This document shows positions 1 to 48,598 of a stretch of 48,598 nt of DNA, in pieces. Source of the stretch: a bacterium (GTDB lineage Bacteria; Patescibacteriota; Minisyncoccia; UBA6257; GWB1-50-10); assembly GCA_021814165.1 (NCBI GenBank), contig JAKAIX010000001.1:1-48598 (forward strand), in the 5' to 3' direction. Both the position numbers and the translations under genes were made by a program. The notes under the pieces were generated by a model, which saw only the letters and a list, made by a program, of their open reading frames with translations, searched no databases and was not told the origin of the DNA. Position 1 is the stretch's first letter; the number at the start of each line of letters is the position of its first letter.

Positions 1-1
1 G

Positions 2-412
2 CAGGGGAAGATGACCCCCGTTGTAATGGGATCGTACGGCATCGGCATCGATCGTCTGATGGGCACGATTGTCGAGGTGCACCATGACGGGAAAGGTATC
101 GTGTGGCCGGAATCGGTTGCGCCGTTCAGGGTGCATCTGCTCCAGATCGGGGAGGCGACTCCGGAGCTTCAACAATTCGGAACGAGCGTGTATGATGAAC
201 TCGTAAGAAACGGCATCGAGGTTCTTTTTGACGATCGATCGAGGGCGACGACGGGCGAGAAATTCTTCGATGCGGATTTGATAGGGTTACCGTGGCGGAT
301 CGTCGTGAGCGAGAAAACGATGGTACAGGATAAGATCGAACTCAAACGGCGAAATGAAACCGATATAAAAGTAATGAAGATAAAAGAGTGCGAAAAGATG
401 CTCATCGAATAA
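2..412 (+). CDS. proS: Prolyl-tRNA synthetase, C-terminal part (5'-truncated by the window edge)
   Basis: Motif-3-like 'MGSYGIGIDRLMGTIVE' followed by an anticodon-binding domain ('VLFDDR...GEKFFDADLIGLPWRIVV'). The frame is open back to the window start. Confidence 0.9.
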   Translation, partial: QGKMTPVVMGSYGIGIDRLMGTIVEVHHDGKGIVWPESVAPFRVHLLQIGEATPELQQFGTSVYDELVRNGIEVLFDDRSRATTGEKFFDADLIGLPWRIVVSEKTMVQDKIELKRRNETDIKVMKIKECEKMLIE

Positions 413-416
413 CAAT

Positions 417-1442
417 ATGATTATCAAAAAAATCATAGGAATAGATCTCGGAACCGACACGACGCAGGTATATTTGAAGGGCACCGGGATCATTTTGAAT
501 GAGCCCTCGATCGTCGCGTTTAATAATCGCACGAATCGCGTTGTTGCCGTGGGGAGCGATGCGAAAAAGATGCTTTCACGGACGCCGAGTCACGTGACGG
601 CACTCCGCCCGATGGTAAACGGCGTGATAGGGGATTTCGATATGGCGAAGGAAATGGTACAGCGTTTCTTGAAGTCGAATACCATTCCGTGGTCATGGTT
701 TACCGAGACGGTAATAAGCGTGCCGACGAATTTGACGGAGGTAGAGCGAAAATCGGTTGAAGATCTGCTTCGCGAGGTGGGAGTAAGCAAGGTGCATCTC
801 ATCGAGCGGCTGGTTGCTGCTGCACTGGGGAGCGGGCTTGATATCAACCAACCGACGGCGCATCTCGTTGTCGATATCGGTGCGGGAACGACCGACATGG
901 CGATTATCTCAATGAACGGCATCGTGGTCTCGAAGCGTCTCAAAATCGCCGGTGACTATTTGAACCACGAAATCGTGAAAGGAGTGAAAGAAGAATTGAA
1001 GCTTCACATCGGCGAGCCGACGGCTGAAGAAATAAAAATCGCCGTGGGCGAGGCGATACCCCAAAGCGAACGTTTGGACCTCATGATCCGCGGACGCGAC
1101 GCGGTATCCGGACTTCCTCGGGAGGCGGTAATACGGGATACCCAAGTCAGGTACTGGCTTACCAAACCTCTGAAACAGGTCATCGAGACGCTGAAAGAAC
1201 TCATCGACGTTACGCCGCCGGAGCTCGTGGGTGACGTTTATAAAAACGGCATTTATCTCTCGGGAGGCGGAAGCATGCTTCGGGGCATTGAACAGCTTTT
1301 TGAGAAGGAGATCGGAGTAAAAGTGCATCTCGTAGACGAACCGCTCCTCTGCGTAGTGAGAGGAACGGGGCTTATCACGGAGAATATGGAGCAATATAAG
1401 AATATTCTCGACACGTTTTCCAACTCGAAGGTAGTGTTATAA
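417..1442 (+). CDS. mreB: Rod shape-determining actin-like protein MreB/Mbl
   Basis: 'IGIDLGT', 'EPSIVA', 'VVDIGAGTTD', 'GIYLSGGGSMLRG'; first gene of an mreBCD-pbp2 cluster. Confidence 0.95.
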   Translation: MIIKKIIGIDLGTDTTQVYLKGTGIILNEPSIVAFNNRTNRVVAVGSDAKKMLSRTPSHVTALRPMVNGVIGDFDMAKEMVQRFLKSNTIPWSWFTETVISVPTNLTEVERKSVEDLLREVGVSKVHLIERLVAAALGSGLDINQPTAHLVVDIGAGTTDMAIISMNGIVVSKRLKIAGDYLNHEIVKGVKEELKLHIGEPTAEEIKIAVGEAIPQSERLDLMIRGRDAVSGLPREAVIRDTQVRYWLTKPLKQVIETLKELIDVTPPELVGDVYKNGIYLSGGGSMLRGIEQLFEKEIGVKVHLVDEPLLCVVRGTGLITENMEQYKNILDTFSNSKVVL

Positions 1443-1569
1443 ATCCCGCACCTTGAGAGGATTGTGGGAGAGCGTAATAAAATAAGATGCAACAAGTGAA
1501 GAACGTCGTAATAAATGACCAGAGGACAATATGCTTCGTAAGAAGCGTGATCCTCTAAAGGTGCGGGAT
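1443..1569. mobile_element. MITE-like element with 20-bp terminal inverted repeats
   Basis: ATCCCGCACCTTGAGAGGAT (1443-1462) vs ATCCTCTAAAGGTGCGGGAT (1550-1569) match as inverted repeats at 19/20. The element fills the whole mreB-mreC spacer. Confidence 0.6.
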
Positions 1570-2272
1570 GAAATCGTTCAGGATATTCGTTGCGATAGCG
1601 GTATGCGTTCTCCTCGTTGTTGTCGTATTCGTGTGGCGTGTTTCTCTTCTCGGTTTTTTCGGTAACCTGCGGGTGGCGCTTCTCGGGTCCGCCGACCCTT
1701 CGTTCGATTACCGGACATTCGAGAAGCTACGTCTTGAGAACGAGGCGTGCGTTGCGGAGAAGAATGCTTCGACGTTTGTTTCGGATGTTTCGGCAAAGTC
1801 CGGAAAATATCGCGTAAAGGAGGTGAAAGTATTCTCCTTATATCCTTTCAACGATTACGCGTCGGTTTCGATTAACGCGGGATCGGACGACGGATTAAAA
1901 GAAGGAATGCCGGTGCTCACGGCGCCCGGGGTTCTTTTGGGAAAGATAAAAACCGTATCAAGAACGGCCAGCGAAGTCGAGACGATTTTCAATCCTTCCT
2001 GGAGGAGTACCGTTGCGGTGGGAGAAAAAAGGATAAAAGCAGTCCTCGTGGGCGGTGCGTCTCCTTACGTTGATCTTTTGCCTAAGGATGCACCGGTTGC
2101 TCAGGGAGACGCGATTGTGAATCTCGCACCCGAGTTTCCAATGGATCTTTTTTTGGGGAAAGCGGATGAATTCCGCGAAGGGAGCAACGCGCTCTGGCTT
2201 CGCGCAGTCGTTGATCCGCTTTTCAGGTTTGAGAACATCGATCGGGTACTCGTCGTGATGAATTTTCCTTAG
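1568..2272 (+). CDS. mreC: Rod shape-determining protein MreC
   Basis: N-terminal TM, short coiled coil, 'INAGSDDGLKEGMPVL...LLGKI' beta-barrel signature; position after mreB. Confidence 0.88.
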   Translation: MKSFRIFVAIAVCVLLVVVVFVWRVSLLGFFGNLRVALLGSADPSFDYRTFEKLRLENEACVAEKNASTFVSDVSAKSGKYRVKEVKVFSLYPFNDYASVSINAGSDDGLKEGMPVLTAPGVLLGKIKTVSRTASEVETIFNPSWRSTVAVGEKRIKAVLVGGASPYVDLLPKDAPVAQGDAIVNLAPEFPMDLFLGKADEFREGSNALWLRAVVDPLFRFENIDRVLVVMNFP

Positions 2273-2281
2273 TGAAGAATC

Positions 2282-2764
2282 ATGTTTTATAAATTTCCAG
2301 TCGCCTGTGCGCTAATCGCGTTCATTCTCTTCCTCGAAGGGACGCGCATGTTCCAGATATCGGGAATAGCTCCCAATCTGGTTCTTATTTTTTTTGCCGT
2401 GTTTTTTACCGCCACGGCCTTCGGCGAACGGGCCGGTTTCTGGGTTTTGCTTTTGTTGCTTTGTGTGTTTATGACGCTCTATCGGCTCCTTTTCGGTTTT
2501 TGGATCGAGTCCGCGGTGATACTTTCGCTTCTTGCCCTGGGAATGTACGCTTTTCGTCGCAAACTGGTCGGAACCCCTTTTCTCGACCTTTTGGTCTTTA
2601 TTATTGCGGGAACGCTGCTTTTTTACGGCGTCCGCGATGCACTGCATGCCGCGCCGTTCCTTTTCGGAGTCGTAGGCATGGAGATGCTTTATAACGTGCT
2701 CGCAGGAGTATTGGTATGGCTCGTCGCAACGCAATTACGTAATTACTATGCGGGGAGATCTTGA
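2282..2764 (+). CDS. mreD: MreD-like integral membrane protein
   Basis: 160 aa, almost entirely hydrophobic, 'APNLVLIF' and 'MEMLYNVL' motifs; lies between mreC and pbp2. Confidence 0.7.
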   Translation: MFYKFPVACALIAFILFLEGTRMFQISGIAPNLVLIFFAVFFTATAFGERAGFWVLLLLLCVFMTLYRLLFGFWIESAVILSLLALGMYAFRRKLVGTPFLDLLVFIIAGTLLFYGVRDALHAAPFLFGVVGMEMLYNVLAGVLVWLVATQLRNYYAGRS

Positions 2765-4607
2765 TCTCGAAGACATTCTGACCGATCGCGCCGCGGAAGA
2801 AGATTTTCTCGAGGTGCCGCTCGCGGATAAAGTATTCAAGCGGTTGCTATTGATTGTGGGACTGATCGTACTTGCAATCGCGGTGCAACTCGTATACGTG
2901 GGGGGAGTGAATCACTCATTTTATGAAAAACGCGCGGTTGTAAACATGAGCGACGTGAAGACGGAGGTTGCGCCCCGGGGAATCATTTACGATCGTTTTC
3001 ACAAACCGCTTGTCGCGAATGAGCCGGCATTCGACGCTGTACTTATACCGAGTATGTTGCCTGCCGATTCGGAACGGCGCGTTGAGACGGTTAACGCGGT
3101 AAGCGCGATGTTAAATCTTGATACCGCCGAGGTAAGAAAGAAGATCGGGGAACGGGACTGGAGCCTGAGCGCGCGTCTGGTGCTCAAAAATAACATCTCT
3201 CACGACGAGTTGGTGGCGATTACCGCAGCGGAGCTTCCCGGCATTGAAGCGGATCCCTCTTTCGAACGGATTCCTTCTTCTCCTTTTGTGTTTTCGCATC
3301 TCATCGGTTACACGGGGCTTGTGAATGAGCAGGATCTCTCGAAAAACGAGGATCTTGTAATTGATGACCAGATAGGAAGGGCCGGACTCGAAGCGTTTTA
3401 CGATTCGTATCTTCGCGGAGTCGACGGCGAGAAGATGATTATCAGAAATGCGGGCGGAAAAATCCAGGATGAACGCGAGGTACGGCAGGCGGAGATAGGC
3501 GACGCTCTGAATACTTATATCGATCGCGATCTTCAGAATTATTTTTATAACCGTCTCCAAGCGACGATCCAGGAACTTGGGAGAAATATCGGCGTGGGGA
3601 TTGCGATGAATCCACAAAACGGCGAGGTGCTCGCACTTTTCAATATCCCTTCATACGATCCGAACTCCGTGAGCGAATCATTGAATGCAAAGTACGAACC
3701 GATGTTCAATAGAGCGGTAAGCGGGCTCTATAGCCCCGGATCGACGATCAAACCGCTTGTCGCGACGGGAGCGCTCGTTGAGGGAATTCTGGATCCGCTG
3801 CACCAAATCTATTCGCCGGGATATCTCGACGTGCCGAATCCGTACGATCCCTCGAATCCGTCGAGGTTTATGGATTGGCGTCCGCAAGGCTGGGTCGACA
3901 TGTATTCGGCAATCGCGCGTTCGAGTAACGTATACTTCTATGAAGTCGGCGGCGGGTTCGGGGATCAACGCGGTCTGGGCATTTCTCGCCTTAAGAAATG
4001 GTGGCAGAAGTTCGGGCTTGATCAAAAAACGGGCATAGACTTGCCCGGTGAGGGATCGGGATTTCTTCCCGATGCCGAATGGAAGGAATCGACGAAGCAT
4101 GAGCCGTGGCGTCTGGGGGATACGTTTAACGTAAGCATAGGCCAGGGCGATTTTGCGATAACGCCGATCGAGCTTCTGGATTATATTACCGGGATTGCGA
4201 ATGGCGGGACGCTGTACGTTCCGCGCATCGTGAATAATGTGGAGAATCAAAAGGGAACGGCCATTCTGGAGAATAAGAAATCGGCGCGGATCGATCTTAG
4301 CGAGAAAACGGGTCACGCCATCTCGCTTGTGCGCCAGGGAATGCGCGACGCCGTTACGAAACCGTACGGTACCGGCTATCTCCTGCATGACCTCCCGATC
4401 CAGGTTGCATCGAAGACGGGTTCGGCGCAGGTCTCGAATAACACGAAGACGAACGCGTTTTTCGTCGGATTCGCGCCCTATGACAATCCGGAGATTGCGA
4501 TCGTGATACTTGTGGAAAATGCGAGGGAGGGAAGTCTGAATGTCGTGCCAGTGGCACGGGACGTGTTCTTGTGGTATTATCAAAACAGATGGCACAAAAA
4601 TACTTGA
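2748..4607 (+). CDS. mrdA: Penicillin-binding protein 2 (class B transpeptidase)
   Basis: TM anchor, 'APRGIIYDR', SxxK (GSTIK), SxN (SSN) and KTG (SKTGSAQ) motifs. Confidence 0.93.
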   Translation: MRGDLDLEDILTDRAAEEDFLEVPLADKVFKRLLLIVGLIVLAIAVQLVYVGGVNHSFYEKRAVVNMSDVKTEVAPRGIIYDRFHKPLVANEPAFDAVLIPSMLPADSERRVETVNAVSAMLNLDTAEVRKKIGERDWSLSARLVLKNNISHDELVAITAAELPGIEADPSFERIPSSPFVFSHLIGYTGLVNEQDLSKNEDLVIDDQIGRAGLEAFYDSYLRGVDGEKMIIRNAGGKIQDEREVRQAEIGDALNTYIDRDLQNYFYNRLQATIQELGRNIGVGIAMNPQNGEVLALFNIPSYDPNSVSESLNAKYEPMFNRAVSGLYSPGSTIKPLVATGALVEGILDPLHQIYSPGYLDVPNPYDPSNPSRFMDWRPQGWVDMYSAIARSSNVYFYEVGGGFGDQRGLGISRLKKWWQKFGLDQKTGIDLPGEGSGFLPDAEWKESTKHEPWRLGDTFNVSIGQGDFAITPIELLDYITGIANGGTLYVPRIVNNVENQKGTAILENKKSARIDLSEKTGHAISLVRQGMRDAVTKPYGTGYLLHDLPIQVASKTGSAQVSNNTKTNAFFVGFAPYDNPEIAIVILVENAREGSLNVVPVARDVFLWYYQNRWHKNT

Positions 4608-5050
4608 CGAAAGAGCGTCACGATGCGTTGGTCGCGGAACTGAACGAGCTGAGAACAAACGGACGAGGGTCCGTTTCCGAGCGTTTGCGTCACGCGAAGG
4701 ATCTCGGTGATCTTTCGGAAAATGCGGAGTATCAAGCCGCGCGCGAAGAGCAGTCGCTTCTCGAGCAGAAGATAGCCCAACTTGAGGAACTACTGAAAAC
4801 ATCCTCGATTATAGAGGAACAGCCGAAAGGGGGGACAGCGGTGCGATTGGGATCGAAAGTATCTCTCGAGAAAGACGGCGCACTTGTGGAATACACGATC
4901 GTAGGATCGAACGAGGCGGATCCGTTCCAGGATCTTATCTCAAACGAGTCGCCTCTGGGACGCGAGCTTTTGGGGAAGAATCAAGGAGAGACGATACGCG
5001 TGCAGACGCCAAAAGGAGCCTCCAAGTACACGATCGTGAAGATACAATAA
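4589..5050 (+). CDS. greA: Transcription elongation factor GreA
   Basis: 'AKDLGDLSENAEYQAARE', 'ISNESPLGRELLG'. Start set at ATG 4589 rather than GTG 4571. Confidence 0.95.
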   Translation: MAQKYLTKERHDALVAELNELRTNGRGSVSERLRHAKDLGDLSENAEYQAAREEQSLLEQKIAQLEELLKTSSIIEEQPKGGTAVRLGSKVSLEKDGALVEYTIVGSNEADPFQDLISNESPLGRELLGKNQGETIRVQTPKGASKYTIVKIQ

Positions 5051-6495
5051 TGCTTGAGGACATTATCGAAGAGCGACGTAAAAAACTCTCGCGATACCGG
5101 GAAGTGTCGGATCCGTACCCGATACAGGTAAAAAGAACCGCGCAGATAGGCGATGTGTGCGCGCGGTTTTCCGCGTTTGTGCGGAAAAAGAAAAAAGTGT
5201 GGCTTGCGGGACGTGTGGTCGGGATGCGCGATCAAGGAGGTATTATATTCCTCGATCTTGAAGATGCGAGCGGGAAGATTCAAATACTTCTCAAAAAAGG
5301 AGAGGCGAAGGAATTTGCGCTATTGAAAGAAACGCTCGATAAAGGAGATTTTCTCGAAGTTGCCGGTGGAGCGATGAAGACGAAACGCGGCGAGAAAAGC
5401 GTTGTCGCGCGGAATGCGAGGATAATTACGAAAAGCATCCGCCCTCTCCCTGATTCGTGGTACGGGCTCGAGGATATCGAAACACGTCTAAGGAAACGAT
5501 ATCTTGACGCAATCATGAACCATGAGGTGCTGGAACTCATGAAAAAGAAAGGCGTATTTTGGGAAACCGTAAGAAATATTTTGAAAGAGGAGGGATTTCT
5601 TGAGGTTGAGACCCCCGTGTTGGAGCCGGTGCCGGGAGGGGCCGAGACGGAGCCGTTTATCACGCATCATAATGCACTGGATAGGAATTTCTATCTCCGT
5701 ATCTCGCTCGAACTTCCCCTGAAAAAGATGCTCGTTGCGGGATTTGAAAAAGTGTTCGAGATAGGGAGAATATTCAGAAACGAAGGAATCGATCGGGAAC
5801 ACCTGCAAGATTATACGCAAATGGAATGTTATTGGGCGTACGCCGATTATAATGACATGATGCGTCTTATGGAAAAAATGTTTAAATCCGTAATACGACG
5901 AACGTGCGGATCGCTCGTAACGACTCGTAACGGAAAAAAGATTAACTGGGGGAAAAAGTGGAAAAAAGTTGATTATTACGAAATTTTCAAAAAATATAAC
6001 GCAATTGATCTCCAAACCGTATCACGCGAAACGCTTGAGGCGCACGCGCGGAAGCTCGGAATTTCATTCGAACGCAACGCCGGGAAAGGACGGATCGTCG
6101 ATCTTATTTATAAAAAAACCGTTCGTCCGCACCTGGAAGAACCTTGTTTTCTTGTAAACCCTCCGGTCATTATCGAACCCCTGGCGAAACGCGTTCCTGG
6201 AAAACCCGACCGAGTGGAACGTTTCCAAATTGTCGCGGCAGGAACGGAACTGGGAAAAGGGTTCTCCGAGTTGAATGATCCCGAGGATCAACGCAAGAGG
6301 TTCGAGGAACAAATGGCGCTTCGCGCCGCGGGAGATAAAGAAGCTCAAATGTTGGACGAAGATTTTCTGGAAGCGCTCGAATACGGCATGCCGCCGGCCG
6401 CCGGATTCGGTGTTTCGGAGCGGCTGTTTGCTATCATTATGGATAAACCCGTACGGGAAGCGGTCTTCTTCCCGTTGATGAAAGAAGAGAAATAA
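5050..6495 (+). CDS. lysS: Lysyl-tRNA synthetase (class II)
   Basis: OB-fold N-terminus, 'FLEVETPVL', 'YLRISLELPLK', 'FRNEGID', 'LEYGMPPAAGFG'. The start overlaps the greA stop (TAATG). Confidence 0.97.
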   Translation: MLEDIIEERRKKLSRYREVSDPYPIQVKRTAQIGDVCARFSAFVRKKKKVWLAGRVVGMRDQGGIIFLDLEDASGKIQILLKKGEAKEFALLKETLDKGDFLEVAGGAMKTKRGEKSVVARNARIITKSIRPLPDSWYGLEDIETRLRKRYLDAIMNHEVLELMKKKGVFWETVRNILKEEGFLEVETPVLEPVPGGAETEPFITHHNALDRNFYLRISLELPLKKMLVAGFEKVFEIGRIFRNEGIDREHLQDYTQMECYWAYADYNDMMRLMEKMFKSVIRRTCGSLVTTRNGKKINWGKKWKKVDYYEIFKKYNAIDLQTVSRETLEAHARKLGISFERNAGKGRIVDLIYKKTVRPHLEEPCFLVNPPVIIEPLAKRVPGKPDRVERFQIVAAGTELGKGFSELNDPEDQRKRFEEQMALRAAGDKEAQMLDEDFLEALEYGMPPAAGFGVSERLFAIIMDKPVREAVFFPLMKEEK

Positions 6496-6526
6496 TATAT
6501 TTCATCCGTAATTCGTAGAGAAATCA

Positions 6527-7780
6527 ATGTTAGACGTAAATTTTATCCGGGAAAATCCGGATGCGGTAAAAGAAGGAATAAAGAAGAAAAAAATCGATGC
6601 AAAACTCGTCGATAAGTTTCTCCAACTCGACACCGTGTGGCGCGGCAAGGTGAAAGCGGTTGATGAGCTCAAGGCGGAGCAAAATGTCTTGAGTAAAGAA
6701 CTCGCCAAGGAACAGAAGGAGGATCTGATGAGCCGCGCCCAGCTTTTGAAACAGCGTATCTCGGAACTCGAAGAGGAAGGCGTTGCCGCTGAAGCAAAGC
6801 GGAGGGAACTCCTGAATCGGTTGCCGAACATCCCTTTTCCCGACGTTCCGGTGGGAAAAGACGAGACAGAGAACAAGGTGCTTCGCGAGGTCGGGGAGAG
6901 ACCTAAGTTCGATTTCACGCCCAAGGATTATCTTACTCTCTCCGAAGATCTTGGAATTATCAACGTGAAGAAGGCGTCTGAGGTTGCAGGAAGCCGTTTC
7001 GGATATCTGGTGGGAGATATGGCGCTTCTCGAATTCGCCATAGTACGGCTCGCGTTCGATATATTGACCGAGGAGGGATTCATACCGATGTTGCCGCCCG
7101 TTATGATCAAGCCCGACGTCTATGCAGGTATGGGGCGCCTTGCGGCGGATCAGAAAGAGGAGCGATATTATTTCCCGAAAGACGAATTGTATCTTATCGG
7201 GAGCGCCGAACATACGATGGGCCCGTATCATTTGAACGAAACGTTCGAGGAACGGAATCTTCCCCGTCGCTACGTCGGCTTCTCGACTTGTTTCAGGAGA
7301 GAAGCCGGATCATATGGGAAAGATACGAAAGGGATTTTCCGCGTGCATCAATTCGACAAAGTGGAGATGTATTCGTTTGTGCATCCCGAGAAATCGGCGG
7401 AGGAACACTTGTTTTTACTCTCGCTTCAGGAACGACTAATGCAGGCGCTGGGGATCCCGTATCGCGTTGTGGAAATTTGCACGGGTGATATGGGATGGAC
7501 CGATGCGCGGCAATTCGATATTGAAGCGTGGTTTCCAAGCGAAGAACGGTATCGGGAAACCCATTCCTGCTCGAATACCACCGATTTTCAGTCGCGCGGC
7601 ATCAACGTGAAATACAAGACAAAAGAAGGGAAAAAAGAATTCGTGCACACATTGAACGCGACGGCGTTTTCCCAGCGGCCTCTTCTTGCGTTTCTCGAAA
7701 ATTATCAGACGAAAGAGGGAACAATCAGGATTCCCGAGGCGGTTCAGAAGTACATCGGGAAGAAAGAGATACGGAAATAA
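6527..7780 (+). CDS. serS: Seryl-tRNA synthetase
   Basis: 'MLDVNFIRENP', coiled-coil arm, 'FRREAGSYGKDTKGIFRVHQFDK', 'ETHSCSNTTDFQSR'. Confidence 0.97.
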   Translation: MLDVNFIRENPDAVKEGIKKKKIDAKLVDKFLQLDTVWRGKVKAVDELKAEQNVLSKELAKEQKEDLMSRAQLLKQRISELEEEGVAAEAKRRELLNRLPNIPFPDVPVGKDETENKVLREVGERPKFDFTPKDYLTLSEDLGIINVKKASEVAGSRFGYLVGDMALLEFAIVRLAFDILTEEGFIPMLPPVMIKPDVYAGMGRLAADQKEERYYFPKDELYLIGSAEHTMGPYHLNETFEERNLPRRYVGFSTCFRREAGSYGKDTKGIFRVHQFDKVEMYSFVHPEKSAEEHLFLLSLQERLMQALGIPYRVVEICTGDMGWTDARQFDIEAWFPSEERYRETHSCSNTTDFQSRGINVKYKTKEGKKEFVHTLNATAFSQRPLLAFLENYQTKEGTIRIPEAVQKYIGKKEIRK

Positions 7781-7951
7781 GATACCTCACCGCAATCGAC
7801 GAGGCATTCTACGGATGATGAACGAGTTTTTTCTTGCTCTTTCTGAAAGAGAGCCCGTTCGTGCGGGCGAGCAGTAATTGACGGTAACCCTCGGAACTCG
7901 CGTGCTATAATAAAACAATAGTAACGTCGCGTGGGAGCTTTCAAAAAGCGT

Positions 7952-8446
7952 ATGCGTTTTTCAAATGAGTTCTGGAGAATACTCGCGTGCGGGTTCGCGG
8001 TCATCGTATTCGTGGTGGTTGGATTTTATGAATGGTATTACTACATGTTGTATCTTCATGAGCAGGAAGCGGAGCAGGTAATGACAAGGATAGTGGCGAT
8101 TCAAAAAGAACTTTATCAGAAACATCTCGCGGGTGAGTTGGGAGGGGAAAGTCCTTATGAAGTTCTCTCTCTTTACGTGAAGGCGATCGAACGGAAGGAT
8201 TATGAAATCGCAAGCGCTTACTTTGTAAAGTCCGCTCGCGCCGACGCGCTTCGCGCGCTCCAAAACGCTTCCCCTGCGGATATTCCTGTCTTCCTTGGCG
8301 TTTTGAAAGAATCGCTCCAAACCCTTAAAGATAATGTGCCACCCCAATCCTCGTGGTACCTGACTTCCCCCGTTTCCGTCTCGTTTACGGCAGTGGAGTC
8401 GGGGATGTGGGAGATTCAAGATTTGAAATATCCGTTTCGAAAATAA
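7952..8446 (+). CDS. Hypothetical single-pass membrane protein
   Basis: Open frame with one N-terminal TM helix. An extended -10 (TGCTATAAT, 7903-7911) lies upstream. Alternative start GTG 7931. Confidence 0.65.
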   Translation: MRFSNEFWRILACGFAVIVFVVVGFYEWYYYMLYLHEQEAEQVMTRIVAIQKELYQKHLAGELGGESPYEVLSLYVKAIERKDYEIASAYFVKSARADALRALQNASPADIPVFLGVLKESLQTLKDNVPPQSSWYLTSPVSVSFTAVESGMWEIQDLKYPFRK

Positions 8447-8459
8447 TTTTCAAGTTGCG

Positions 8460-9089
8460 ATGAGAACTTTTTTAAAGACTTTCGCGTGGGTAATCGTTCT
8501 CGGACTTCTCTGCTACGGCGCGTGGTACGCGTACCACGCTTGGTGGGGAACGGGGGAAGCGGGACAATTTATCGAGACGACCTCGAAGAATATAGGAAAC
8601 GCCGCCCAGTCCAAGGCGAAAGAAATCGGCACGGACGTTGCAAGCGGTACGCTTTCGAGCGTAAAGACGTTTTTGGGGGATACCGTAGGAAAATTACTCT
8701 CGAGTGCCGGCGAAGCGATTCAAAACGCCGGTACCGGTCTTCAGAGTTCTCCTCCCATGACGGTAAACAACACGTACGTGCAGACAACGCCTCTCTTTAC
8801 AAGCGGATCGACGCCCCAACCTACGAGCACGTCATTTTATGTTCCTCCTCCTCCGGCAACGATCATGACGAAAATCGCGATGCCCTTGAGTTTCTCAATT
8901 AACAGCGGGAATTCGTACCGGGTCGAGTGGGGGGACGGAACGACGCCGGACAGCGGCGTCGTCGCGAAGAACAACGTCACCGTTATCAATCATACGTGGG
9001 AGCAAGAAGGGGATTATACCGTAAGGATGGAAGTTGGAGAAAACGGTTCGACGAGCACTTACTCCTTCCCGGTGAGAGTATATCGATAA
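8460..9089 (+). CDS. Membrane-anchored protein with a C-terminal PKD/Ig-like domain
   Basis: N-terminal TM, Ser/Thr/Pro-rich linker, 'YRVEWGDGT...HTWEQEGDYTVRM' PKD signature. Confidence 0.8.
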   Translation: MRTFLKTFAWVIVLGLLCYGAWYAYHAWWGTGEAGQFIETTSKNIGNAAQSKAKEIGTDVASGTLSSVKTFLGDTVGKLLSSAGEAIQNAGTGLQSSPPMTVNNTYVQTTPLFTSGSTPQPTSTSFYVPPPPATIMTKIAMPLSFSINSGNSYRVEWGDGTTPDSGVVAKNNVTVINHTWEQEGDYTVRMEVGENGSTSTYSFPVRVYR

Positions 9090-9093
9090 ATCG

Positions 9094-9909
9094 ATGTTTG
9101 CATTTCAGAAAAAAGGGTACGAAGCGGACTATCCCGCAGTGCGACGCCGGCGAGCGCATCGTACACTGTGGTATTGGATTATAGGCATTGCGCTCTCCGT
9201 TCTCGTCGCAGTCGGGTGCGCGTATTTCATACTTCACTTCTCGTGGTTCAAAGTCAGCAAGTTTACTATCGAGGGATCGTCGCGAATATCGGAGGAAGAA
9301 CTCGTGCCGGCGCTTTCCGTGCGTATGCTTACGATACCATGGCGCGGATGGATAGGGCCGAACAATATCCTTTTTTGGGAATTCGGTTCCGCGCCGGAGC
9401 AGCTTGAAAGATATCCCGGCCTGAAGCATGTTGCAGTCACTTCCCATCTGTTTTCGCGGGAGGTTGATATAGCCGTCGAGGAACGGACGCCCTACGGCAT
9501 TCTTTGCGAATCATCGGGAGCGGGATGTTTTCTTATGGATGAGGACGGAGTTCTTTTTGCTTCCGCGCCGGACACCGAAGGGACGCTTATTCTCACAATT
9601 CACGATACAAATCAACGGACGCCCCTTCTCGGGATGCCGTTCCTTCCCGACCGTTCTTGGATTCGCAATATATTTTCGACGCTCAAGATTGTTAAGGATG
9701 AGGGATTCATTCCTCTTCAAGTGACGCTCGATGATCTTTCGTTTCGGTCGTGGTCTTTGAAAATTGCGCAAGGGCCGACGTTTCTCTTCGCGCTGGATTT
9801 CGTTCCGGAGAATCTGAACTCGATTCTGAAAAATCTGTCGCGCAAACTCGACTTTTCAAAAGTGAAAGCCGTAGATCTTCAAGTACCGAATAGAATCTAC
9901 TATCGGTGA
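9094..9909 (+). CDS. ftsQ: FtsQ/DivIB-like cell division protein (POTRA domain)
   Basis: Basic cytoplasmic N-terminus, TM, 'FKVSKFTIEG', 'VDIAVEERTPYG', C-terminal 'VDLQVPNRIYYR'. Confidence 0.75.
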   Translation: MFAFQKKGYEADYPAVRRRRAHRTLWYWIIGIALSVLVAVGCAYFILHFSWFKVSKFTIEGSSRISEEELVPALSVRMLTIPWRGWIGPNNILFWEFGSAPEQLERYPGLKHVAVTSHLFSREVDIAVEERTPYGILCESSGAGCFLMDEDGVLFASAPDTEGTLILTIHDTNQRTPLLGMPFLPDRSWIRNIFSTLKIVKDEGFIPLQVTLDDLSFRSWSLKIAQGPTFLFALDFVPENLNSILKNLSRKLDFSKVKAVDLQVPNRIYYR

Positions 9910-9917
9910 ATTTCCCG

Positions 9918-9953
9918 TTTCCAATTATCAATCCTAGAATTGATAATTGGAAA
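9918..9953. terminator. Perfect 15-bp inverted repeat between convergent genes (likely bidirectional terminator / repeat)
   Basis: TTTCCAATTATCAAT-cctaga-ATTGATAATTGGAAA. Confidence 0.65.
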
Positions 9954-9957
9954 TTAA

Positions 9958-11823
9958 TCATTGAACATTTCCGAGGTGATACACGAAAATTGAAGTTCCC
10001 ACCCGGTAATCCGGTTCGGGGAGTCCTCCCATTTCTTTGTTTGGAGGACGAAATTCCGTAAACCACTCGTATGTGTCCGTTTCCTTCCTCGTAAAGCCGC
10101 TTTCGGTCGGGGCAATCGCTCCCTCAAGCGTATTTACCGATGCCGCAAACCACTCGATACCGTCGATGCGGGGGTCGCCTTTCGCCGGTCGCCAGTATTC
10201 CGCAGTATCGTTTCCGAGATAATATTTCGGATCGCCGCCACCAAAGTAATCAACGGCGATCTTTTTAATGCGATGTTCTTTGACAAACGTGCCAAGCCGT
10301 TTCAAATCTTGTCCCCAGTCGTAGTTCGAATCGGTGATGTATCGATAGCCGTTGCTCGTCCCTCCGCCGATTTCATTATAGTAAGAAAGGAAATACGGAT
10401 ATGCCATGATTGTTTCCCCGAGATACCAGCATGCGAGGAAGGTGACAAGAACGGTTTTCCAGAGGTAATTTTTTCCGTTCCCGCGAATCCAGCGTTGTAT
10501 GCCGATCGTGGCGAGGATATAAAGGAAAGGAAGCGTCGGGAGAAGATGTCTCACCCCGATATTCAACGAAGAGTGGATGCTGTAGAGCCAGTAGAAGAGC
10601 ACGGTACACAGCATCACGAATTCTCCAAAATGAATTCCGAGATATTCGCCGAGACGCCGCATCCGTTTCAACCCGAACGGCGATTTTCTGAAGAGCACGA
10701 CGAGTCCCATAATACACGCGATACCGATAAGAAGAAGAGAAGAAACGGGTTCCTTGAGAAGGAATACAACAGGGAAGTAATACCACCACCCGAAGTTCGA
10801 AACGGATCCCAGAAAATACGCCGTGTTTCCACCGCTTGAGCGTTGGAGCACCATGGCGATACCCAAAAGATATTGCGCGATTGGTTTCGTGAGATCGTGT
10901 CCTGCGAGTTGTGTTATAAAATTCCCCGCCCACGCCGGACTGAATGAGGCGAGTATTGTCTTCGTGTCGTGTATTTGTTTTTCCACCGGGTAATGCAGGG
11001 TGGTTACGGCATAGATAACATAGATTACGGCAAGCGCGATAAGAAAGATGAGGATCAACTGTCCGATTCGGGAGAAGGCGCGCGAAACAAAAAAACGAAA
11101 CGGTCGTTCCGAATTTCCGGAATATCTTTTTCGGATCGCTTCTCCGAGCACATAGCATAAAGAGAGAAATATGAAAGATGGAATAAGGAGCGCGGTCGAG
11201 AACTTCGTGAGTTCCGCGATGCCAAGTGCGATTCCCGCCGCAATGAGTCGGCTTCGCGAGGGGCTGTTGAGGAATCGTACGAATGCGATGATTGCGAGAA
11301 GAAACCCGAATGCAGCCGCGATGTCGGTCGTTACGTAATGTCCGTGCGCGAGAACCGTGGGAGAAAGCCCGAAAAGAAACGCGGGAAGAAGCCCCCATTC
11401 ATCCCCGAGAAATTCGCGCGCCCATACGTACACGAGCACGACGGTAAGAAGCGTAAGAAGAATGGGAAATATCCTCACATATTCGAGAATCTGGTCCGCG
11501 TTGTTCCCCGACTTATAGAGGAAAAGCGTCCCCATGTCCCACTGGCTGTTTACTCCGTTCGTCCAATAACTGCTCTCTGTTGGGAAATGAAGCGGCAGAG
11601 AAAGAAGAGGAAGAGCTGAGAGCGCTTTGAGAAGAGGGGGGTGTTCCGGGTTCAGTCGGTAATCGAGATACCGTGCATATCCGTATCCGGCGGGAATATG
11701 GGCGAGCTCATCCATGATTGCCGATTCCTGGCCGCTCGTAAGCCACATGAGCGAGCCGGAGAGGATAAGAACGGCGAAAAGAGCAATGGGCGCAAAAAGT
11801 GTGTGATTACGCGAGAAGTTCAT
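9958..11823 (-). CDS. GT-C glycosyltransferase, family 39 (ArnT/PMT-like)
   Basis: 'AIMDELAHIPAGY', 'EHPPLLK', 'LAHGHYVTTD', 'LTKFS', 'IGVRHLLP', 'DSNYDWGQDL'; many TM segments. Confidence 0.85.
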   Translation of the reverse strand: MNFSRNHTLFAPIALFAVLILSGSLMWLTSGQESAIMDELAHIPAGYGYARYLDYRLNPEHPPLLKALSALPLLSLPLHFPTESSYWTNGVNSQWDMGTLFLYKSGNNADQILEYVRIFPILLTLLTVVLVYVWAREFLGDEWGLLPAFLFGLSPTVLAHGHYVTTDIAAAFGFLLAIIAFVRFLNSPSRSRLIAAGIALGIAELTKFSTALLIPSFIFLSLCYVLGEAIRKRYSGNSERPFRFFVSRAFSRIGQLILIFLIALAVIYVIYAVTTLHYPVEKQIHDTKTILASFSPAWAGNFITQLAGHDLTKPIAQYLLGIAMVLQRSSGGNTAYFLGSVSNFGWWYYFPVVFLLKEPVSSLLLIGIACIMGLVVLFRKSPFGLKRMRRLGEYLGIHFGEFVMLCTVLFYWLYSIHSSLNIGVRHLLPTLPFLYILATIGIQRWIRGNGKNYLWKTVLVTFLACWYLGETIMAYPYFLSYYNEIGGGTSNGYRYITDSNYDWGQDLKRLGTFVKEHRIKKIAVDYFGGGDPKYYLGNDTAEYWRPAKGDPRIDGIEWFAASVNTLEGAIAPTESGFTRKETDTYEWFTEFRPPNKEMGGLPEPDYRVGTSIFVYHLGNVQ

Positions 11824-11893
11824 TTATGGTATTATACTATAAATCGCGGACGAAGGGCCACGGATTATGGATTACGGAAAGAACGGGAGACGC

Positions 11894-12688
11894 ATGAAAA
11901 AAAAGAATTCTTTGCGAGGAGGAGGCTTCTCGCTGATTGAACTTGTCATTTATATCGCCATTTTCACCGTGAGCGCGATTTTTCTCGTTGCAATATTAAC
12001 CACGATCACGAAAATCCAGACAAGGGAAGGATCGGTGGGGGAGGTGAACCGGCAGATAGGATTTATAGGAGATACCCTGAAACGGATGGTGCAAAACTCG
12101 AGTTTGGTCGATATGACGTTCGGGACGCCGACTTCGACGCTCCGACTTCGCATGTCCACCTCGACGGACGATCCGACCCTGATGTACTTGAGCGGCACGA
12201 CCGTATATTTGCAGCAAGGGTCGGCAAACCCGGTCGCACTCACGAATTCAGACGTGACGGTTGATAATTTTCTCGTGACACCCTATCAAAATCCCGGCGG
12301 GACGACGATCGTGCAGCTTGACCTTTCAATGACGTATAACGCGACGAATCCAGCGGCGCGACTCACGAGATCGCTCGAAACGTCCGTCGCGCGCGTTTCC
12401 GCGGCGCAATTCGACTCATCGGTATACCCGTCGTCCGGAGGCACCCTTGATCTCGGCACGGCGACCTATAAGTGGCGGAACGGCTATTTGAGCGGGACGT
12501 TCAGCGTGGATGGGCAGACGACTCTCGGGACGGGGGTCGCAGGGGCGACGGTATTAAAGTCCTACGGAAATATCGGATTCTCCACGTCCACCTATGGAAT
12601 TGTTTTTGTAACGCCGAGCGGTTCGTGTCTCTTGATGACGATGACGAATGCCGGAGCGATCGCCACAAGCTCTGTGGCGTGTCCATAA
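11894..12688 (+). CDS. Type IV pilin-like protein (prepilin N-terminal cleavage/methylation motif)
   Basis: Class III signal 'KKKNSLRGGG|FSLIELVIYIAIF' with Glu at +5; Ser/Thr-rich body. Confidence 0.85.
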   Translation: MKKKNSLRGGGFSLIELVIYIAIFTVSAIFLVAILTTITKIQTREGSVGEVNRQIGFIGDTLKRMVQNSSLVDMTFGTPTSTLRLRMSTSTDDPTLMYLSGTTVYLQQGSANPVALTNSDVTVDNFLVTPYQNPGGTTIVQLDLSMTYNATNPAARLTRSLETSVARVSAAQFDSSVYPSSGGTLDLGTATYKWRNGYLSGTFSVDGQTTLGTGVAGATVLKSYGNIGFSTSTYGIVFVTPSGSCLLMTMTNAGAIATSSVACP

Positions 12689-12694
12689 TTTAAA

Positions 12695-12747
12695 AACCCT
12701 TCCACTCCCTCATGTATGCTCGTTCGGAAGGGGGAGGGTTCTTTTAT
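12695..12747 (+). terminator. Hairpin plus U-tract after the pilin gene
   Basis: AACCCTTCC...GGGAGGGTT stem followed by CTTTTAT. Confidence 0.5.
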
Positions 12748-12757
12748 TCCTCTAAAA

Positions 12758-12794
12758 CTAGCACTTGACATTGCCGAGTGCTAATTTCTATACT
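12758..12794 (+). promoter_or_regulatory. CIRCE operator overlapping a sigma70 promoter of the hrcA-grpE-dnaK operon
   Basis: CTAGCACTT-N9-GAGTGCTAA (12758-12784; consensus TTAGCACTC-N9-GAGTGCTAA), TTGACA 12765-12770, TATACT 12789-12794. Confidence 0.9.
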
Positions 12795-12801
12795 GTATAC
12801 A

Positions 12802-13500
12802 ATGCAAGAAAGAACGCAGGCAATTCTTGAAGCGGCGATTCGGGAGTTCGTAAAAACGGGGAAGCCCGTTACCTCGGAGTCGTTGTATGAAGCCCATGAC
12901 TTTGGGATCAAACCCGCAATGATACGCTGGGAACTGAATGAATTGAGTAAGGCGGGTTACTTCTTCCAGCGCCATCCTTCGGGCGGAAGGATACCTTCGG
13001 ATAAGGCCTATCGTTTTTTCACCGAACGGGCGCTCCGGGAAGAAGAAGCGCGGAACGCGCACGGATTTGAAGACGCACTTAATGATTTTAAAAAAGGGGC
13101 ACGGCGTACCTTCGTGGAAGATCTTGCCGAACGATTTGGGGGGTTAAGCGTCGGCTACGAGTCGGAGCGCGGCGAGGTATATGAAAGCGGTCTTCACGAG
13201 CTTCTAAGCCGCCTCCAAGACGATGCAATTACCACGAATGAAATAATCCAGATCGTAAACGATTTCGAATCCATTCCTTCGCGCGTCCAGGAACTCCGTT
13301 CCTGGTGGGAAGACGAACAATCGTGGCCGCAGGTATTTATCGGCAAAAGCCCCTTCACCAAAAGCGCGCACATTGCGGTCGTGGCATCCTGTTTGCGGTG
13401 CGACGGCGGCGATTTCTTGCTGCTTGCGATAGGACCGAAACGGATGGATTATGCGAAACCGATTCGGGCATTCAGGTTTTTTGAAAGGTCATTGGAGTAA
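12802..13500 (+). CDS. hrcA: Heat-inducible transcription repressor HrcA (short form)
   Basis: 'ERTQAILEAAIREFVKTGKPVTSE', 'PAMIRWELNEL...HPSGGRIPSDKAYR', 'GPKRMDY'; CIRCE directly upstream. Confidence 0.9.
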   Translation: MQERTQAILEAAIREFVKTGKPVTSESLYEAHDFGIKPAMIRWELNELSKAGYFFQRHPSGGRIPSDKAYRFFTERALREEEARNAHGFEDALNDFKKGARRTFVEDLAERFGGLSVGYESERGEVYESGLHELLSRLQDDAITTNEIIQIVNDFESIPSRVQELRSWWEDEQSWPQVFIGKSPFTKSAHIAVVASCLRCDGGDFLLLAIGPKRMDYAKPIRAFRFFERSLE

Positions 13501-13506
13501 TCGATT

Positions 13507-14016
13507 ATGGAAGAAGAAATAAAAAAAGAAGAGCGCGATACGGAGAAGTCCGGTGATCTCGATGCGCGTCTTCTCGAGGCGGAACGATTGCGTGACGAAT
13601 ATCTTGACGGGTGGAAGCGCGCGAAGGCGGATCTCTCGAATTACAAAAAGGAGGAAGCTGAGCGTATGGAATATTTCGCGAAACGGAGCAACGAAGCGCT
13701 TCTCCACGATCTGATTGTTATTCTCGACAGCTTCGAACTCGGCCTGTCCGCAATGCGCGAGGATGACCCGTCAAAGAAAGGAATGACGCTTGTGAGAAAT
13801 CAGCTCTATGACACGATGAAGAGATACGGATTTGAAATGATATCCGTGAGTCCGGGTGATCCGTTCAATCCGGAGATGGCCGAAGCGATAGGAGAGATTG
13901 CAGCGGAAGGGCCTCCGGGATCGATCGCGGAGGAGGTGACGAAAGGATACACGCTCCATGGAAAAACGATACGTCCGGCACGGGTCATGCTGGTGAAAGT
14001 AAAAGGCGAGTCGTAA
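13507..14016 (+). CDS. grpE: Nucleotide exchange factor GrpE
   Basis: 'RAKADLSNYKK', 'GDPFNPEMAEA', 'KGYTLHGKTIRPARV'. Confidence 0.95.
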   Translation: MEEEIKKEERDTEKSGDLDARLLEAERLRDEYLDGWKRAKADLSNYKKEEAERMEYFAKRSNEALLHDLIVILDSFELGLSAMREDDPSKKGMTLVRNQLYDTMKRYGFEMISVSPGDPFNPEMAEAIGEIAAEGPPGSIAEEVTKGYTLHGKTIRPARVMLVKVKGES

Positions 14017-14052
14017 CAATCATAAAAAGGTCAACAACACATTACAAAAACT

Positions 14053-15918
14053 ATGGCAAAAATTTTAGGAATCGATTTGGGAACTACGAACTCGGCGATG
14101 GCGATTATCGAAGGCGGCGAGCCGAAGGTTCTCGAAAACACCGAGGGAGTGCGCACGACGCCCTCGATCGTCGCGATAAACAAGTCGGGAGAACGTCTGG
14201 TAGGGCTTCTTGCGAAGCGGCAGTCGGTCGTGAACCCGAAAAACACGATTTATTCGATGAAGCGGCTGATCGGAAGGAAGTTTACCGACAAAGAGGTCCA
14301 GCACGACAAGGAGTGGATCACGTACGACATCCGCCAGTCGGAAAAAGGAGGGACCGAGATTCATATGGGCGACAAATGGTATACGCCCGAGGAAATCTCC
14401 GCAATGGTGCTTCAAAAACTCAAGGCGGATGCCGAGGCGAAACTCGGCGAGAAGATTGAAGAGGCCGTTATCACCGTGCCGGCATATTTTGATGATTCGG
14501 AACGGCAGGCGACGAAGAACGCGGGAGAGATCGCGGGATTCAAGGTGAGAAGGATCTTAAATGAACCGACCGCGGCGGCTCTTGCATACGGACTGAATAA
14601 GCAGAAAAACGAAAAAATCGTGGTGTATGACTTCGGCGGCGGCACGTTCGATATCTCCATCCTCGAAGTGGGAGACGATACCGTCGAGGTAAAAGCAACC
14701 GGAGGTGATACGCATTTGGGCGGCGATGATTTCGATAAGCGCATTATCGAGTATCTCGTCCAGGAGTATAAAAAACAGGAAGGCGTGGATCTCTCGAAGG
14801 ATACGCTTGCGCTGCAGCGTCTCAAGGAAGCTGCGGAGCGCGCGAAACATGAACTCTCGACCGTGACGGAAACGGAAATCAATCTTCCGTACGTTACGTC
14901 CGACGCTTCCGGGCCGAAGCATTTTCTCATGAAACTCACTCGGGCGAAACTCGAGAATCTGGTGCAGGATCTGATCGATCGATCGATCACGCTCGTGAAG
15001 GAAGCAGTGACGGCGACTGCGCCCAAGGGGGCGGGTCTTGCGCTCGCCGATATCAATGAAGTAATTCTTGTGGGAGGCCAGACGAGAATGCCCGCAATCC
15101 AGGAAGCGGTGAAGAATTTATTCGGAAAAGAACCGCACAAGGGTATCAATCCGGACGAAGTGGTTGCAATCGGCGCCGCGGTGCAGGCGGGGATCCTCCA
15201 AGGAGACGTGAAAGATATTCTTCTGCTTGATGTGACGCCGCTCACCTTAAGCATCGAGACGTTGGGGAACGTTGCGACGCCGATGATACAGAAGAATACG
15301 ACGGTGCCGACCTCGAAAACGCAGGTATTCTCAACCGCAGCCGACAACCAGACGTCCGTCGAGGTGCATATCGGTCAGGGAGAGCGTCCGATGATGCAAG
15401 ACAATAAAACGCTCGCACGTTTCATTCTTGATGGTATTCCTCCCGCTCCGCGCGGCGTGCCGCAGGTCGAGGTAACGTTTGATATCGACGCAAACGGAAT
15501 TCTCACCGTTTCGGCGAAAGACAAGGCCTCAGGGAAAGAACAATCGGTACGCATTGAAGCTTCGACGAGTTTGAGCAAGGAAGAAGTCGAGCGCTTGAAG
15601 AAGGAAGCGGCCGAACACGCTACCGAGGATGAAAAGAAGAAAGAACTGATCGAAGTGCGGAATCAGGCGGAAACGCTCGTCTATACCGCCGAGAAGAGCT
15701 TGCGCGATTTGGGAGACAAGGTTACGGAGGACATGAAGAAAGACATTACGGAAAAAATCACCCGCCTGAACGAGCTGAAGCAGGGAGAGGATAAAGAAGC
15801 CATCAAGAACGCTTCGACCGAGCTTTCTTCCGCGCTTCAAAAGATAGGCGAGTCACTCTATAATAAACAAGATGGAACCGAACCTCCCCAACAACCCGAA
15901 CCTGGAAATAATCAGTGA
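14053..15918 (+). CDS. dnaK: Chaperone DnaK (Hsp70)
   Basis: 'GIDLGTTNS', 'TVPAYFDD', '[11 protein letters not shown]', 'LVGGQTRMP', '[15 protein letters not shown]'. Confidence 0.98.
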
Positions 15919-16936
15919 ACGGCGGGAGCCGGAAACGGATAGAAGCCCATGGAAGATACTCCTTTTGGGGCTTCTCGGCGTCGCAGCGAGCGCTGCGGCG
16001 GTTTCCGGGTTCATGAATTTCTCGACGAAGCCGGGCGCGCTGTATTTTTGGACGTTCGTGATTGCCGTGATTATATTTTGGGCGCTGAAGCTTCTGCAAA
16101 TTTTCTTCGTAAAAGGATTTTGGAAACTTTTTCTCATCACTCTCTGCGAGATACTTGTTCCGCTCGCCGTATTTCGAATGAACTTTAATTCCACAACGCT
16201 CCCGTTTCTTCTCGGTGCGGCGGTTCTCGCACTCCTTTTTATAGGAGCCGCAATCAGGCGGGGGAGGAAAGCGGTCGAAAACAGCGTCGAACCGCAGTTC
16301 TTTTCCGTTTCGAAGACCATGCTCCCGAAGCTCACGAGCGGGTTCCTCATATTTCTCTCCATGCTGCTTTATCTGAACTATTTCGTGTGGGGGAATTTTA
16401 CGGATACGTTGGGAAAAACCATGTTGCAGTACACCACCTCGAGTGCGGAACCGCTGGTACATCTCTGGATTCCGAACGTTTCATTCAACATGTCAATCCA
16501 GACCTTCCTCGACACGTTGGTGAGAGAAAAACTCGACCAGGTAAGTTTCTCCGCAGCGAACGGAGGCGGGCAGACACAACAGCTCGGATTTCGGGATCTT
16601 CCGCCGAAACAGCAGGAATTATTTTTTGAAGAAGCAAAACAGCAGGCAAGTGCCGTGTTTACGGCGCAATTCGGAAACGTGAATCGAAATGAAACCGTGA
16701 ACGCGTTCCTGTATGATCTGATAAAAGGATATGTGGGGAATTTGGGGGCCACGACAAGCGGTATTCTCTCCATTGCGGCTATCGTACTTTTCTTCCTTAC
16801 TCTTAAGGGGGTTGCGGTGCTTTTGTACTGGCTTATAGGATTCCTCGGGTTTATGTTTTTCAAGCTGTGCCTTGTAACGGGCTTCGCGGTCGTGAGCGTC
16901 GAGACGAGAACAAGGAGATTTGCCATCCTCCCTTAA
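15872..16936 (+). CDS. Hypothetical polytopic membrane protein
   Basis: 354-aa ORF filling the dnaK-dnaJ gap: about five N-terminal TM helices, a soluble loop and C-terminal TM helices. Overlaps the dnaK 3' end by 47 nt. Confidence 0.75.
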
Positions 16937-16951
16937 CGCCGGAACGAAACT

Positions 16952-18046
16952 ATGGAGCCGAAAGATTATTATAAGGTGCTCGGTGTTTCGAGAGGCGCCT
17001 CCGAGGACGAAATAAAAAAAGCGTACCGGAAACTCGCACATCAGTATCATCCCGACAAGCAGGGAGGCGACGAGAAGAAATTCAAGGAGGTAAACGAGGC
17101 GTATCAGGTGCTCGGCAACAAAGAGAAAAAAACACAGTACGACCAGTTTGGGAGAGTGTTCGAAGGAGGGATGCCGGGGGGAGGAAATCCGTTTGAGGGA
17201 TTTGATTTCGGGGGTTCGGGATTCAGGTGGAATGCGGGCGCGGGTGTCGATATGAATGATATTTTCGAGGGCATTTTCGAACAGTTCGGCGGAGGAGGAA
17301 GAAAACGGCAGACCTATACTCAGGGCACGGATGTCGAAATCGTTCAAGACATCTCGCTCGAAGAAGCGTTTCACGGCGTCACGCGGGAAATCGGTTTTAA
17401 GACAAACGTACTTTGTGAAACATGCAAAGGGCTCGGTTATGCGAAAGAGAAGGGACAAAAAGACTGCACGAAGTGCGGAGGACGCGGGGAGATACGGGTT
17501 GAGCGGCGAACGTTCTTCGGGCAGTTCGCCCAGGTACAACAATGCCCCGATTGTTTCGGATCAGGGAAAATACCGAATGCACCGTGCCATTTGTGCAAAG
17601 GGAGGGGCAGGGTATTCGGCACGAGAACGGTGCGCTTTTCGATCGCGCCGGGTGTGGAAGACGGGCAGGTGATAAAAATCGCGGGCGTGGGAGAAACGGG
17701 CGAACGGGGCGGAGGAAACGGCGATTGTTATATTGTGGTCAGGGTGAAGCCCCATCCGCAATTTACGAGAAGGAAATCCGATTTGTATCTTACGAAAGAA
17801 GTGCGGGTCCGGGAGGTGCTCCTCGAAAAAGAAATAGAACTCGGGGATATAAGCGGAGAGCAATTCACGGTAACAATTCCGCGCGGATTCTCGCTTCAGG
17901 AAAAGATGAAAATTGCGCATCGGGGGATGCCAAAATTCGGCTCCTCGGCGCGCGGAGATCTCTATGTTACCTTTGATCTCCGCGTTCCCAAACACATCTC
18001 GGGAAGAACAAGGAAGCTCTTGGAGGAGCTGGAGGGAGAACTCTAG
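16952..18046 (+). CDS. dnaJ: Co-chaperone DnaJ
   Basis: J-domain with HPD, G/F region, four CxxCxGxG repeats. Confidence 0.97.
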
Positions 18047-18055
18047 CGTTTGAGG

Positions 18056-18100
18056 TCAATCTATCGAGGCCCGGCCTCGATAGAAAAGTGGATAACTTTC
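18056..18100. repeat. Dispersed palindrome + DnaA-box-like element, copy 1
   Basis: TCAAT-CTATCGAGGCCCGGCCTCGATAG (18061-18083)-AAAA-GTGGATAACTTT. Confidence 0.85.
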
Positions 18101-18102
18101 AA

Positions 18103-19344
18103 ATGAGAAAAAAGAAAAAACAAGATACCCTCTTCGATAATCCGGAGGAGGAACAGAAAGAAGAAACTTCGAAGTCTGTTTTTTCGGTGGGGGAGTTTCT
18201 CGATTATATCAACGAAATTTTCAAGCGCGAGGAGTATACCGTCTTGGGGGAGATTTCCGAGTTGAATTCCCACCCAACTGGTGTTTATGTCACCTTGAAG
18301 GATAAGGAAGGAGAAGGAATCCTCAACTGTTACATAAATCCTTTCATATATCGCACGGCAGGAATCTCACTTGAAGTCGGACTTCTTGTAAAAGTTCACG
18401 GATCCCCTGGTATCCATAAACCAAAAGGCAAGTTCAGTTTTGTGGTTAGAGAATTTGAACTCTTCGGAGAGGGATCACTTCGTCGTGCGTACGAACTTTT
18501 AAAGAAGAAACTCGAAGATGAGGGACTTTTCCGGCGGAAACGCCCGCTCCCGGAATGCATACGCGAGGTCGGAATCATTACCTCGAAAACGGGAGCCGTG
18601 ATCGATGATTTCAGAAAAAATCTGAAGCCGCTCGGGATGCGGCTTCATCTCTTCGATGTGCGGGTCGAAGGTTCTACCGCGCCGCGGAATATCATGAAAG
18701 GAATAAAATGGTTCAATGCGAAAATGCCGGAATGCGACGTTATTGTTCTGATCCGCGGCGGCGGGAGTCTGGAGGATCTCCAGCCGTTTAACAACGAACT
18801 CGTGGCGCGGGAGATATTCGCTTCGTCCATTCCCGTGATTGCGGGCATAGGCCATGATCGCGATGTTCCCATCGCGAGTTTGGTTGCTGACGTGATGACT
18901 TCTACCCCCTCCTTCGCCGCGATGACCGTGAACGGATCATGGGACAAGCTTGTGTTGGGACTCCCTGATCTCGAGCGGGAACTATTCGGTCTCTTTGAGG
19001 AAGTCATCGATAGATCGAAATCTCGCGTGATTCTCTCTACCGACCGCCTCCTGGAAAGGATCTCCCGCCTTATTGTACGGTATAAAGCCGTTGCGGATGC
19101 GATAGTAAACGCTTTTTCTCTTCGGATTCAAAAGGTAAACGAATTTCTGAAGCATGCTGGGCACTATCTCGCCGCAGTCGATCCGGAGAGGAATTTGCGC
19201 CTCGGATATAGTATTATTTTCAGTGAGAAGGGGAATGTGATAAAGGATGTCGCGGATACGGGTGAAGGGCGATCGATCGCCGTGCGACTCCATAAAGGAT
19301 CCCTGAAAGCTCGGGTCGAACATATAGAGCGGGACACGCAATAA
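18103..19344 (+). CDS. xseA: Exodeoxyribonuclease VII large subunit
   Basis: 'GEISEL', 'VGIITSKTGAVIDDF', 'LIRGGGSLEDL', 'GIGHDRD', 'TSTPS', 'LRLGYSI'. Confidence 0.95.
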   Translation: MRKKKKQDTLFDNPEEEQKEETSKSVFSVGEFLDYINEIFKREEYTVLGEISELNSHPTGVYVTLKDKEGEGILNCYINPFIYRTAGISLEVGLLVKVHGSPGIHKPKGKFSFVVREFELFGEGSLRRAYELLKKKLEDEGLFRRKRPLPECIREVGIITSKTGAVIDDFRKNLKPLGMRLHLFDVRVEGSTAPRNIMKGIKWFNAKMPECDVIVLIRGGGSLEDLQPFNNELVAREIFASSIPVIAGIGHDRDVPIASLVADVMTSTPSFAAMTVNGSWDKLVLGLPDLERELFGLFEEVIDRSKSRVILSTDRLLERISRLIVRYKAVADAIVNAFSLRIQKVNEFLKHAGHYLAAVDPERNLRLGYSIIFSEKGNVIKDVADTGEGRSIAVRLHKGSLKARVEHIERDTQ

Positions 19345-19349
19345 CGTTT

Positions 19350-19571
19350 ATGGAAAAAACAAAGAAAGAGAAAAAAGATATCGGTGCGGAACTCGGAAAA
19401 CTGGAGAAAATCGTCCAATGGTTCGAGACGCAGGATCAGGTGGACGTCGAAGAAGGTCTTTCAAAAGTGAGGGAGGGTGCGGAGCTTATCAAAGATCTCA
19501 AACAAAAAATAAAGAAGGTTGAAAACGAGTTCGAAGAGATAAAAAAAGATCTTTCGGATGACGCCGAATAG
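19350..19571 (+). CDS. xseB: Exodeoxyribonuclease VII small subunit
   Basis: 73 aa, 'LEKIVQWFE...VDVEEGL...GAEL'; follows xseA. Confidence 0.9.
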   Translation: MEKTKKEKKDIGAELGKLEKIVQWFETQDQVDVEEGLSKVREGAELIKDLKQKIKKVENEFEEIKKDLSDDAE

Positions 19572-22050
19572 CGGACCACGTGAGGCATTTCCGGGGCTTT
19601 CCTCGAGAGAGGCCGCCGATCAGTTGCGCACATTCGGGGAAAATACCATCGCGAAAAGAAAGCGGTTCAGGCCGCTTATTGCGTTTTTCCAGAAGTTTGA
19701 GAGTCCGCTTCTCCTGCTTCTCATCGGCGCTTCCGTCGTTTCTTTCTTTGTGGGCGAACGCACGAATGCGGTCATTATTATCGTCATGGTGTTCGTATCC
19801 GCCGTACTTGATTTCGCGAATAGCTACAAATCCGAAAAGACCGTATTGAAGCTCCTCGAGCGGGTTACCACTACCGCGACCGTAATGCGGGACGGGCGGA
19901 AAAAAGAAATAAATCAGAAGGAAATCGTTCCGGGAGATATCGTGCTCCTCGCTGCCGGAGATGCGGTGCCTGCGGATGCCCGCGTTCTTGAGGCAAAGGA
20001 CTGCTTCGTAAATCAGGCGGCGCTCACGGGCGAATCATTCCCCGTTCCGAAGTATGCCGAAGAAGGAACGGATCGCGGCGGCGAAGCGCCGGCGGAGCAG
20101 CCCGATTTTGTGTGTATGGGCACGAATGTAGTGACGGGGTATGCCACGATTAAAGTGCTTCAGACGGGTTTTTCTACGGAGTTCGGAAAGATTGCCGCGC
20201 GCGTCTCCGCCGAAACGCTTCCGACGGAGTTTGAAAAAGGGATAAAAACGTTCAGCGCATTCATCATGCGTCTCACGTTCGTAATGGTCGGCTTCGTGTT
20301 TGTGGCGAACGCGCTCGTAGGGCACGGCGTTTTCGATTCCTTCGTGTTCGCGATTGCCATTGCGATCGGTCTCACGCCCGAGCTGCTTCCGGTCATCATG
20401 TCCGTGTCCCTAAGCAGGGGATCCCTCGAAATGGCAAAGAAGAACGTTATAGTGAAAAACCTTTCTTCGATCGAGAGTTTCGGCAGCATGAATGTGCTTT
20501 GTACCGACAAGACGGGAACGCTTACCGAAGACAGGATTACGCTTGTGCAATATGTCGATTGTTTCGGAAATGTTGCGGAAGACGTATTCACTCATGCGTA
20601 CGTAAGCAGTTTTTTCCATACGGGCATCAAGAGCCCTCTTGATAAGGCGATTCGCGAGCATAAGTCGGTCGAGACCGGCGCGTATAAAAAGATCGACGAG
20701 GTGCCGTTCGATTTTGAACGGAAGCGCGACTCGATAATATACAAGAAGGAAGGGGTATGTACGCTTGTCACAAAAGGAGCTCCCGAGGACATACTTTCCA
20801 TCGCTACCGCGTTCAATGAAAAAGGGACGAAGAAAGTGTTTACCGTTGCCGTGAGGAACGCGGCTCTCGCCGAGTTCGAAAAATTAAGCGGCGAAGGATT
20901 CAGGGTGCTCGCGGTCGCCGAAAAAGAGGTTTCGGAAAAAGGAAAATATACGAAGGAAGACGAAATAGACATGAATTTCCTCGGTTTCATGGCATTCTAC
21001 GATCCGCCGAAGAGTACGGCATCCTCCGCTATCAAGGATCTGGAAGAGCTTGGAATAGAAGTAAAAATTCTGACGGGCGACAACGAGATCCTGACCCAAA
21101 GGATTTGTCACGAAATCAACTTGCCGGTGAAAGGGACGCTGAAAGGTCCTGAAATCATAATGATGAATGATGAAGAACTCCTCAGGAGAGCGCGCATGAC
21201 GACGATCTTCGCGCGCATTACGCCGGACGAGAAAGAACGCATCATTCTCACTTTGAAAAAAGCGGGATATTCCGTGGGGTATCTCGGCGATGGCATTAAC
21301 GATGCGCCCGCCCTGAAAGCCGCCGATGTGGGGCTTTCGGTCAATAATGCCGTCGACGTGGCGAAGGAAACGGCAGACATCATTCTTCTCGAAAAAAGCT
21401 TGCGGGTATTGCATGACGGCATCACGGAAGGCAGAAAAACGTTCGCGAATACAATGAAATACATCATGATGGGCTTGAGTTCCAATTTCGGGAATATGTT
21501 CTCGATGATGGGCGCTTCGCTTATTCTTCCGTTTCTGCCGATGCTGCCGCCGCAGATACTTCTGAATAACTTCCTCTACGATACCTCGCAGCTTACCCTT
21601 GCGACGGACGCGGTGGACGGAAATCTCGTGAAGAAACCGCCGCGATGGGATATTAAGTTCGTAAAGAAGTTTATGATCGTCTTCGGACCGATAAGTTCCA
21701 TCTTCGACTTCGCCACATTCGGTCTGTTGCTTCTCGTATTCCGCCTCCCGGAGTCCCAATTCCAGACGGGATGGTTTATCGAATCGCTTGCGACGCAAGT
21801 GTTCGTAATCTATATCATACGAACACGGCTCATTCCCTTCATGCAAAGCAGACCGAGCAGACCGCTTTTCCTGAATACGCTGCTTGTCGTAGTGATAGGT
21901 TGGGTGATCCCGTTCGTGGGATTGGGAGCGTTCTTCTCGTTCACGTCGCTGCCGCTTTCGGTGCTTCTCGGTATCGCGGGAATCGTGCTCGCGTATCTTG
22001 TCGTGACGGAAGTGGCAAAGCGCGTGTTTTTTGCTAAAATGATTTTATGA
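19558..22050 (+). CDS. mgtA: Magnesium-translocating P-type ATPase (MgtA/MgtB family)
   Basis: TGES, 'TPELLP', DKTGTLT, 'GDGINDAPALK', 'SSNFGNMFSM', 'QILLNNFLYD'. Confidence 0.92.
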   Translation: MTPNSGPREAFPGLSSREAADQLRTFGENTIAKRKRFRPLIAFFQKFESPLLLLLIGASVVSFFVGERTNAVIIIVMVFVSAVLDFANSYKSEKTVLKLLERVTTTATVMRDGRKKEINQKEIVPGDIVLLAAGDAVPADARVLEAKDCFVNQAALTGESFPVPKYAEEGTDRGGEAPAEQPDFVCMGTNVVTGYATIKVLQTGFSTEFGKIAARVSAETLPTEFEKGIKTFSAFIMRLTFVMVGFVFVANALVGHGVFDSFVFAIAIAIGLTPELLPVIMSVSLSRGSLEMAKKNVIVKNLSSIESFGSMNVLCTDKTGTLTEDRITLVQYVDCFGNVAEDVFTHAYVSSFFHTGIKSPLDKAIREHKSVETGAYKKIDEVPFDFERKRDSIIYKKEGVCTLVTKGAPEDILSIATAFNEKGTKKVFTVAVRNAALAEFEKLSGEGFRVLAVAEKEVSEKGKYTKEDEIDMNFLGFMAFYDPPKSTASSAIKDLEELGIEVKILTGDNEILTQRICHEINLPVKGTLKGPEIIMMNDEELLRRARMTTIFARITPDEKERIILTLKKAGYSVGYLGDGINDAPALKAADVGLSVNNAVDVAKETADIILLEKSLRVLHDGITEGRKTFANTMKYIMMGLSSNFGNMFSMMGASLILPFLPMLPPQILLNNFLYDTSQLTLATDAVDGNLVKKPPRWDIKFVKKFMIVFGPISSIFDFATFGLLLLVFRLPESQFQTGWFIESLATQVFVIYIIRTRLIPFMQSRPSRPLFLNTLLVVVIGWVIPFVGLGAFFSFTSLPLSVLLGIAGIVLAYLVVTEVAKRVFFAKMIL

Positions 22051-22388
22051 CGTTCGAAGAATATGAGGCATTTTGTAAGAAACTCGCTTTGTACCCAAAA
22101 ACTCCCACGGTAGCGGGAAGAAGCATTGTCTATCCCGTGTTGGGGTTGGTAGGGGAAGCGGGAGAAATAGCCGAAAAGGTGAAGAAGCTCCTCCGCGACA
22201 AAAATGACACGCTTGACGAAGCCGCGAGGAGGGAAATAGGGAAAGAGCTGGGAGATGTGCTCTGGTATCTTTGCAGGTGTGCCGCCGAATTCGGATTCTC
22301 GTTTGAGGAAATAGCGAACATGAACGTCGAAAAACTAAGCTCTCGTCACGAGCGCGGCGTAGTGCACGGTGACGGTGATAATAGATAA
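22047..22388 (+). CDS. MazG-like nucleotide pyrophosphohydrolase
   Basis: 'LGLVGEAGEIAEKVKK...ELGDVLWY...N..KL'. Confidence 0.88.
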   Translation: MTFEEYEAFCKKLALYPKTPTVAGRSIVYPVLGLVGEAGEIAEKVKKLLRDKNDTLDEAARREIGKELGDVLWYLCRCAAEFGFSFEEIANMNVEKLSSRHERGVVHGDGDNR

Positions 22389-22392
22389 TTAT

Positions 22393-23094
22393 ATGTCAGA
22401 AGGTCAAAAACAAAACGGAAGCATCTTAAACGTCACAAGAGCGGACCAGTATCATACGGTTGAAGAGCTCTTCAGGAAGAGCGAGCCAAACTCCGTTTAT
22501 TATGCGTTGCTTATAATTTCGGTCTTCATTATCGCGTCAGGACTCCTTCTTGGAAATTCGGCGATCGTGATAGGAGGAATGCTTGTGACGCCGCTTTTGA
22601 CGCCGATCCTCGTCATCGCGCTTTCTTTCATAGTGGGAAATTTCAGGGCGATCCGGAACACGAGCATTATCATGACGAAATCCTTCTTGTTGGTAATAGC
22701 CGTCTCGGGTCTCCTCGCGTTTGTATTCGGCGCGCCGAAGAATATTGAGATGCTCGAAAATACCATGCGTACGGCGGTGCTGTATTTTATCGTGGCGATC
22801 GCGGCCGGAATGGCAGGCACTTTCGCATGGACAAGAAAAGATGTCGCCGAGGTGCTTCCGGGTATCGCCATTGCGGTGTCACTGGTGCCCCCCTTGGCGC
22901 TTATGGGAATATGGCTGAGTTCTCTCAACTTCGACGCGGTGCGTTTTTCTTTTCTCGTTTTTCTTTTTAACTTTCTCGGCATTCTGGTGGGGAGCGTGGC
23001 GGCATTCATACTCATGAAATTTCATCGGGCCGAGAGACTGATTGAAGAAAAAGCGGAGATACAAGTCGAAGAAGCGGCCAAAAAGGAGAAATAA
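22393..23094 (+). CDS. DUF389 / TIGR00341-like membrane protein
   Basis: 'SAIVIGGMLVTPLLTP', 'LPGIAIAVSLVPPL'; about seven TM helices. Confidence 0.85.
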   Translation: MSEGQKQNGSILNVTRADQYHTVEELFRKSEPNSVYYALLIISVFIIASGLLLGNSAIVIGGMLVTPLLTPILVIALSFIVGNFRAIRNTSIIMTKSFLLVIAVSGLLAFVFGAPKNIEMLENTMRTAVLYFIVAIAAGMAGTFAWTRKDVAEVLPGIAIAVSLVPPLALMGIWLSSLNFDAVRFSFLVFLFNFLGILVGSVAAFILMKFHRAERLIEEKAEIQVEEAAKKEK

Positions 23095-23096
23095 TA

Positions 23097-23423
23097 ATGA
23101 ATATTCCGTTCGATGATTTTCAGAAGCTTGATCTGCGGATTGCGAAGATACTTGAAGCGTCGCGTATTGAAGGATCGGAGAAACTGTTGAAACTTGCGAT
23201 TGATATAGGCGACGAAAGACGACAGCTGGTAGCCGGCGTTGGGAAAGTATATGAACCCGAATCGCTCATCGGAAGAGAGATTGTAATTGTTGCGAACCTT
23301 GAGCCGAGAGTCATGATGGGATTCGAGAGCCAGGGAATGCTCCTCGCCGCACACGATGAGAACGGAAATCCGGTGCTTTTGATGCCGGAGAAAGAAACGC
23401 CGCCGGGAAGCATTATTACATAA
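23097..23423 (+). CDS. tRNA-binding OB-fold protein (CsaA/Trbp111/MetG C-terminal-like)
   Basis: 'FDDFQKLDLRIAKI', 'KLLKL', 'VANLEPR', 'ESQGMLLAA'. Confidence 0.9.
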   Translation: MNIPFDDFQKLDLRIAKILEASRIEGSEKLLKLAIDIGDERRQLVAGVGKVYEPESLIGREIVIVANLEPRVMMGFESQGMLLAAHDENGNPVLLMPEKETPPGSIIT

Positions 23424-23557
23424 AATTCCAAATCCTAAGCACCAAATCCCAAACAAATTCCAATGACAGAAATTTCAAATTCAAAACACGTGTTTCGATC
23501 ATTGTGATTTTGTATTTTGGTCATTATTTAGGATTTAGAAATTAGAGTTCGGGATTT
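23424..23557. repeat. Imperfect inverted array of short AAAT(C/T)CC-type units
   Basis: Left arm carries AAATCCTAA, AAATCCC and AATGAC; right arm carries the complements GTCATT, TTAGGATTT and GGGATTT. Confidence 0.55.
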
Positions 23558-23565
23558 TTTACTAT

Positions 23566-24417
23566 ATGTCTCGTCCGAAAATAGGCGCTCACGTATCCGC
23601 GGCAGGGGGACTTTGGACCGCATTCGATCGGGCGAACGCGATCGGAGCCGAATGCATTCAGATATTCGGATCGACGCCTCGTTCCTGGAGCGTAAAACTT
23701 CCGAATCCGGCAGAGGTGCGCAAATTCAGGGAAACTGCGAAACGCACGGCAATCGGTCCGATATATCTTCATGCGCCCTATCTCATAAATCTCGGAAGCG
23801 GGGAGAAACGTCTCTTTGGCGCGTCTCAGGCGTCCTTGAAGGGCCATTTGAAGATCGCGGAGATGCTCGGTGCGAAAGGCGTTATTTTCCATATCGGTTC
23901 TGCGAAGGGAAGCACGAAGGGAAAAGCGATCCCGCAGATTGCTTCGTCTTTGAAGGCAATCTTAAGAGAAATTTCGGGGAAAAGCCTTTTAATTCTTGAA
24001 AACGCGGCGGGGGGAGGCGACAAAATAGGAGCAGTCCCGGAAGAAATCGCGGATATTTTGAAACGAATCGGGAACACGAGAGCGAAAGTGTGTCTTGATA
24101 CCGCGCACGCATTTGAAGCGGGGATTATCTCGGAATATACTCCTCCGGGAGTCGCGAAATTATGCAAAGAGTGGGATGCCGTAATTGGGCTTGAGCGGAT
24201 TGTCGCGTTGCATGCAAATGACTCGAAAACGGCGTATAATTCACATAACGACCGACACGAAAATATTGGCGAGGGACATATCGGACTTCTTGGATTTAAA
24301 GCGCTCGCGAAAGAAAAACGGCTGTGGAATAGGGATTGGATTTTAGAAGTCCCGGGAAATGACCATGAAGGCCCGAATAAAGAGAATGTCGATCGCTTAA
24401 AATCATGTTTTTCTTAA
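23566..24417 (+). CDS. nfo: Endonuclease IV (AP endonuclease)
   Basis: 'IGAHVSAAGG', 'HAPYLINL', 'LENAAG', 'CLDTAHAF', 'LHANDSK', 'DRHENIGEGHIG'. Confidence 0.95.
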   Translation: MSRPKIGAHVSAAGGLWTAFDRANAIGAECIQIFGSTPRSWSVKLPNPAEVRKFRETAKRTAIGPIYLHAPYLINLGSGEKRLFGASQASLKGHLKIAEMLGAKGVIFHIGSAKGSTKGKAIPQIASSLKAILREISGKSLLILENAAGGGDKIGAVPEEIADILKRIGNTRAKVCLDTAHAFEAGIISEYTPPGVAKLCKEWDAVIGLERIVALHANDSKTAYNSHNDRHENIGEGHIGLLGFKALAKEKRLWNRDWILEVPGNDHEGPNKENVDRLKSCFS

Positions 24418-24430
24418 GTTTTATTATTCG

Positions 24431-24532
24431 TCCCGCACCGCATTACTCCTCAGCTCGGGCGCTCCGGGCCGCCTGCCTGCGCAGGCAGGCTTGGCCAAGT
24501 CCTACCCTCGTTCGGAGGAACGCGGTGCGGAA
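24431..24532. repeat. Nested palindromic element with CCGCACCGC/GCGGTGCGG ends and a central perfect 20-bp palindrome
   Basis: CCGCACCGC 24433-24441 / GCGGTGCGG 24522-24530; TCCTC/GAGGA; GCCTGCCTGCGCAGGCAGGC 24471-24490. Confidence 0.7.
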
Positions 24533-24599
24533 CTAAAAAGGAAACATATTAAAATCTCACACTTTCAAGCGATCTGCGAGAAAATGAGGAACAACAAAA

Positions 24600-24818
24600 A
24601 TGAAACTATTCGTAACTGTAAAACCTAAGGCAAAAAAGAAGAGCGTAATGAAGATCGACAGAACCCACTATGTGGTCGCGGTGACGGTTCCGCCGGAAGC
24701 GGGAAAAGCGAATAGTGCCGTACGTGATGCGCTTGCCGAATTTTTGGATGTTCCGAAATCGAGAATGGTACTCTCATCGGGTGAGAAGTCGAGGGAAAAG
24801 ACATTCGAGATACTATGA
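24600..24818 (+). CDS. DUF167 / YggU family protein
   Basis: 'VTVKPKAKK', 'PPEAGKANSAV', 'SGEKSREK'. Confidence 0.9.
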   Translation: MKLFVTVKPKAKKKSVMKIDRTHYVVAVTVPPEAGKANSAVRDALAEFLDVPKSRMVLSSGEKSREKTFEIL

Positions 24819-25099
24819 GTTTCAGGGAAAGGGTCATAGGAACGGTAAGAAAAATCCCAAGAGGCGCAACCGCAAGTTACAAACAGGTTGCCGAAGCGGC
24901 AGGAAGTCCCGGAGCATACCGCGCGGTAGGAACTATTCTTAGGGAGAACAGCGATCGGAGCGTACCGTGCCACAGAGTAATCCATTCCGACGGATCCCTT
25001 GGAGGATATAACGGAATGAAAGGAAGGAAAGAAATTTTGCTTCGAAAAGAAGGAGCGTTGTTGCCGGACGGAACATGGAAGAAGATCAAAAGAAAATAA
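24815..25099 (+). CDS. Single-domain O6-alkylguanine-DNA alkyltransferase (MGMT family)
   Basis: 'IPRGATASYKQVA', 'YRAVG', active-site 'PCHRV'. Confidence 0.88.
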   Translation: MSFRERVIGTVRKIPRGATASYKQVAEAAGSPGAYRAVGTILRENSDRSVPCHRVIHSDGSLGGYNGMKGRKEILLRKEGALLPDGTWKKIKRK

Positions 25100-25347
25100 A
25101 AGAACGGACGACGGAGTTAAAGAAAGAAGTCCGAGAAAGAACCGTGGGGTATATTGTAGCGGCTCTCGGGCTCGTTGCGGGTCTCGCATGGAATGATGCG
25201 GTGAAATCACTTATCGAGTATTTCTTCCCGCTCCAGCAAAACACGGTCTTCGCGAAGTTCTTGTACGCGTTGTTCATCACGTTCGTGATTGTACTGGTAA
25301 GTATTTATCTTACGCGGCTCGCAAAGGGGAACGATAAGGGAAAATAA
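25075..25347 (+). CDS. DUF5654-like small membrane protein
   Basis: 'AALGLVAGLAWNDAVKSLI...KFLYALFIT'; two TM helices. Confidence 0.75.
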   Translation: MEEDQKKIKERTTELKKEVRERTVGYIVAALGLVAGLAWNDAVKSLIEYFFPLQQNTVFAKFLYALFITFVIVLVSIYLTRLAKGNDKGK

Positions 25348-25416
25348 AACACCTCGTCGCAAGCGATGGGGTGTTTCGCGAATAATGAGCCGAGATCTGC
25401 CTGTTTCGCTCGCTTG

Positions 25417-25499
25417 TGCCGAGGGAGGGACTTGAACCCTCAAGGGACATGCCCACACGATTTTGAGTCGTGCGCGTATACCAATTCCGCCACCTCGGC
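25417..25499 (-). tRNA. tRNA-Leu(CAA)
   Basis: Minus strand reads GCCGAGGTGGCGGAATTGGTATACGCG-CACGA-CT-CAA-AA-TCGTG-(long variable arm)-GAGGGTTCAAGTCCCTC-CCTCGGC-A. CCA is not encoded. Confidence 0.95.
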
Positions 25500-25514
25500 A
25501 TCCCAAATACTCCG

Positions 25515-25543
25515 TTGATGGTGCCACAAAAAAGCCGTATAGT
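25515..25543 (+). promoter_or_regulatory. sigma70-type promoter of parA
   Basis: TTGATG-N17-TATAGT, 7 nt before ATG 25551. Confidence 0.6.
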
Positions 25544-25550
25544 AAATACA

Positions 25551-26471
25551 ATGGCACGTGTTATAGCAGTATGTAATCAGAAAGGCGGGGTGGGAAAAAC
25601 GACCACCGCGATGAATCTTGCGGCGTATCTCGCGATGCTCGGAAAGCGGGTGCTTCTTATCGATTTTGATCCGCAGTACAATGCGACTTCCGGACTTGGC
25701 GTCGAACATGCGCCGGATGAGACGATCTATCACGTGCTCTTGGGAGGCCAAGCGCACGAACGCGCGATCAGGAGAAGCTATCTCGCGAACCTCGAAGTAG
25801 TGCCGGCATCGCCCGATTTGGCAGGAGCGCTCGTTGAACTCGTAAATCTTCCGGAGCGGGAGTGGTATCTGAGCCGCTTTGTGGCAAAAATTCGCGACTG
25901 GTATGATTTTGTTTTTATTGATCTCGGCCCGAGTTTGAATCTTCTTACGGTGAACGGACTCCTTGCCGCTGATGAGGTGTTGATTCCGGTGCAGTGCGAA
26001 TATTACAGCTTGGAGGGATTAACCCAGCTTCTGCAGAGCATCGAACTTATTAAAGATAATCTTGGGCACGCGCTGAATTCGATAAACGCTTTAATTACGA
26101 TGTATGACAAGCGAGAGAAACTTTCTCGCGAGATTGCGCGTGAGGTGCGTCGCCGTTTTCCGTATCGCGTGTACGAGGCGGAGATTCCCCGATCGGTAAG
26201 CTTGGCGGAAGCGCCCAGTTACCAGAAACCGATCATGCTCTATGCGCCGCAGAGTCCAGGCGCGCTCGCCTATGAACAACTTGCGGAAGAGATTCTTGGC
26301 GGCAGTACCGAAAAAGTGATGGGAACGCATCCTCCAATGCGTCCCGTGGAACGGAAACTCGCACCGCTTGAAAATGAGGTGCGGCTCTTAAACGAAGAGC
26401 TGGAAATGCTGGAGGAACCCCCGTTTGAGCTGCCGCTCGATGCGCCGTATCCGTTTGACATTGTGAGGTAG
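25551..26471 (+). CDS. parA: Chromosome partitioning ATPase ParA/Soj
   Basis: Deviant Walker A 'NQKGGVGKTT', 'IDFDPQYNAT', 'IPVQCEYYSLEGL', 'IPRSVSLAEAPS'. The ORF-track start (25470) overlaps tRNA-Leu and was trimmed. Confidence 0.95.
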   Translation: MARVIAVCNQKGGVGKTTTAMNLAAYLAMLGKRVLLIDFDPQYNATSGLGVEHAPDETIYHVLLGGQAHERAIRRSYLANLEVVPASPDLAGALVELVNLPEREWYLSRFVAKIRDWYDFVFIDLGPSLNLLTVNGLLAADEVLIPVQCEYYSLEGLTQLLQSIELIKDNLGHALNSINALITMYDKREKLSREIAREVRRRFPYRVYEAEIPRSVSLAEAPSYQKPIMLYAPQSPGALAYEQLAEEILGGSTEKVMGTHPPMRPVERKLAPLENEVRLLNEELEMLEEPPFELPLDAPYPFDIVR

Positions 26472-26813
26472 GATGATATGATTTTTTCGGTTCGTTTTGG
26501 TGCGATTGAGGATGCGGATTGCGAACGTCCGTACACGGCCGTTATGGGTGTACGTGAATCGGTTTTCATTCAATCCACGATGGACTAACGTATGTACGTT
26601 TCGCTGAAACAGGGGAATGCATGAGTCTCGGTAACAAACGTTCTTCTACTTCATATTTCGAGTTGCTCTTTGTTTATTATATTTATACATTGTCCTCGAA
26701 ATTTCTTTTGAAGGAACGGAATGCAGTTACAGAGGTTTAAGCGCCTCTGTTTTGGCTTTTTATAGGGAGATTAAAGAGTAGAGAAATGGGAGATTTTCCG
26801 TTATACTTTTTTT

Positions 26814-27749
26814 ATGTCGGCAGGTCAGGGACTTTCCTCTCTTATTCCCAAGAAAGGGGGAGAGGATCAAAAACAGGAGGTGAAAACGGAGGCGCACGGT
26901 ACGCCTCATGTTATGTATTCCGAAACGAAGAAGGAAGAGCCGCAGAAAGAAAAACCGCGGCAACACGAGTCCGTTTTTCAAATCGAAATCGAAAAAATAA
27001 AACCGAATCCGCTCCAGCCGCGTCACGAGTTCGATGAGGAGGGGATTAATGAGCTGGTGCAATCGATCCGGGAATTCGGCATCATCCAGCCGCTTGTGGT
27101 TTCAAAAATGACCGAGGAAACCGAACTCGGTACCCGTGTGTTCTACGAACTTATTGCCGGCGAGCGACGGTTTCGTGCCGCAAAGAAGCTCGGGCTCTCT
27201 CAGGTACCCGCGATTATTCGCGCAGTGGACGCGAGTCGCTCCAAGCTTGAAATGGCGCTCATCGAGAACCTCCAGCGGCGCGACCTCAATTCGATGGAAG
27301 CGGCGAAGGCGTATGCCCGTCTTGCGGAAGAATTCGGACTCACCCAGCGCGAGATTGCGGCGAAAGTCGGAAAAAGCAGGGAGACAATCGCGAATACGAT
27401 GCGTCTTTTGGGACTTCCGTCGGATATGCAGAGAGCGCTTCAGGAAAACAAAATCAACGAATCGCAGGGGCGGTTCCTTCTCGGGCTCGCCGATCTGAAT
27501 GTCCAGAGGGAAGCATTCCAGAATTTTTTGGAGGGGAAGAAAAACACCAGGGTGATGAGAGCAAAAAAAGAGGAAGAGAAACCCGCAAACCCCGAAGATG
27601 CGTACTGGGGAAAACGATTTGAAGAAACGCTGGGGATGCCTGTAAATATCCAGAGAAAAGGAACAAAGGGGAAGATTACCATCTCGTTTTATTCGGAAGA
27701 AGATTGGAACAAACTTTCCGAAAAGTTGCTCGGGGAAGAGAGAGAATAG
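26814..27749 (+). CDS. parB: Chromosome partitioning protein ParB/Spo0J
   Basis: N-terminal 'GLSSLIP' peptide, 'PNPLQPR', 'IAGERRFRA', 'ALIENLQRRDLN', HTH. Confidence 0.95.
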   Translation: MSAGQGLSSLIPKKGGEDQKQEVKTEAHGTPHVMYSETKKEEPQKEKPRQHESVFQIEIEKIKPNPLQPRHEFDEEGINELVQSIREFGIIQPLVVSKMTEETELGTRVFYELIAGERRFRAAKKLGLSQVPAIIRAVDASRSKLEMALIENLQRRDLNSMEAAKAYARLAEEFGLTQREIAAKVGKSRETIANTMRLLGLPSDMQRALQENKINESQGRFLLGLADLNVQREAFQNFLEGKKNTRVMRAKKEEEKPANPEDAYWGKRFEETLGMPVNIQRKGTKGKITISFYSEEDWNKLSEKLLGEERE

Positions 27750-27776
27750 GCTCTTTAAAGTTATTTTTAGGCTCGT

Positions 27777-29474
27777 TTATTGTACGAACCGGTGGCTGAC
27801 CTCGCGCGTGCCCGCGATTTTTTTTAATTTTACGAGGAGTTTTTCTATTTTTTGTTGGGGAAGTATACCGGAACGAAGCGTAATAGTGGCGAATTTCATC
27901 CTCGAATCAGTCTGGCTCGAGAGGGAAATAATGTTGGTTTTCGAATTTGCAAATATCGAAGTGACATCTTTCAAATAGCCGGGTCTGTCCACGGTTATTA
28001 TTTTAAATTCGACGGCGGTGGGGCCCGCTTTCTTCCGGAGCATCCTTCGCCCCGCATTCAAGGCGTTTTTGATGTGTTTTCGCGTACTCACTGTTTTCAC
28101 GAACGAGAGCCAGCTTTCCGAAGGTTTTTTCCCGCGTTGCGTGATAATCTCAACCACATCGCCCGAATGCAGTTCGTAATCCAGGGAAACGATTTTCCCG
28201 TTCACCTTCGCCCCCACGCATTGGTCGCCGACATCACTGTGGATGCGATATGCGAAATCGATCGGCGTCGCTCCTATCGTAAGATCGATAATGTCATTCT
28301 CCGGCGTGAGCACAAACACCCTGTCTTTGAAAAAGTCCGTTTTGAGATCCTCGAGAAATTCCAATTCTCCGGTAAAGTTTTTTTGCCAATTCCGAAGTTG
28401 AGAAACCCAAGCAAGTTCTTTTTTATTTTCTACGCCCTTCCACTTTGCTTTTCTTTTTTTCGAATCCTTCACTTGTTCATACGCCCAGTGAGCGGCGATA
28501 CCGAGTTCATTCTCTTCATGCATTTCCTCCGTCCTTATTTGAACCTCGAGTATCCTGTTATCGATGCAAAATACCGTGGTATGCAGGCTGCGATAGCCGT
28601 TCGCTTTCGGACGGGCGATATAGTCTTTGAAGCGGTTCGGAAACGGCTGCCAGAGCTGATGCACGACACCGAGCGCCGCATAACACTCCGTTACCGTGTT
28701 CGTAATGATGCGGAGTGCGACAAGATCGTATATTTTCGAAAAATCCATATCATAGCGAAGCAACTTCCGATATAAACTGAAGTATCGCTTTGCGCGCGAA
28801 TCGACGTTTACGGGACGGATACCGTTTTTTTCGAGTTCCTTTGTAATTATGGGCACGACCCTTCTCGCATATTCCTGCCGTTCCGCATAATCATCCTTTG
28901 TTTCCTTGAGGAGCCACTTATACTCCTCGGGGTGTACGTAGGGAAACGCGAGATCGTCGAGTTCGCCGCTCAAGCGCTGCATACCGAGGCGGTAAGCGAG
29001 GGGAGCATAAATTTCCATCGTTTCCCACGCGAAGCGATCCTGCCGTTCCTTGGGAAGATATTCGAGCGTTTTCATGTTGTGAAGACGATCCGCGAGCTTA
29101 ATGATAAGTACGCGGAGATCTTCGCAGAATGAGATGATAAATTTACGAAGGTTCTCGATATCGGGGTTTGCGGGATACTGGAAATGTTCGAGCTTTGTAA
29201 GACCCTCAACGAGGAATGCGATCTCTTCCCCGAATTTTTCTCTTATGTCTTGAATCGTGAACTCCGTGTTTTCCGCGACATCATGAAGAAGCGCTGCGGC
29301 GATCGCGGCGTCTCCCAGACGCCACTCAAAACAGCTTTTCCCAACTTCGAGGCAATGACTCATATACGGATCTCCATTCATCCGTTTCTCGTTCTCATGT
29401 GCTTCGAGCGCGAATGCGTACGCTTCATGAACTATGCTTTCTTTCGGTATTTTTTGAAGCCACTCGGTTGCCAT
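27777..29474 (-). CDS. RelA/SpoT homologue (HD + synthetase + TGS + ACT)
   Basis: 'AALLHDV', 'ADRLHNMKTL', 'YDLVALRII', 'KDYIARPKANGYRSLHT', 'EVQIRT', TGS 'ATPIDFAY', C-terminal ACT 'DRPGYL'. Start reassigned to ATG 29474. Confidence 0.92.
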   Translation of the reverse strand: MATEWLQKIPKESIVHEAYAFALEAHENEKRMNGDPYMSHCLEVGKSCFEWRLGDAAIAAALLHDVAENTEFTIQDIREKFGEEIAFLVEGLTKLEHFQYPANPDIENLRKFIISFCEDLRVLIIKLADRLHNMKTLEYLPKERQDRFAWETMEIYAPLAYRLGMQRLSGELDDLAFPYVHPEEYKWLLKETKDDYAERQEYARRVVPIITKELEKNGIRPVNVDSRAKRYFSLYRKLLRYDMDFSKIYDLVALRIITNTVTECYAALGVVHQLWQPFPNRFKDYIARPKANGYRSLHTTVFCIDNRILEVQIRTEEMHEENELGIAAHWAYEQVKDSKKRKAKWKGVENKKELAWVSQLRNWQKNFTGELEFLEDLKTDFFKDRVFVLTPENDIIDLTIGATPIDFAYRIHSDVGDQCVGAKVNGKIVSLDYELHSGDVVEIITQRGKKPSESWLSFVKTVSTRKHIKNALNAGRRMLRKKAGPTAVEFKIITVDRPGYLKDVTSIFANSKTNIISLSSQTDSRMKFATITLRSGILPQQKIEKLLVKLKKIAGTREVSHRFVQ

Positions 29475-29481
29475 ATCTACG

Positions 29482-29531
29482 ATTGTAAGCTCATTTGTTC
29501 GTGTTGACAAAGAAATGCCGATGCATACAAT
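29482..29531. promoter_or_regulatory. Back-to-back promoters of the RSH gene (-) and groES (+)
   Basis: Plus strand TTGACA(29504-29509)-N16-TACAAT(29526-29531); minus strand TTGTCA(29510-29505)-N17-TACAAT(29487-29482). Confidence 0.7.
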
Positions 29532-29539
29532 AGTACCTG

Positions 29540-29566
29540 TTAGCAGTGGAGGGTCGGCACTGCTAG
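29540..29566 (+). promoter_or_regulatory. Variant CIRCE upstream of groES
   Basis: TTAGCAGTG-N9-CACTGCTAG just downstream of the -10 box. hrcA is present in the same window. Confidence 0.75.
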
Positions 29567-29584
29567 TATTAAGAACAAAAGCAA

Positions 29585-29884
29585 ATGAAACTGAAACCGT
29601 TATCAAATCACGTGCTCATCCAACTTATCGAAGAGGAGCACAAGACCACGAAGTCGGGGATAGTGCTCCCTGACACCGTGGAGAAAAAGGAACAAACAAA
29701 GGGCGTGATCGTCGAAGTCGGACCGGGAAAGGTACAGAATGGTACGCGCGTACCGCTCGAGGTAAAAGCGGGCGACAAAGTATTGTTTAACAAACCCTGG
29801 GGCGAGGATAAAAAAATCGAGGAAGATAATAAGGTTTACTTCCTCGCGGACGAGGACGATATCTTGGCAATTATTAGCGAATAA
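29585..29884 (+). CDS. groES: Co-chaperonin GroES
   Basis: 'LKPLSNHVL', 'TKSGIVLPDT', 'EVGPGK', 'VKAGDKVLF'. Confidence 0.97.
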   Translation: MKLKPLSNHVLIQLIEEEHKTTKSGIVLPDTVEKKEQTKGVIVEVGPGKVQNGTRVPLEVKAGDKVLFNKPWGEDKKIEEDNKVYFLADEDDILAIISE

Positions 29885-29890
29885 TTTTTG

Positions 29891-29943
29891 ATTTCCAATG
29901 GTCAATAATTGTTTCATTGATTGAAAATTGGAAATTGATAATT
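29891..29943. repeat. Imperfect inverted repeat related to the 9918-9953 element
   Basis: ATTTCCAAT-GG-TCAAT...ATTGA-AA-ATTGGAAAT, followed by TGATAATT. Confidence 0.55.
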
Positions 29944-29956
29944 AAATATTTAGACT

Positions 29957-31600
29957 ATGGCGAAACAAATCAAATTTAACGAAGAGGCACGCGTTGCCTT
30001 AAAAAAGGGAATTGACATGCTCGCCGCGGCGGTCAAGATGACGCTTGGTCCCCGTGGACGTGCGGTCGTGATAGAAAAAGGATATGGCGCGCCGCAGGTT
30101 ACCTTCGACGGCGTGACGGTCGCGAAAGAAGTTGAGCTTGAAGGAAAGTACGAGAATCTCGGTGCCGAATTCATAAAACAGGCGGCGGACAAGACAAACG
30201 ATAATGTGGGGGATGGTACCACCACTTCGGTCGTGCTGACGCACGCCCTTATCGAGGAAGGGGAAAAAGTCATCCGTGAGAAGGGATTTAACGTGATTCA
30301 GCTTGCGGAAGGTCTGAAGAACGAAAGCGAGTCGGTGATTAAAGCGTTGGAAGCGCAGAAAGAAGAGATTAATGACAACAAGAAAATCGAGGAAGTGGCA
30401 ACATTATCCTCGAAGGATACCCAAATCGGCAAACTTATCGCCGAAGTGATGGCGAAGGTTGGAAAGGAGGGCGTCGTGACGGTCGAGGATTCGAATACGC
30501 TCGGCAACTCGTATGAGATGGTCGAAGGCATGGAGTTCGACAAGGGGTATGTTTCGGGCTACATGGTTACGAATCAGGAGAAGATGGAGGCCGAACTCGA
30601 TGATCCGTACGTGCTCGTGACCGACAAGAAAATTTCATCGATTAACGAACTGCTTCCGCTTCTGGAAAAGGTGCTTCAGAGCGGCAAGAAAGAGTTCTTT
30701 ATCGTCGCTGATGACGTGGACGGCGAAGCGCTTGCGACGTTGGTGGTAAATAAGATCCGCGGGATCGTAAACGTTCTTGCGGTCAAAGCGCCGGGATTCG
30801 GCGACAGGAAAAAGGAAATGCTCCAGGACATTGCGGTCGTGACCGGTGCGGACTTTATTTCCGAAGATCTCGGGAAAAAGTTCGAGAACGTTGGCGTGGA
30901 AAATCTTGGTCATGCGCATCGCGTGATTGCGACGAAAGACGCCACGACGATCGTGAGCGGGAAAGGAGATAAAAAAGCGATCGAGGACAGAGTCGCGCAA
31001 ATCAAGGCGCAGATCAAGAAAACCGATTCCGAGTTTGATAAGGAGAAGTTGCAGGAACGTCTCGGCAAGCTCGCGGGAGGTGTCGCGGTCATCAAGGTCG
31101 GTGCACCGACGGAATCCGCGCAAAAAGAATTGAAACAGCGCGTTGATGATGCGGTTGCCGCGACTCGAGCGGCGATGGAGGAAGGAATCGTACCCGGAGG
31201 CGGCGTTGCGCTCCTTAATGTTTACCAGGCGAAATTGCACGAACTTTCGAAGAAAAGCGATGGTATCGAGAAAGACACTATTGGGATTCTTCTCGCCGCA
31301 TTGAAGGCGCCGCTCTCGGCAATCATCGAAAACAGCGGCGAATCGCCGAAAGTATTGATTGAAGAGCTTCTCTCGAAGAAGAAGGGGAATGGAGACGCAT
31401 GGATCGGCTTTAATGCCGCGACGAACAAAATTTCCGACTTGAAGGAGTCGGGTATTATCGATCCGTTGAAGGTAACGAAGACCGCATGGAGGAACGCGAT
31501 TTCGGTTGCCGCGAACTATCTCACCATCGGCGCCGCGATTACGGAAATTCCCGAAAAGAAGAAAGGAGGCCCCGCCGGCATGCCGGAAATGGATTATTAG
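29957..31600 (+). CDS. groEL: Chaperonin GroEL
   Basis: 'TLGPRGR', 'GDGTTT', 'EGMEFDKGY', 'VKAPGFGDRKK', 'EGIVPGGG', 'GIIDPLKV'. Confidence 0.98.
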   Translation: MAKQIKFNEEARVALKKGIDMLAAAVKMTLGPRGRAVVIEKGYGAPQVTFDGVTVAKEVELEGKYENLGAEFIKQAADKTNDNVGDGTTTSVVLTHALIEEGEKVIREKGFNVIQLAEGLKNESESVIKALEAQKEEINDNKKIEEVATLSSKDTQIGKLIAEVMAKVGKEGVVTVEDSNTLGNSYEMVEGMEFDKGYVSGYMVTNQEKMEAELDDPYVLVTDKKISSINELLPLLEKVLQSGKKEFFIVADDVDGEALATLVVNKIRGIVNVLAVKAPGFGDRKKEMLQDIAVVTGADFISEDLGKKFENVGVENLGHAHRVIATKDATTIVSGKGDKKAIEDRVAQIKAQIKKTDSEFDKEKLQERLGKLAGGVAVIKVGAPTESAQKELKQRVDDAVAATRAAMEEGIVPGGGVALLNVYQAKLHELSKKSDGIEKDTIGILLAALKAPLSAIIENSGESPKVLIEELLSKKKGNGDAWIGFNAATNKISDLKESGIIDPLKVTKTAWRNAISVAANYLTIGAAITEIPEKKKGGPAGMPEMDY

Positions 31601-31604
31601 AAGT

Positions 31605-31687
31605 TAATGAGGCCCGGCCTCAATAAAGTTATCCACAATTTTATCGAAGCCCGGCCTCGATAGATTGAACGGCCTCGATAGATTGAA
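31605..31687. repeat. Dispersed palindrome + DnaA-box element, compound copy 2
   Basis: GAGGCCCGGCCTC, TTATCCACA (31629-31637), TATCGAAGCCCGGCCTCGATAGATTGAA and a tandem half-copy GGCCTCGATAGATTGAA. Confidence 0.85.
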
Positions 31688-31711
31688 GAACCGCCCTTCG
31701 GGGCGGTTCTT
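31686..31711. terminator. Bidirectional intrinsic terminator between groEL and the thyX-like gene
   Basis: AAGAACCGCCC-TTCG-GGGCGGTTCTT, an 11-bp stem with a UUCG loop. Confidence 0.85.
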
Positions 31712-31712
31712 G

Positions 31713-33383
31713 TTATTTAAGTTTTTCGAAGTAATCCCTGAGTTCCTGCTCTTTCTTCTCAATCTCTGACTGGGTATCGCGCCGGGCGAAGGCATAATCC
31801 TGCATGTCGGCAAGAATGAATTTGCCGAGAAGGGGATATACCTCTCGGATAAGTTTTACTTTCTCCTGTTCGATCTTCCTGTAATCCGGATGCCCTGTGG
31901 GAATGGTGCGGAGTTCGGATTCCCACATAAACGCCCGCATGTTCTGGCGTTGGAGAAAACGCAAGCGATGAGCGAGCGTTACCGCATATTGGGCGAGGTT
32001 TTTATCCTTCGACTCTATTTTGTAAAATACCCCTTCAACTTTCTCGATTGCGGCGCGGAACTTGTTGTCCAACTTCGCTTCGATGAGTTCTTCGGGGACG
32101 TGGTAGCCGTGATGGACGCTGAAACGCTGCCGCATCTGGGTTTGCATGCGATGGCGGTGAATATCCCGCCACGCGCCGATATTCATCGTGATTTCAAAAG
32201 CGACATTTGCCATCTCGAAAGCGCGGGGAATCTTGTACCAGCGGGCCGTGCGTCCTCGTATGGCACGGGCGAGAAGCTGTTCCTTTTCTTCTTCGGAAAG
32301 TTTTACGACCTTTCCGAGTATCTTCTCGAAAGGTTCGTGCGTTTCGGGATAAAGGAGCGCGGCAAGAATTTTATTTTCGCCGTCCTTGTCATACTCCACC
32401 AATTTCACGCCCCATTCTGATTTATCTACGTTCGCGTCAAGCTTAAGTTCTTTCACGACCTCGCGGATGCGCGCTCCGCGTCCGGCGAGATATTCCTGGT
32501 ATTCTTTCGAAGCGTCGCTTTCGAGACGCCGCAGAAAGGCGGGTACAACGCGCGTGAGTTCATGAAATGCCGCATCGGCTGCCCAGCGGATTTCTCCCAG
32601 AGGGTGTTTAAGCGATCGGGAAAGCGCGTATTCGAGCGCCTGGCCGTTTGCGAAGAAAACCACCTGGCTTAATGCCGCGGTGGGAAGAAGTCCGCGAAGC
32701 GTGTCGAATGCCTTTGTTTTTAAAACAAGCTCCTTCTCGTCGGGGTACTTCTTTTTCAAAAACTCGAGGAATTCCTTTCCGAGCAACGCATAGGTATCGA
32801 AAAGATTATCCATTGCCGTACGGTATTCGTCCATAAGGCCCATCTCGGCGAGCGTCGGATCGGCATAGTAGAGATATTTGCCGTTCACTTTTGACGAGTA
32901 ATCAAGGTAGCGGGTGGACTTTTCGAGCGGTGCAATTCCGACGCGCATGTCTTCAAAATGCTTAATGGCGATTTGAGAGATGCCGGAAAAAAGGAGATGC
33001 GTGCCCGCCATCTGAGCAATCGAATCGTCGCCGTACTGTGCGAGCCATTTGATGTAAAATTCGCGCCCCTTGGGATTCGAGAAAATGAGTTCGAGAGGAT
33101 ACTTGTGCAGGAATTCCACGAGCGAACTCAAGGCCTCGCTGTATTCGCTCTTGTCGGCAAGGAAAGGTTTTATAAACTCGTTTAAAAATATCATCCGCAG
33201 ATCCTCTTTGGCGCGGCTCGTTCTGGAGCACAAAGCGCCGATCATCTCGGGCGGCAGAAAGGGCACCACGAACACGGATCGCTCGAGATTAGTGAAGAAC
33301 GGCTCGATTTGGTACTTCTCTTCCGGTGAGAGACTGAGCTCGGGGAAGAGGGGGGCGAACTTTTCGAGATTGTCTTCCGGCAT
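31713..33383 (-). CDS. thyX: FAD-dependent thymidylate synthase, double-length (tandem ThyX-like)
   Basis: 'QYGDDSIAQ', 'LEKSTRYLDY', 'DTLRGLLP', and a second half with 'RDIHRHR'. Start is ATG 33383 or 33392. Confidence 0.8.
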   Translation of the reverse strand: MPEDNLEKFAPLFPELSLSPEEKYQIEPFFTNLERSVFVVPFLPPEMIGALCSRTSRAKEDLRMIFLNEFIKPFLADKSEYSEALSSLVEFLHKYPLELIFSNPKGREFYIKWLAQYGDDSIAQMAGTHLLFSGISQIAIKHFEDMRVGIAPLEKSTRYLDYSSKVNGKYLYYADPTLAEMGLMDEYRTAMDNLFDTYALLGKEFLEFLKKKYPDEKELVLKTKAFDTLRGLLPTAALSQVVFFANGQALEYALSRSLKHPLGEIRWAADAAFHELTRVVPAFLRRLESDASKEYQEYLAGRGARIREVVKELKLDANVDKSEWGVKLVEYDKDGENKILAALLYPETHEPFEKILGKVVKLSEEEKEQLLARAIRGRTARWYKIPRAFEMANVAFEITMNIGAWRDIHRHRMQTQMRQRFSVHHGYHVPEELIEAKLDNKFRAAIEKVEGVFYKIESKDKNLAQYAVTLAHRLRFLQRQNMRAFMWESELRTIPTGHPDYRKIEQEKVKLIREVYPLLGKFILADMQDYAFARRDTQSEIEKKEQELRDYFEKLK

Positions 33384-33480
33384 TGCGTCCATTATACCCC
33401 CCTTCTTAATTCGGGTAATCTTGACTTTTATGTGTTTTTGAGTCATTGTGTTAGCTCAAGAATTGCACATTGTTATAAAA

Positions 33481-33654
33481 CGGGGAGTAGCTCAGCCAGG
33501 TTAGAGTGCCAGATCGTGAAAGATGTAACAATCGTTATTTTGAATAATCTTTTCCTATTTCATTGTGCCAATTGACGAGAATGAGATTGGCGCCCTTGAA
33601 ATCGATTGCCTTTCTGTGGTTTGGAGACCGAAGGTTCGAATCCTTCCTTCCCGA
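33481..33654 (+). tRNA. tRNA gene interrupted by a 99-nt insert in the anticodon loop (identity uncertain: His-like anticodon arm, Pro-like acceptor)
   Basis: Acceptor CGGGGAG/CTTCCCG + A73, D-arm GCTC..GAGT, anticodon stem CCAGA/TTTGG, variable AGACC, T-arm GAAGG-TTCGAAT-CCTTC. There are 106 nt between the anticodon stem strands instead of 7. Confidence 0.75.
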
Positions 33655-33656
33655 CG

Positions 33657-33685
33657 AAACCGTGGTTCTCCCTCGCGGTTTTTTA
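33657..33685 (+). terminator. Intrinsic terminator after the interrupted tRNA
   Basis: AAACCGTG-GTTCTCCCT-CGCGGTTT followed by further T's. Confidence 0.65.
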
Positions 33686-33754
33686 AAAAAAGAGAGCAGT
33701 ACTGATTTTTCTGCTCTCCTTTGTATTTTATGTGGTTTTTGCTATACTTAAGGC

Positions 33755-34309
33755 ATGTCTACAGGAATAATAATTCTTTTAGTAGTAGTCGTTATCGTGT
33801 TGTGGGTGATCGGCGCCTTTAACGGTCTTATCTCCCGCAAGAACAGGGTCGCCGAAGCGTGGTCCGACATTGAGGTGCAGTTAAAGCGCCGGTATGATCT
33901 GATTCCGAACCTGATAGAAACCGTAAAAGGATACGCAACGCACGAGAAGACGATTTTGGAAGATGTGACAAAAGCGCGCACTGCCGCTATGTCCACGGAA
34001 GACCCAAAGGCAAAACTTCAGGCGGAAAACCAGCTTTCGCAGACTCTGAAGTCGCTCTTCGCGGTTGCGGAGAATTATCCTCAACTCAAGGCGAACGAGA
34101 ATTTCGGAAAGTTGCAGGATGAGCTCACGGATACCGAAGATAAGATTCAGGCAGCGCGGCGTTTCTATAATGGCAACGTCCGCGATTACAACACAGCGAT
34201 CGAAGTATTTCCGAGAAACGTTATTGCAAAGATGTTCGGCTTCGGACAGAAAGAGTTGTTCGATGTCGATAACGACATTGAGCGCCAGCCCGTCAAGGTG
34301 AAGTTTTAA
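33755..34309 (+). CDS. lemA: LemA family protein
   Basis: N-terminal TM, 'EAWSDIEVQLKRRYDLIPNL', 'ENYPQLKANENF', 'AARRFYNGNVRDYN'. Confidence 0.95.
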   Translation: MSTGIIILLVVVVIVLWVIGAFNGLISRKNRVAEAWSDIEVQLKRRYDLIPNLIETVKGYATHEKTILEDVTKARTAAMSTEDPKAKLQAENQLSQTLKSLFAVAENYPQLKANENFGKLQDELTDTEDKIQAARRFYNGNVRDYNTAIEVFPRNVIAKMFGFGQKELFDVDNDIERQPVKVKF

Positions 34310-34503
34310 TTTTGTTGTTCAGAATCCAACAACCCGAAAAAGTGTGCACTTGCTTGAAAAGCAAACCAACATCAGGAAGATTCAGTTTTGTTTTTTAAGC
34401 ATCCCGAGGAGTTCACGACGAGGGGCTGCCTTATCTACTCGAGTTTTACCCACTTTTTCGAATTGTCGGATTCCTCACATATTTTTGTTGTGGTTTTGAG
34501 AAT

Positions 34504-35418
34504 ATGAAGACACTCTACACGCAGGCCTCGTCGAACGTCAGAAAAACGTGGGCGCTTCTCACGGGTTTCTTCGTGCTTATTATCGCCCTGGGATGGCTTT
34601 TCAGTTATGCTTACCGGTCGCCCGGCATTCTCGTTTTTGCGGTTATTGTGAGCTGCGTGATGAGTATCACGAGTTATTGGTTTTCGGATAAGATAGTTCT
34701 CGCGACCGCCGGCGCGAAGCCGATCGAGAAAAAAGACAATCCCGAGCTGTACCGCCTCGTCGAAAATCTTACGATTGCGGCGGGACTCCCGATGCCGAAG
34801 CTGTATGTCATTCCCGTTGCCGCACCGAACGCCTTTGCGACGGGAAGAAACAAGGAGCATGCGGTAGTGGCCGTGACGGAAGGACTTCTTCAAATTTTGG
34901 ATAAACAGGAACTTGAGGGAGTGCTTGCGCACGAGCTCTCGCACATAGGGAACAAAGACATGCTTGTCTCGACGGTAGTCGTGGTGCTTGTGGGGGTGAT
35001 TTCAGTATTAGCCGATTGGTTCATTCGCATGAGCTTTTTCGGCGGGAGGCGCGACGACAGGGACTCGGGCGGCAACATTATGTTCTTTTTGGGAATCGCG
35101 GGCGCGATACTTGCCCCGATTGCGGCTGCCTTGATTCAGCTTGCAATCTCCCGAAAGCGTGAGTTCCTTGCGGACGCTTCAGGAGCGCTCCTTACCCGCT
35201 ATCCCGACGGTCTTGCAAGCGCATTGGAGAAGATTGCGAGGAATCCGAATCCGATGCCCGGCGCGTCATCCGCGACGGCGCATCTCTACATCGAGAATCC
35301 TTTTAAAGCCGACAGAGGAACGGGAGATTCGAGAAAAACTCCTTGGATCGCTCGTCTCTTTATGACCCACCCTCCCGTTGAGGAACGAATAAAAGTTCTG
35401 CGAGAGATGTCAATTTGA
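34504..35418 (+). CDS. htpX: Zinc metalloprotease HtpX (M48)
   Basis: 'PNAFATGR', HExxH 'AHELSH', 'SRKREFLAD', 'THPPVEERI'. Confidence 0.95.
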   Translation: MKTLYTQASSNVRKTWALLTGFFVLIIALGWLFSYAYRSPGILVFAVIVSCVMSITSYWFSDKIVLATAGAKPIEKKDNPELYRLVENLTIAAGLPMPKLYVIPVAAPNAFATGRNKEHAVVAVTEGLLQILDKQELEGVLAHELSHIGNKDMLVSTVVVVLVGVISVLADWFIRMSFFGGRRDDRDSGGNIMFFLGIAGAILAPIAAALIQLAISRKREFLADASGALLTRYPDGLASALEKIARNPNPMPGASSATAHLYIENPFKADRGTGDSRKTPWIARLFMTHPPVEERIKVLREMSI

Positions 35419-35430
35419 TATCTCTTGGCA

Positions 35431-36981
35431 TCAAACGAACCCTGGGAAAAAATCGGTTTTGATATTATTCTGGGGGATACCCGTGTCTTGGAGCATTGTT
35501 TCGTTTGCGACGACGAATGCCCGGGGGCCTGAAATGTAAAACAAACATCTTTTGTAATCGGGCACCTCTTGCATGATCATCGCGGGAGAAATTCGTCCCT
35601 GGCTTCCATCCCAACCAGAAGGAATTTGCTTTATGTCCGTAAGCGTATACACGACCCGTATGCCGAGTTTCTCTTTCGCTTCATCGAGAATTTCTCGATA
35701 GGCGATTTCATCAACGTTCTTATTCGAGTAAAAAATAGTTACCCTCCTTAACTCGTTCTTGTCGACGAGATACTTTATCATGCTCCGGAACGGCGTGATG
35801 CCGATGCCGCCTGCGAGAAAAACCAACTTTTTATTCTTGTTTCGCGGAAGCGTGAAGTCGCCGGCCAGTTGAGAGGCAACAATGCGATTTCTCCCGTTCA
35901 TCGCGAGAAGCGATTTTTTGAAACTGCTGGCTTCTGGATAGAATTTTACGCCGATCAAAAGTTCTCGCTCCGTAGGTGAGGAGGCGATGGTAAAGTAGCG
36001 GCGATTTCCGCGACTGTCGGGATGCACGTGCTCCAGGGTCCACTCCATGTATTGTCCGGGCCGGAATTTGATTCTTTCTTTCGGAGAAAAAGAAAAATCA
36101 TACGTATCGGAGGCGATCTTTGTTTTTTTCTTCACGTTGAGCACCAGTTTTTTCTTGGGGCTCACGAGGTAGGAAAACACGTTTCCCGCGAGAAGCGCGA
36201 GTTCCGGGGTCGAATAGATCGAACCGATGTGCACCGCGGGAGCGAATAACAAACCAACGAGCGCGCCATATGCGATTCTCAATGCGCGCGTAGGCGGCGT
36301 AGTGAGCGGTTCAGTAATCATCACGAATGCGAAGAACAAAAGGGGAGAGTCAAGAAACGCCTTAGAGAGATTTGAAAAGAAGCCCGACCCGTTCACTATC
36401 CCGAAAAAAGAGATGGAAACAAGCGCGAATCCAAGGAAGCTTAATGCCAAGTCGGTTCTCACTATCTTCCTTACTATCAGGACGCCTCCCAAAATCACGA
36501 ACGGAAGAAGAATGCGGTTTCCCGCCCACCAACTCGCGGATTGCCCTATGGTAAGCGCGGTAAGCGCGACTCCGAAAGCGGCGGGATTAAAGAGATGTTT
36601 TTTCTTGATGGTGAGAATGTACTTTGCCGCCATTGCCCAGATGCTTGCCCAGATAAAGAGGGGGAACATTTCAAGGGAGGGGAGTTTGATCGGCGTAATA
36701 ATGAGCGTAAGAATAAGCGCCGTGATGTAAACCGATTCCACGTTGGTAGGCGCTTCGAATATGCCTGCAAAAAGCTTGTTGGTAATCCAGCATGCCGCGA
36801 AGATTGTCGCGGCCGATACGGCAATATCGAGCGGTCCGAAGGAAAATGTGCCGGAAAAACTCAGTACGAGTGCGATGAAGAGAAGCAGCGAGAGATAATA
36901 CAGTATGAGACGGTACATTGTCACCCGATTCAGGATGCCGTCGGCAAATTCGAGGAGCTTGTCGGTTATCTTACGAAACAT
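35431..36981 (-). CDS. NqrB/RnfD-like membrane domain fused to an FAD/NAD(P)H-binding ferredoxin-reductase domain
   Basis: Polytopic N-terminus with 'KHLFNPAAFG' and 'MITEPLTTP'; C-terminus with 'FRPGQY', 'RRYFTIASSP', 'AGGIGITPFRSM', 'YISGP'. Confidence 0.85.
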   Translation of the reverse strand: MFRKITDKLLEFADGILNRVTMYRLILYYLSLLLFIALVLSFSGTFSFGPLDIAVSAATIFAACWITNKLFAGIFEAPTNVESVYITALILTLIITPIKLPSLEMFPLFIWASIWAMAAKYILTIKKKHLFNPAAFGVALTALTIGQSASWWAGNRILLPFVILGGVLIVRKIVRTDLALSFLGFALVSISFFGIVNGSGFFSNLSKAFLDSPLLFFAFVMITEPLTTPPTRALRIAYGALVGLLFAPAVHIGSIYSTPELALLAGNVFSYLVSPKKKLVLNVKKKTKIASDTYDFSFSPKERIKFRPGQYMEWTLEHVHPDSRGNRRYFTIASSPTERELLIGVKFYPEASSFKKSLLAMNGRNRIVASQLAGDFTLPRNKNKKLVFLAGGIGITPFRSMIKYLVDKNELRRVTIFYSNKNVDEIAYREILDEAKEKLGIRVVYTLTDIKQIPSGWDGSQGRISPAMIMQEVPDYKRCLFYISGPRAFVVANETMLQDTGIPQNNIKTDFFPGFV

Positions 36982-37714
36982 ATTGTTCGAAACCGGAGGT
37001 CATCGTTGCGAGGCCCGTGGTATCGATCATATATCCTTCGAGTCCCGGCCGACGTTCGATAAAAAGAATCCCTTTTCTCCCCATTGCGAACGCGGCTGTT
37101 GCAAAACGATCCGCCTCGTATATGTCCGGTCCGATGACGGTAATGCTTAAGATTTCTTTCACCGGGGTACCGTGCATATGGGGGTTATAAATGTGTTCGC
37201 CTCTCTCGTATATCCCCGAAGTGGCCGTACCTCCGTTCCCGGGTGTAATTGCTTTTACGATTTTGTCCTTGCTCAAGGGGTTCCGAATGCCGACTTTCCA
37301 ATTTTCTCCCTTGCTATTTTTTCCTCGAACCTGAATATCGCCCCCGGCGTTGACGTAGTAACGCTTGAACCCTTTCTCATCGAGCATCTTTGAAGCGTTC
37401 CAAATAGCCCATCCCTTCACAAGCCCCGAGGGGTTATAGATTCCCTCGGGGGTGGTGATGTCAAAATAACCGTCCGTTTCGATCCTGGTCTGTTCGGAAA
37501 GCGCGAAAACGGTTTTCATGTCCTCGCTTCGTTCGTGTTCCCGCAGTTCGCCTCTGTTGATTTTCGAGAGCTCGCTTGTTGTTTTGAAAGGACTGAATGT
37601 TTCATCCACGTACGTGAAATAGTCGAATACGTCGCGTGCCGCGTCTTCGGCGTCGATGCGATTCTCGAGTTCGATGGTAATAGGCATGCCCATTATAATC
37701 TTGGTCTCTTTCAT
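36971..37714 (-). CDS. apbE: ApbE-family FAD:protein FMN transferase
   Basis: 'MGMP', 'FSPFKTTSELS', 'PSGLVKGWAI', 'VNAGGDI', 'ATSG', 'ADRFATA'. Confidence 0.9.
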   Translation of the reverse strand: MKETKIIMGMPITIELENRIDAEDAARDVFDYFTYVDETFSPFKTTSELSKINRGELREHERSEDMKTVFALSEQTRIETDGYFDITTPEGIYNPSGLVKGWAIWNASKMLDEKGFKRYYVNAGGDIQVRGKNSKGENWKVGIRNPLSKDKIVKAITPGNGGTATSGIYERGEHIYNPHMHGTPVKEILSITVIGPDIYEADRFATAAFAMGRKGILFIERRPGLEGYMIDTTGLATMTSGFEQYVS

Positions 37715-38205
37715 AGTTGGTTTTTTGCCTGGGTGAGCGCCGAAGCGATCGATTCGATGAACCCGTTGCTTGTTTCCGTCGCGCCGGAGACGATGTCTAC
37801 GTTCGCGCTTTGCGCCTGGATCGCCTCCTGTTTCAATTGGGGTATCGATTCGTTGCTGATCATCAAAGATGTTCTCCGGTCCTGCGGATAGTCCAGAAAT
37901 TGGACATCCGTTATCTTTCCGTTTTGGACGATTACCTTCACTTGGACATTTCCGTAATATGCGTCGGCAACCTTCCCGACATATTCGCCATCTTTATAGA
38001 GGCCGGTCGTCGTTGTCGGTTGTTTTGACGCGATCGCGGGAGAAGAAGGATTCCGAGCCGGCTCGGACAGTTGCTGCTGTTTCTTCTTTACCGTTCCCGT
38101 AGTATCCGAAGAAACCGCAATCGTGTACGGTTCGGGTTTCTGCGAAAGAAGCGCATAAAATGCGAAGACAATTATGAGAAAGAATGAAAGAAAAAATTTT
38201 TTCAT
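37711..38205 (-). CDS. Membrane-anchored FMN-binding (flavinylated) protein
   Basis: N-terminal TM, 'YKDGEYVG', 'GNVQVKVIVQNGKITD', flavinylation motif 'DIVSGAT'. Confidence 0.9.
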   Translation of the reverse strand: MKKFFLSFFLIIVFAFYALLSQKPEPYTIAVSSDTTGTVKKKQQQLSEPARNPSSPAIASKQPTTTTGLYKDGEYVGKVADAYYGNVQVKVIVQNGKITDVQFLDYPQDRRTSLMISNESIPQLKQEAIQAQSANVDIVSGATETSNGFIESIASALTQAKNQL

Positions 38206-38335
38206 TGTATGGATCGACGCTCCGATAGTATCCCTATACTACATTCCTGCCCCTGTTTTTATTACAATAACAAGCGAAAAAAGAGAGATTCCTCTTAAGG
38301 AAGGAATAAATATCCTGTGCAGAATGTTGATATAA

Positions 38336-38374
38336 CAATCTATCGAGGCCCGGCCTCGATAGACTTGTGGATAA
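38336..38374. repeat. Dispersed palindrome + DnaA box element, copy 3
   Basis: CAAT-CTATCGAGGCCCGGCCTCGATAG (38340-38362)-ACT-TGTGGATAA (38366-38374). Confidence 0.85.
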
Positions 38375-38454
38375 GTGTTAAAAGGTTGACATTATTCTTC
38401 TTTTTTATTTCACTATAGGTAAGTTAATTTTACAAAATATCAGTGGGGTAACAG

Positions 38455-39405
38455 ATGAAAGATACAATAGCGGGTGAAGTAGTAGCTCAAAAAGCCCTAA
38501 AAATCGTCCAGGAGCCTGCGATTGAGTTGGTAGTTCAGGTAGCAAGAATCCGTCCGTTCAAAGGACAGCCCAGGAAAGACTTTGATGAAGTGGAACTTAA
38601 GGAGATTGCCAATAGCATGTTGGCAGGTGGTCAGCAGGTGCCCGTTAATGTACGTCGAATTGAAGGAGATCCCGATCATGATTATGAGCTCATTGACGGG
38701 GAATCAAGATATTGGGCTTGCATAAACGAGGGCATCCCTACCATTCTTGTGCGGATAAAAGAGGTAAAATCGGACTTCGATCAATTTATTCAGTCCTTGG
38801 CGTCAAATATGTGTCGGCGTTCCCTGAAATCAATCGAGACCGCATTTGCCATTAAGGAGGCAATTGAAGGCTTCATGAGAGAAGAGAAAATGGATCAGAA
38901 GGAAGCGATCCAGAAAGTGAAAGCGATTTGCGGCATTACTTCCGATGCCTGGGTAACACAGCACCTACAGTTACTTGATTTAGAGCCTGAGGTACAAGAG
39001 CTTCTAAGAAAAAAACTGATCTCTTTCCAAATAGGGGTTGCTCTTTCGAGTTATCTCCCGGAATCCCAGATTCAATATGCAAGGTATGTAATAGAAAACA
39101 ACCTGAGCAAAAGCAAAGCGTTGAGTTATATACGAGCGAACAGGTTGAAAAATCTCTCCTCCTCGGGAATAAAACGCGACCCGTATGATGACTATCGCAT
39201 TGCAAAAAGATTCTTCAAAAATTTAAGCAACAATTCAGATATGATGCTCAGTCTTCCAATTGGGAGCTTCAAAAAGATATATATGAAGAGACCACCAGAG
39301 GAGATTGAGAAAGTCATTGAGGCTATTCGGGAAGAAATAATTGCACTTGCTCAATTGAGAGTTGAATTCAAAGATATCCTCAAAGCAAGAACGCAAAGTA
39401 AGTAG
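38455..39405 (+). CDS. Second ParB/Spo0J-like protein (ParB N-terminal domain + HTH-like region)
   Basis: 'GQPRKDFDEVELKEIANSM', 'ELIDGESRYWA' (GxxRxxA), 'N..RRSLKSIETA'; visibly AT-richer than its neighbours. Confidence 0.8.
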   Translation: MKDTIAGEVVAQKALKIVQEPAIELVVQVARIRPFKGQPRKDFDEVELKEIANSMLAGGQQVPVNVRRIEGDPDHDYELIDGESRYWACINEGIPTILVRIKEVKSDFDQFIQSLASNMCRRSLKSIETAFAIKEAIEGFMREEKMDQKEAIQKVKAICGITSDAWVTQHLQLLDLEPEVQELLRKKLISFQIGVALSSYLPESQIQYARYVIENNLSKSKALSYIRANRLKNLSSSGIKRDPYDDYRIAKRFFKNLSNNSDMMLSLPIGSFKKIYMKRPPEEIEKVIEAIREEIIALAQLRVEFKDILKARTQSK

Positions 39406-39420
39406 AATTGAGATTTCCAG

Positions 39421-39450
39421 GAACGCCGGTTAAATAGATCGGCGTTCTTT
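39421..39450 (+). terminator. Intrinsic terminator-like hairpin between the ParB-like and sigma genes
   Basis: GAACGCCG...CGGCGTTC followed by TTT. Confidence 0.6.
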
Positions 39451-39527
39451 ATTGTCTCGGATTGATTGACACAGCTTCCATTTTATTTTATTCTTTTATC
39501 AATAAAAGAACATTTATAAGAGGGATT

Positions 39528-40121
39528 ATGAATACTGCTGAATTGTGGGTGTCATTTGTGGAAAATCCGACGGCTGATTTGAAAAAACAGATTGCACTTT
39601 CATACTTGAATCTTGTGCATTACGTGGTAAAAACAAGCAACTTATACCAGAGTGGTTTGTTTGATCGCCGTGACTTTTTTCAATTTGGTGTCGAGGGTCT
39701 TAGTGAGGCTATCGATCGGTTCAATCCTGACTACGGGACGAAATTCGAGACATACGCGATTCAGAGAATACGGGGGAAGATATTTGATGAATTGCGGAAA
39801 TATAATAAAAAACCGGAGGATGTTTCTCTTGTCTCTTTGAATGAATCTGTAGAAGGTGATACAGATTTGGAAGAGATTATAGGAGATAAAAACGACGGAC
39901 CCGATATTGCTCTGGAAAAGAAACAACAAAAAGAGAAAATACGCGAATTGATCGAAAAGCTTCGTCCGCGGGAGAGAGCAATTCTCACCTTCTATTTCTA
40001 CGAGGATCTGACTTATGAGGAAATAAGTGGATTGTTTAATGATATAACGGTTTCTCGAGTAAGTCAGGTTATCGATAGAGTCATGAGGAAAATGAGAGCA
40101 AATCTTTCTGAGTTTTATTAG
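39528..40121 (+). CDS. Alternative sigma-70 family factor (FliA/WhiG-like regions 2 and 4)
   Basis: Region 2 'GVEGLSEAIDRFNPDYGTKFETYAIQRIRGKIFDELRK'; region 4 'LRPRERAILTFYFYEDLTYEEIS...TVSRVSQ'. GAGGG SD precedes ATG 39528. Confidence 0.85.
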   Translation: MNTAELWVSFVENPTADLKKQIALSYLNLVHYVVKTSNLYQSGLFDRRDFFQFGVEGLSEAIDRFNPDYGTKFETYAIQRIRGKIFDELRKYNKKPEDVSLVSLNESVEGDTDLEEIIGDKNDGPDIALEKKQQKEKIRELIEKLRPRERAILTFYFYEDLTYEEISGLFNDITVSRVSQVIDRVMRKMRANLSEFY

Positions 40122-40122
40122 A

Positions 40123-40147
40123 CGGCATTGATTTTTTTTCAATGCCG
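40123..40147. terminator. Hairpin after the sigma factor gene
   Basis: CGGCATTGA-TTTTTTT-TCAATGCCG. Confidence 0.55.
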
Positions 40148-40191
40148 CCCTTGTTTATAATCCTCGTTGAAAGTTTTGTTTAGTGATATAG

Positions 40192-41436
40192 TTGAAAAAA
40201 ATTGTGAATATAAAACACTTGGCTATAGAAAAATGCCCCGATTGCGGGCCGGTGCCGGTGGTGCACTGGGTGGAGCGATGGTCCATCATCGTGGATTGGT
40301 TTTTCGCGCCGCTCTTCGGTTGCATGGATTGGCTCCTGGGCGTGTTGCGGCCGCTTCTCTGTCTTTTCCCGTGGCAGTATCTCGGGCTGCCGTTTTTCAA
40401 ACTTCTCGTCGCGCTTCGTCTCGGTACGCTCCAGAACAAGGTGGATGATAGGGATAATGCGAGGACGCGCGCCATGTGGGAATCGGCAGAAAAGCGCGGA
40501 ATCGAGGTGAAAGAATTCCGTCTCTTGGGGAGGCAGCAGGCGGGATTCTTCTGGGCGCGATGGAACGGAAAAGTCACCCTGTACGAAGGATTGCCGCGTC
40601 CCCTCGGACTTTTCGATAAATCGCTCGCGTGGATGGATAACAAGAGCTTGATAAAGAAGAAGTTCTCCGCCGCGGGGATTCCCGTAGCGCGCGGAGGAAC
40701 CTGTACGAGATTCTCCCAAGCGGAAGAAATATTTAAGGAAGTAGGCGCTCCGGTAATCGTGAAACCGCACATCGGTTCGCGGAGCAGGCATACCTTCGTA
40801 CATGTAATGTCGCTTCCCGATCTAAAGGCGGCTTTTAAGAGCGCAAAGCAGCTTTCCCCGTGGGTCATTGTCGAGGAAGAGCTTGTGGGGCACGTGTATC
40901 GCGGAACGGTCGTAAACGGTAAGTGTCTCGGGATTGTGAGCCGCGAGCCGGCGCATGTGATAGGGGACGGGAAAAAAACGATCCGCGAACTTGTCGAGGA
41001 AGAAAATAAAAATCCTCTGCGCAAAGGACTGATCTATCACGCAATTCCGACGGATGAGGAGGGGAGACGCGAACTCGCGCGGCAGGGATTCACGTGGGAC
41101 AATGTTCCGAAGAAAGGGGAACGCGTTGCCATTAACCAGAAAGTGACGCGCACGCTTGGCGCCGTAATACGCGACGTGACGGACGAGACGCATCCGGATA
41201 TGATCGCAATTCTCGAAAAGGCGGCAAATGTACTTGGAAGCCCGCTCGTGGGAATCGATTTCATCATTAAGGATATCGGTAAGTCATGGAAGGAGCAGGA
41301 GAAGTGCGGCATCATCGAGTGCAACAGCTTGCCCTTCGTGGACCTTCATCACTATCCCATCTCCGGAACGCCGCGCGACGTCGCGGGCGCGCTGTGGGAA
41401 CTGGTGTTCCCTGGATGCTCGAAAGGAAGGGCTTGA
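40192..41436 (+). CDS. ATP-grasp ligase related to the cyanophycin synthetase / GshF ATP-grasp domain
   Basis: 'NKSLIKKKFSAAGIPVARG', 'VIVKP..GSRSR', 'VEEELVG', 'REPAHVIGDGKKTIRELVEEENKNPLR', 'GIDFII', 'IECNSLP'. Start uncertain. Confidence 0.75.
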   Translation: MKKIVNIKHLAIEKCPDCGPVPVVHWVERWSIIVDWFFAPLFGCMDWLLGVLRPLLCLFPWQYLGLPFFKLLVALRLGTLQNKVDDRDNARTRAMWESAEKRGIEVKEFRLLGRQQAGFFWARWNGKVTLYEGLPRPLGLFDKSLAWMDNKSLIKKKFSAAGIPVARGGTCTRFSQAEEIFKEVGAPVIVKPHIGSRSRHTFVHVMSLPDLKAAFKSAKQLSPWVIVEEELVGHVYRGTVVNGKCLGIVSREPAHVIGDGKKTIRELVEEENKNPLRKGLIYHAIPTDEEGRRELARQGFTWDNVPKKGERVAINQKVTRTLGAVIRDVTDETHPDMIAILEKAANVLGSPLVGIDFIIKDIGKSWKEQEKCGIIECNSLPFVDLHHYPISGTPRDVAGALWELVFPGCSKGRA

Positions 41437-41475
41437 GGATAGATTGGATTTGATTTAACCTCAATTGAGATATAA

Positions 41476-41563
41476 GGAGGGGTCGCATAGTGGTCTAGTG
41501 CACCATCTTGGAAAGGTGGCATACCGCAAGGTATCGAGGGTTCGAATCCCTCCCCCTCCGCCA
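41476..41563 (+). tRNA. tRNA-Ser(GGA)
   Basis: GGAGGGG...CCATC-TT-GGA-AA-GGTGG, long variable arm, GAGGG-TTCGAAT-CCCTC, CCCCTCC-G-CCA. Confidence 0.96.
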
Positions 41564-41624
41564 GATGTCCAAGTTAGAACCGAGGTAAAATAAGGCTATC
41601 TCGGACAAAAGTGTCAGTAAAATT

Positions 41625-42668
41625 ATGAAAACTAAATCGTCAAACAAGAGCTTACACAAAGCAGTTGTTGCTAAAAATGACGAATTTTATACGCAACTTG
41701 CCGATATCGAAAAAGAGCTGAAGCACTATAAAGGTCAGTTTCGCGACAAGGTTGTGTATTGCAACTGCGATGATCCGTTCGAGAGCAATTTTTTCAAATA
41801 TTTTGCTGCCAATTTCAAAATACTCGGGTTGAAAAAGCTCATTGCCACCAGTTACAAACCATCTCCTGTAGCCAACACGCAACTTGGATTGTTTGGTGAT
41901 GATAAGACGTTAAGCACGCCAAAGGGTCGCCCGAAAATAAATGCCAACAAATTCATCATCAACGAGGTTGGTGATATAGATGGTGACGGTGCATTTGACT
42001 TACACGATGTCGCAGAGCAACTCAAAGCCAACAAAAATAACGAGTGGGCACCGTTGGACGGCGAGGGAGATTTTAGAAGTCCAGAGAGTGTAGAGTTACT
42101 CAAACAGGCCGATATAGTGGTGACAAATCCACCATTCTCACTATTCCGTGAATATGTTGCGCAGCTTATGGAGTACCAAAAAAAGTTTTTAATTATTGGC
42201 AACGATAACGCCATTAAATACAAAGGTATTTTTGAGTTCATAAAAGTAAATAAAATCTGGCTTGGTTACGGAAAGGTTAAAGAATTTCGCAAGCCAGATG
42301 GCTCAATCCAAACATTTGGAAATGTTGGCTGGTTTACAAATCTTGATGTTGAAAAAAGGCATCAGAAATTGACTTTGTATAAAAACTATAATCCGAAAGA
42401 ATATCCAAAATACGATAATTTTGAAGCGATTGAAGTTTCGAGGGTCGCAGAAATTCCGAAAGACTATACTGGCAATATGGGTGTTCCAATTACCTTCTTG
42501 GACAAGCACGACCCCGAGCAATTTGAGATTGTTGATATGCTAAATAGATATACCTTGCTTGATACACAAAAGACAAATGAAGATGTGCGAGCAAAACATT
42601 CGCACACTTGTAATGTAAACGGCAAAGCTGTTTACTCAAGAATTGTCATTAAAAATAAAACATTATGA
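41625..42668 (+). CDS. Adenine-specific DNA methyltransferase, M.EcoRI family
   Basis: 'KNDEFYTQL..IEKEL..Y', 'VYCNCDDPFESNF', 'GDFRSPE', catalytic 'VTNPPFSLFREY', 'MGVPITFLDK'. Confidence 0.9.
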   Translation: MKTKSSNKSLHKAVVAKNDEFYTQLADIEKELKHYKGQFRDKVVYCNCDDPFESNFFKYFAANFKILGLKKLIATSYKPSPVANTQLGLFGDDKTLSTPKGRPKINANKFIINEVGDIDGDGAFDLHDVAEQLKANKNNEWAPLDGEGDFRSPESVELLKQADIVVTNPPFSLFREYVAQLMEYQKKFLIIGNDNAIKYKGIFEFIKVNKIWLGYGKVKEFRKPDGSIQTFGNVGWFTNLDVEKRHQKLTLYKNYNPKEYPKYDNFEAIEVSRVAEIPKDYTGNMGVPITFLDKHDPEQFEIVDMLNRYTLLDTQKTNEDVRAKHSHTCNVNGKAVYSRIVIKNKTL

Positions 42669-43792
42669 AAATCGAGCTACAAAAAATCAAAATATGCGAT
42701 GTTGTGAATGGCTACAAAGACAGCGCCGAGGAGGGTGTTGTGGCGTATGGCGGCAAGCTCGACGTTCGTCCAAAATATCAGCGTGAATTTGTCTACAAGC
42801 CCGAGCAGAGAGATGAAGTAATAAAGACCGTCATGCGCGGTTATCCCGACAAAAACGCGTACTTCCCGCTCAATACTATGTACTGGCTAAAGACTGATGA
42901 TGCGCACTATGAAGTCATAGACGGCCAACAGCGAACGATCTCGATTTGCCAGTATGTGAATGGCGACTTTAGCATCAACGAGAAGTATTTCCACAGTCTT
43001 ACAGAAACCGAACGCGAATACATCCGCGATTACCCACTTCAGATATACATCTGTGAAGGGAGTGATAAGGAGCGCCTTGAGTGGTTTGAGATTATTAACA
43101 CGGCGGGTGAAGTGCTGACGAAGCAGGAACTACGTAATGCGAATTATACCGGCCCGTGGCTTTCGGACGCAAAAGTCAAATTCAGTAAAACGGGTTGCGC
43201 GGCATATCATTTGGCGAATGATGGTGGAGCGCTCGTTAGCGGCTCACCGATCCGGCAGGAGTATTTGGAGACGGCACTTAATTGGATTTCAAGACGCGAT
43301 TATGGCGAAGAAAAACCTGCAGAGTATATGTCGCAACACCAGAACAATACCGACGCGACAGAGTTATGGCAGTATTTTCAAGACGTTATCGCGTGGGTGC
43401 GGAAAACCTTCCCGAACCACCGCAAGGAAATGGCGCACGTAAATTGGGGCGAGCTATACAACGAATACAAGGACAAGAAACTGAGCGCCACCAAACTCGA
43501 AGCCGAGGTCAAGAAACTGATGCAAGACGAGGATGTAACAAAAAAGTCCGGCATCTACCCGTATGTTTTGACCGGTAACGAGTGGGAGCTTTCAATCCGC
43601 GCGTTTACAGACAAGATGAAGCGCGAGACATACGAGCGACAAGACGGCATCTGCCCGTTCTGCAAGAAAAAATATGACATTTTAGAAATGGAAGCTGACC
43701 ACATTACTCCGTGGCACGAGGGTGGAAAAACGACCGCGGAAAATTGCCAAATGCTATGCAAACAGGACAATCGGACAAAGTCGGGGAGATAA
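42665..43792 (+). CDS. DUF262 (GmrS-like) domain fused to an HNH endonuclease
   Basis: 'RPKYQREFVY', 'EVIDGQQR', 'WFEIINTAG'; C-terminal 'CPFC...EADHITPWHEGGKT..ENCQMLCKQDN'. ATGA overlap with the MTase. Confidence 0.9.
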   Translation: MKIELQKIKICDVVNGYKDSAEEGVVAYGGKLDVRPKYQREFVYKPEQRDEVIKTVMRGYPDKNAYFPLNTMYWLKTDDAHYEVIDGQQRTISICQYVNGDFSINEKYFHSLTETEREYIRDYPLQIYICEGSDKERLEWFEIINTAGEVLTKQELRNANYTGPWLSDAKVKFSKTGCAAYHLANDGGALVSGSPIRQEYLETALNWISRRDYGEEKPAEYMSQHQNNTDATELWQYFQDVIAWVRKTFPNHRKEMAHVNWGELYNEYKDKKLSATKLEAEVKKLMQDEDVTKKSGIYPYVLTGNEWELSIRAFTDKMKRETYERQDGICPFCKKKYDILEMEADHITPWHEGGKTTAENCQMLCKQDNRTKSGR

Positions 43793-43827
43793 CTCCAAAA
43801 AGAGATATTGAGCTGATTCATAAAGAA

Positions 43828-45195
43828 ATGGTGAATGTGATGCAACTTGTAGGCAGTCCGTCTTACAATCAAAACTTCAAACCATTTATTAAGAGCTTGT
43901 TTTTCAGCAGATTGCCATTTTTCAAAAAGAATGAACTCTTGATGCGAGGTATTCAGATTGGAATGCTTCATAGACTTGCAGATATGCAGGACGGATTGCG
44001 CGATTTCAATCAGCAATTATCAAAAGCTACTAATGACGCGGAGAAGGCTCCTCTTGAGAAATCTATACTCGCTCAAAGACAATGGATACGAGTTTTACAG
44101 ACTATTGCTGACGGTATTGCATGGCGAAATTTTGAGTTTGATCGGCCAATCTTGCGTCATTTATCAGATGGGCCTGGCCCCGGTCATATCACGCAACAGG
44201 ATTATGACTATCGCGCTGCGCTTGAGAAATTTTTAAGAAGCTTGCCAGGATTTCCAATAGTCAATGATTTAACCCGTACACTTAGGGTCGGTGATTTTAC
44301 AGTCTTATATCGAGACGGTAAGAAAATTATTTTTGAAATAAAGAAACGCGGCGAAATAATTTATGATATTGCCCAGATTTTTTACGAAATTGATCGTAGT
44401 AAAGAAATCCCGAAACCACAAAAATGGAGTCATCTAAATGCTCAGATGTCTATAATTGAAAGAAAGGTGCGATTAACCAAGAAAGAGGGAAACTCGATAA
44501 AAAATTTTTTTGAGGTAAAGATTATTGACTTAGACTTTCCGATAAAACATCATTTCCGAACCCTGCGAAGGCTTATAAGAAAAGCTGACCGAAATGGCAT
44601 AGCATATGAGACAGTAGAGGATGGGTATTATATCTGTGTTGTAGTTGTCGATAAAATAACAGGAAAATCTGGAAAAGTAGTCGAAAATTTTAAAACTAGT
44701 TACCCACAATGGGCCAAAAACAATGATGCCGTGATACCTTTTGATAGCTTCAACAGTTTCTATGAGGAAAACGGGCAATTTACTCGTAATATTCTGCCTT
44801 ACTCTGTTATGCCTTTGTCGGCAAAAAATTGTGTACGACTCATGATGGGGCACCTACGGGTCACAATTCTGGTAGATACCTCAATTCTAGAGAAGAAGCT
44901 GACGAACGCCGGATGGACAGTTAAAAAGTGTGATATTCAGAATCGGAGAATTAAGGATGGAAACTTAAAAGAGTTGATCGAGAGTGAAAAATTTTTTGAG
45001 ATAGAAAAAGACGATGAACGCGGAACGTTCAAAAGCAGTGTATCTATTACGGACATAATAATTGCAATTTCATCGTTTTACAGTCTCGATTTTGTTATTG
45101 ATTCCGTTGAGAGTTCATATCAAGTTGCAAAAATTACAGGCGAGACTGGATTCATAACCAAGAATTATCTTGGGGAAAGAAAGATTTTAATTTGA
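43828..45195 (+). CDS. Hypothetical protein, possible PD-(D/E)xK nuclease-like core
   Basis: Long AT-rich ORF (start uncertain, 43711-43828) containing 'LRVGDFTVL...IIFEIKK'. Confidence 0.65.
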   Translation: MVNVMQLVGSPSYNQNFKPFIKSLFFSRLPFFKKNELLMRGIQIGMLHRLADMQDGLRDFNQQLSKATNDAEKAPLEKSILAQRQWIRVLQTIADGIAWRNFEFDRPILRHLSDGPGPGHITQQDYDYRAALEKFLRSLPGFPIVNDLTRTLRVGDFTVLYRDGKKIIFEIKKRGEIIYDIAQIFYEIDRSKEIPKPQKWSHLNAQMSIIERKVRLTKKEGNSIKNFFEVKIIDLDFPIKHHFRTLRRLIRKADRNGIAYETVEDGYYICVVVVDKITGKSGKVVENFKTSYPQWAKNNDAVIPFDSFNSFYEENGQFTRNILPYSVMPLSAKNCVRLMMGHLRVTILVDTSILEKKLTNAGWTVKKCDIQNRRIKDGNLKELIESEKFFEIEKDDERGTFKSSVSITDIIIAISSFYSLDFVIDSVESSYQVAKITGETGFITKNYLGERKILI

Positions 45196-45340
45196 TTGTC
45201 CTATACTGAATATTCAACGACGTTCTTGTCTTTAGCGGATTTGGGATTAGGCACTCCAAACCACTCCGGATGCTCTTTGTGTATAGCTCACAATTTCTGT
45301 ATACTTTTATCAATAATTGCGAAGTTTATCTATCTTTTCT

Positions 45341-46402
45341 ATGCGTGAAAGTGCATCAATAGAATTTCCTTGTCCCACTTGCGGCCAGCCGAACAGTGTG
45401 GGGCATGCACCGGATTGTTCCACCGCTTTCCCCAAGACAGCGGATACTTTCTCCCAAGATAATGTTGCGGAACAAGAAGTCGAGACCGATCCTCAACTGC
45501 AACAATTGAATGATCTTTTGGATTCGCCTGATTTTGAAACCCAGTTTTTATTTACTCAAACCAAGGGCGAGGCGGATCAAAAAGATGCGGCTGTTACCGA
45601 ATTTAGAAAAGCGGTCGACTTTCAACTCAAGCCGCTTGTTGAGATGGAGGCAGCGAAATCTCTAAATATTCCAAGCATTGAGGAAGCAAGAAAGCAGGGT
45701 AAAAAATGGGGAGAAGCGTTAAGAGCCGTTCAAGAAGTTACGTTGCCTCAGGCGCAAACGTCTGTTTCGGTAGGAGAGGCAAGACAAGCGTTTGAGGGGA
45801 TATTAAAAAAGGATTTTTCCGGGAAAATAGAAAAAGCGGAGGAAGATTTAAAACAAGCCGTTGAAGCAAAAAAACAAATTCTTGGCCGGCTTCGAGAAGA
45901 AGTTAAAGAGCCAAACCGAGAGTTCGCGGAAGCTCTCCGTACCTGGGGTCTCTCACCAAACGTTAAAGGCGAATTTGGTCCGGATGGCAAGGGGTTTAAT
46001 GCGGGGATAATTCATTATTTTGAATATAGGGCGAGCGTCGAAAAGAATAGCCGCTTTAGGCCTGAAGACGAATTGAGTGCCGAGGGTTTCATAAACTATA
46101 CGAAGAACATCAAGAATTTTTTGGATAATCCCGATCCCGCCTCGAATCCCGGCGTACAAACAGCGAGATTGCTCGAGGATCAAAACGGACAACGAAGATT
46201 ATTCGTACTTACAAAATATCATGAGTTGGTTGTAGCGTTTCAGAGACCTCATGAGCCGATGAGAATCATCTCTATTTTCCCCGGTCAGGGATTGGATAGA
46301 TTGAGCAAGGCGGTTGAGGATGAACAAAATCAAAATACGAAAACCAAAACCCGACTTAATAAATTAAGCGGCGAAGTGAAAGAACTGCCGATAGGCGGTT
46401 GA
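45341..46402 (+). CDS. Hypothetical protein with an N-terminal CxxC..H..C motif
   Basis: 'FPCPTCGQPNSVGHAPDC' followed by a helical/coiled-coil region. Confidence 0.7.
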   Translation: MRESASIEFPCPTCGQPNSVGHAPDCSTAFPKTADTFSQDNVAEQEVETDPQLQQLNDLLDSPDFETQFLFTQTKGEADQKDAAVTEFRKAVDFQLKPLVEMEAAKSLNIPSIEEARKQGKKWGEALRAVQEVTLPQAQTSVSVGEARQAFEGILKKDFSGKIEKAEEDLKQAVEAKKQILGRLREEVKEPNREFAEALRTWGLSPNVKGEFGPDGKGFNAGIIHYFEYRASVEKNSRFRPEDELSAEGFINYTKNIKNFLDNPDPASNPGVQTARLLEDQNGQRRLFVLTKYHELVVAFQRPHEPMRIISIFPGQGLDRLSKAVEDEQNQNTKTKTRLNKLSGEVKELPIGG

Positions 46403-46411
46403 AGAAAATTG

Positions 46412-46996
46412 TTACCCCCTCACCGAAGTGAAAATGTAAGTGAGAATTGCGATGAACGCGAGGACATATGCGAGTGCCCTTTTGGTGGTAGAAAGGGGTG
46501 CTCCTTTTTCTTTTCTGAATAAGAAGAAGCACAGTGCAAGAAGCGCATAATCGAGGAGGAGAAACCACGGCGTTCTCCAGCTGATTCCTCCGAAGTGAAT
46601 ATCCGAAAGCGGCCAGAGGAAACGAGTGGGATAAAACTCCTCAGGATGCGTGCCGATATCGAGGATGATGTGGAGCGCCCAACCGCCCATAACCCACGCG
46701 GGCGCGTGCCTCACAAGCCAGATAATCAAAAAAACGGCGAGGAAGATGATAATACTGTGGCTTGCGGGATAGAGAAGCCCGGTAAACTGGCCGATGCCGC
46801 TTGAATGCTGGAAACTCCGAAAACTCGCCCCGCTTATCGTTTGAAAGATAACGACCAAGGCGAGAGGAGCGAACGAGATAAGATCGGGGAAAGCGCCCCA
46901 GAATCCCGCCCACCACGGATCTATCTTTGTCGCATGTCTTTTGTTTGCCGTTTTTGCGGCGATCGAACTCCATAACGCATGCGAGAGAATGTCCAT
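46412..46996 (-). CDS. Membrane-bound metal-dependent hydrolase-like protein (YdjM-like)
   Basis: 'MDILSHALW', 'AFPDL', 'HS', 'LHIILDI', 'FLWP'; several TM helices. Start reassigned to ATG 46996. Confidence 0.75.
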   Translation of the reverse strand: MDILSHALWSSIAAKTANKRHATKIDPWWAGFWGAFPDLISFAPLALVVIFQTISGASFRSFQHSSGIGQFTGLLYPASHSIIIFLAVFLIIWLVRHAPAWVMGGWALHIILDIGTHPEEFYPTRFLWPLSDIHFGGISWRTPWFLLLDYALLALCFFLFRKEKGAPLSTTKRALAYVLAFIAILTYIFTSVRG

Positions 46997-47041
46997 TGAG
47001 TTTATTATACAAAATACGAAGCGTGGACTATAGTAAACATG

Positions 47042-47602
47042 ATGCGCGAAGTTGAACTCAAAATCTTGAACGTGAACGTGCCGGCAATGCGCCGGAAGCT
47101 CAAAAAGCTCGGACTGAAACGGGTGATGAAACCGACGCTGCTTCGCGAAATCCATTTCACGTCGAAAACCTTCAACGGAAGGGGAAGCAGTGCTTCCCTG
47201 TTTCGGTTGAGGAAAGAGGGAGATGAATCATTCCTTACGGTAAAAACGAAAAGAAGGAAGGATAGGCGGTTCGACGTGCGGCAGGAAACGGAGATATCGG
47301 TTTCCGATTTCGAGAAAACGGAAAAAATATTGAAATCGGTTGGGTTTGAGGTGCTCCGCGAGCGCGAAAAATTCCGCGAAGAATACAGAGCAAAGGGCAT
47401 AAAAGTCGAGATAGACAACTATCCGAAAATTAAGCCGTATGCGGAGATTGAAGGAAGCGATAAGAAAGCGGTTTTAAAACTCCTTTTAATGCTCGGCTAC
47501 TCCCTCAGGGACACTACAAACAAGACCGCAACGGGGATTTTGAAAGAAGCGGGGATCGGGGACGGGAAGCTGACTTTTGGAAAGAGGAAAGAGGGGATAT
47601 AA
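47042..47602 (+). CDS. CYTH-domain protein (class IV adenylate cyclase-like)
   Basis: N-terminal ExExK 'EVELK', 'RLRK', 'LTVK', 'EK.REEY', 'EIDNYP', 'EIEG'. Confidence 0.88.
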   Translation: MREVELKILNVNVPAMRRKLKKLGLKRVMKPTLLREIHFTSKTFNGRGSSASLFRLRKEGDESFLTVKTKRRKDRRFDVRQETEISVSDFEKTEKILKSVGFEVLREREKFREEYRAKGIKVEIDNYPKIKPYAEIEGSDKKAVLKLLLMLGYSLRDTTNKTATGILKEAGIGDGKLTFGKRKEGI

Positions 47603-47609
47603 TGCGAAT

Positions 47610-48074
47610 ATGGGAATAGAGGATATGGAGAATATGAGGAATATGGGCCCGGGCGATAAAACGAGGTATGAATTCAATATGGGTGGGACGCAAGCCGAGG
47701 ATCCGGCGGAGATAAAGACATTCGAGGAGAAACGCGCGGAATTGGAACGGGAAATTAACGAAAAGAAAGAGGCAATTCGAGAAATGCAGAAAGAGTTCGA
47801 AGAGTATTTAAGCAAGATAAATGAAACGGGGGGAATTCCGGTGGACATCGGTGATATCGGAAATATGGATGCCCGGGTGTTGCAGAAAAAGATAGCGGAA
47901 CTGCAGCAGAGCCTCTCTTCTTCGGATAAGTTTAAAAAGCAGTTTACGAATCAGTTGCACGCTCTCGAACAAGAGCTCTCGGAACTCGACGCGGCAAAAG
48001 AAAAGTTGCTGCATCTCGGCCCTGAGAGAGATGAGATTCTTCCCCCTCCCCTCGGCCCCGAAAGAAATAACTAA
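47610..48074 (+). CDS. Hypothetical coiled-coil protein
   Basis: Glu/Lys-rich heptad pattern; a TATAAT sits 6 nt before ATG 47610. Confidence 0.65.
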   Translation: MGIEDMENMRNMGPGDKTRYEFNMGGTQAEDPAEIKTFEEKRAELEREINEKKEAIREMQKEFEEYLSKINETGGIPVDIGDIGNMDARVLQKKIAELQQSLSSSDKFKKQFTNQLHALEQELSELDAAKEKLLHLGPERDEILPPPLGPERNN

Positions 48075-48079
48075 TTTGT

Positions 48080-48598
48080 ATGGAAAAACTCCCTCGGGTG
48101 TTTGCGGTTTATAAACCGAAGGGACCGACATCCGCGCATTTTTTAAACGAACTCAAGAGAAAACTGCATATTGTGAAAATGGGGCACGCCGGAACGCTCG
48201 ATCCTTTGGCATCCGGCGTTTTGGTTGTGGGTATCGGTGAAGGGACAAAAGAACTGCATACGATCGTGCAGGGTGAAAAGGAATATGAAGCGATGATCCG
48301 TCTTGGAATAACGAGTACCACCGATGACGAAGAAGGACAAAAGAAAGAAATTGAGGTAGGGCGGATTCCCTCGGAAGAAGAAATAAGGAAAACGTTAAAA
48401 GAATTTATCGGGGAGATTAAACAAATCCCTCCGATATTCAGTGCGATAAAAATCAAGGGAAAAGAAGCATACAAGCTCGCGCGAAAAGGAAGCATTCCGG
48501 AAATGAAAGCGAGAGAAGCGAAGATATTTACAATCGATCTCGTGAAGTACTCATGGCCGATGTTACACATTAGGGTGACAACCGGGTCGGGAGTATAT
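48080..48598 (+). CDS. truB: tRNA pseudouridine(55) synthase TruB (3'-truncated by the window edge; absent from the ORF track)
   Basis: Translation from ATG 48080 gives 'YKPKGPTS', 'MGHAGTLDPLASGVLVVGIG', 'KEYEA.IRLG..STTDD', 'QIPPIFSAIKIKGKEAYKLARKG'. Confidence 0.95.
   Translation, partial: MEKLPRVFAVYKPKGPTSAHFLNELKRKLHIVKMGHAGTLDPLASGVLVVGIGEGTKELHTIVQGEKEYEAMIRLGITSTTDDEEGQKKEIEVGRIPSEEEIRKTLKEFIGEIKQIPPIFSAIKIKGKEAYKLARKGSIPEMKAREAKIFTIDLVKYSWPMLHIRVTTGSGVY

Follow-up and report, generated by a model that had tools for sequence, protein, structure and literature searches.

Three intergenic spacers of the window, by which the whole stretch of 48,598 nucleotides is meant, contain a short palindrome joined to a 9-mer resembling a DnaA box: one between dnaJ and xseA, one downstream of groEL, and one before a ParB-like gene plus a sigma factor gene. 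The first-pass annotation had described this composite at the three loci, and direct reading of the sequence located all of them (Table 1). The 23-mer CTATCGAGGCCCGGCCTCGATAG forms the hairpin of sites 1 and 3 exactly and recurs at site 2 with 2 mismatches; 100 shuffles yielded 0 matches. Exact copies of the 9-mer TTATCCACA occupy 31629-31637 (minus-strand sense TGTGGATAA) and 38366-38374, and positions 18087-18095 read AGTGGATAA, which differs from it by the single mismatch already reported. The site after groEL, claimed to be inverted and partly duplicated, indeed consists of two hairpins, one box and a partial duplicate.

Table 1. Repeat units of the window, their parts, and related features elsewhere in the genome (window positions unless prefixed by C and a number)
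Feature	Position	Strand	Sequence or context
Site 1, single repeat unit	18057..18098	+	between dnaJ (stop 18046) and xseA (ATG 18103)
Site 1, CAAT tag	18057-18060		
Site 1, 23-bp hairpin	18061-18083		CTATCGAGGCC-C-GGCCTCGATAG
Site 1, box	18087-18096		AGTGGATAAC, preceded by linker AAA, followed by TT
Site 2, REPIN/BIME-like doublet	31604..31685	-	between groEL (stop 31600) and convergent thyX-like gene
Site 2, second, degenerate hairpin	31604-31626		plus coordinates
Site 2, box	31628-31637		TGTGGATAAC; plus coordinates
Site 2, CAAT and hairpin	31641-31667		hairpin 31641-31663; plus coordinates
Site 2, partial duplicate	31670-31685		16 nt, right arm of the hairpin and tag
GC-rich stem-loop, then T-run	31686..31716		GAAGAACCGCCC-TTCG-GGGCGGTTCTT; direct reading
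Site 3, single repeat unit	38336..38375	+	divergent spacer between FMN_bind gene (minus strand, start 38205) and ParB-like gene (38455)
Site 3, CAAT tag	38336-38339		
Site 3, hairpin	38340-38362		
Site 3, box	38366-38375		TGTGGATAAG, preceded by linker ACT
Doublets in the genome	C3:39192, C5:31605, C5:115856, C5:159815, C6:2116		C5:31605 is site 2 of the window
RAYT-like HUH/Y1 gene, 241-aa ORF	C3:34680-35405		outside the window; HFH and YYIHANP motifs

As single-stranded DNA, sites 1 and 3 are predicted to fold at -13.8 kcal/mol (z -5.2) and -13.3 kcal/mol (z -5.6), respectively, and an alternative fold of site 2, in which the inner arms of both hairpins pair and leave the box in the loop, reaches -15.2 kcal/mol. 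The stem-loop adjoining site 2 lies outside the repeat; it is an ordinary terminator-like hairpin common to the convergent groEL and thyX-like genes, and repeat scans found no further copies of it. An Rfam search over the window at the gathering threshold returned two tRNAs only and no known RNA family for the repeat.

The three sites are copies of a hairpin family with 34 members, spread over 27 loci in the 786 kb of this genome (G000), with a chance expectation of 0. Nearly all copies occupy short intergenic spacers, and these are of all kinds, including spacers between convergent genes. The unit of about 42 bp can be written as CAAT-cTATCGAGGCC-S-GGCCTCGATAr-WWTT-GKGGATAAC-TT and comprises, from its 5' end, the CAAT tag, a near-perfect 23-bp hairpin, an A/T linker of 4-5 nt, a 10-mer box (T/A-G-K-GGATAAC) and TT. 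In 19 of the 34 hairpins, G[T/G]GGATAAC with at most 1 mismatch starts 5-6 nt past the 21-mer core, against about 0.05 expected by chance. The near-constant spacing between palindrome and box, on which the annotation had relied, was borne out by an identical offset in 45 of the 48 box-bearing copies from three species; nor do most copies lack the adjacent box, which accompanies the hairpin at 19 of the 27 loci in this genome.

The further claim of a composite repeat that carries the box along agrees with the finding that homology among copies does not extend beyond CAAT at one end and GGATAACTT at the other. The consensus of 45 oriented copies has sharp edges at CAAT and GGATAAC-TT, and contigs of other parts of the metagenome match site 1 only from 18056/57 to 18095/99, which are the edges of the unit. 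The tag is conserved in these 45 copies at C 30, A 41, A 36 and T 35, and copies without a box show it mirrored, as ATTG, on the opposite side. The central base of the hairpin is G in 36 of the 45 oriented copies, indicating that hairpin and box were copied as one polar unit. The hairpin copies carry 0-2 mismatches each, the linker beside the box is far more variable than the box itself, and about one locus in five is a hairpin-box-hairpin doublet. The unit is not bordered by any conserved duplication, and beyond CAAT and past ...AACTT the sequence is random. The copies do not fit a TIR-type MITE derived from a DDE transposase, since they have neither TIR bounds nor conserved target-site duplications and consist instead of a hairpin with a one-sided box. 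Orientation toward gene starts (12/19) was not significant, and a weak strand bias relative to replication (13/19, one-sided p about 0.08) was likewise not significant. Mapped against the GC-skew origin, as the annotation had proposed, the copies showed no concentration near it.

The hairpin was found in 3 of the 4 species of the genus and in 0 of the 37 other genera sampled, and the copy numbers within the genus are 0, 17, 34 and 59 (34 in G000 by its own scan; 17 in G001 and 59 in G003 as pattern matches). The dnaJ-xseA spacer and the spacer downstream of groEL contain neither element nor box in the three congeners G001, G002 and G003, leaving sites 1 and 2 empty there. These empty sites and the differing copy numbers support the earlier suggestion of a mobile mini-element, in the sense of one gained and lost; the assembled metagenome contigs, which were the sequences covered, showed neither excision or insertion junctions nor empty sites at the population level. 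Because the empty orthologous sites are box-less, the box is part of the copied unit, and its interpretation as a pre-existing insertion target was rejected. G002 contains only 3 copies of a different hairpin, TTATCAGAGCNNNGCTCTGATAA, with the box at the same offset after all three, and a total of only 6 TGKGGATAAC-type 10-mers.

A HUH/Y1 enzyme flanked by the palindrome, which the first-pass annotation had proposed to look for, is present in this genome outside the window. The predicted protein scores 34.9 bits against Pfam Y1_Tnp (cut-off 23), and its nearest NCBIfam model is the REP-associated tyrosine transposase NF047646 at 39.8 bits, below the equivalog cut-off of 80. Compared with the PDB, its AlphaFold model (pLDDT 79.8) gave as best match 4ER8, a RAYT in complex with a REP hairpin (E 5e-5, probability 1.00); the TnpA structures of IS608 and ISDra2 ranked next. 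At its C-terminus the protein has a further conserved stretch of about 80 aa (YRWSS...FFGGE); the isolated domain gave a poor model (pLDDT 59). The idea of a C-terminus resembling DnaA domain IV that reads the box, taken from PMC6006769, gained no support, as a Pfam scan of the C-terminal 84 aa at E 10 returned nothing; a PDB profile search for DnaA_C similarity gave spurious matches only. No TnpB partner was seen beside the gene, and GIY-YIG-linked hairpins were set aside, as no palindrome copy lies next to the GIY-YIG cassettes of this genome.

Linkage between this gene and the repeat recurs among the relatives. In G000, there is one unit about 45 nt before the ATG, another at 710 nt upstream, and the remnant of a hairpin past the stop codon. 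In a species with an 88%-identical protein, both flanks are occupied, with a unit upstream and a hairpin-box-hairpin doublet downstream, and the G003 orthologue has CAAT-hairpin-ATTG 5 nt past its stop. Two of the three TTATCAGAGCNNNGCTCTGATAA copies of G002 bracket its RAYT-like gene pair, and the flanks of paralogues or homologues in G001, G003, G012 and G025 carry distinct hairpins of their own, for the most part inverted. In another MAG, a 46%-identical homologue is tightly flanked on both sides by the same palindrome without the box; the same hairpin core beside proteins of such low identity indicates no strict co-variation of hairpin and enzyme. The palindrome flanking the RAYT-like gene, together with the private hairpins of the relatives, points to a system of the REP/REPIN-RAYT type in this member of the candidate phyla.

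The box fits the DnaA-box consensus of the dnaA-dnaN spacer as well as the conserved operator array of mraZ, and the motif is native to the order. In 24 of the 25 genomes of the order, TGKGGATAAC is more frequent than its reversed control; the motif is over-represented order-wide outside the repeats and is found in promoter regions such as those of mraZ and lexA. Among the 45 element boxes, 27 (60%) are perfect TTATCCACA and 18 (40%) are TTATCCCCA, which departs at a fixed position from the stringent DnaA-box consensus TT[AT]TNCACA (PMC6006769). The genome has 20 perfect 9-mers, 10 of which come from elements. In 15 relatives, each dnaA-dnaN spacer contains 0 to 5 (mostly 2-5) consensus-type boxes, and among these 39 boxes TTATACACA is the commonest variant and TTATCCCCA occurs 3 times. 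This clustering suggests that the DnaA of the lineage probably reads TTATCCACA.

Immediately upstream of mraZ, a phased same-strand array of 3-5 repeats (AAGTGG, TGTGGATAA and TGGGGATAA; spacing 10-12 bp) is present in 24 of the 24 relatives where mraZ was found, and in distant families it is reduced to TGTGG with 6-nt spacers. Judged by its sequence, the array looks like an MraZ operator, consistent with the published architecture of 3-4 GTG(G/T) boxes with 6-nt spacers (PMC12957436). The box of the elements is identical to units of this array: 10-mers such as TGGGGATAAC are exact in both, with the same T/G alternation. Unlike the MraZ operator of the dcw cluster, where 3-4 phased boxes stand at one promoter (PMC12957436), the elements are dispersed and carry one box each; they are thus not operators of MraZ architecture and have only the unit sequence in common with it. 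Cumulative GC skew places the origin on C8 near dnaA (C8:124873-126255) and the terminus near C5:148 kb, not far from the mraZ array, and the box cluster upstream of mraZ was consequently rejected as oriC. A role of the box as a promoter element was also rejected, given that there is no consistent distance to -10-like hexamers and that copies lie between convergent genes.

The full 10-mer TGTGGATAAC was also found inside unrelated palindromic repeats of two other genera (G013 and G027), so that three unrelated repeat families contain it in three different geometries. This recurrence suggests that selection acts on the box and not on the individual hairpins. G027 has a box-bearing palindromic repeat but no homologue of the RAYT-like protein of G000 at E 1e-10, indicating that the box is not tied to this enzyme.

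Considering these results, the three sites are probably members of a REP-type (REPIN/BIME-like), non-autonomous hairpin family associated with a RAYT-like enzyme, with the box as a copied linker module. The family resembles the REP/REPIN and RAYT "REPtron" of E. coli, Pseudomonas and Stenotrophomonas (PMC2817692, PMC3116915, PMC3333891) in its tens of short GC-rich extragenic hairpins, its singlets and inverted doublets, its lineage-specific distribution, and a resident single- or few-copy HUH/Y1 gene that is flanked by the repeats and has 4ER8 as best fold match. Three features count against a REP-type reading: the tag is CAAT, whereas the described REP super-families have GTAG or CGTC (PMC3733652); the stem is perfect, whereas E. 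coli TnpA-REP requires a stem mismatch (PMC3333891); and the NF047646 score lies below its cut-off. The extra C-terminal region of the protein, the ultra-small CPR genome of the host and the 10-mer box at a fixed offset are further differences from the REPtron.

The anatomy of the repeat, its copy numbers, the empty sites, its linkage to the RAYT-like gene, the protein fold and the distribution of the motif are shown by the data, whereas we infer transposition by the RAYT-like protein and any binding of a protein to the box. The resident RAYT-like HUH/Y1 tyrosine transposase would most likely generate and maintain the family by binding the hairpin and tag on single-stranded DNA and cutting and rejoining nearby, by analogy with E. 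coli TnpA-REP and IS200/IS605. As at the ends of IS200/IS605 and in the palindrome-associated elements derived from them (PDB 2VJV, 2XM3), a Y1 HUH enzyme would recognise subterminal hairpins in single-stranded DNA and cut at a set distance from their foot; unlike there, its gene is not multi-copy, no TnpB neighbour accompanies it, and the repeats greatly outnumber the gene. The box may act as a linker module with a site for a host factor, and each insertion would place a potential binding site into an intergenic spacer. The closest functional analogy is offered by BIME-1 and the RIB/RIP elements, in which a host-protein motif lies in the linker of a REP doublet and is dispersed with it; RIB/RIP elements of E. 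coli are a REP pair with an IHF-site linker. The L linker of BIME-1 in E. coli likewise frequently carries an IHF site (PMC3333891), whereas the putative site described here matches DnaA and MraZ boxes rather than IHF and also stands beside single hairpins. TnpA-REP proteins of subclass 2.1.2, which have a Bac_DnaA_C-like C-terminal domain and flanking repeats unlike DnaA boxes (PMC6006769), similarly link RAYT-family enzymes with DnaA-type DNA recognition and the idea of replication targeting, except that the DnaA-like part is in the protein there and in the DNA here.

As reader of the box, DnaA is a tentative candidate and MraZ a rather doubtful one, with the remaining weight falling on a role in RAYT processing or no role. 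That the elements exist or are retained through a functional DnaA box, by DnaA titration or by coupling promoters to replication as a dispersed datA-like system, appears unlikely. The predominance of perfect TTATCCACA among the element boxes, their half share of the perfect genomic 9-mers and the similar boxes in the dnaA-dnaN spacers of relatives, which the DnaA of the lineage very probably reads, speak for such a function, as does the retention of the full TGTGGATAAC, beyond the TGTGG core, in the unrelated repeats of G013 and G027. One consensus box suffices for DnaA binding in studied systems, and the R1 and R4 boxes of E. coli have a trailing C in common; both points fit this function. 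However, 40% of the boxes depart from the stringent consensus at a fixed position (PMC6006769), and the element spectrum, with TGGGG common and TGTGT rare, resembles the mraZ array and not the dnaA-dnaN spacer, although the copies are non-independent. Moreover, the sister species G002 has just 3 such elements and most relatives none, and the copies neither cluster at the skew-inferred origin nor show a significant gene-start bias. The alternative that the elements disperse the operator motif of a cell-division regulator, possibly derived from the mraZ promoter, and are met by MraZ is likewise considered unlikely. It would account for the exact 10-mers and T/G alternation common to array and elements; the same-strand array of all 24 relatives follows the published operator (PMC12957436) and lies close to the skew terminus rather than the origin, and this MraZ retains the DxKGR motifs holding the base-contacting Lys13, Arg15 and Arg86. 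Nevertheless, MraZ binds robustly by cooperating across several phased boxes (PMC12957436), against one per element; the invariant part of the element box is GGATAAC and not the GTG(G/T) core; and ATAAC is not required in the mraZ array of G027, although the dispersed repeats of that genome retain TGTGGATAAC in full.

The box might also have no host-factor role at all, being a signal for RAYT processing (such as cleavage at its conserved C^T edge, a fixed distance away from the hairpin) or a co-copied flank of the RAYT gene with incidental likeness to known boxes, which we regard as somewhat improbable. In G000, G002 and the species with the 88%-identical protein, the box is situated between the hairpin and the start codon of the RAYT-like gene, even though the hairpin of G002 differs, and unit homology decays directly past GGATAAC-TT. 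E. coli TnpA-REP cuts at C^T in linkers adjoining the REP (PMC3333891), and conserved "tails" of unknown function have been described at the untagged REP end (PMC3733652). The low mismatch number per hairpin marks the copies as young, and the conservation of the box may thus reflect recency rather than selection. Against this stand the 10-mer in three unrelated repeat families, one of them in a genome without an enzyme homologue, the order-wide excess of the motif outside repeats and its presence in promoter regions such as those of mraZ and lexA, the much greater variability of the adjacent linker, and the box-less hairpin of another MAG that still flanks a RAYT-like gene. A bolder reading, judged quite improbable, holds that selection maintains the 10-mer as a functional component of several independent palindromic mobile elements in this CPR order, which would present a DnaA box next to or inside a hairpin stem and so recruit the host initiator. 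DnaA beside the A/T linker could help hairpin extrusion or duplex opening, and the opened DNA would be a single-stranded substrate for the HUH enzyme, tying copying to replication. Alternatively, the box-containing hairpins might be places on the lagging-strand template where helicase loading or priming depends on DnaA, similar to the "ABC primosome" hairpins of E. coli plasmids. If either version were true, a mobile repeat would be exploiting the replication initiator.

REP-RAYT systems have been described mainly from proteobacteria. The family analysed here, interpreted as REP-type, would place such a system, active or recently active by inference, in a stripped-down, sub-megabase CPR genome; no literature linking REPs with CPR or Patescibacteria was found in the searchable library. 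The elements place a sequence identical to a core regulatory motif of the lineage, which could be that of DnaA, MraZ or both, in dozens of intergenic spacers, which provides a concrete and testable case of transcription-factor or initiator sites spread by bacterial mobile DNA. Origin prediction based on numbers of DnaA boxes will go wrong in this order: its densest "DnaA box" cluster is the one upstream of mraZ, in the vicinity of the GC-skew terminus, and repeats account for half of the perfect boxes.

The three window sites described in the first-pass annotation were recovered with the sequence, coordinates and flanking genes claimed for them (see the table), and no match to the 23-mer CTATCGAGGCCCGGCCTCGATAG arose in 100 shuffles. 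Across the whole assembly of this Patescibacteria/CPR bacterium (786 kb, 49% GC, 11 contigs; the window is C5:1-48598), 34 hairpins were counted at 27 loci; almost all of these are short intergenic spacers, and every spacer type is represented. The proposed coupling of hairpin and box at near-constant spacing also held: G[T/G]GGATAAC follows the hairpin at a fixed offset at 19 loci, against a chance expectation of ~0.05, and the offset is identical in 45 of the 48 box-bearing copies from three species. Beside site 2, the ThyX (Thy1) domain of the thyX-like ORF is confined to residues 348-538, and its N-terminal ~350 aa gave no Pfam match at E 1e-5.

When the repeats are oriented by the box, their consensus reads yCAAT-c-TATCGAGGCC-G-GGCCTCGATA-r-WWTT-G-K-GGATAAC-TT, with conservation setting in abruptly at CAAT and decaying after AAC-TT; at the variable position K, 27 copies have T and 18 have G. 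The central base of the hairpin is G in 36 of 45 oriented copies, indicating that the unit is polar and copied as a whole. Contigs of the source metagenomes matching the repeat alone align from 18056/57 to 18095/99, which confirmed the box as an internal part of the repeat. The copies without a box are mostly symmetric 31-bp palindromes (CAAT-hairpin-ATTG) or second arms of hairpin-box-hairpin doublets; such doublets occur at five loci of this genome, window site 2 among them, and an alternative predicted fold places their box in a loop. Orientation showed no significant bias relative to replication (13/19) or gene starts (12/19). A GC-rich motif related to the hairpin, GGAGGCCCGGCTTCCT...GGAGGCCGGGCCTC, has a GAGGCCSGGCCTC core without the TATC/GATA stem base and may represent a second repeat subfamily.

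The key result is the linkage of these repeats to a RAYT-like gene outside the window. The predicted HUH/Y1 gene was found as the only match of a Y1_Tnp search in this genome, and, as had also been anticipated, units or hairpins surround it both here and in relatives, which is the REPtron arrangement (PMC2817692, PMC3333891, PMC3733652). Its 241-aa product contains the motifs IYHVYNRG, HFH (the HUH motif) and YYIHANP and scores over the Pfam Y1_Tnp cut-off; the nearest NCBIfam model is the REP-associated tyrosine transposase, for which the score falls under the equivalog cut-off. Against the PDB, the AlphaFold model (pLDDT 79.8) matched best to 4ER8, a complex of the E. coli RAYT with a REP hairpin; the IS608 and ISDra2 transposases came next. 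The family comprises more than 7,400 homologues, whose attached names are largely Patescibacteria. In the congener G002, TTT-TGKGGATA follows all three copies of a different hairpin, TTATCAGAGCNNNGCTCTGATAA, at the same offset. A further hairpin repeat of G002, GGTGTCCAACCTCCTTAA(TTTT)AAGGAGGTTGGACACC, occurs at three or more loci; it adjoins the box-bearing hairpin in two of three cases and is also present downstream of groEL. In the other MAG, labelled Saccharibacteria, the ATG of the RAYT-like ORF abuts the upstream palindrome, and the ORF enters the flanking palindrome, with the repeat encoding the last codons.

Positions and composition of the repeats, boxes and associated genes (plain numbers, window; C, contigs of this genome; L, loci or contigs of relatives, denoted G)
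Feature	Location	Composition or context
Site 1, dnaJ-xseA spacer	18061-18083; 18087-18095	exact 23-mer CTATCGAGGCCCGGCCTCGATAG; 9-mer AGTGGATAA, one mismatch
Site 2, groEL/thyX-like spacer	31641-31663; 31629-31637	convergent genes; 23-mer with 2 mismatches; perfect 9-mer
Site 3, spacer between FMN_bind and ParB-like plus sigma factor genes	38340-38362; 38366-38374	exact 23-mer; perfect 9-mer
thyX-like ORF	31713-33446, minus strand	577 aa
RAYT-like gene, this genome	C3:34680-35405	unit ~45 nt before ATG; second unit 710 nt upstream; hairpin remnant after stop
RAYT-like gene, species with 88%-identical protein		upstream unit; downstream hairpin-box-hairpin doublet
RAYT-like orthologue, G003		CAAT-hairpin-ATTG, 5 nt past stop
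46%-identical homologue, another MAG		same palindrome abutting both gene ends, without box
RAYT-like ORF, MAG labelled Saccharibacteria	L015:3433-4125	
Paralogues/homologues, G001, G003, G012, G025		own different hairpin each, mostly inverted
RAYT-like gene pair, G002		bracketed by two of 3 copies of TTATCAGAGCNNNGCTCTGATAA
Further hairpin repeat, G002	L009/L110-L112, L070	
GC-rich motif	C3:19830-19855; C5:54290-54335; L068 (G001)	
mraZ upstream array	C5:121384-121552, outside window	phased, same strand: AAGTGG, AGTGGATAAG, TGGGGATAAC, TGGGGATAAG
mraZ	C5:121677-122108	
Solitary box TGTGGATAAC, lexA	C8:86738-86747	~60 nt upstream of lexA, just before TTGACT/TAGAAT promoter
Solitary box TGTGGATAAC, smpB	C8:85254-85263	downstream of TTGACT-N17-TATAAT promoter beside smpB
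Duplicated promoter block, G009	L127:2026-2660	GTTATCCACA-GGCGYGTGA-...-GCTATAAT, ~60 bp
Box palindrome, G013	L105-L109	GTTATCCACA-N4-TTTAKGCCCTCGGGAGGCMTAAA-N4-TGKGGATAAC
Box palindrome, G027 (another family of the order)	L146-L159, several contigs	44-bp perfect palindrome TGTGGATAAC-TGTTTCTGACGATCGTCAGAAACA-GTTATCCACA, ~14 copies

The hairpin is present in three of the four species of the genus (34, 17 and 59 copies) and was found neither in the fourth nor in any of 37 further genera from the family and order. In three congeners, the dnaJ-xseA spacer and the spacer downstream of groEL contain neither the element nor the box (the dnaJ to xseA gap of G002 is only ~10 bp); the element is thus gained or lost as a unit. 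Since the congener spacers without the element are also devoid of the box, the box as a pre-existing insertion target was ruled out. Empty spacers, unit-wise gain or loss and linkage to the RAYT-like gene together bear out the mobile-element part of the earlier interpretation. In G003 (L062), the dnaJ-xseA spacer, site of the 42-bp unit in this genome, spans 235 bp and carries a long imperfect inverted repeat that may represent another kind of hairpin element.

A REP/REPIN-RAYT-type system is the best-supported description of the repeats and the RAYT-like gene, which share with known systems the hairpin repeats, the doublets, the flanked HUH gene and the predicted protein fold. They differ in the tag (CAAT instead of GTAG or CGTC), the perfect stem, the sub-threshold NCBIfam score and conserved extra C-terminal region of the protein, and the built-in 10-mer box. 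The closest analogy to a box within the unit is the IHF site in the L linker of E. coli BIME-1 (PMC3333891). RAYT relatives with a DnaA-like domain have been described (PMC6006769), in which the DnaA-like part resides in the protein, the mirror image of the present case. No publication tying REPs to CPR bacteria, DnaA boxes or MraZ boxes was found in the searchable literature.

Two other genera have the same 10-mer embedded in dispersed palindromes that are unrelated and differ in geometry, so that, judged from sequence, the recurrent module is the box and not any particular hairpin. In G013, which has 58 copies of the 10-mer, the palindrome TTTAKGCC-CTCGGGA-GGCMTAAA carries inverted boxes on both sides (GTTATCCACA ... 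TGKGGATAAC), and one copy lies ~170 nt upstream of a RAYT-like gene; no homologue of the RAYT-like protein was found in G027 at E 1e-10. TGKGGATAAC is commoner than its reversed control in 24 of 25 genomes of the order, and isolated copies of it stand in promoter regions such as that upstream of lexA. In G009, two small ORFs are enclosed by the duplicated promoter block.

This genome has 20 perfect copies of TTATCCACA, 10 of them inside elements; box-like 9-mers form a cluster at one place only, immediately upstream of mraZ. A same-strand array of AAGTGG, TGTGGATAA and TGGGGATAA at 10-12-bp spacing precedes mraZ in 24/24 relatives where this gene was found, and shrinks in distant families to TGTGG with 6-nt spacers. 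The published MraZ operator consists of three to four GTG(G/T) boxes with 6-nt spacers (PMC12957436); the array fits this architecture and looks like a MraZ operator whose units mimic DnaA boxes. GC skew places the array near the terminus, where it would mislead origin prediction by DnaA-box counts; by the same measure the origin falls close to dnaA, on contig C8. Across 15 relatives, each dnaA-dnaN spacer contains 0 to 5 DnaA-type boxes, mostly 2-5 (TTATACACA 8, TTATCCACA 5, ATATCCACA 4, TTATCCCCA 3), and thus the DnaA of this lineage probably reads the same consensus.

The best-supported reading of the box itself, from motif comparison, is that it would be a linker module, copied as part of the unit, whose sequence is that of a native predicted protein-binding motif. 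That it acts as a DnaA site is plausible but unproven. A single site is sufficient for DnaA binding, a perfect 9/10-mer is retained in 60% of copies and the full 10-mer is kept in three repeat families; on the other hand, 40% of copies are TTATCCCCA, altering a position fixed in TT[AT]TNCACA (PMC6006769), and the variant spectrum, drawn from non-independent copies, is like that of the mraZ array and unlike that of the dnaA-dnaN spacer. Reading by MraZ is a serious rival, as the element boxes are identical to units of the conserved mraZ array and share its T/G alternation, although each element offers one box to a protein that binds cooperatively and the invariant part is ATAAC, not GTGG. As a third option, the box might serve RAYT processing, for instance through a C^T conserved at the edge of the unit. 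In favour of this, the box precedes the RAYT-like gene also in a genome with another hairpin; its presence in G027 and its lack from the RAYT-flanking hairpins of the other MAG speak against it.

Follow-up and report, generated by a model that had tools for sequence, protein, structure and literature searches.

When a bacterial tRNA gene is interrupted in its anticodon loop, one reading is an intron, and the question raised by the gene at 33481–33654 of the DNA studied here, which comes from a tiny uncultured bacterium of the Parcubacteria (CPR), is whether that reading holds. The whole stretch analysed, 48,598 nt long, will be referred to as the window. The original prediction, made from the letters of the window, pointed out a 99-base insert that fitted no standard intron class, and it put forward three possibilities: an intron that is minimal or assisted in trans, a bacterial tRNA intron spliced by proteins, and a non-coding RNA derived from a tRNA. 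It is the third of these that fits the comparative data. The 99-base "intron" is most likely an insertion tolerated in a tRNA look-alike that does not decode, and not a new kind of intron.

Architecture and detection of the gene

A perfect cloverleaf can be read from the sequence (Table 1), which confirms the claim of canonical tRNA arms: there is a 7-bp acceptor stem, a D arm with G18G19, and a T-loop of the form TTCRA. The 7-nt anticodon loop is replaced by 106 nt, position 33 is C, the acceptor stem begins with C1:G72, and the discriminator is A73, all as previously described. CCA is not encoded at the gene; CGA comes after the discriminator.

Table 1. The tRNA-shaped gene and the features around it (positions in the window)
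Feature	Position	Strand	Sequence or basis
Candidate promoter	33421..33449	+	TTGACT, 17 nt, CATTGT; read from sequence, inference only
5' half of tRNA-shaped RNA	33481..33513	+	ARAGORN with introns allowed, constrained fold, covariation in six homologues
Acceptor stem, 7 bp, one G-U pair	33481-87 / 33647-53	+	CGGGGAG / CTTCCCG; sequence
D arm with G18G19, after U8 A9	33490-33507	+	GCTC-AGCCAGGTTA-GAGT
Anticodon stem, 5' strand, after G26	33509-13	+	CCAGA
Insert replacing the loop, 106 nt	33514..33619	+	Folds
3' half of tRNA-shaped RNA	33620..33654	+	Sequence, ARAGORN with introns allowed, constrained fold, covariation
Anticodon stem, 3' strand (5-bp stem with CCAGA)	33620-24	+	TTTGG
Variable region, 5 nt	between anticodon-stem 3' strand and T arm	+	AGACC
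T arm	33630-46	+	GAAGG-TTCGAAT-CCTTC
Discriminator A73	33654	+	
Terminator-like hairpin, 9-nt loop, then T6	33659..33684	+	ACCGTG/CGCGGT; read from sequence
Second hairpin, between A-run and T-rich stretch	33692..33718	.	GAGAGCAG/CTGCTCTC; read from sequence
lemA with its own promoter	33740..34309	+	Pfam LemA, 4.8e-64

Default ARAGORN and Rfam at its gathering score both miss the gene, reporting only tRNA-Leu(CAA) and tRNA-Ser(GGA) in the window. When introns are allowed, ARAGORN places a tRNA at exactly the ends 33481 and 33654, names it Gln(CTG), and gives it a 97-nt "intron" and a shifted anticodon stem. Three further contigs of the same species, obtained from other samples, are identical at the locus base for base; the locus is therefore no assembly artefact. 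The metatranscriptome contigs of the same study (three runs) do not cover this organism, and none lies on the locus or its neighbours; in DNA, the mine-drainage samples X1-X4 contain the organism at a depth of about 16x. A search of the source metagenome for an insert-free paralogue returned only the end of a foreign contig matching the 5' half, and an exact scan of species-representative genomes with a 22-mer from the T arm and acceptor stem gave only a chance match in an archaeal coding region.

The candidate promoter upstream of the gene, a poor one that is absent from the list of the consensus scanner, could possibly yield a leader of some 25 nt, which RNase P would cut off. The arrangement of TTGAC(A/T) followed by 17 nt is also found upstream of the homologous genes in L004, L093, L095, L101, and L104. 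As for the terminator proposed downstream, the hairpin and T-run are visible by eye, and the strict consensus scanner does not list them because the loop is 9 nt long. The second hairpin sits between the RNA gene and the lemA promoter, at a spot marked by a spurious mir-46 match.

Homologues beside lemA

Homologues were sought by synteny with LemA as the anchor, and all of those found lie upstream of lemA and in its orientation (loci are designated by L numbers, and the percentages in brackets are LemA identities). The same cloverleaf is present in L092 (96%), where the acceptor strands are CGGGAAG and CTTCCCG, the discriminator is T, and 129 nt lie between the strands of the anticodon stem, and in L012 and L096 (94%), where the loop measures 148 nt. 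The L092 orthologue scores 41.1 bits on the Rfam tRNA model RF00005, for which the gathering score is 29, with 128 nt skipped. Shorter versions also exist. These include a 75-nt version in L101–103 (80%), in which the 6-nt loop reads CTGTAA, C56 has become A, and an A is bulged out of the acceptor stem; a 73-nt version in L104 (79%), with the 6-nt loop CTTTTT; and an 89-nt version in L038 (65%), whose 23-nt loop contains a 5-bp hairpin. In L038, a genuine tRNA-Val lies between the tRNA-like gene and lemA. The anticodon loops of the six sequences are thus 6, 6, 23, 106, 129, and 148 nt long, and they have no conserved sequence.

The gene is absent from L001–3 (97%), L100 (81%), and L009/10 (80%), and in L007 (80%) a related tRNA-like gene is split by an element of the IS3 family; GCA_021791135.1 is one genome without the gene. 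The gene is thus dispensable enough for repeated loss. In L004–6 and L093–95 (88%) one finds a more derived tRNA-like gene of 121–162 nt, in which the acceptor and T arm are present, the D arm is reduced, and the middle is branched.

Several other tRNA-like elements at these loci should be recorded. Just upstream of the gene with the 6-nt loop, L101:1272-1321 holds a mini copy that lacks the T arm; its terminal stem is 8 bp long, and it has a D arm together with an anticodon arm whose loop is likewise CTGTAA. The tRNA-like halves in L007 lie at 1583-1660 and 2696-2791, with the acceptor GCAGACA/TGTCTGC followed by A-CGA; the element that splits them carries rve and HTH_Tnp_1 genes, and a structured region of about 150 nt follows before lemA. 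The more derived genes form a second family at the same site (L004:2785-2905, L093:1738-1892, and L095:1013-1174), to which Rfam gives no match. Its acceptor stem covaries (A-U or G-C at 1-72; C-G, U-A, or U-G at 7-66), its T-loop is canonical, its D-loop is the 4-nt UGGU, and its branched middle spans 60–100 nt. The family is preceded by a TTGACA-17-nt promoter and a conserved leader, YTGGAATCCRG.

The public gene call at L092:1908-2147 (-) is an ORF of 79 aa which spans the tRNA-like gene on the opposite strand. It is almost certainly a spurious call that arose because the RNA is unannotated.

Tests of the intron readings

Ribozyme, bulge-helix-bulge (BHB), excision, and comparative tests all failed to support either of the intron readings, the minimal or trans-assisted one and the protein-spliced one. 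The original prediction could see no group I core, and Rfam is in agreement: it gives no match to a group I intron, small ribozyme, tmRNA, or Y-RNA-like family in 33380-33760 (E<=10), and none to a group I or other ribozyme at the L012 and L092 loci (E<=5). Nor had a strict BHB been seen, and our own scan for this motif stays at the level of chance, with 1–3 hits per sequence as against 2.5–3.2 in shuffles and none at the anticodon-stem junction.

For the excision test, every way of leaving a 7-nt loop was enumerated, both in the standard register and in a register shifted by one pair. In the standard register U33 never appears: every excision leaves C33 in the case of the window, and the orthologues give A33 or G33. 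The possible anticodons after excision are those for His, Thr, or Asn in the window, Ser, Trp, or Arg in L012, and Ser, Arg, or Pro in L092, and there is no isotype common to the three under any excision in either register. The NGG anticodon that would be expected of a tRNA-Pro body is available in no homologue. The discriminator is not fixed, being A, A, U, A, U, and U across the six homologues, and in homologues that lack an insert the loop is not normal either, being 6 nt long. From a canonical tRNA one might expect U33 and a purine 37 within an anticodon loop of 7 nt, and the same anticodon and discriminator across orthologues; we find neither in this set.

Group I introns are known in bacterial tRNA genes, namely those for tRNA-Leu(UAA), tRNA-fMet, tRNA-Ile, and tRNA-Arg in cyanobacteria and proteobacteria. 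The resemblance to these is that a bacterial tRNA gene is interrupted at its anticodon loop. Group I introns, however, are about 200 nt or more in length and possess a P3–P9 core and a terminal G, whereas the inserts here measure 99–143 nt across the insert-bearing orthologues, have no conserved core, and find no match in Rfam. With the BHB introns of archaea and eukaryotes (EndA plus RtcB) the gene shares a self-pairing insert at the anticodon loop, but there is no 3-nt bulge, 4-bp helix, and 3-nt bulge involving the anticodon stem, and the 3' side of the insert forms a continuous helix into that stem. In the literature searched, we came across neither an account of a gene of this sort nor one of tRNA introns other than group I in CPR bacteria.

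Probable tRNA-Pro ancestry, and covariation

When the insert-free core was compared with a phage collection, 18 of the best 25 matches listed had an annotated feature, and in all of these it was tRNA-Pro. A tRNA-Pro-like body agrees with C1:G72 and A73. By its sequence, the gene body is tRNA-Pro-like and probably descended from a tRNA-Pro gene.

Covariation was assessed on six cores with their loops trimmed (window, L092, L012, L101, L104, and L038); the tRNA-like genes of L004, L093, L095, and L007, which gave no confident alignment, were left out. In the alignment, 96% of the stem cells pair and 12 of the 21 pairs have compensatory double changes, though these are six related sequences, and shared ancestry can inflate the signal. 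The compensated pairs fall in the acceptor stem (6/7), the anticodon stem (4/5), and the T stem (2/5). None of 500 column shuffles matched the observed pairing and compensation, and controls with slid partners reached at most five compensated pairs. The elbow nucleotides U8, A14, G18G19, G53-C61, T54, C56, and A58 are kept in five of the six homologues, the exception being L101, which lacks C56.

Third codon positions differ by 0.39–0.41 among the window, L092, and L012. Despite this divergence, the acceptor, D, and T arms are only about 10% different, and between the window and L092 we counted 12 stem substitutions with not one broken pair. The differences between L012 and L092 include compensated ones at 5-68 (G-C versus A-U) and 29-41 (C-G versus U-A). 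Since these two share an insert and yet differ by compensated pairs, selection on the cloverleaf must have continued after the insertion. Judged on the alignment, the acceptor, D, anticodon, and T stems have been maintained by compensatory change across the relatives, and neither the length nor the sequence of the anticodon loop is under constraint.

This does not make the gene as conserved as a genuine tRNA. The cores of the window and L012 share 72% identity, compared with 96.6% for the genuine tRNA-Ser(GGA), from which it follows that the constraint is weak; for the same pair of genomes, the tRNA-shaped gene evolves about eight times faster than the genuine tRNA.

Structure and possible origin of the insert

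All of the helices listed in the original prediction recur in the minimum-free-energy fold, whether the molecule is folded freely or constrained to the cloverleaf. Present in both folds are 33518-22/33610-14, 33529-34/33603-08, 33557-62/33597-602, and 33565-73/33585-93. Through the insert the anticodon stem continues as a long rod, with 33535-56 as a side region and a 9-bp hairpin at the tip (33565-93). The folding energy of the whole molecule is unexceptional (z = -1.19; 27 of 200 shuffles fold as well).

The insert is AT-rich, having a G+C content of 38%, below that of the tRNA parts (56%) and of the window (49%). It is single-copy within the window, and neither permissive Rfam searches nor ARAGORN with introns allowed found an inner tRNA inside it. 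When it was examined for antisense complementarity to the 48-kb window and the loci, nothing rose above chance, the longest exact match being 12 nt. It is unlike the inserts of L012 and L092 (alignment z = -0.6 and 0.6), while those two are homologous to each other (global alignment z = 4.5, equalled by none of 300 shuffles; 3' ends z = 4.9).

A MITE-like mobile element would be marked by terminal inverted repeats, a target-site duplication, and several copies. The ends of the single-copy insert are imperfectly inverted, GAAAG..CAATCG / CGATTG..CTTTC, and it stands between two copies of the trinucleotide GTG, as the L092 insert does between copies of CGA, although repeats of 3 nt can occur by chance. 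If the insert is removed together with one flanking trinucleotide, a 6-nt loop is left in the window, TC[GTG]...[GTG]G, as well as in L092, TG[CGA]...[CGA]C, and in L012, TA[CGA]...[CAA]C. This is the very state that is directly present in L101 and L104. As a lead only, it suggests that the ancestral gene may already have had a non-canonical 6-nt loop and that the DNA insertions came later.

A proposed tRNA-shaped RNA that does not decode

Our best reading, to which we give about an even chance, is that this is a separate gene derived from tRNA-Pro which has lost decoding, is kept as a tRNA-shaped RNA acting through its top half, and tolerates insertions at its anticodon end. The data fit a molecule in which the top half and the anticodon stem would be needed and the loop would be free in length and sequence. 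The transcript would be cut by RNase P at 33481, trimmed at its 3' end, and then given a CCA end like a tRNA. Its top half, that is, the acceptor/T minihelix and the D/T elbow, would serve as an uncharged tRNA mimic and might bind or titrate some protein that recognizes tRNA. With the anticodon end functionally free, DNA insertions would be tolerated there; examples are the hairpin-rich 99–106 nt in the window and the different insert of 129–148 nt in two relatives. The insert would then be a lineage-specific DNA insertion, probably retained in the mature RNA, whose anticodon arm it would lengthen.

The main rival of a tRNA mimic is a slowly decaying tRNA-Pro paralogue: a redundant copy in which a mutation of the anticodon loop disabled decoding, after which drift, insertions of hairpin-type mobile DNA, and loss in one lineage after another ran their course. 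The original prediction kept a decaying pseudo-tRNA as its fallback, and strong compensatory covariation now weakens that reading, which we hold to be somewhat unlikely. The presence of the gene varies among close relatives and one copy has been hit by an IS, the rate of evolution is some eight times that of a real tRNA, and short direct repeats stand beside the inserts, all of which would suit a relic. The lesions of L101, where A has replaced C56 in the T-loop and an acceptor A is bulged, are typical of decay and count against the best reading, as do the dispensability of the gene, its weak constraint, and its poor promoter. A relic should not, however, retain pairing in nearly all stem cells, with more than half of its pairs compensated, when silent sites are about 40% different, nor should the window and L092 have accumulated all their stem substitutions without breaking a pair. 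Compensation, moreover, went on after the insertion shared by L012 and L092, and a neutral relic would not be expected to last so long in a streamlined CPR genome.

Another possibility is a functional tRNA that carries a bacterial intron of a new type, removed by undescribed protein machinery or in trans, with ligation of the halves. In its favour, selection acts on the exon stems even of those alleles that contain an insert. The insert lies in the anticodon loop and folds on itself, and RtcB-type ligases do exist in bacteria. Under this view, a protein-dependent intervening sequence would be excised to give a tRNA-Pro-derived molecule with an unusual loop of 6–7 nt, active on the ribosome and perhaps decoding in a non-standard way. 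We consider both the intron and this product very improbable. There is no group I or other ribozyme signal and no BHB motif; no excision restores U33 and a 5-bp stem; the possible anticodons differ among orthologues and none is NGG for the tRNA-Pro body; insert-free homologues have 6-nt loops and the discriminator is variable; and the closest relative does without the gene. A further idea turns the roles around, making the tRNA body a natural scaffold for processing and stability and giving the activity to the insert, which might be an antisense RNA or bind a protein, and evolve fast. A tRNA frame is used to stabilize embedded RNAs in engineered systems, and the inserts are long, structured, and lineage-specific. 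Two homologues nevertheless have no insert at all, only their 6-nt loops, the window insert shows no significant similarity to the other inserts, and its complementarity to the window is that expected by chance. This scaffold is therefore improbable as well, if less so than an intron.

Among known systems, one close parallel to a non-decoding tRNA look-alike is "tRNA-Other", a pseudo-tRNA from Bacillus cereus that serves as a small regulatory RNA resembling a tRNA. On our best reading both are chromosomal, tRNA-derived, tRNA-shaped, and dispensable, and neither is a normal decoder; tRNA-Other, however, has an anticodon loop of normal size and is weakly aminoacylatable, whereas the loops here range from 6 to 148 nt. 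Conservation of the acceptor, T arm, and D-loop top half with replacement of the anticodon arm is also seen in tmRNA and in the YrlA Y RNA modules. The gene was considered as a member of each and rejected. ARAGORN finds no tmRNA, the 3-70 pair is G-C and not G3:U70, and there is no tag reading frame; Rfam gives no match to YrlA, and YrlA RNA ends in a Ro-binding stem, not in an acceptor stem like that of the gene here.

If the best reading is true, there are Parcubacteria that maintain an RNA resembling a tRNA for its shape alone, and the short list of tRNA mimics (tmRNA, Y RNAs, and pseudo-tRNAs) would gain a bacterial chromosomal addition. It would also mean that more than 100 nt of foreign DNA can be accommodated at the anticodon end of a tRNA-like molecule with the fold intact. 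We recommend that interrupted tRNA genes in CPR genomes be supported by comparative evidence before they are read as containing introns or counted in the tRNA complement.

Surroundings of the locus

The gene order is RelA/SpoT, GroEL, a double-length ThyX (-), the RNA gene, lemA, an M48 peptidase (HtpX-like), and an oxidoreductase of the NQR/RnfD type. The extended -10 element of lemA, TGCTATACT, is at 33740-48, about 7 nt before the ATG at 33755, and lemA appears to be leaderless or nearly so. This element is conserved in the window, L001, L012, and L092. Because it and the ATG are kept in L001, which lacks the RNA gene, the RNA is a separate gene and not the leader of lemA.

The slot between groEL and the tRNA-like gene or lemA holds analogous cassettes for thymidylate synthesis in close relatives (window 31713-33446 (-); L012:323-2073; L004:1194-2730; L101:1-1229). 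A double-length ThyX on the minus strand occupies it in the window, L092, and L001, ThyA plus DHFR on the plus strand in L012, L004, L093, and L009, and ThyX on the plus strand in L100, L101, and L007. As L012 and L092 have the same tRNA-like insert and different cassettes, the swap took place beside a resident RNA gene. The ThyX of the window is 577 aa long, about twice the usual length, with Pfam Thy1 matches in two stretches; that of L001 starts 21 codons later, so the annotated start in the window may be too far upstream.

Finally, a GC-rich palindrome, TCTATCGAGGCCCGGCCTCGATAGA, occurs in four copies in the window, at 18060-18084, 31605-31627, 31642-31664, and 38339-38363, three of which have common flanks of about 40 nt.
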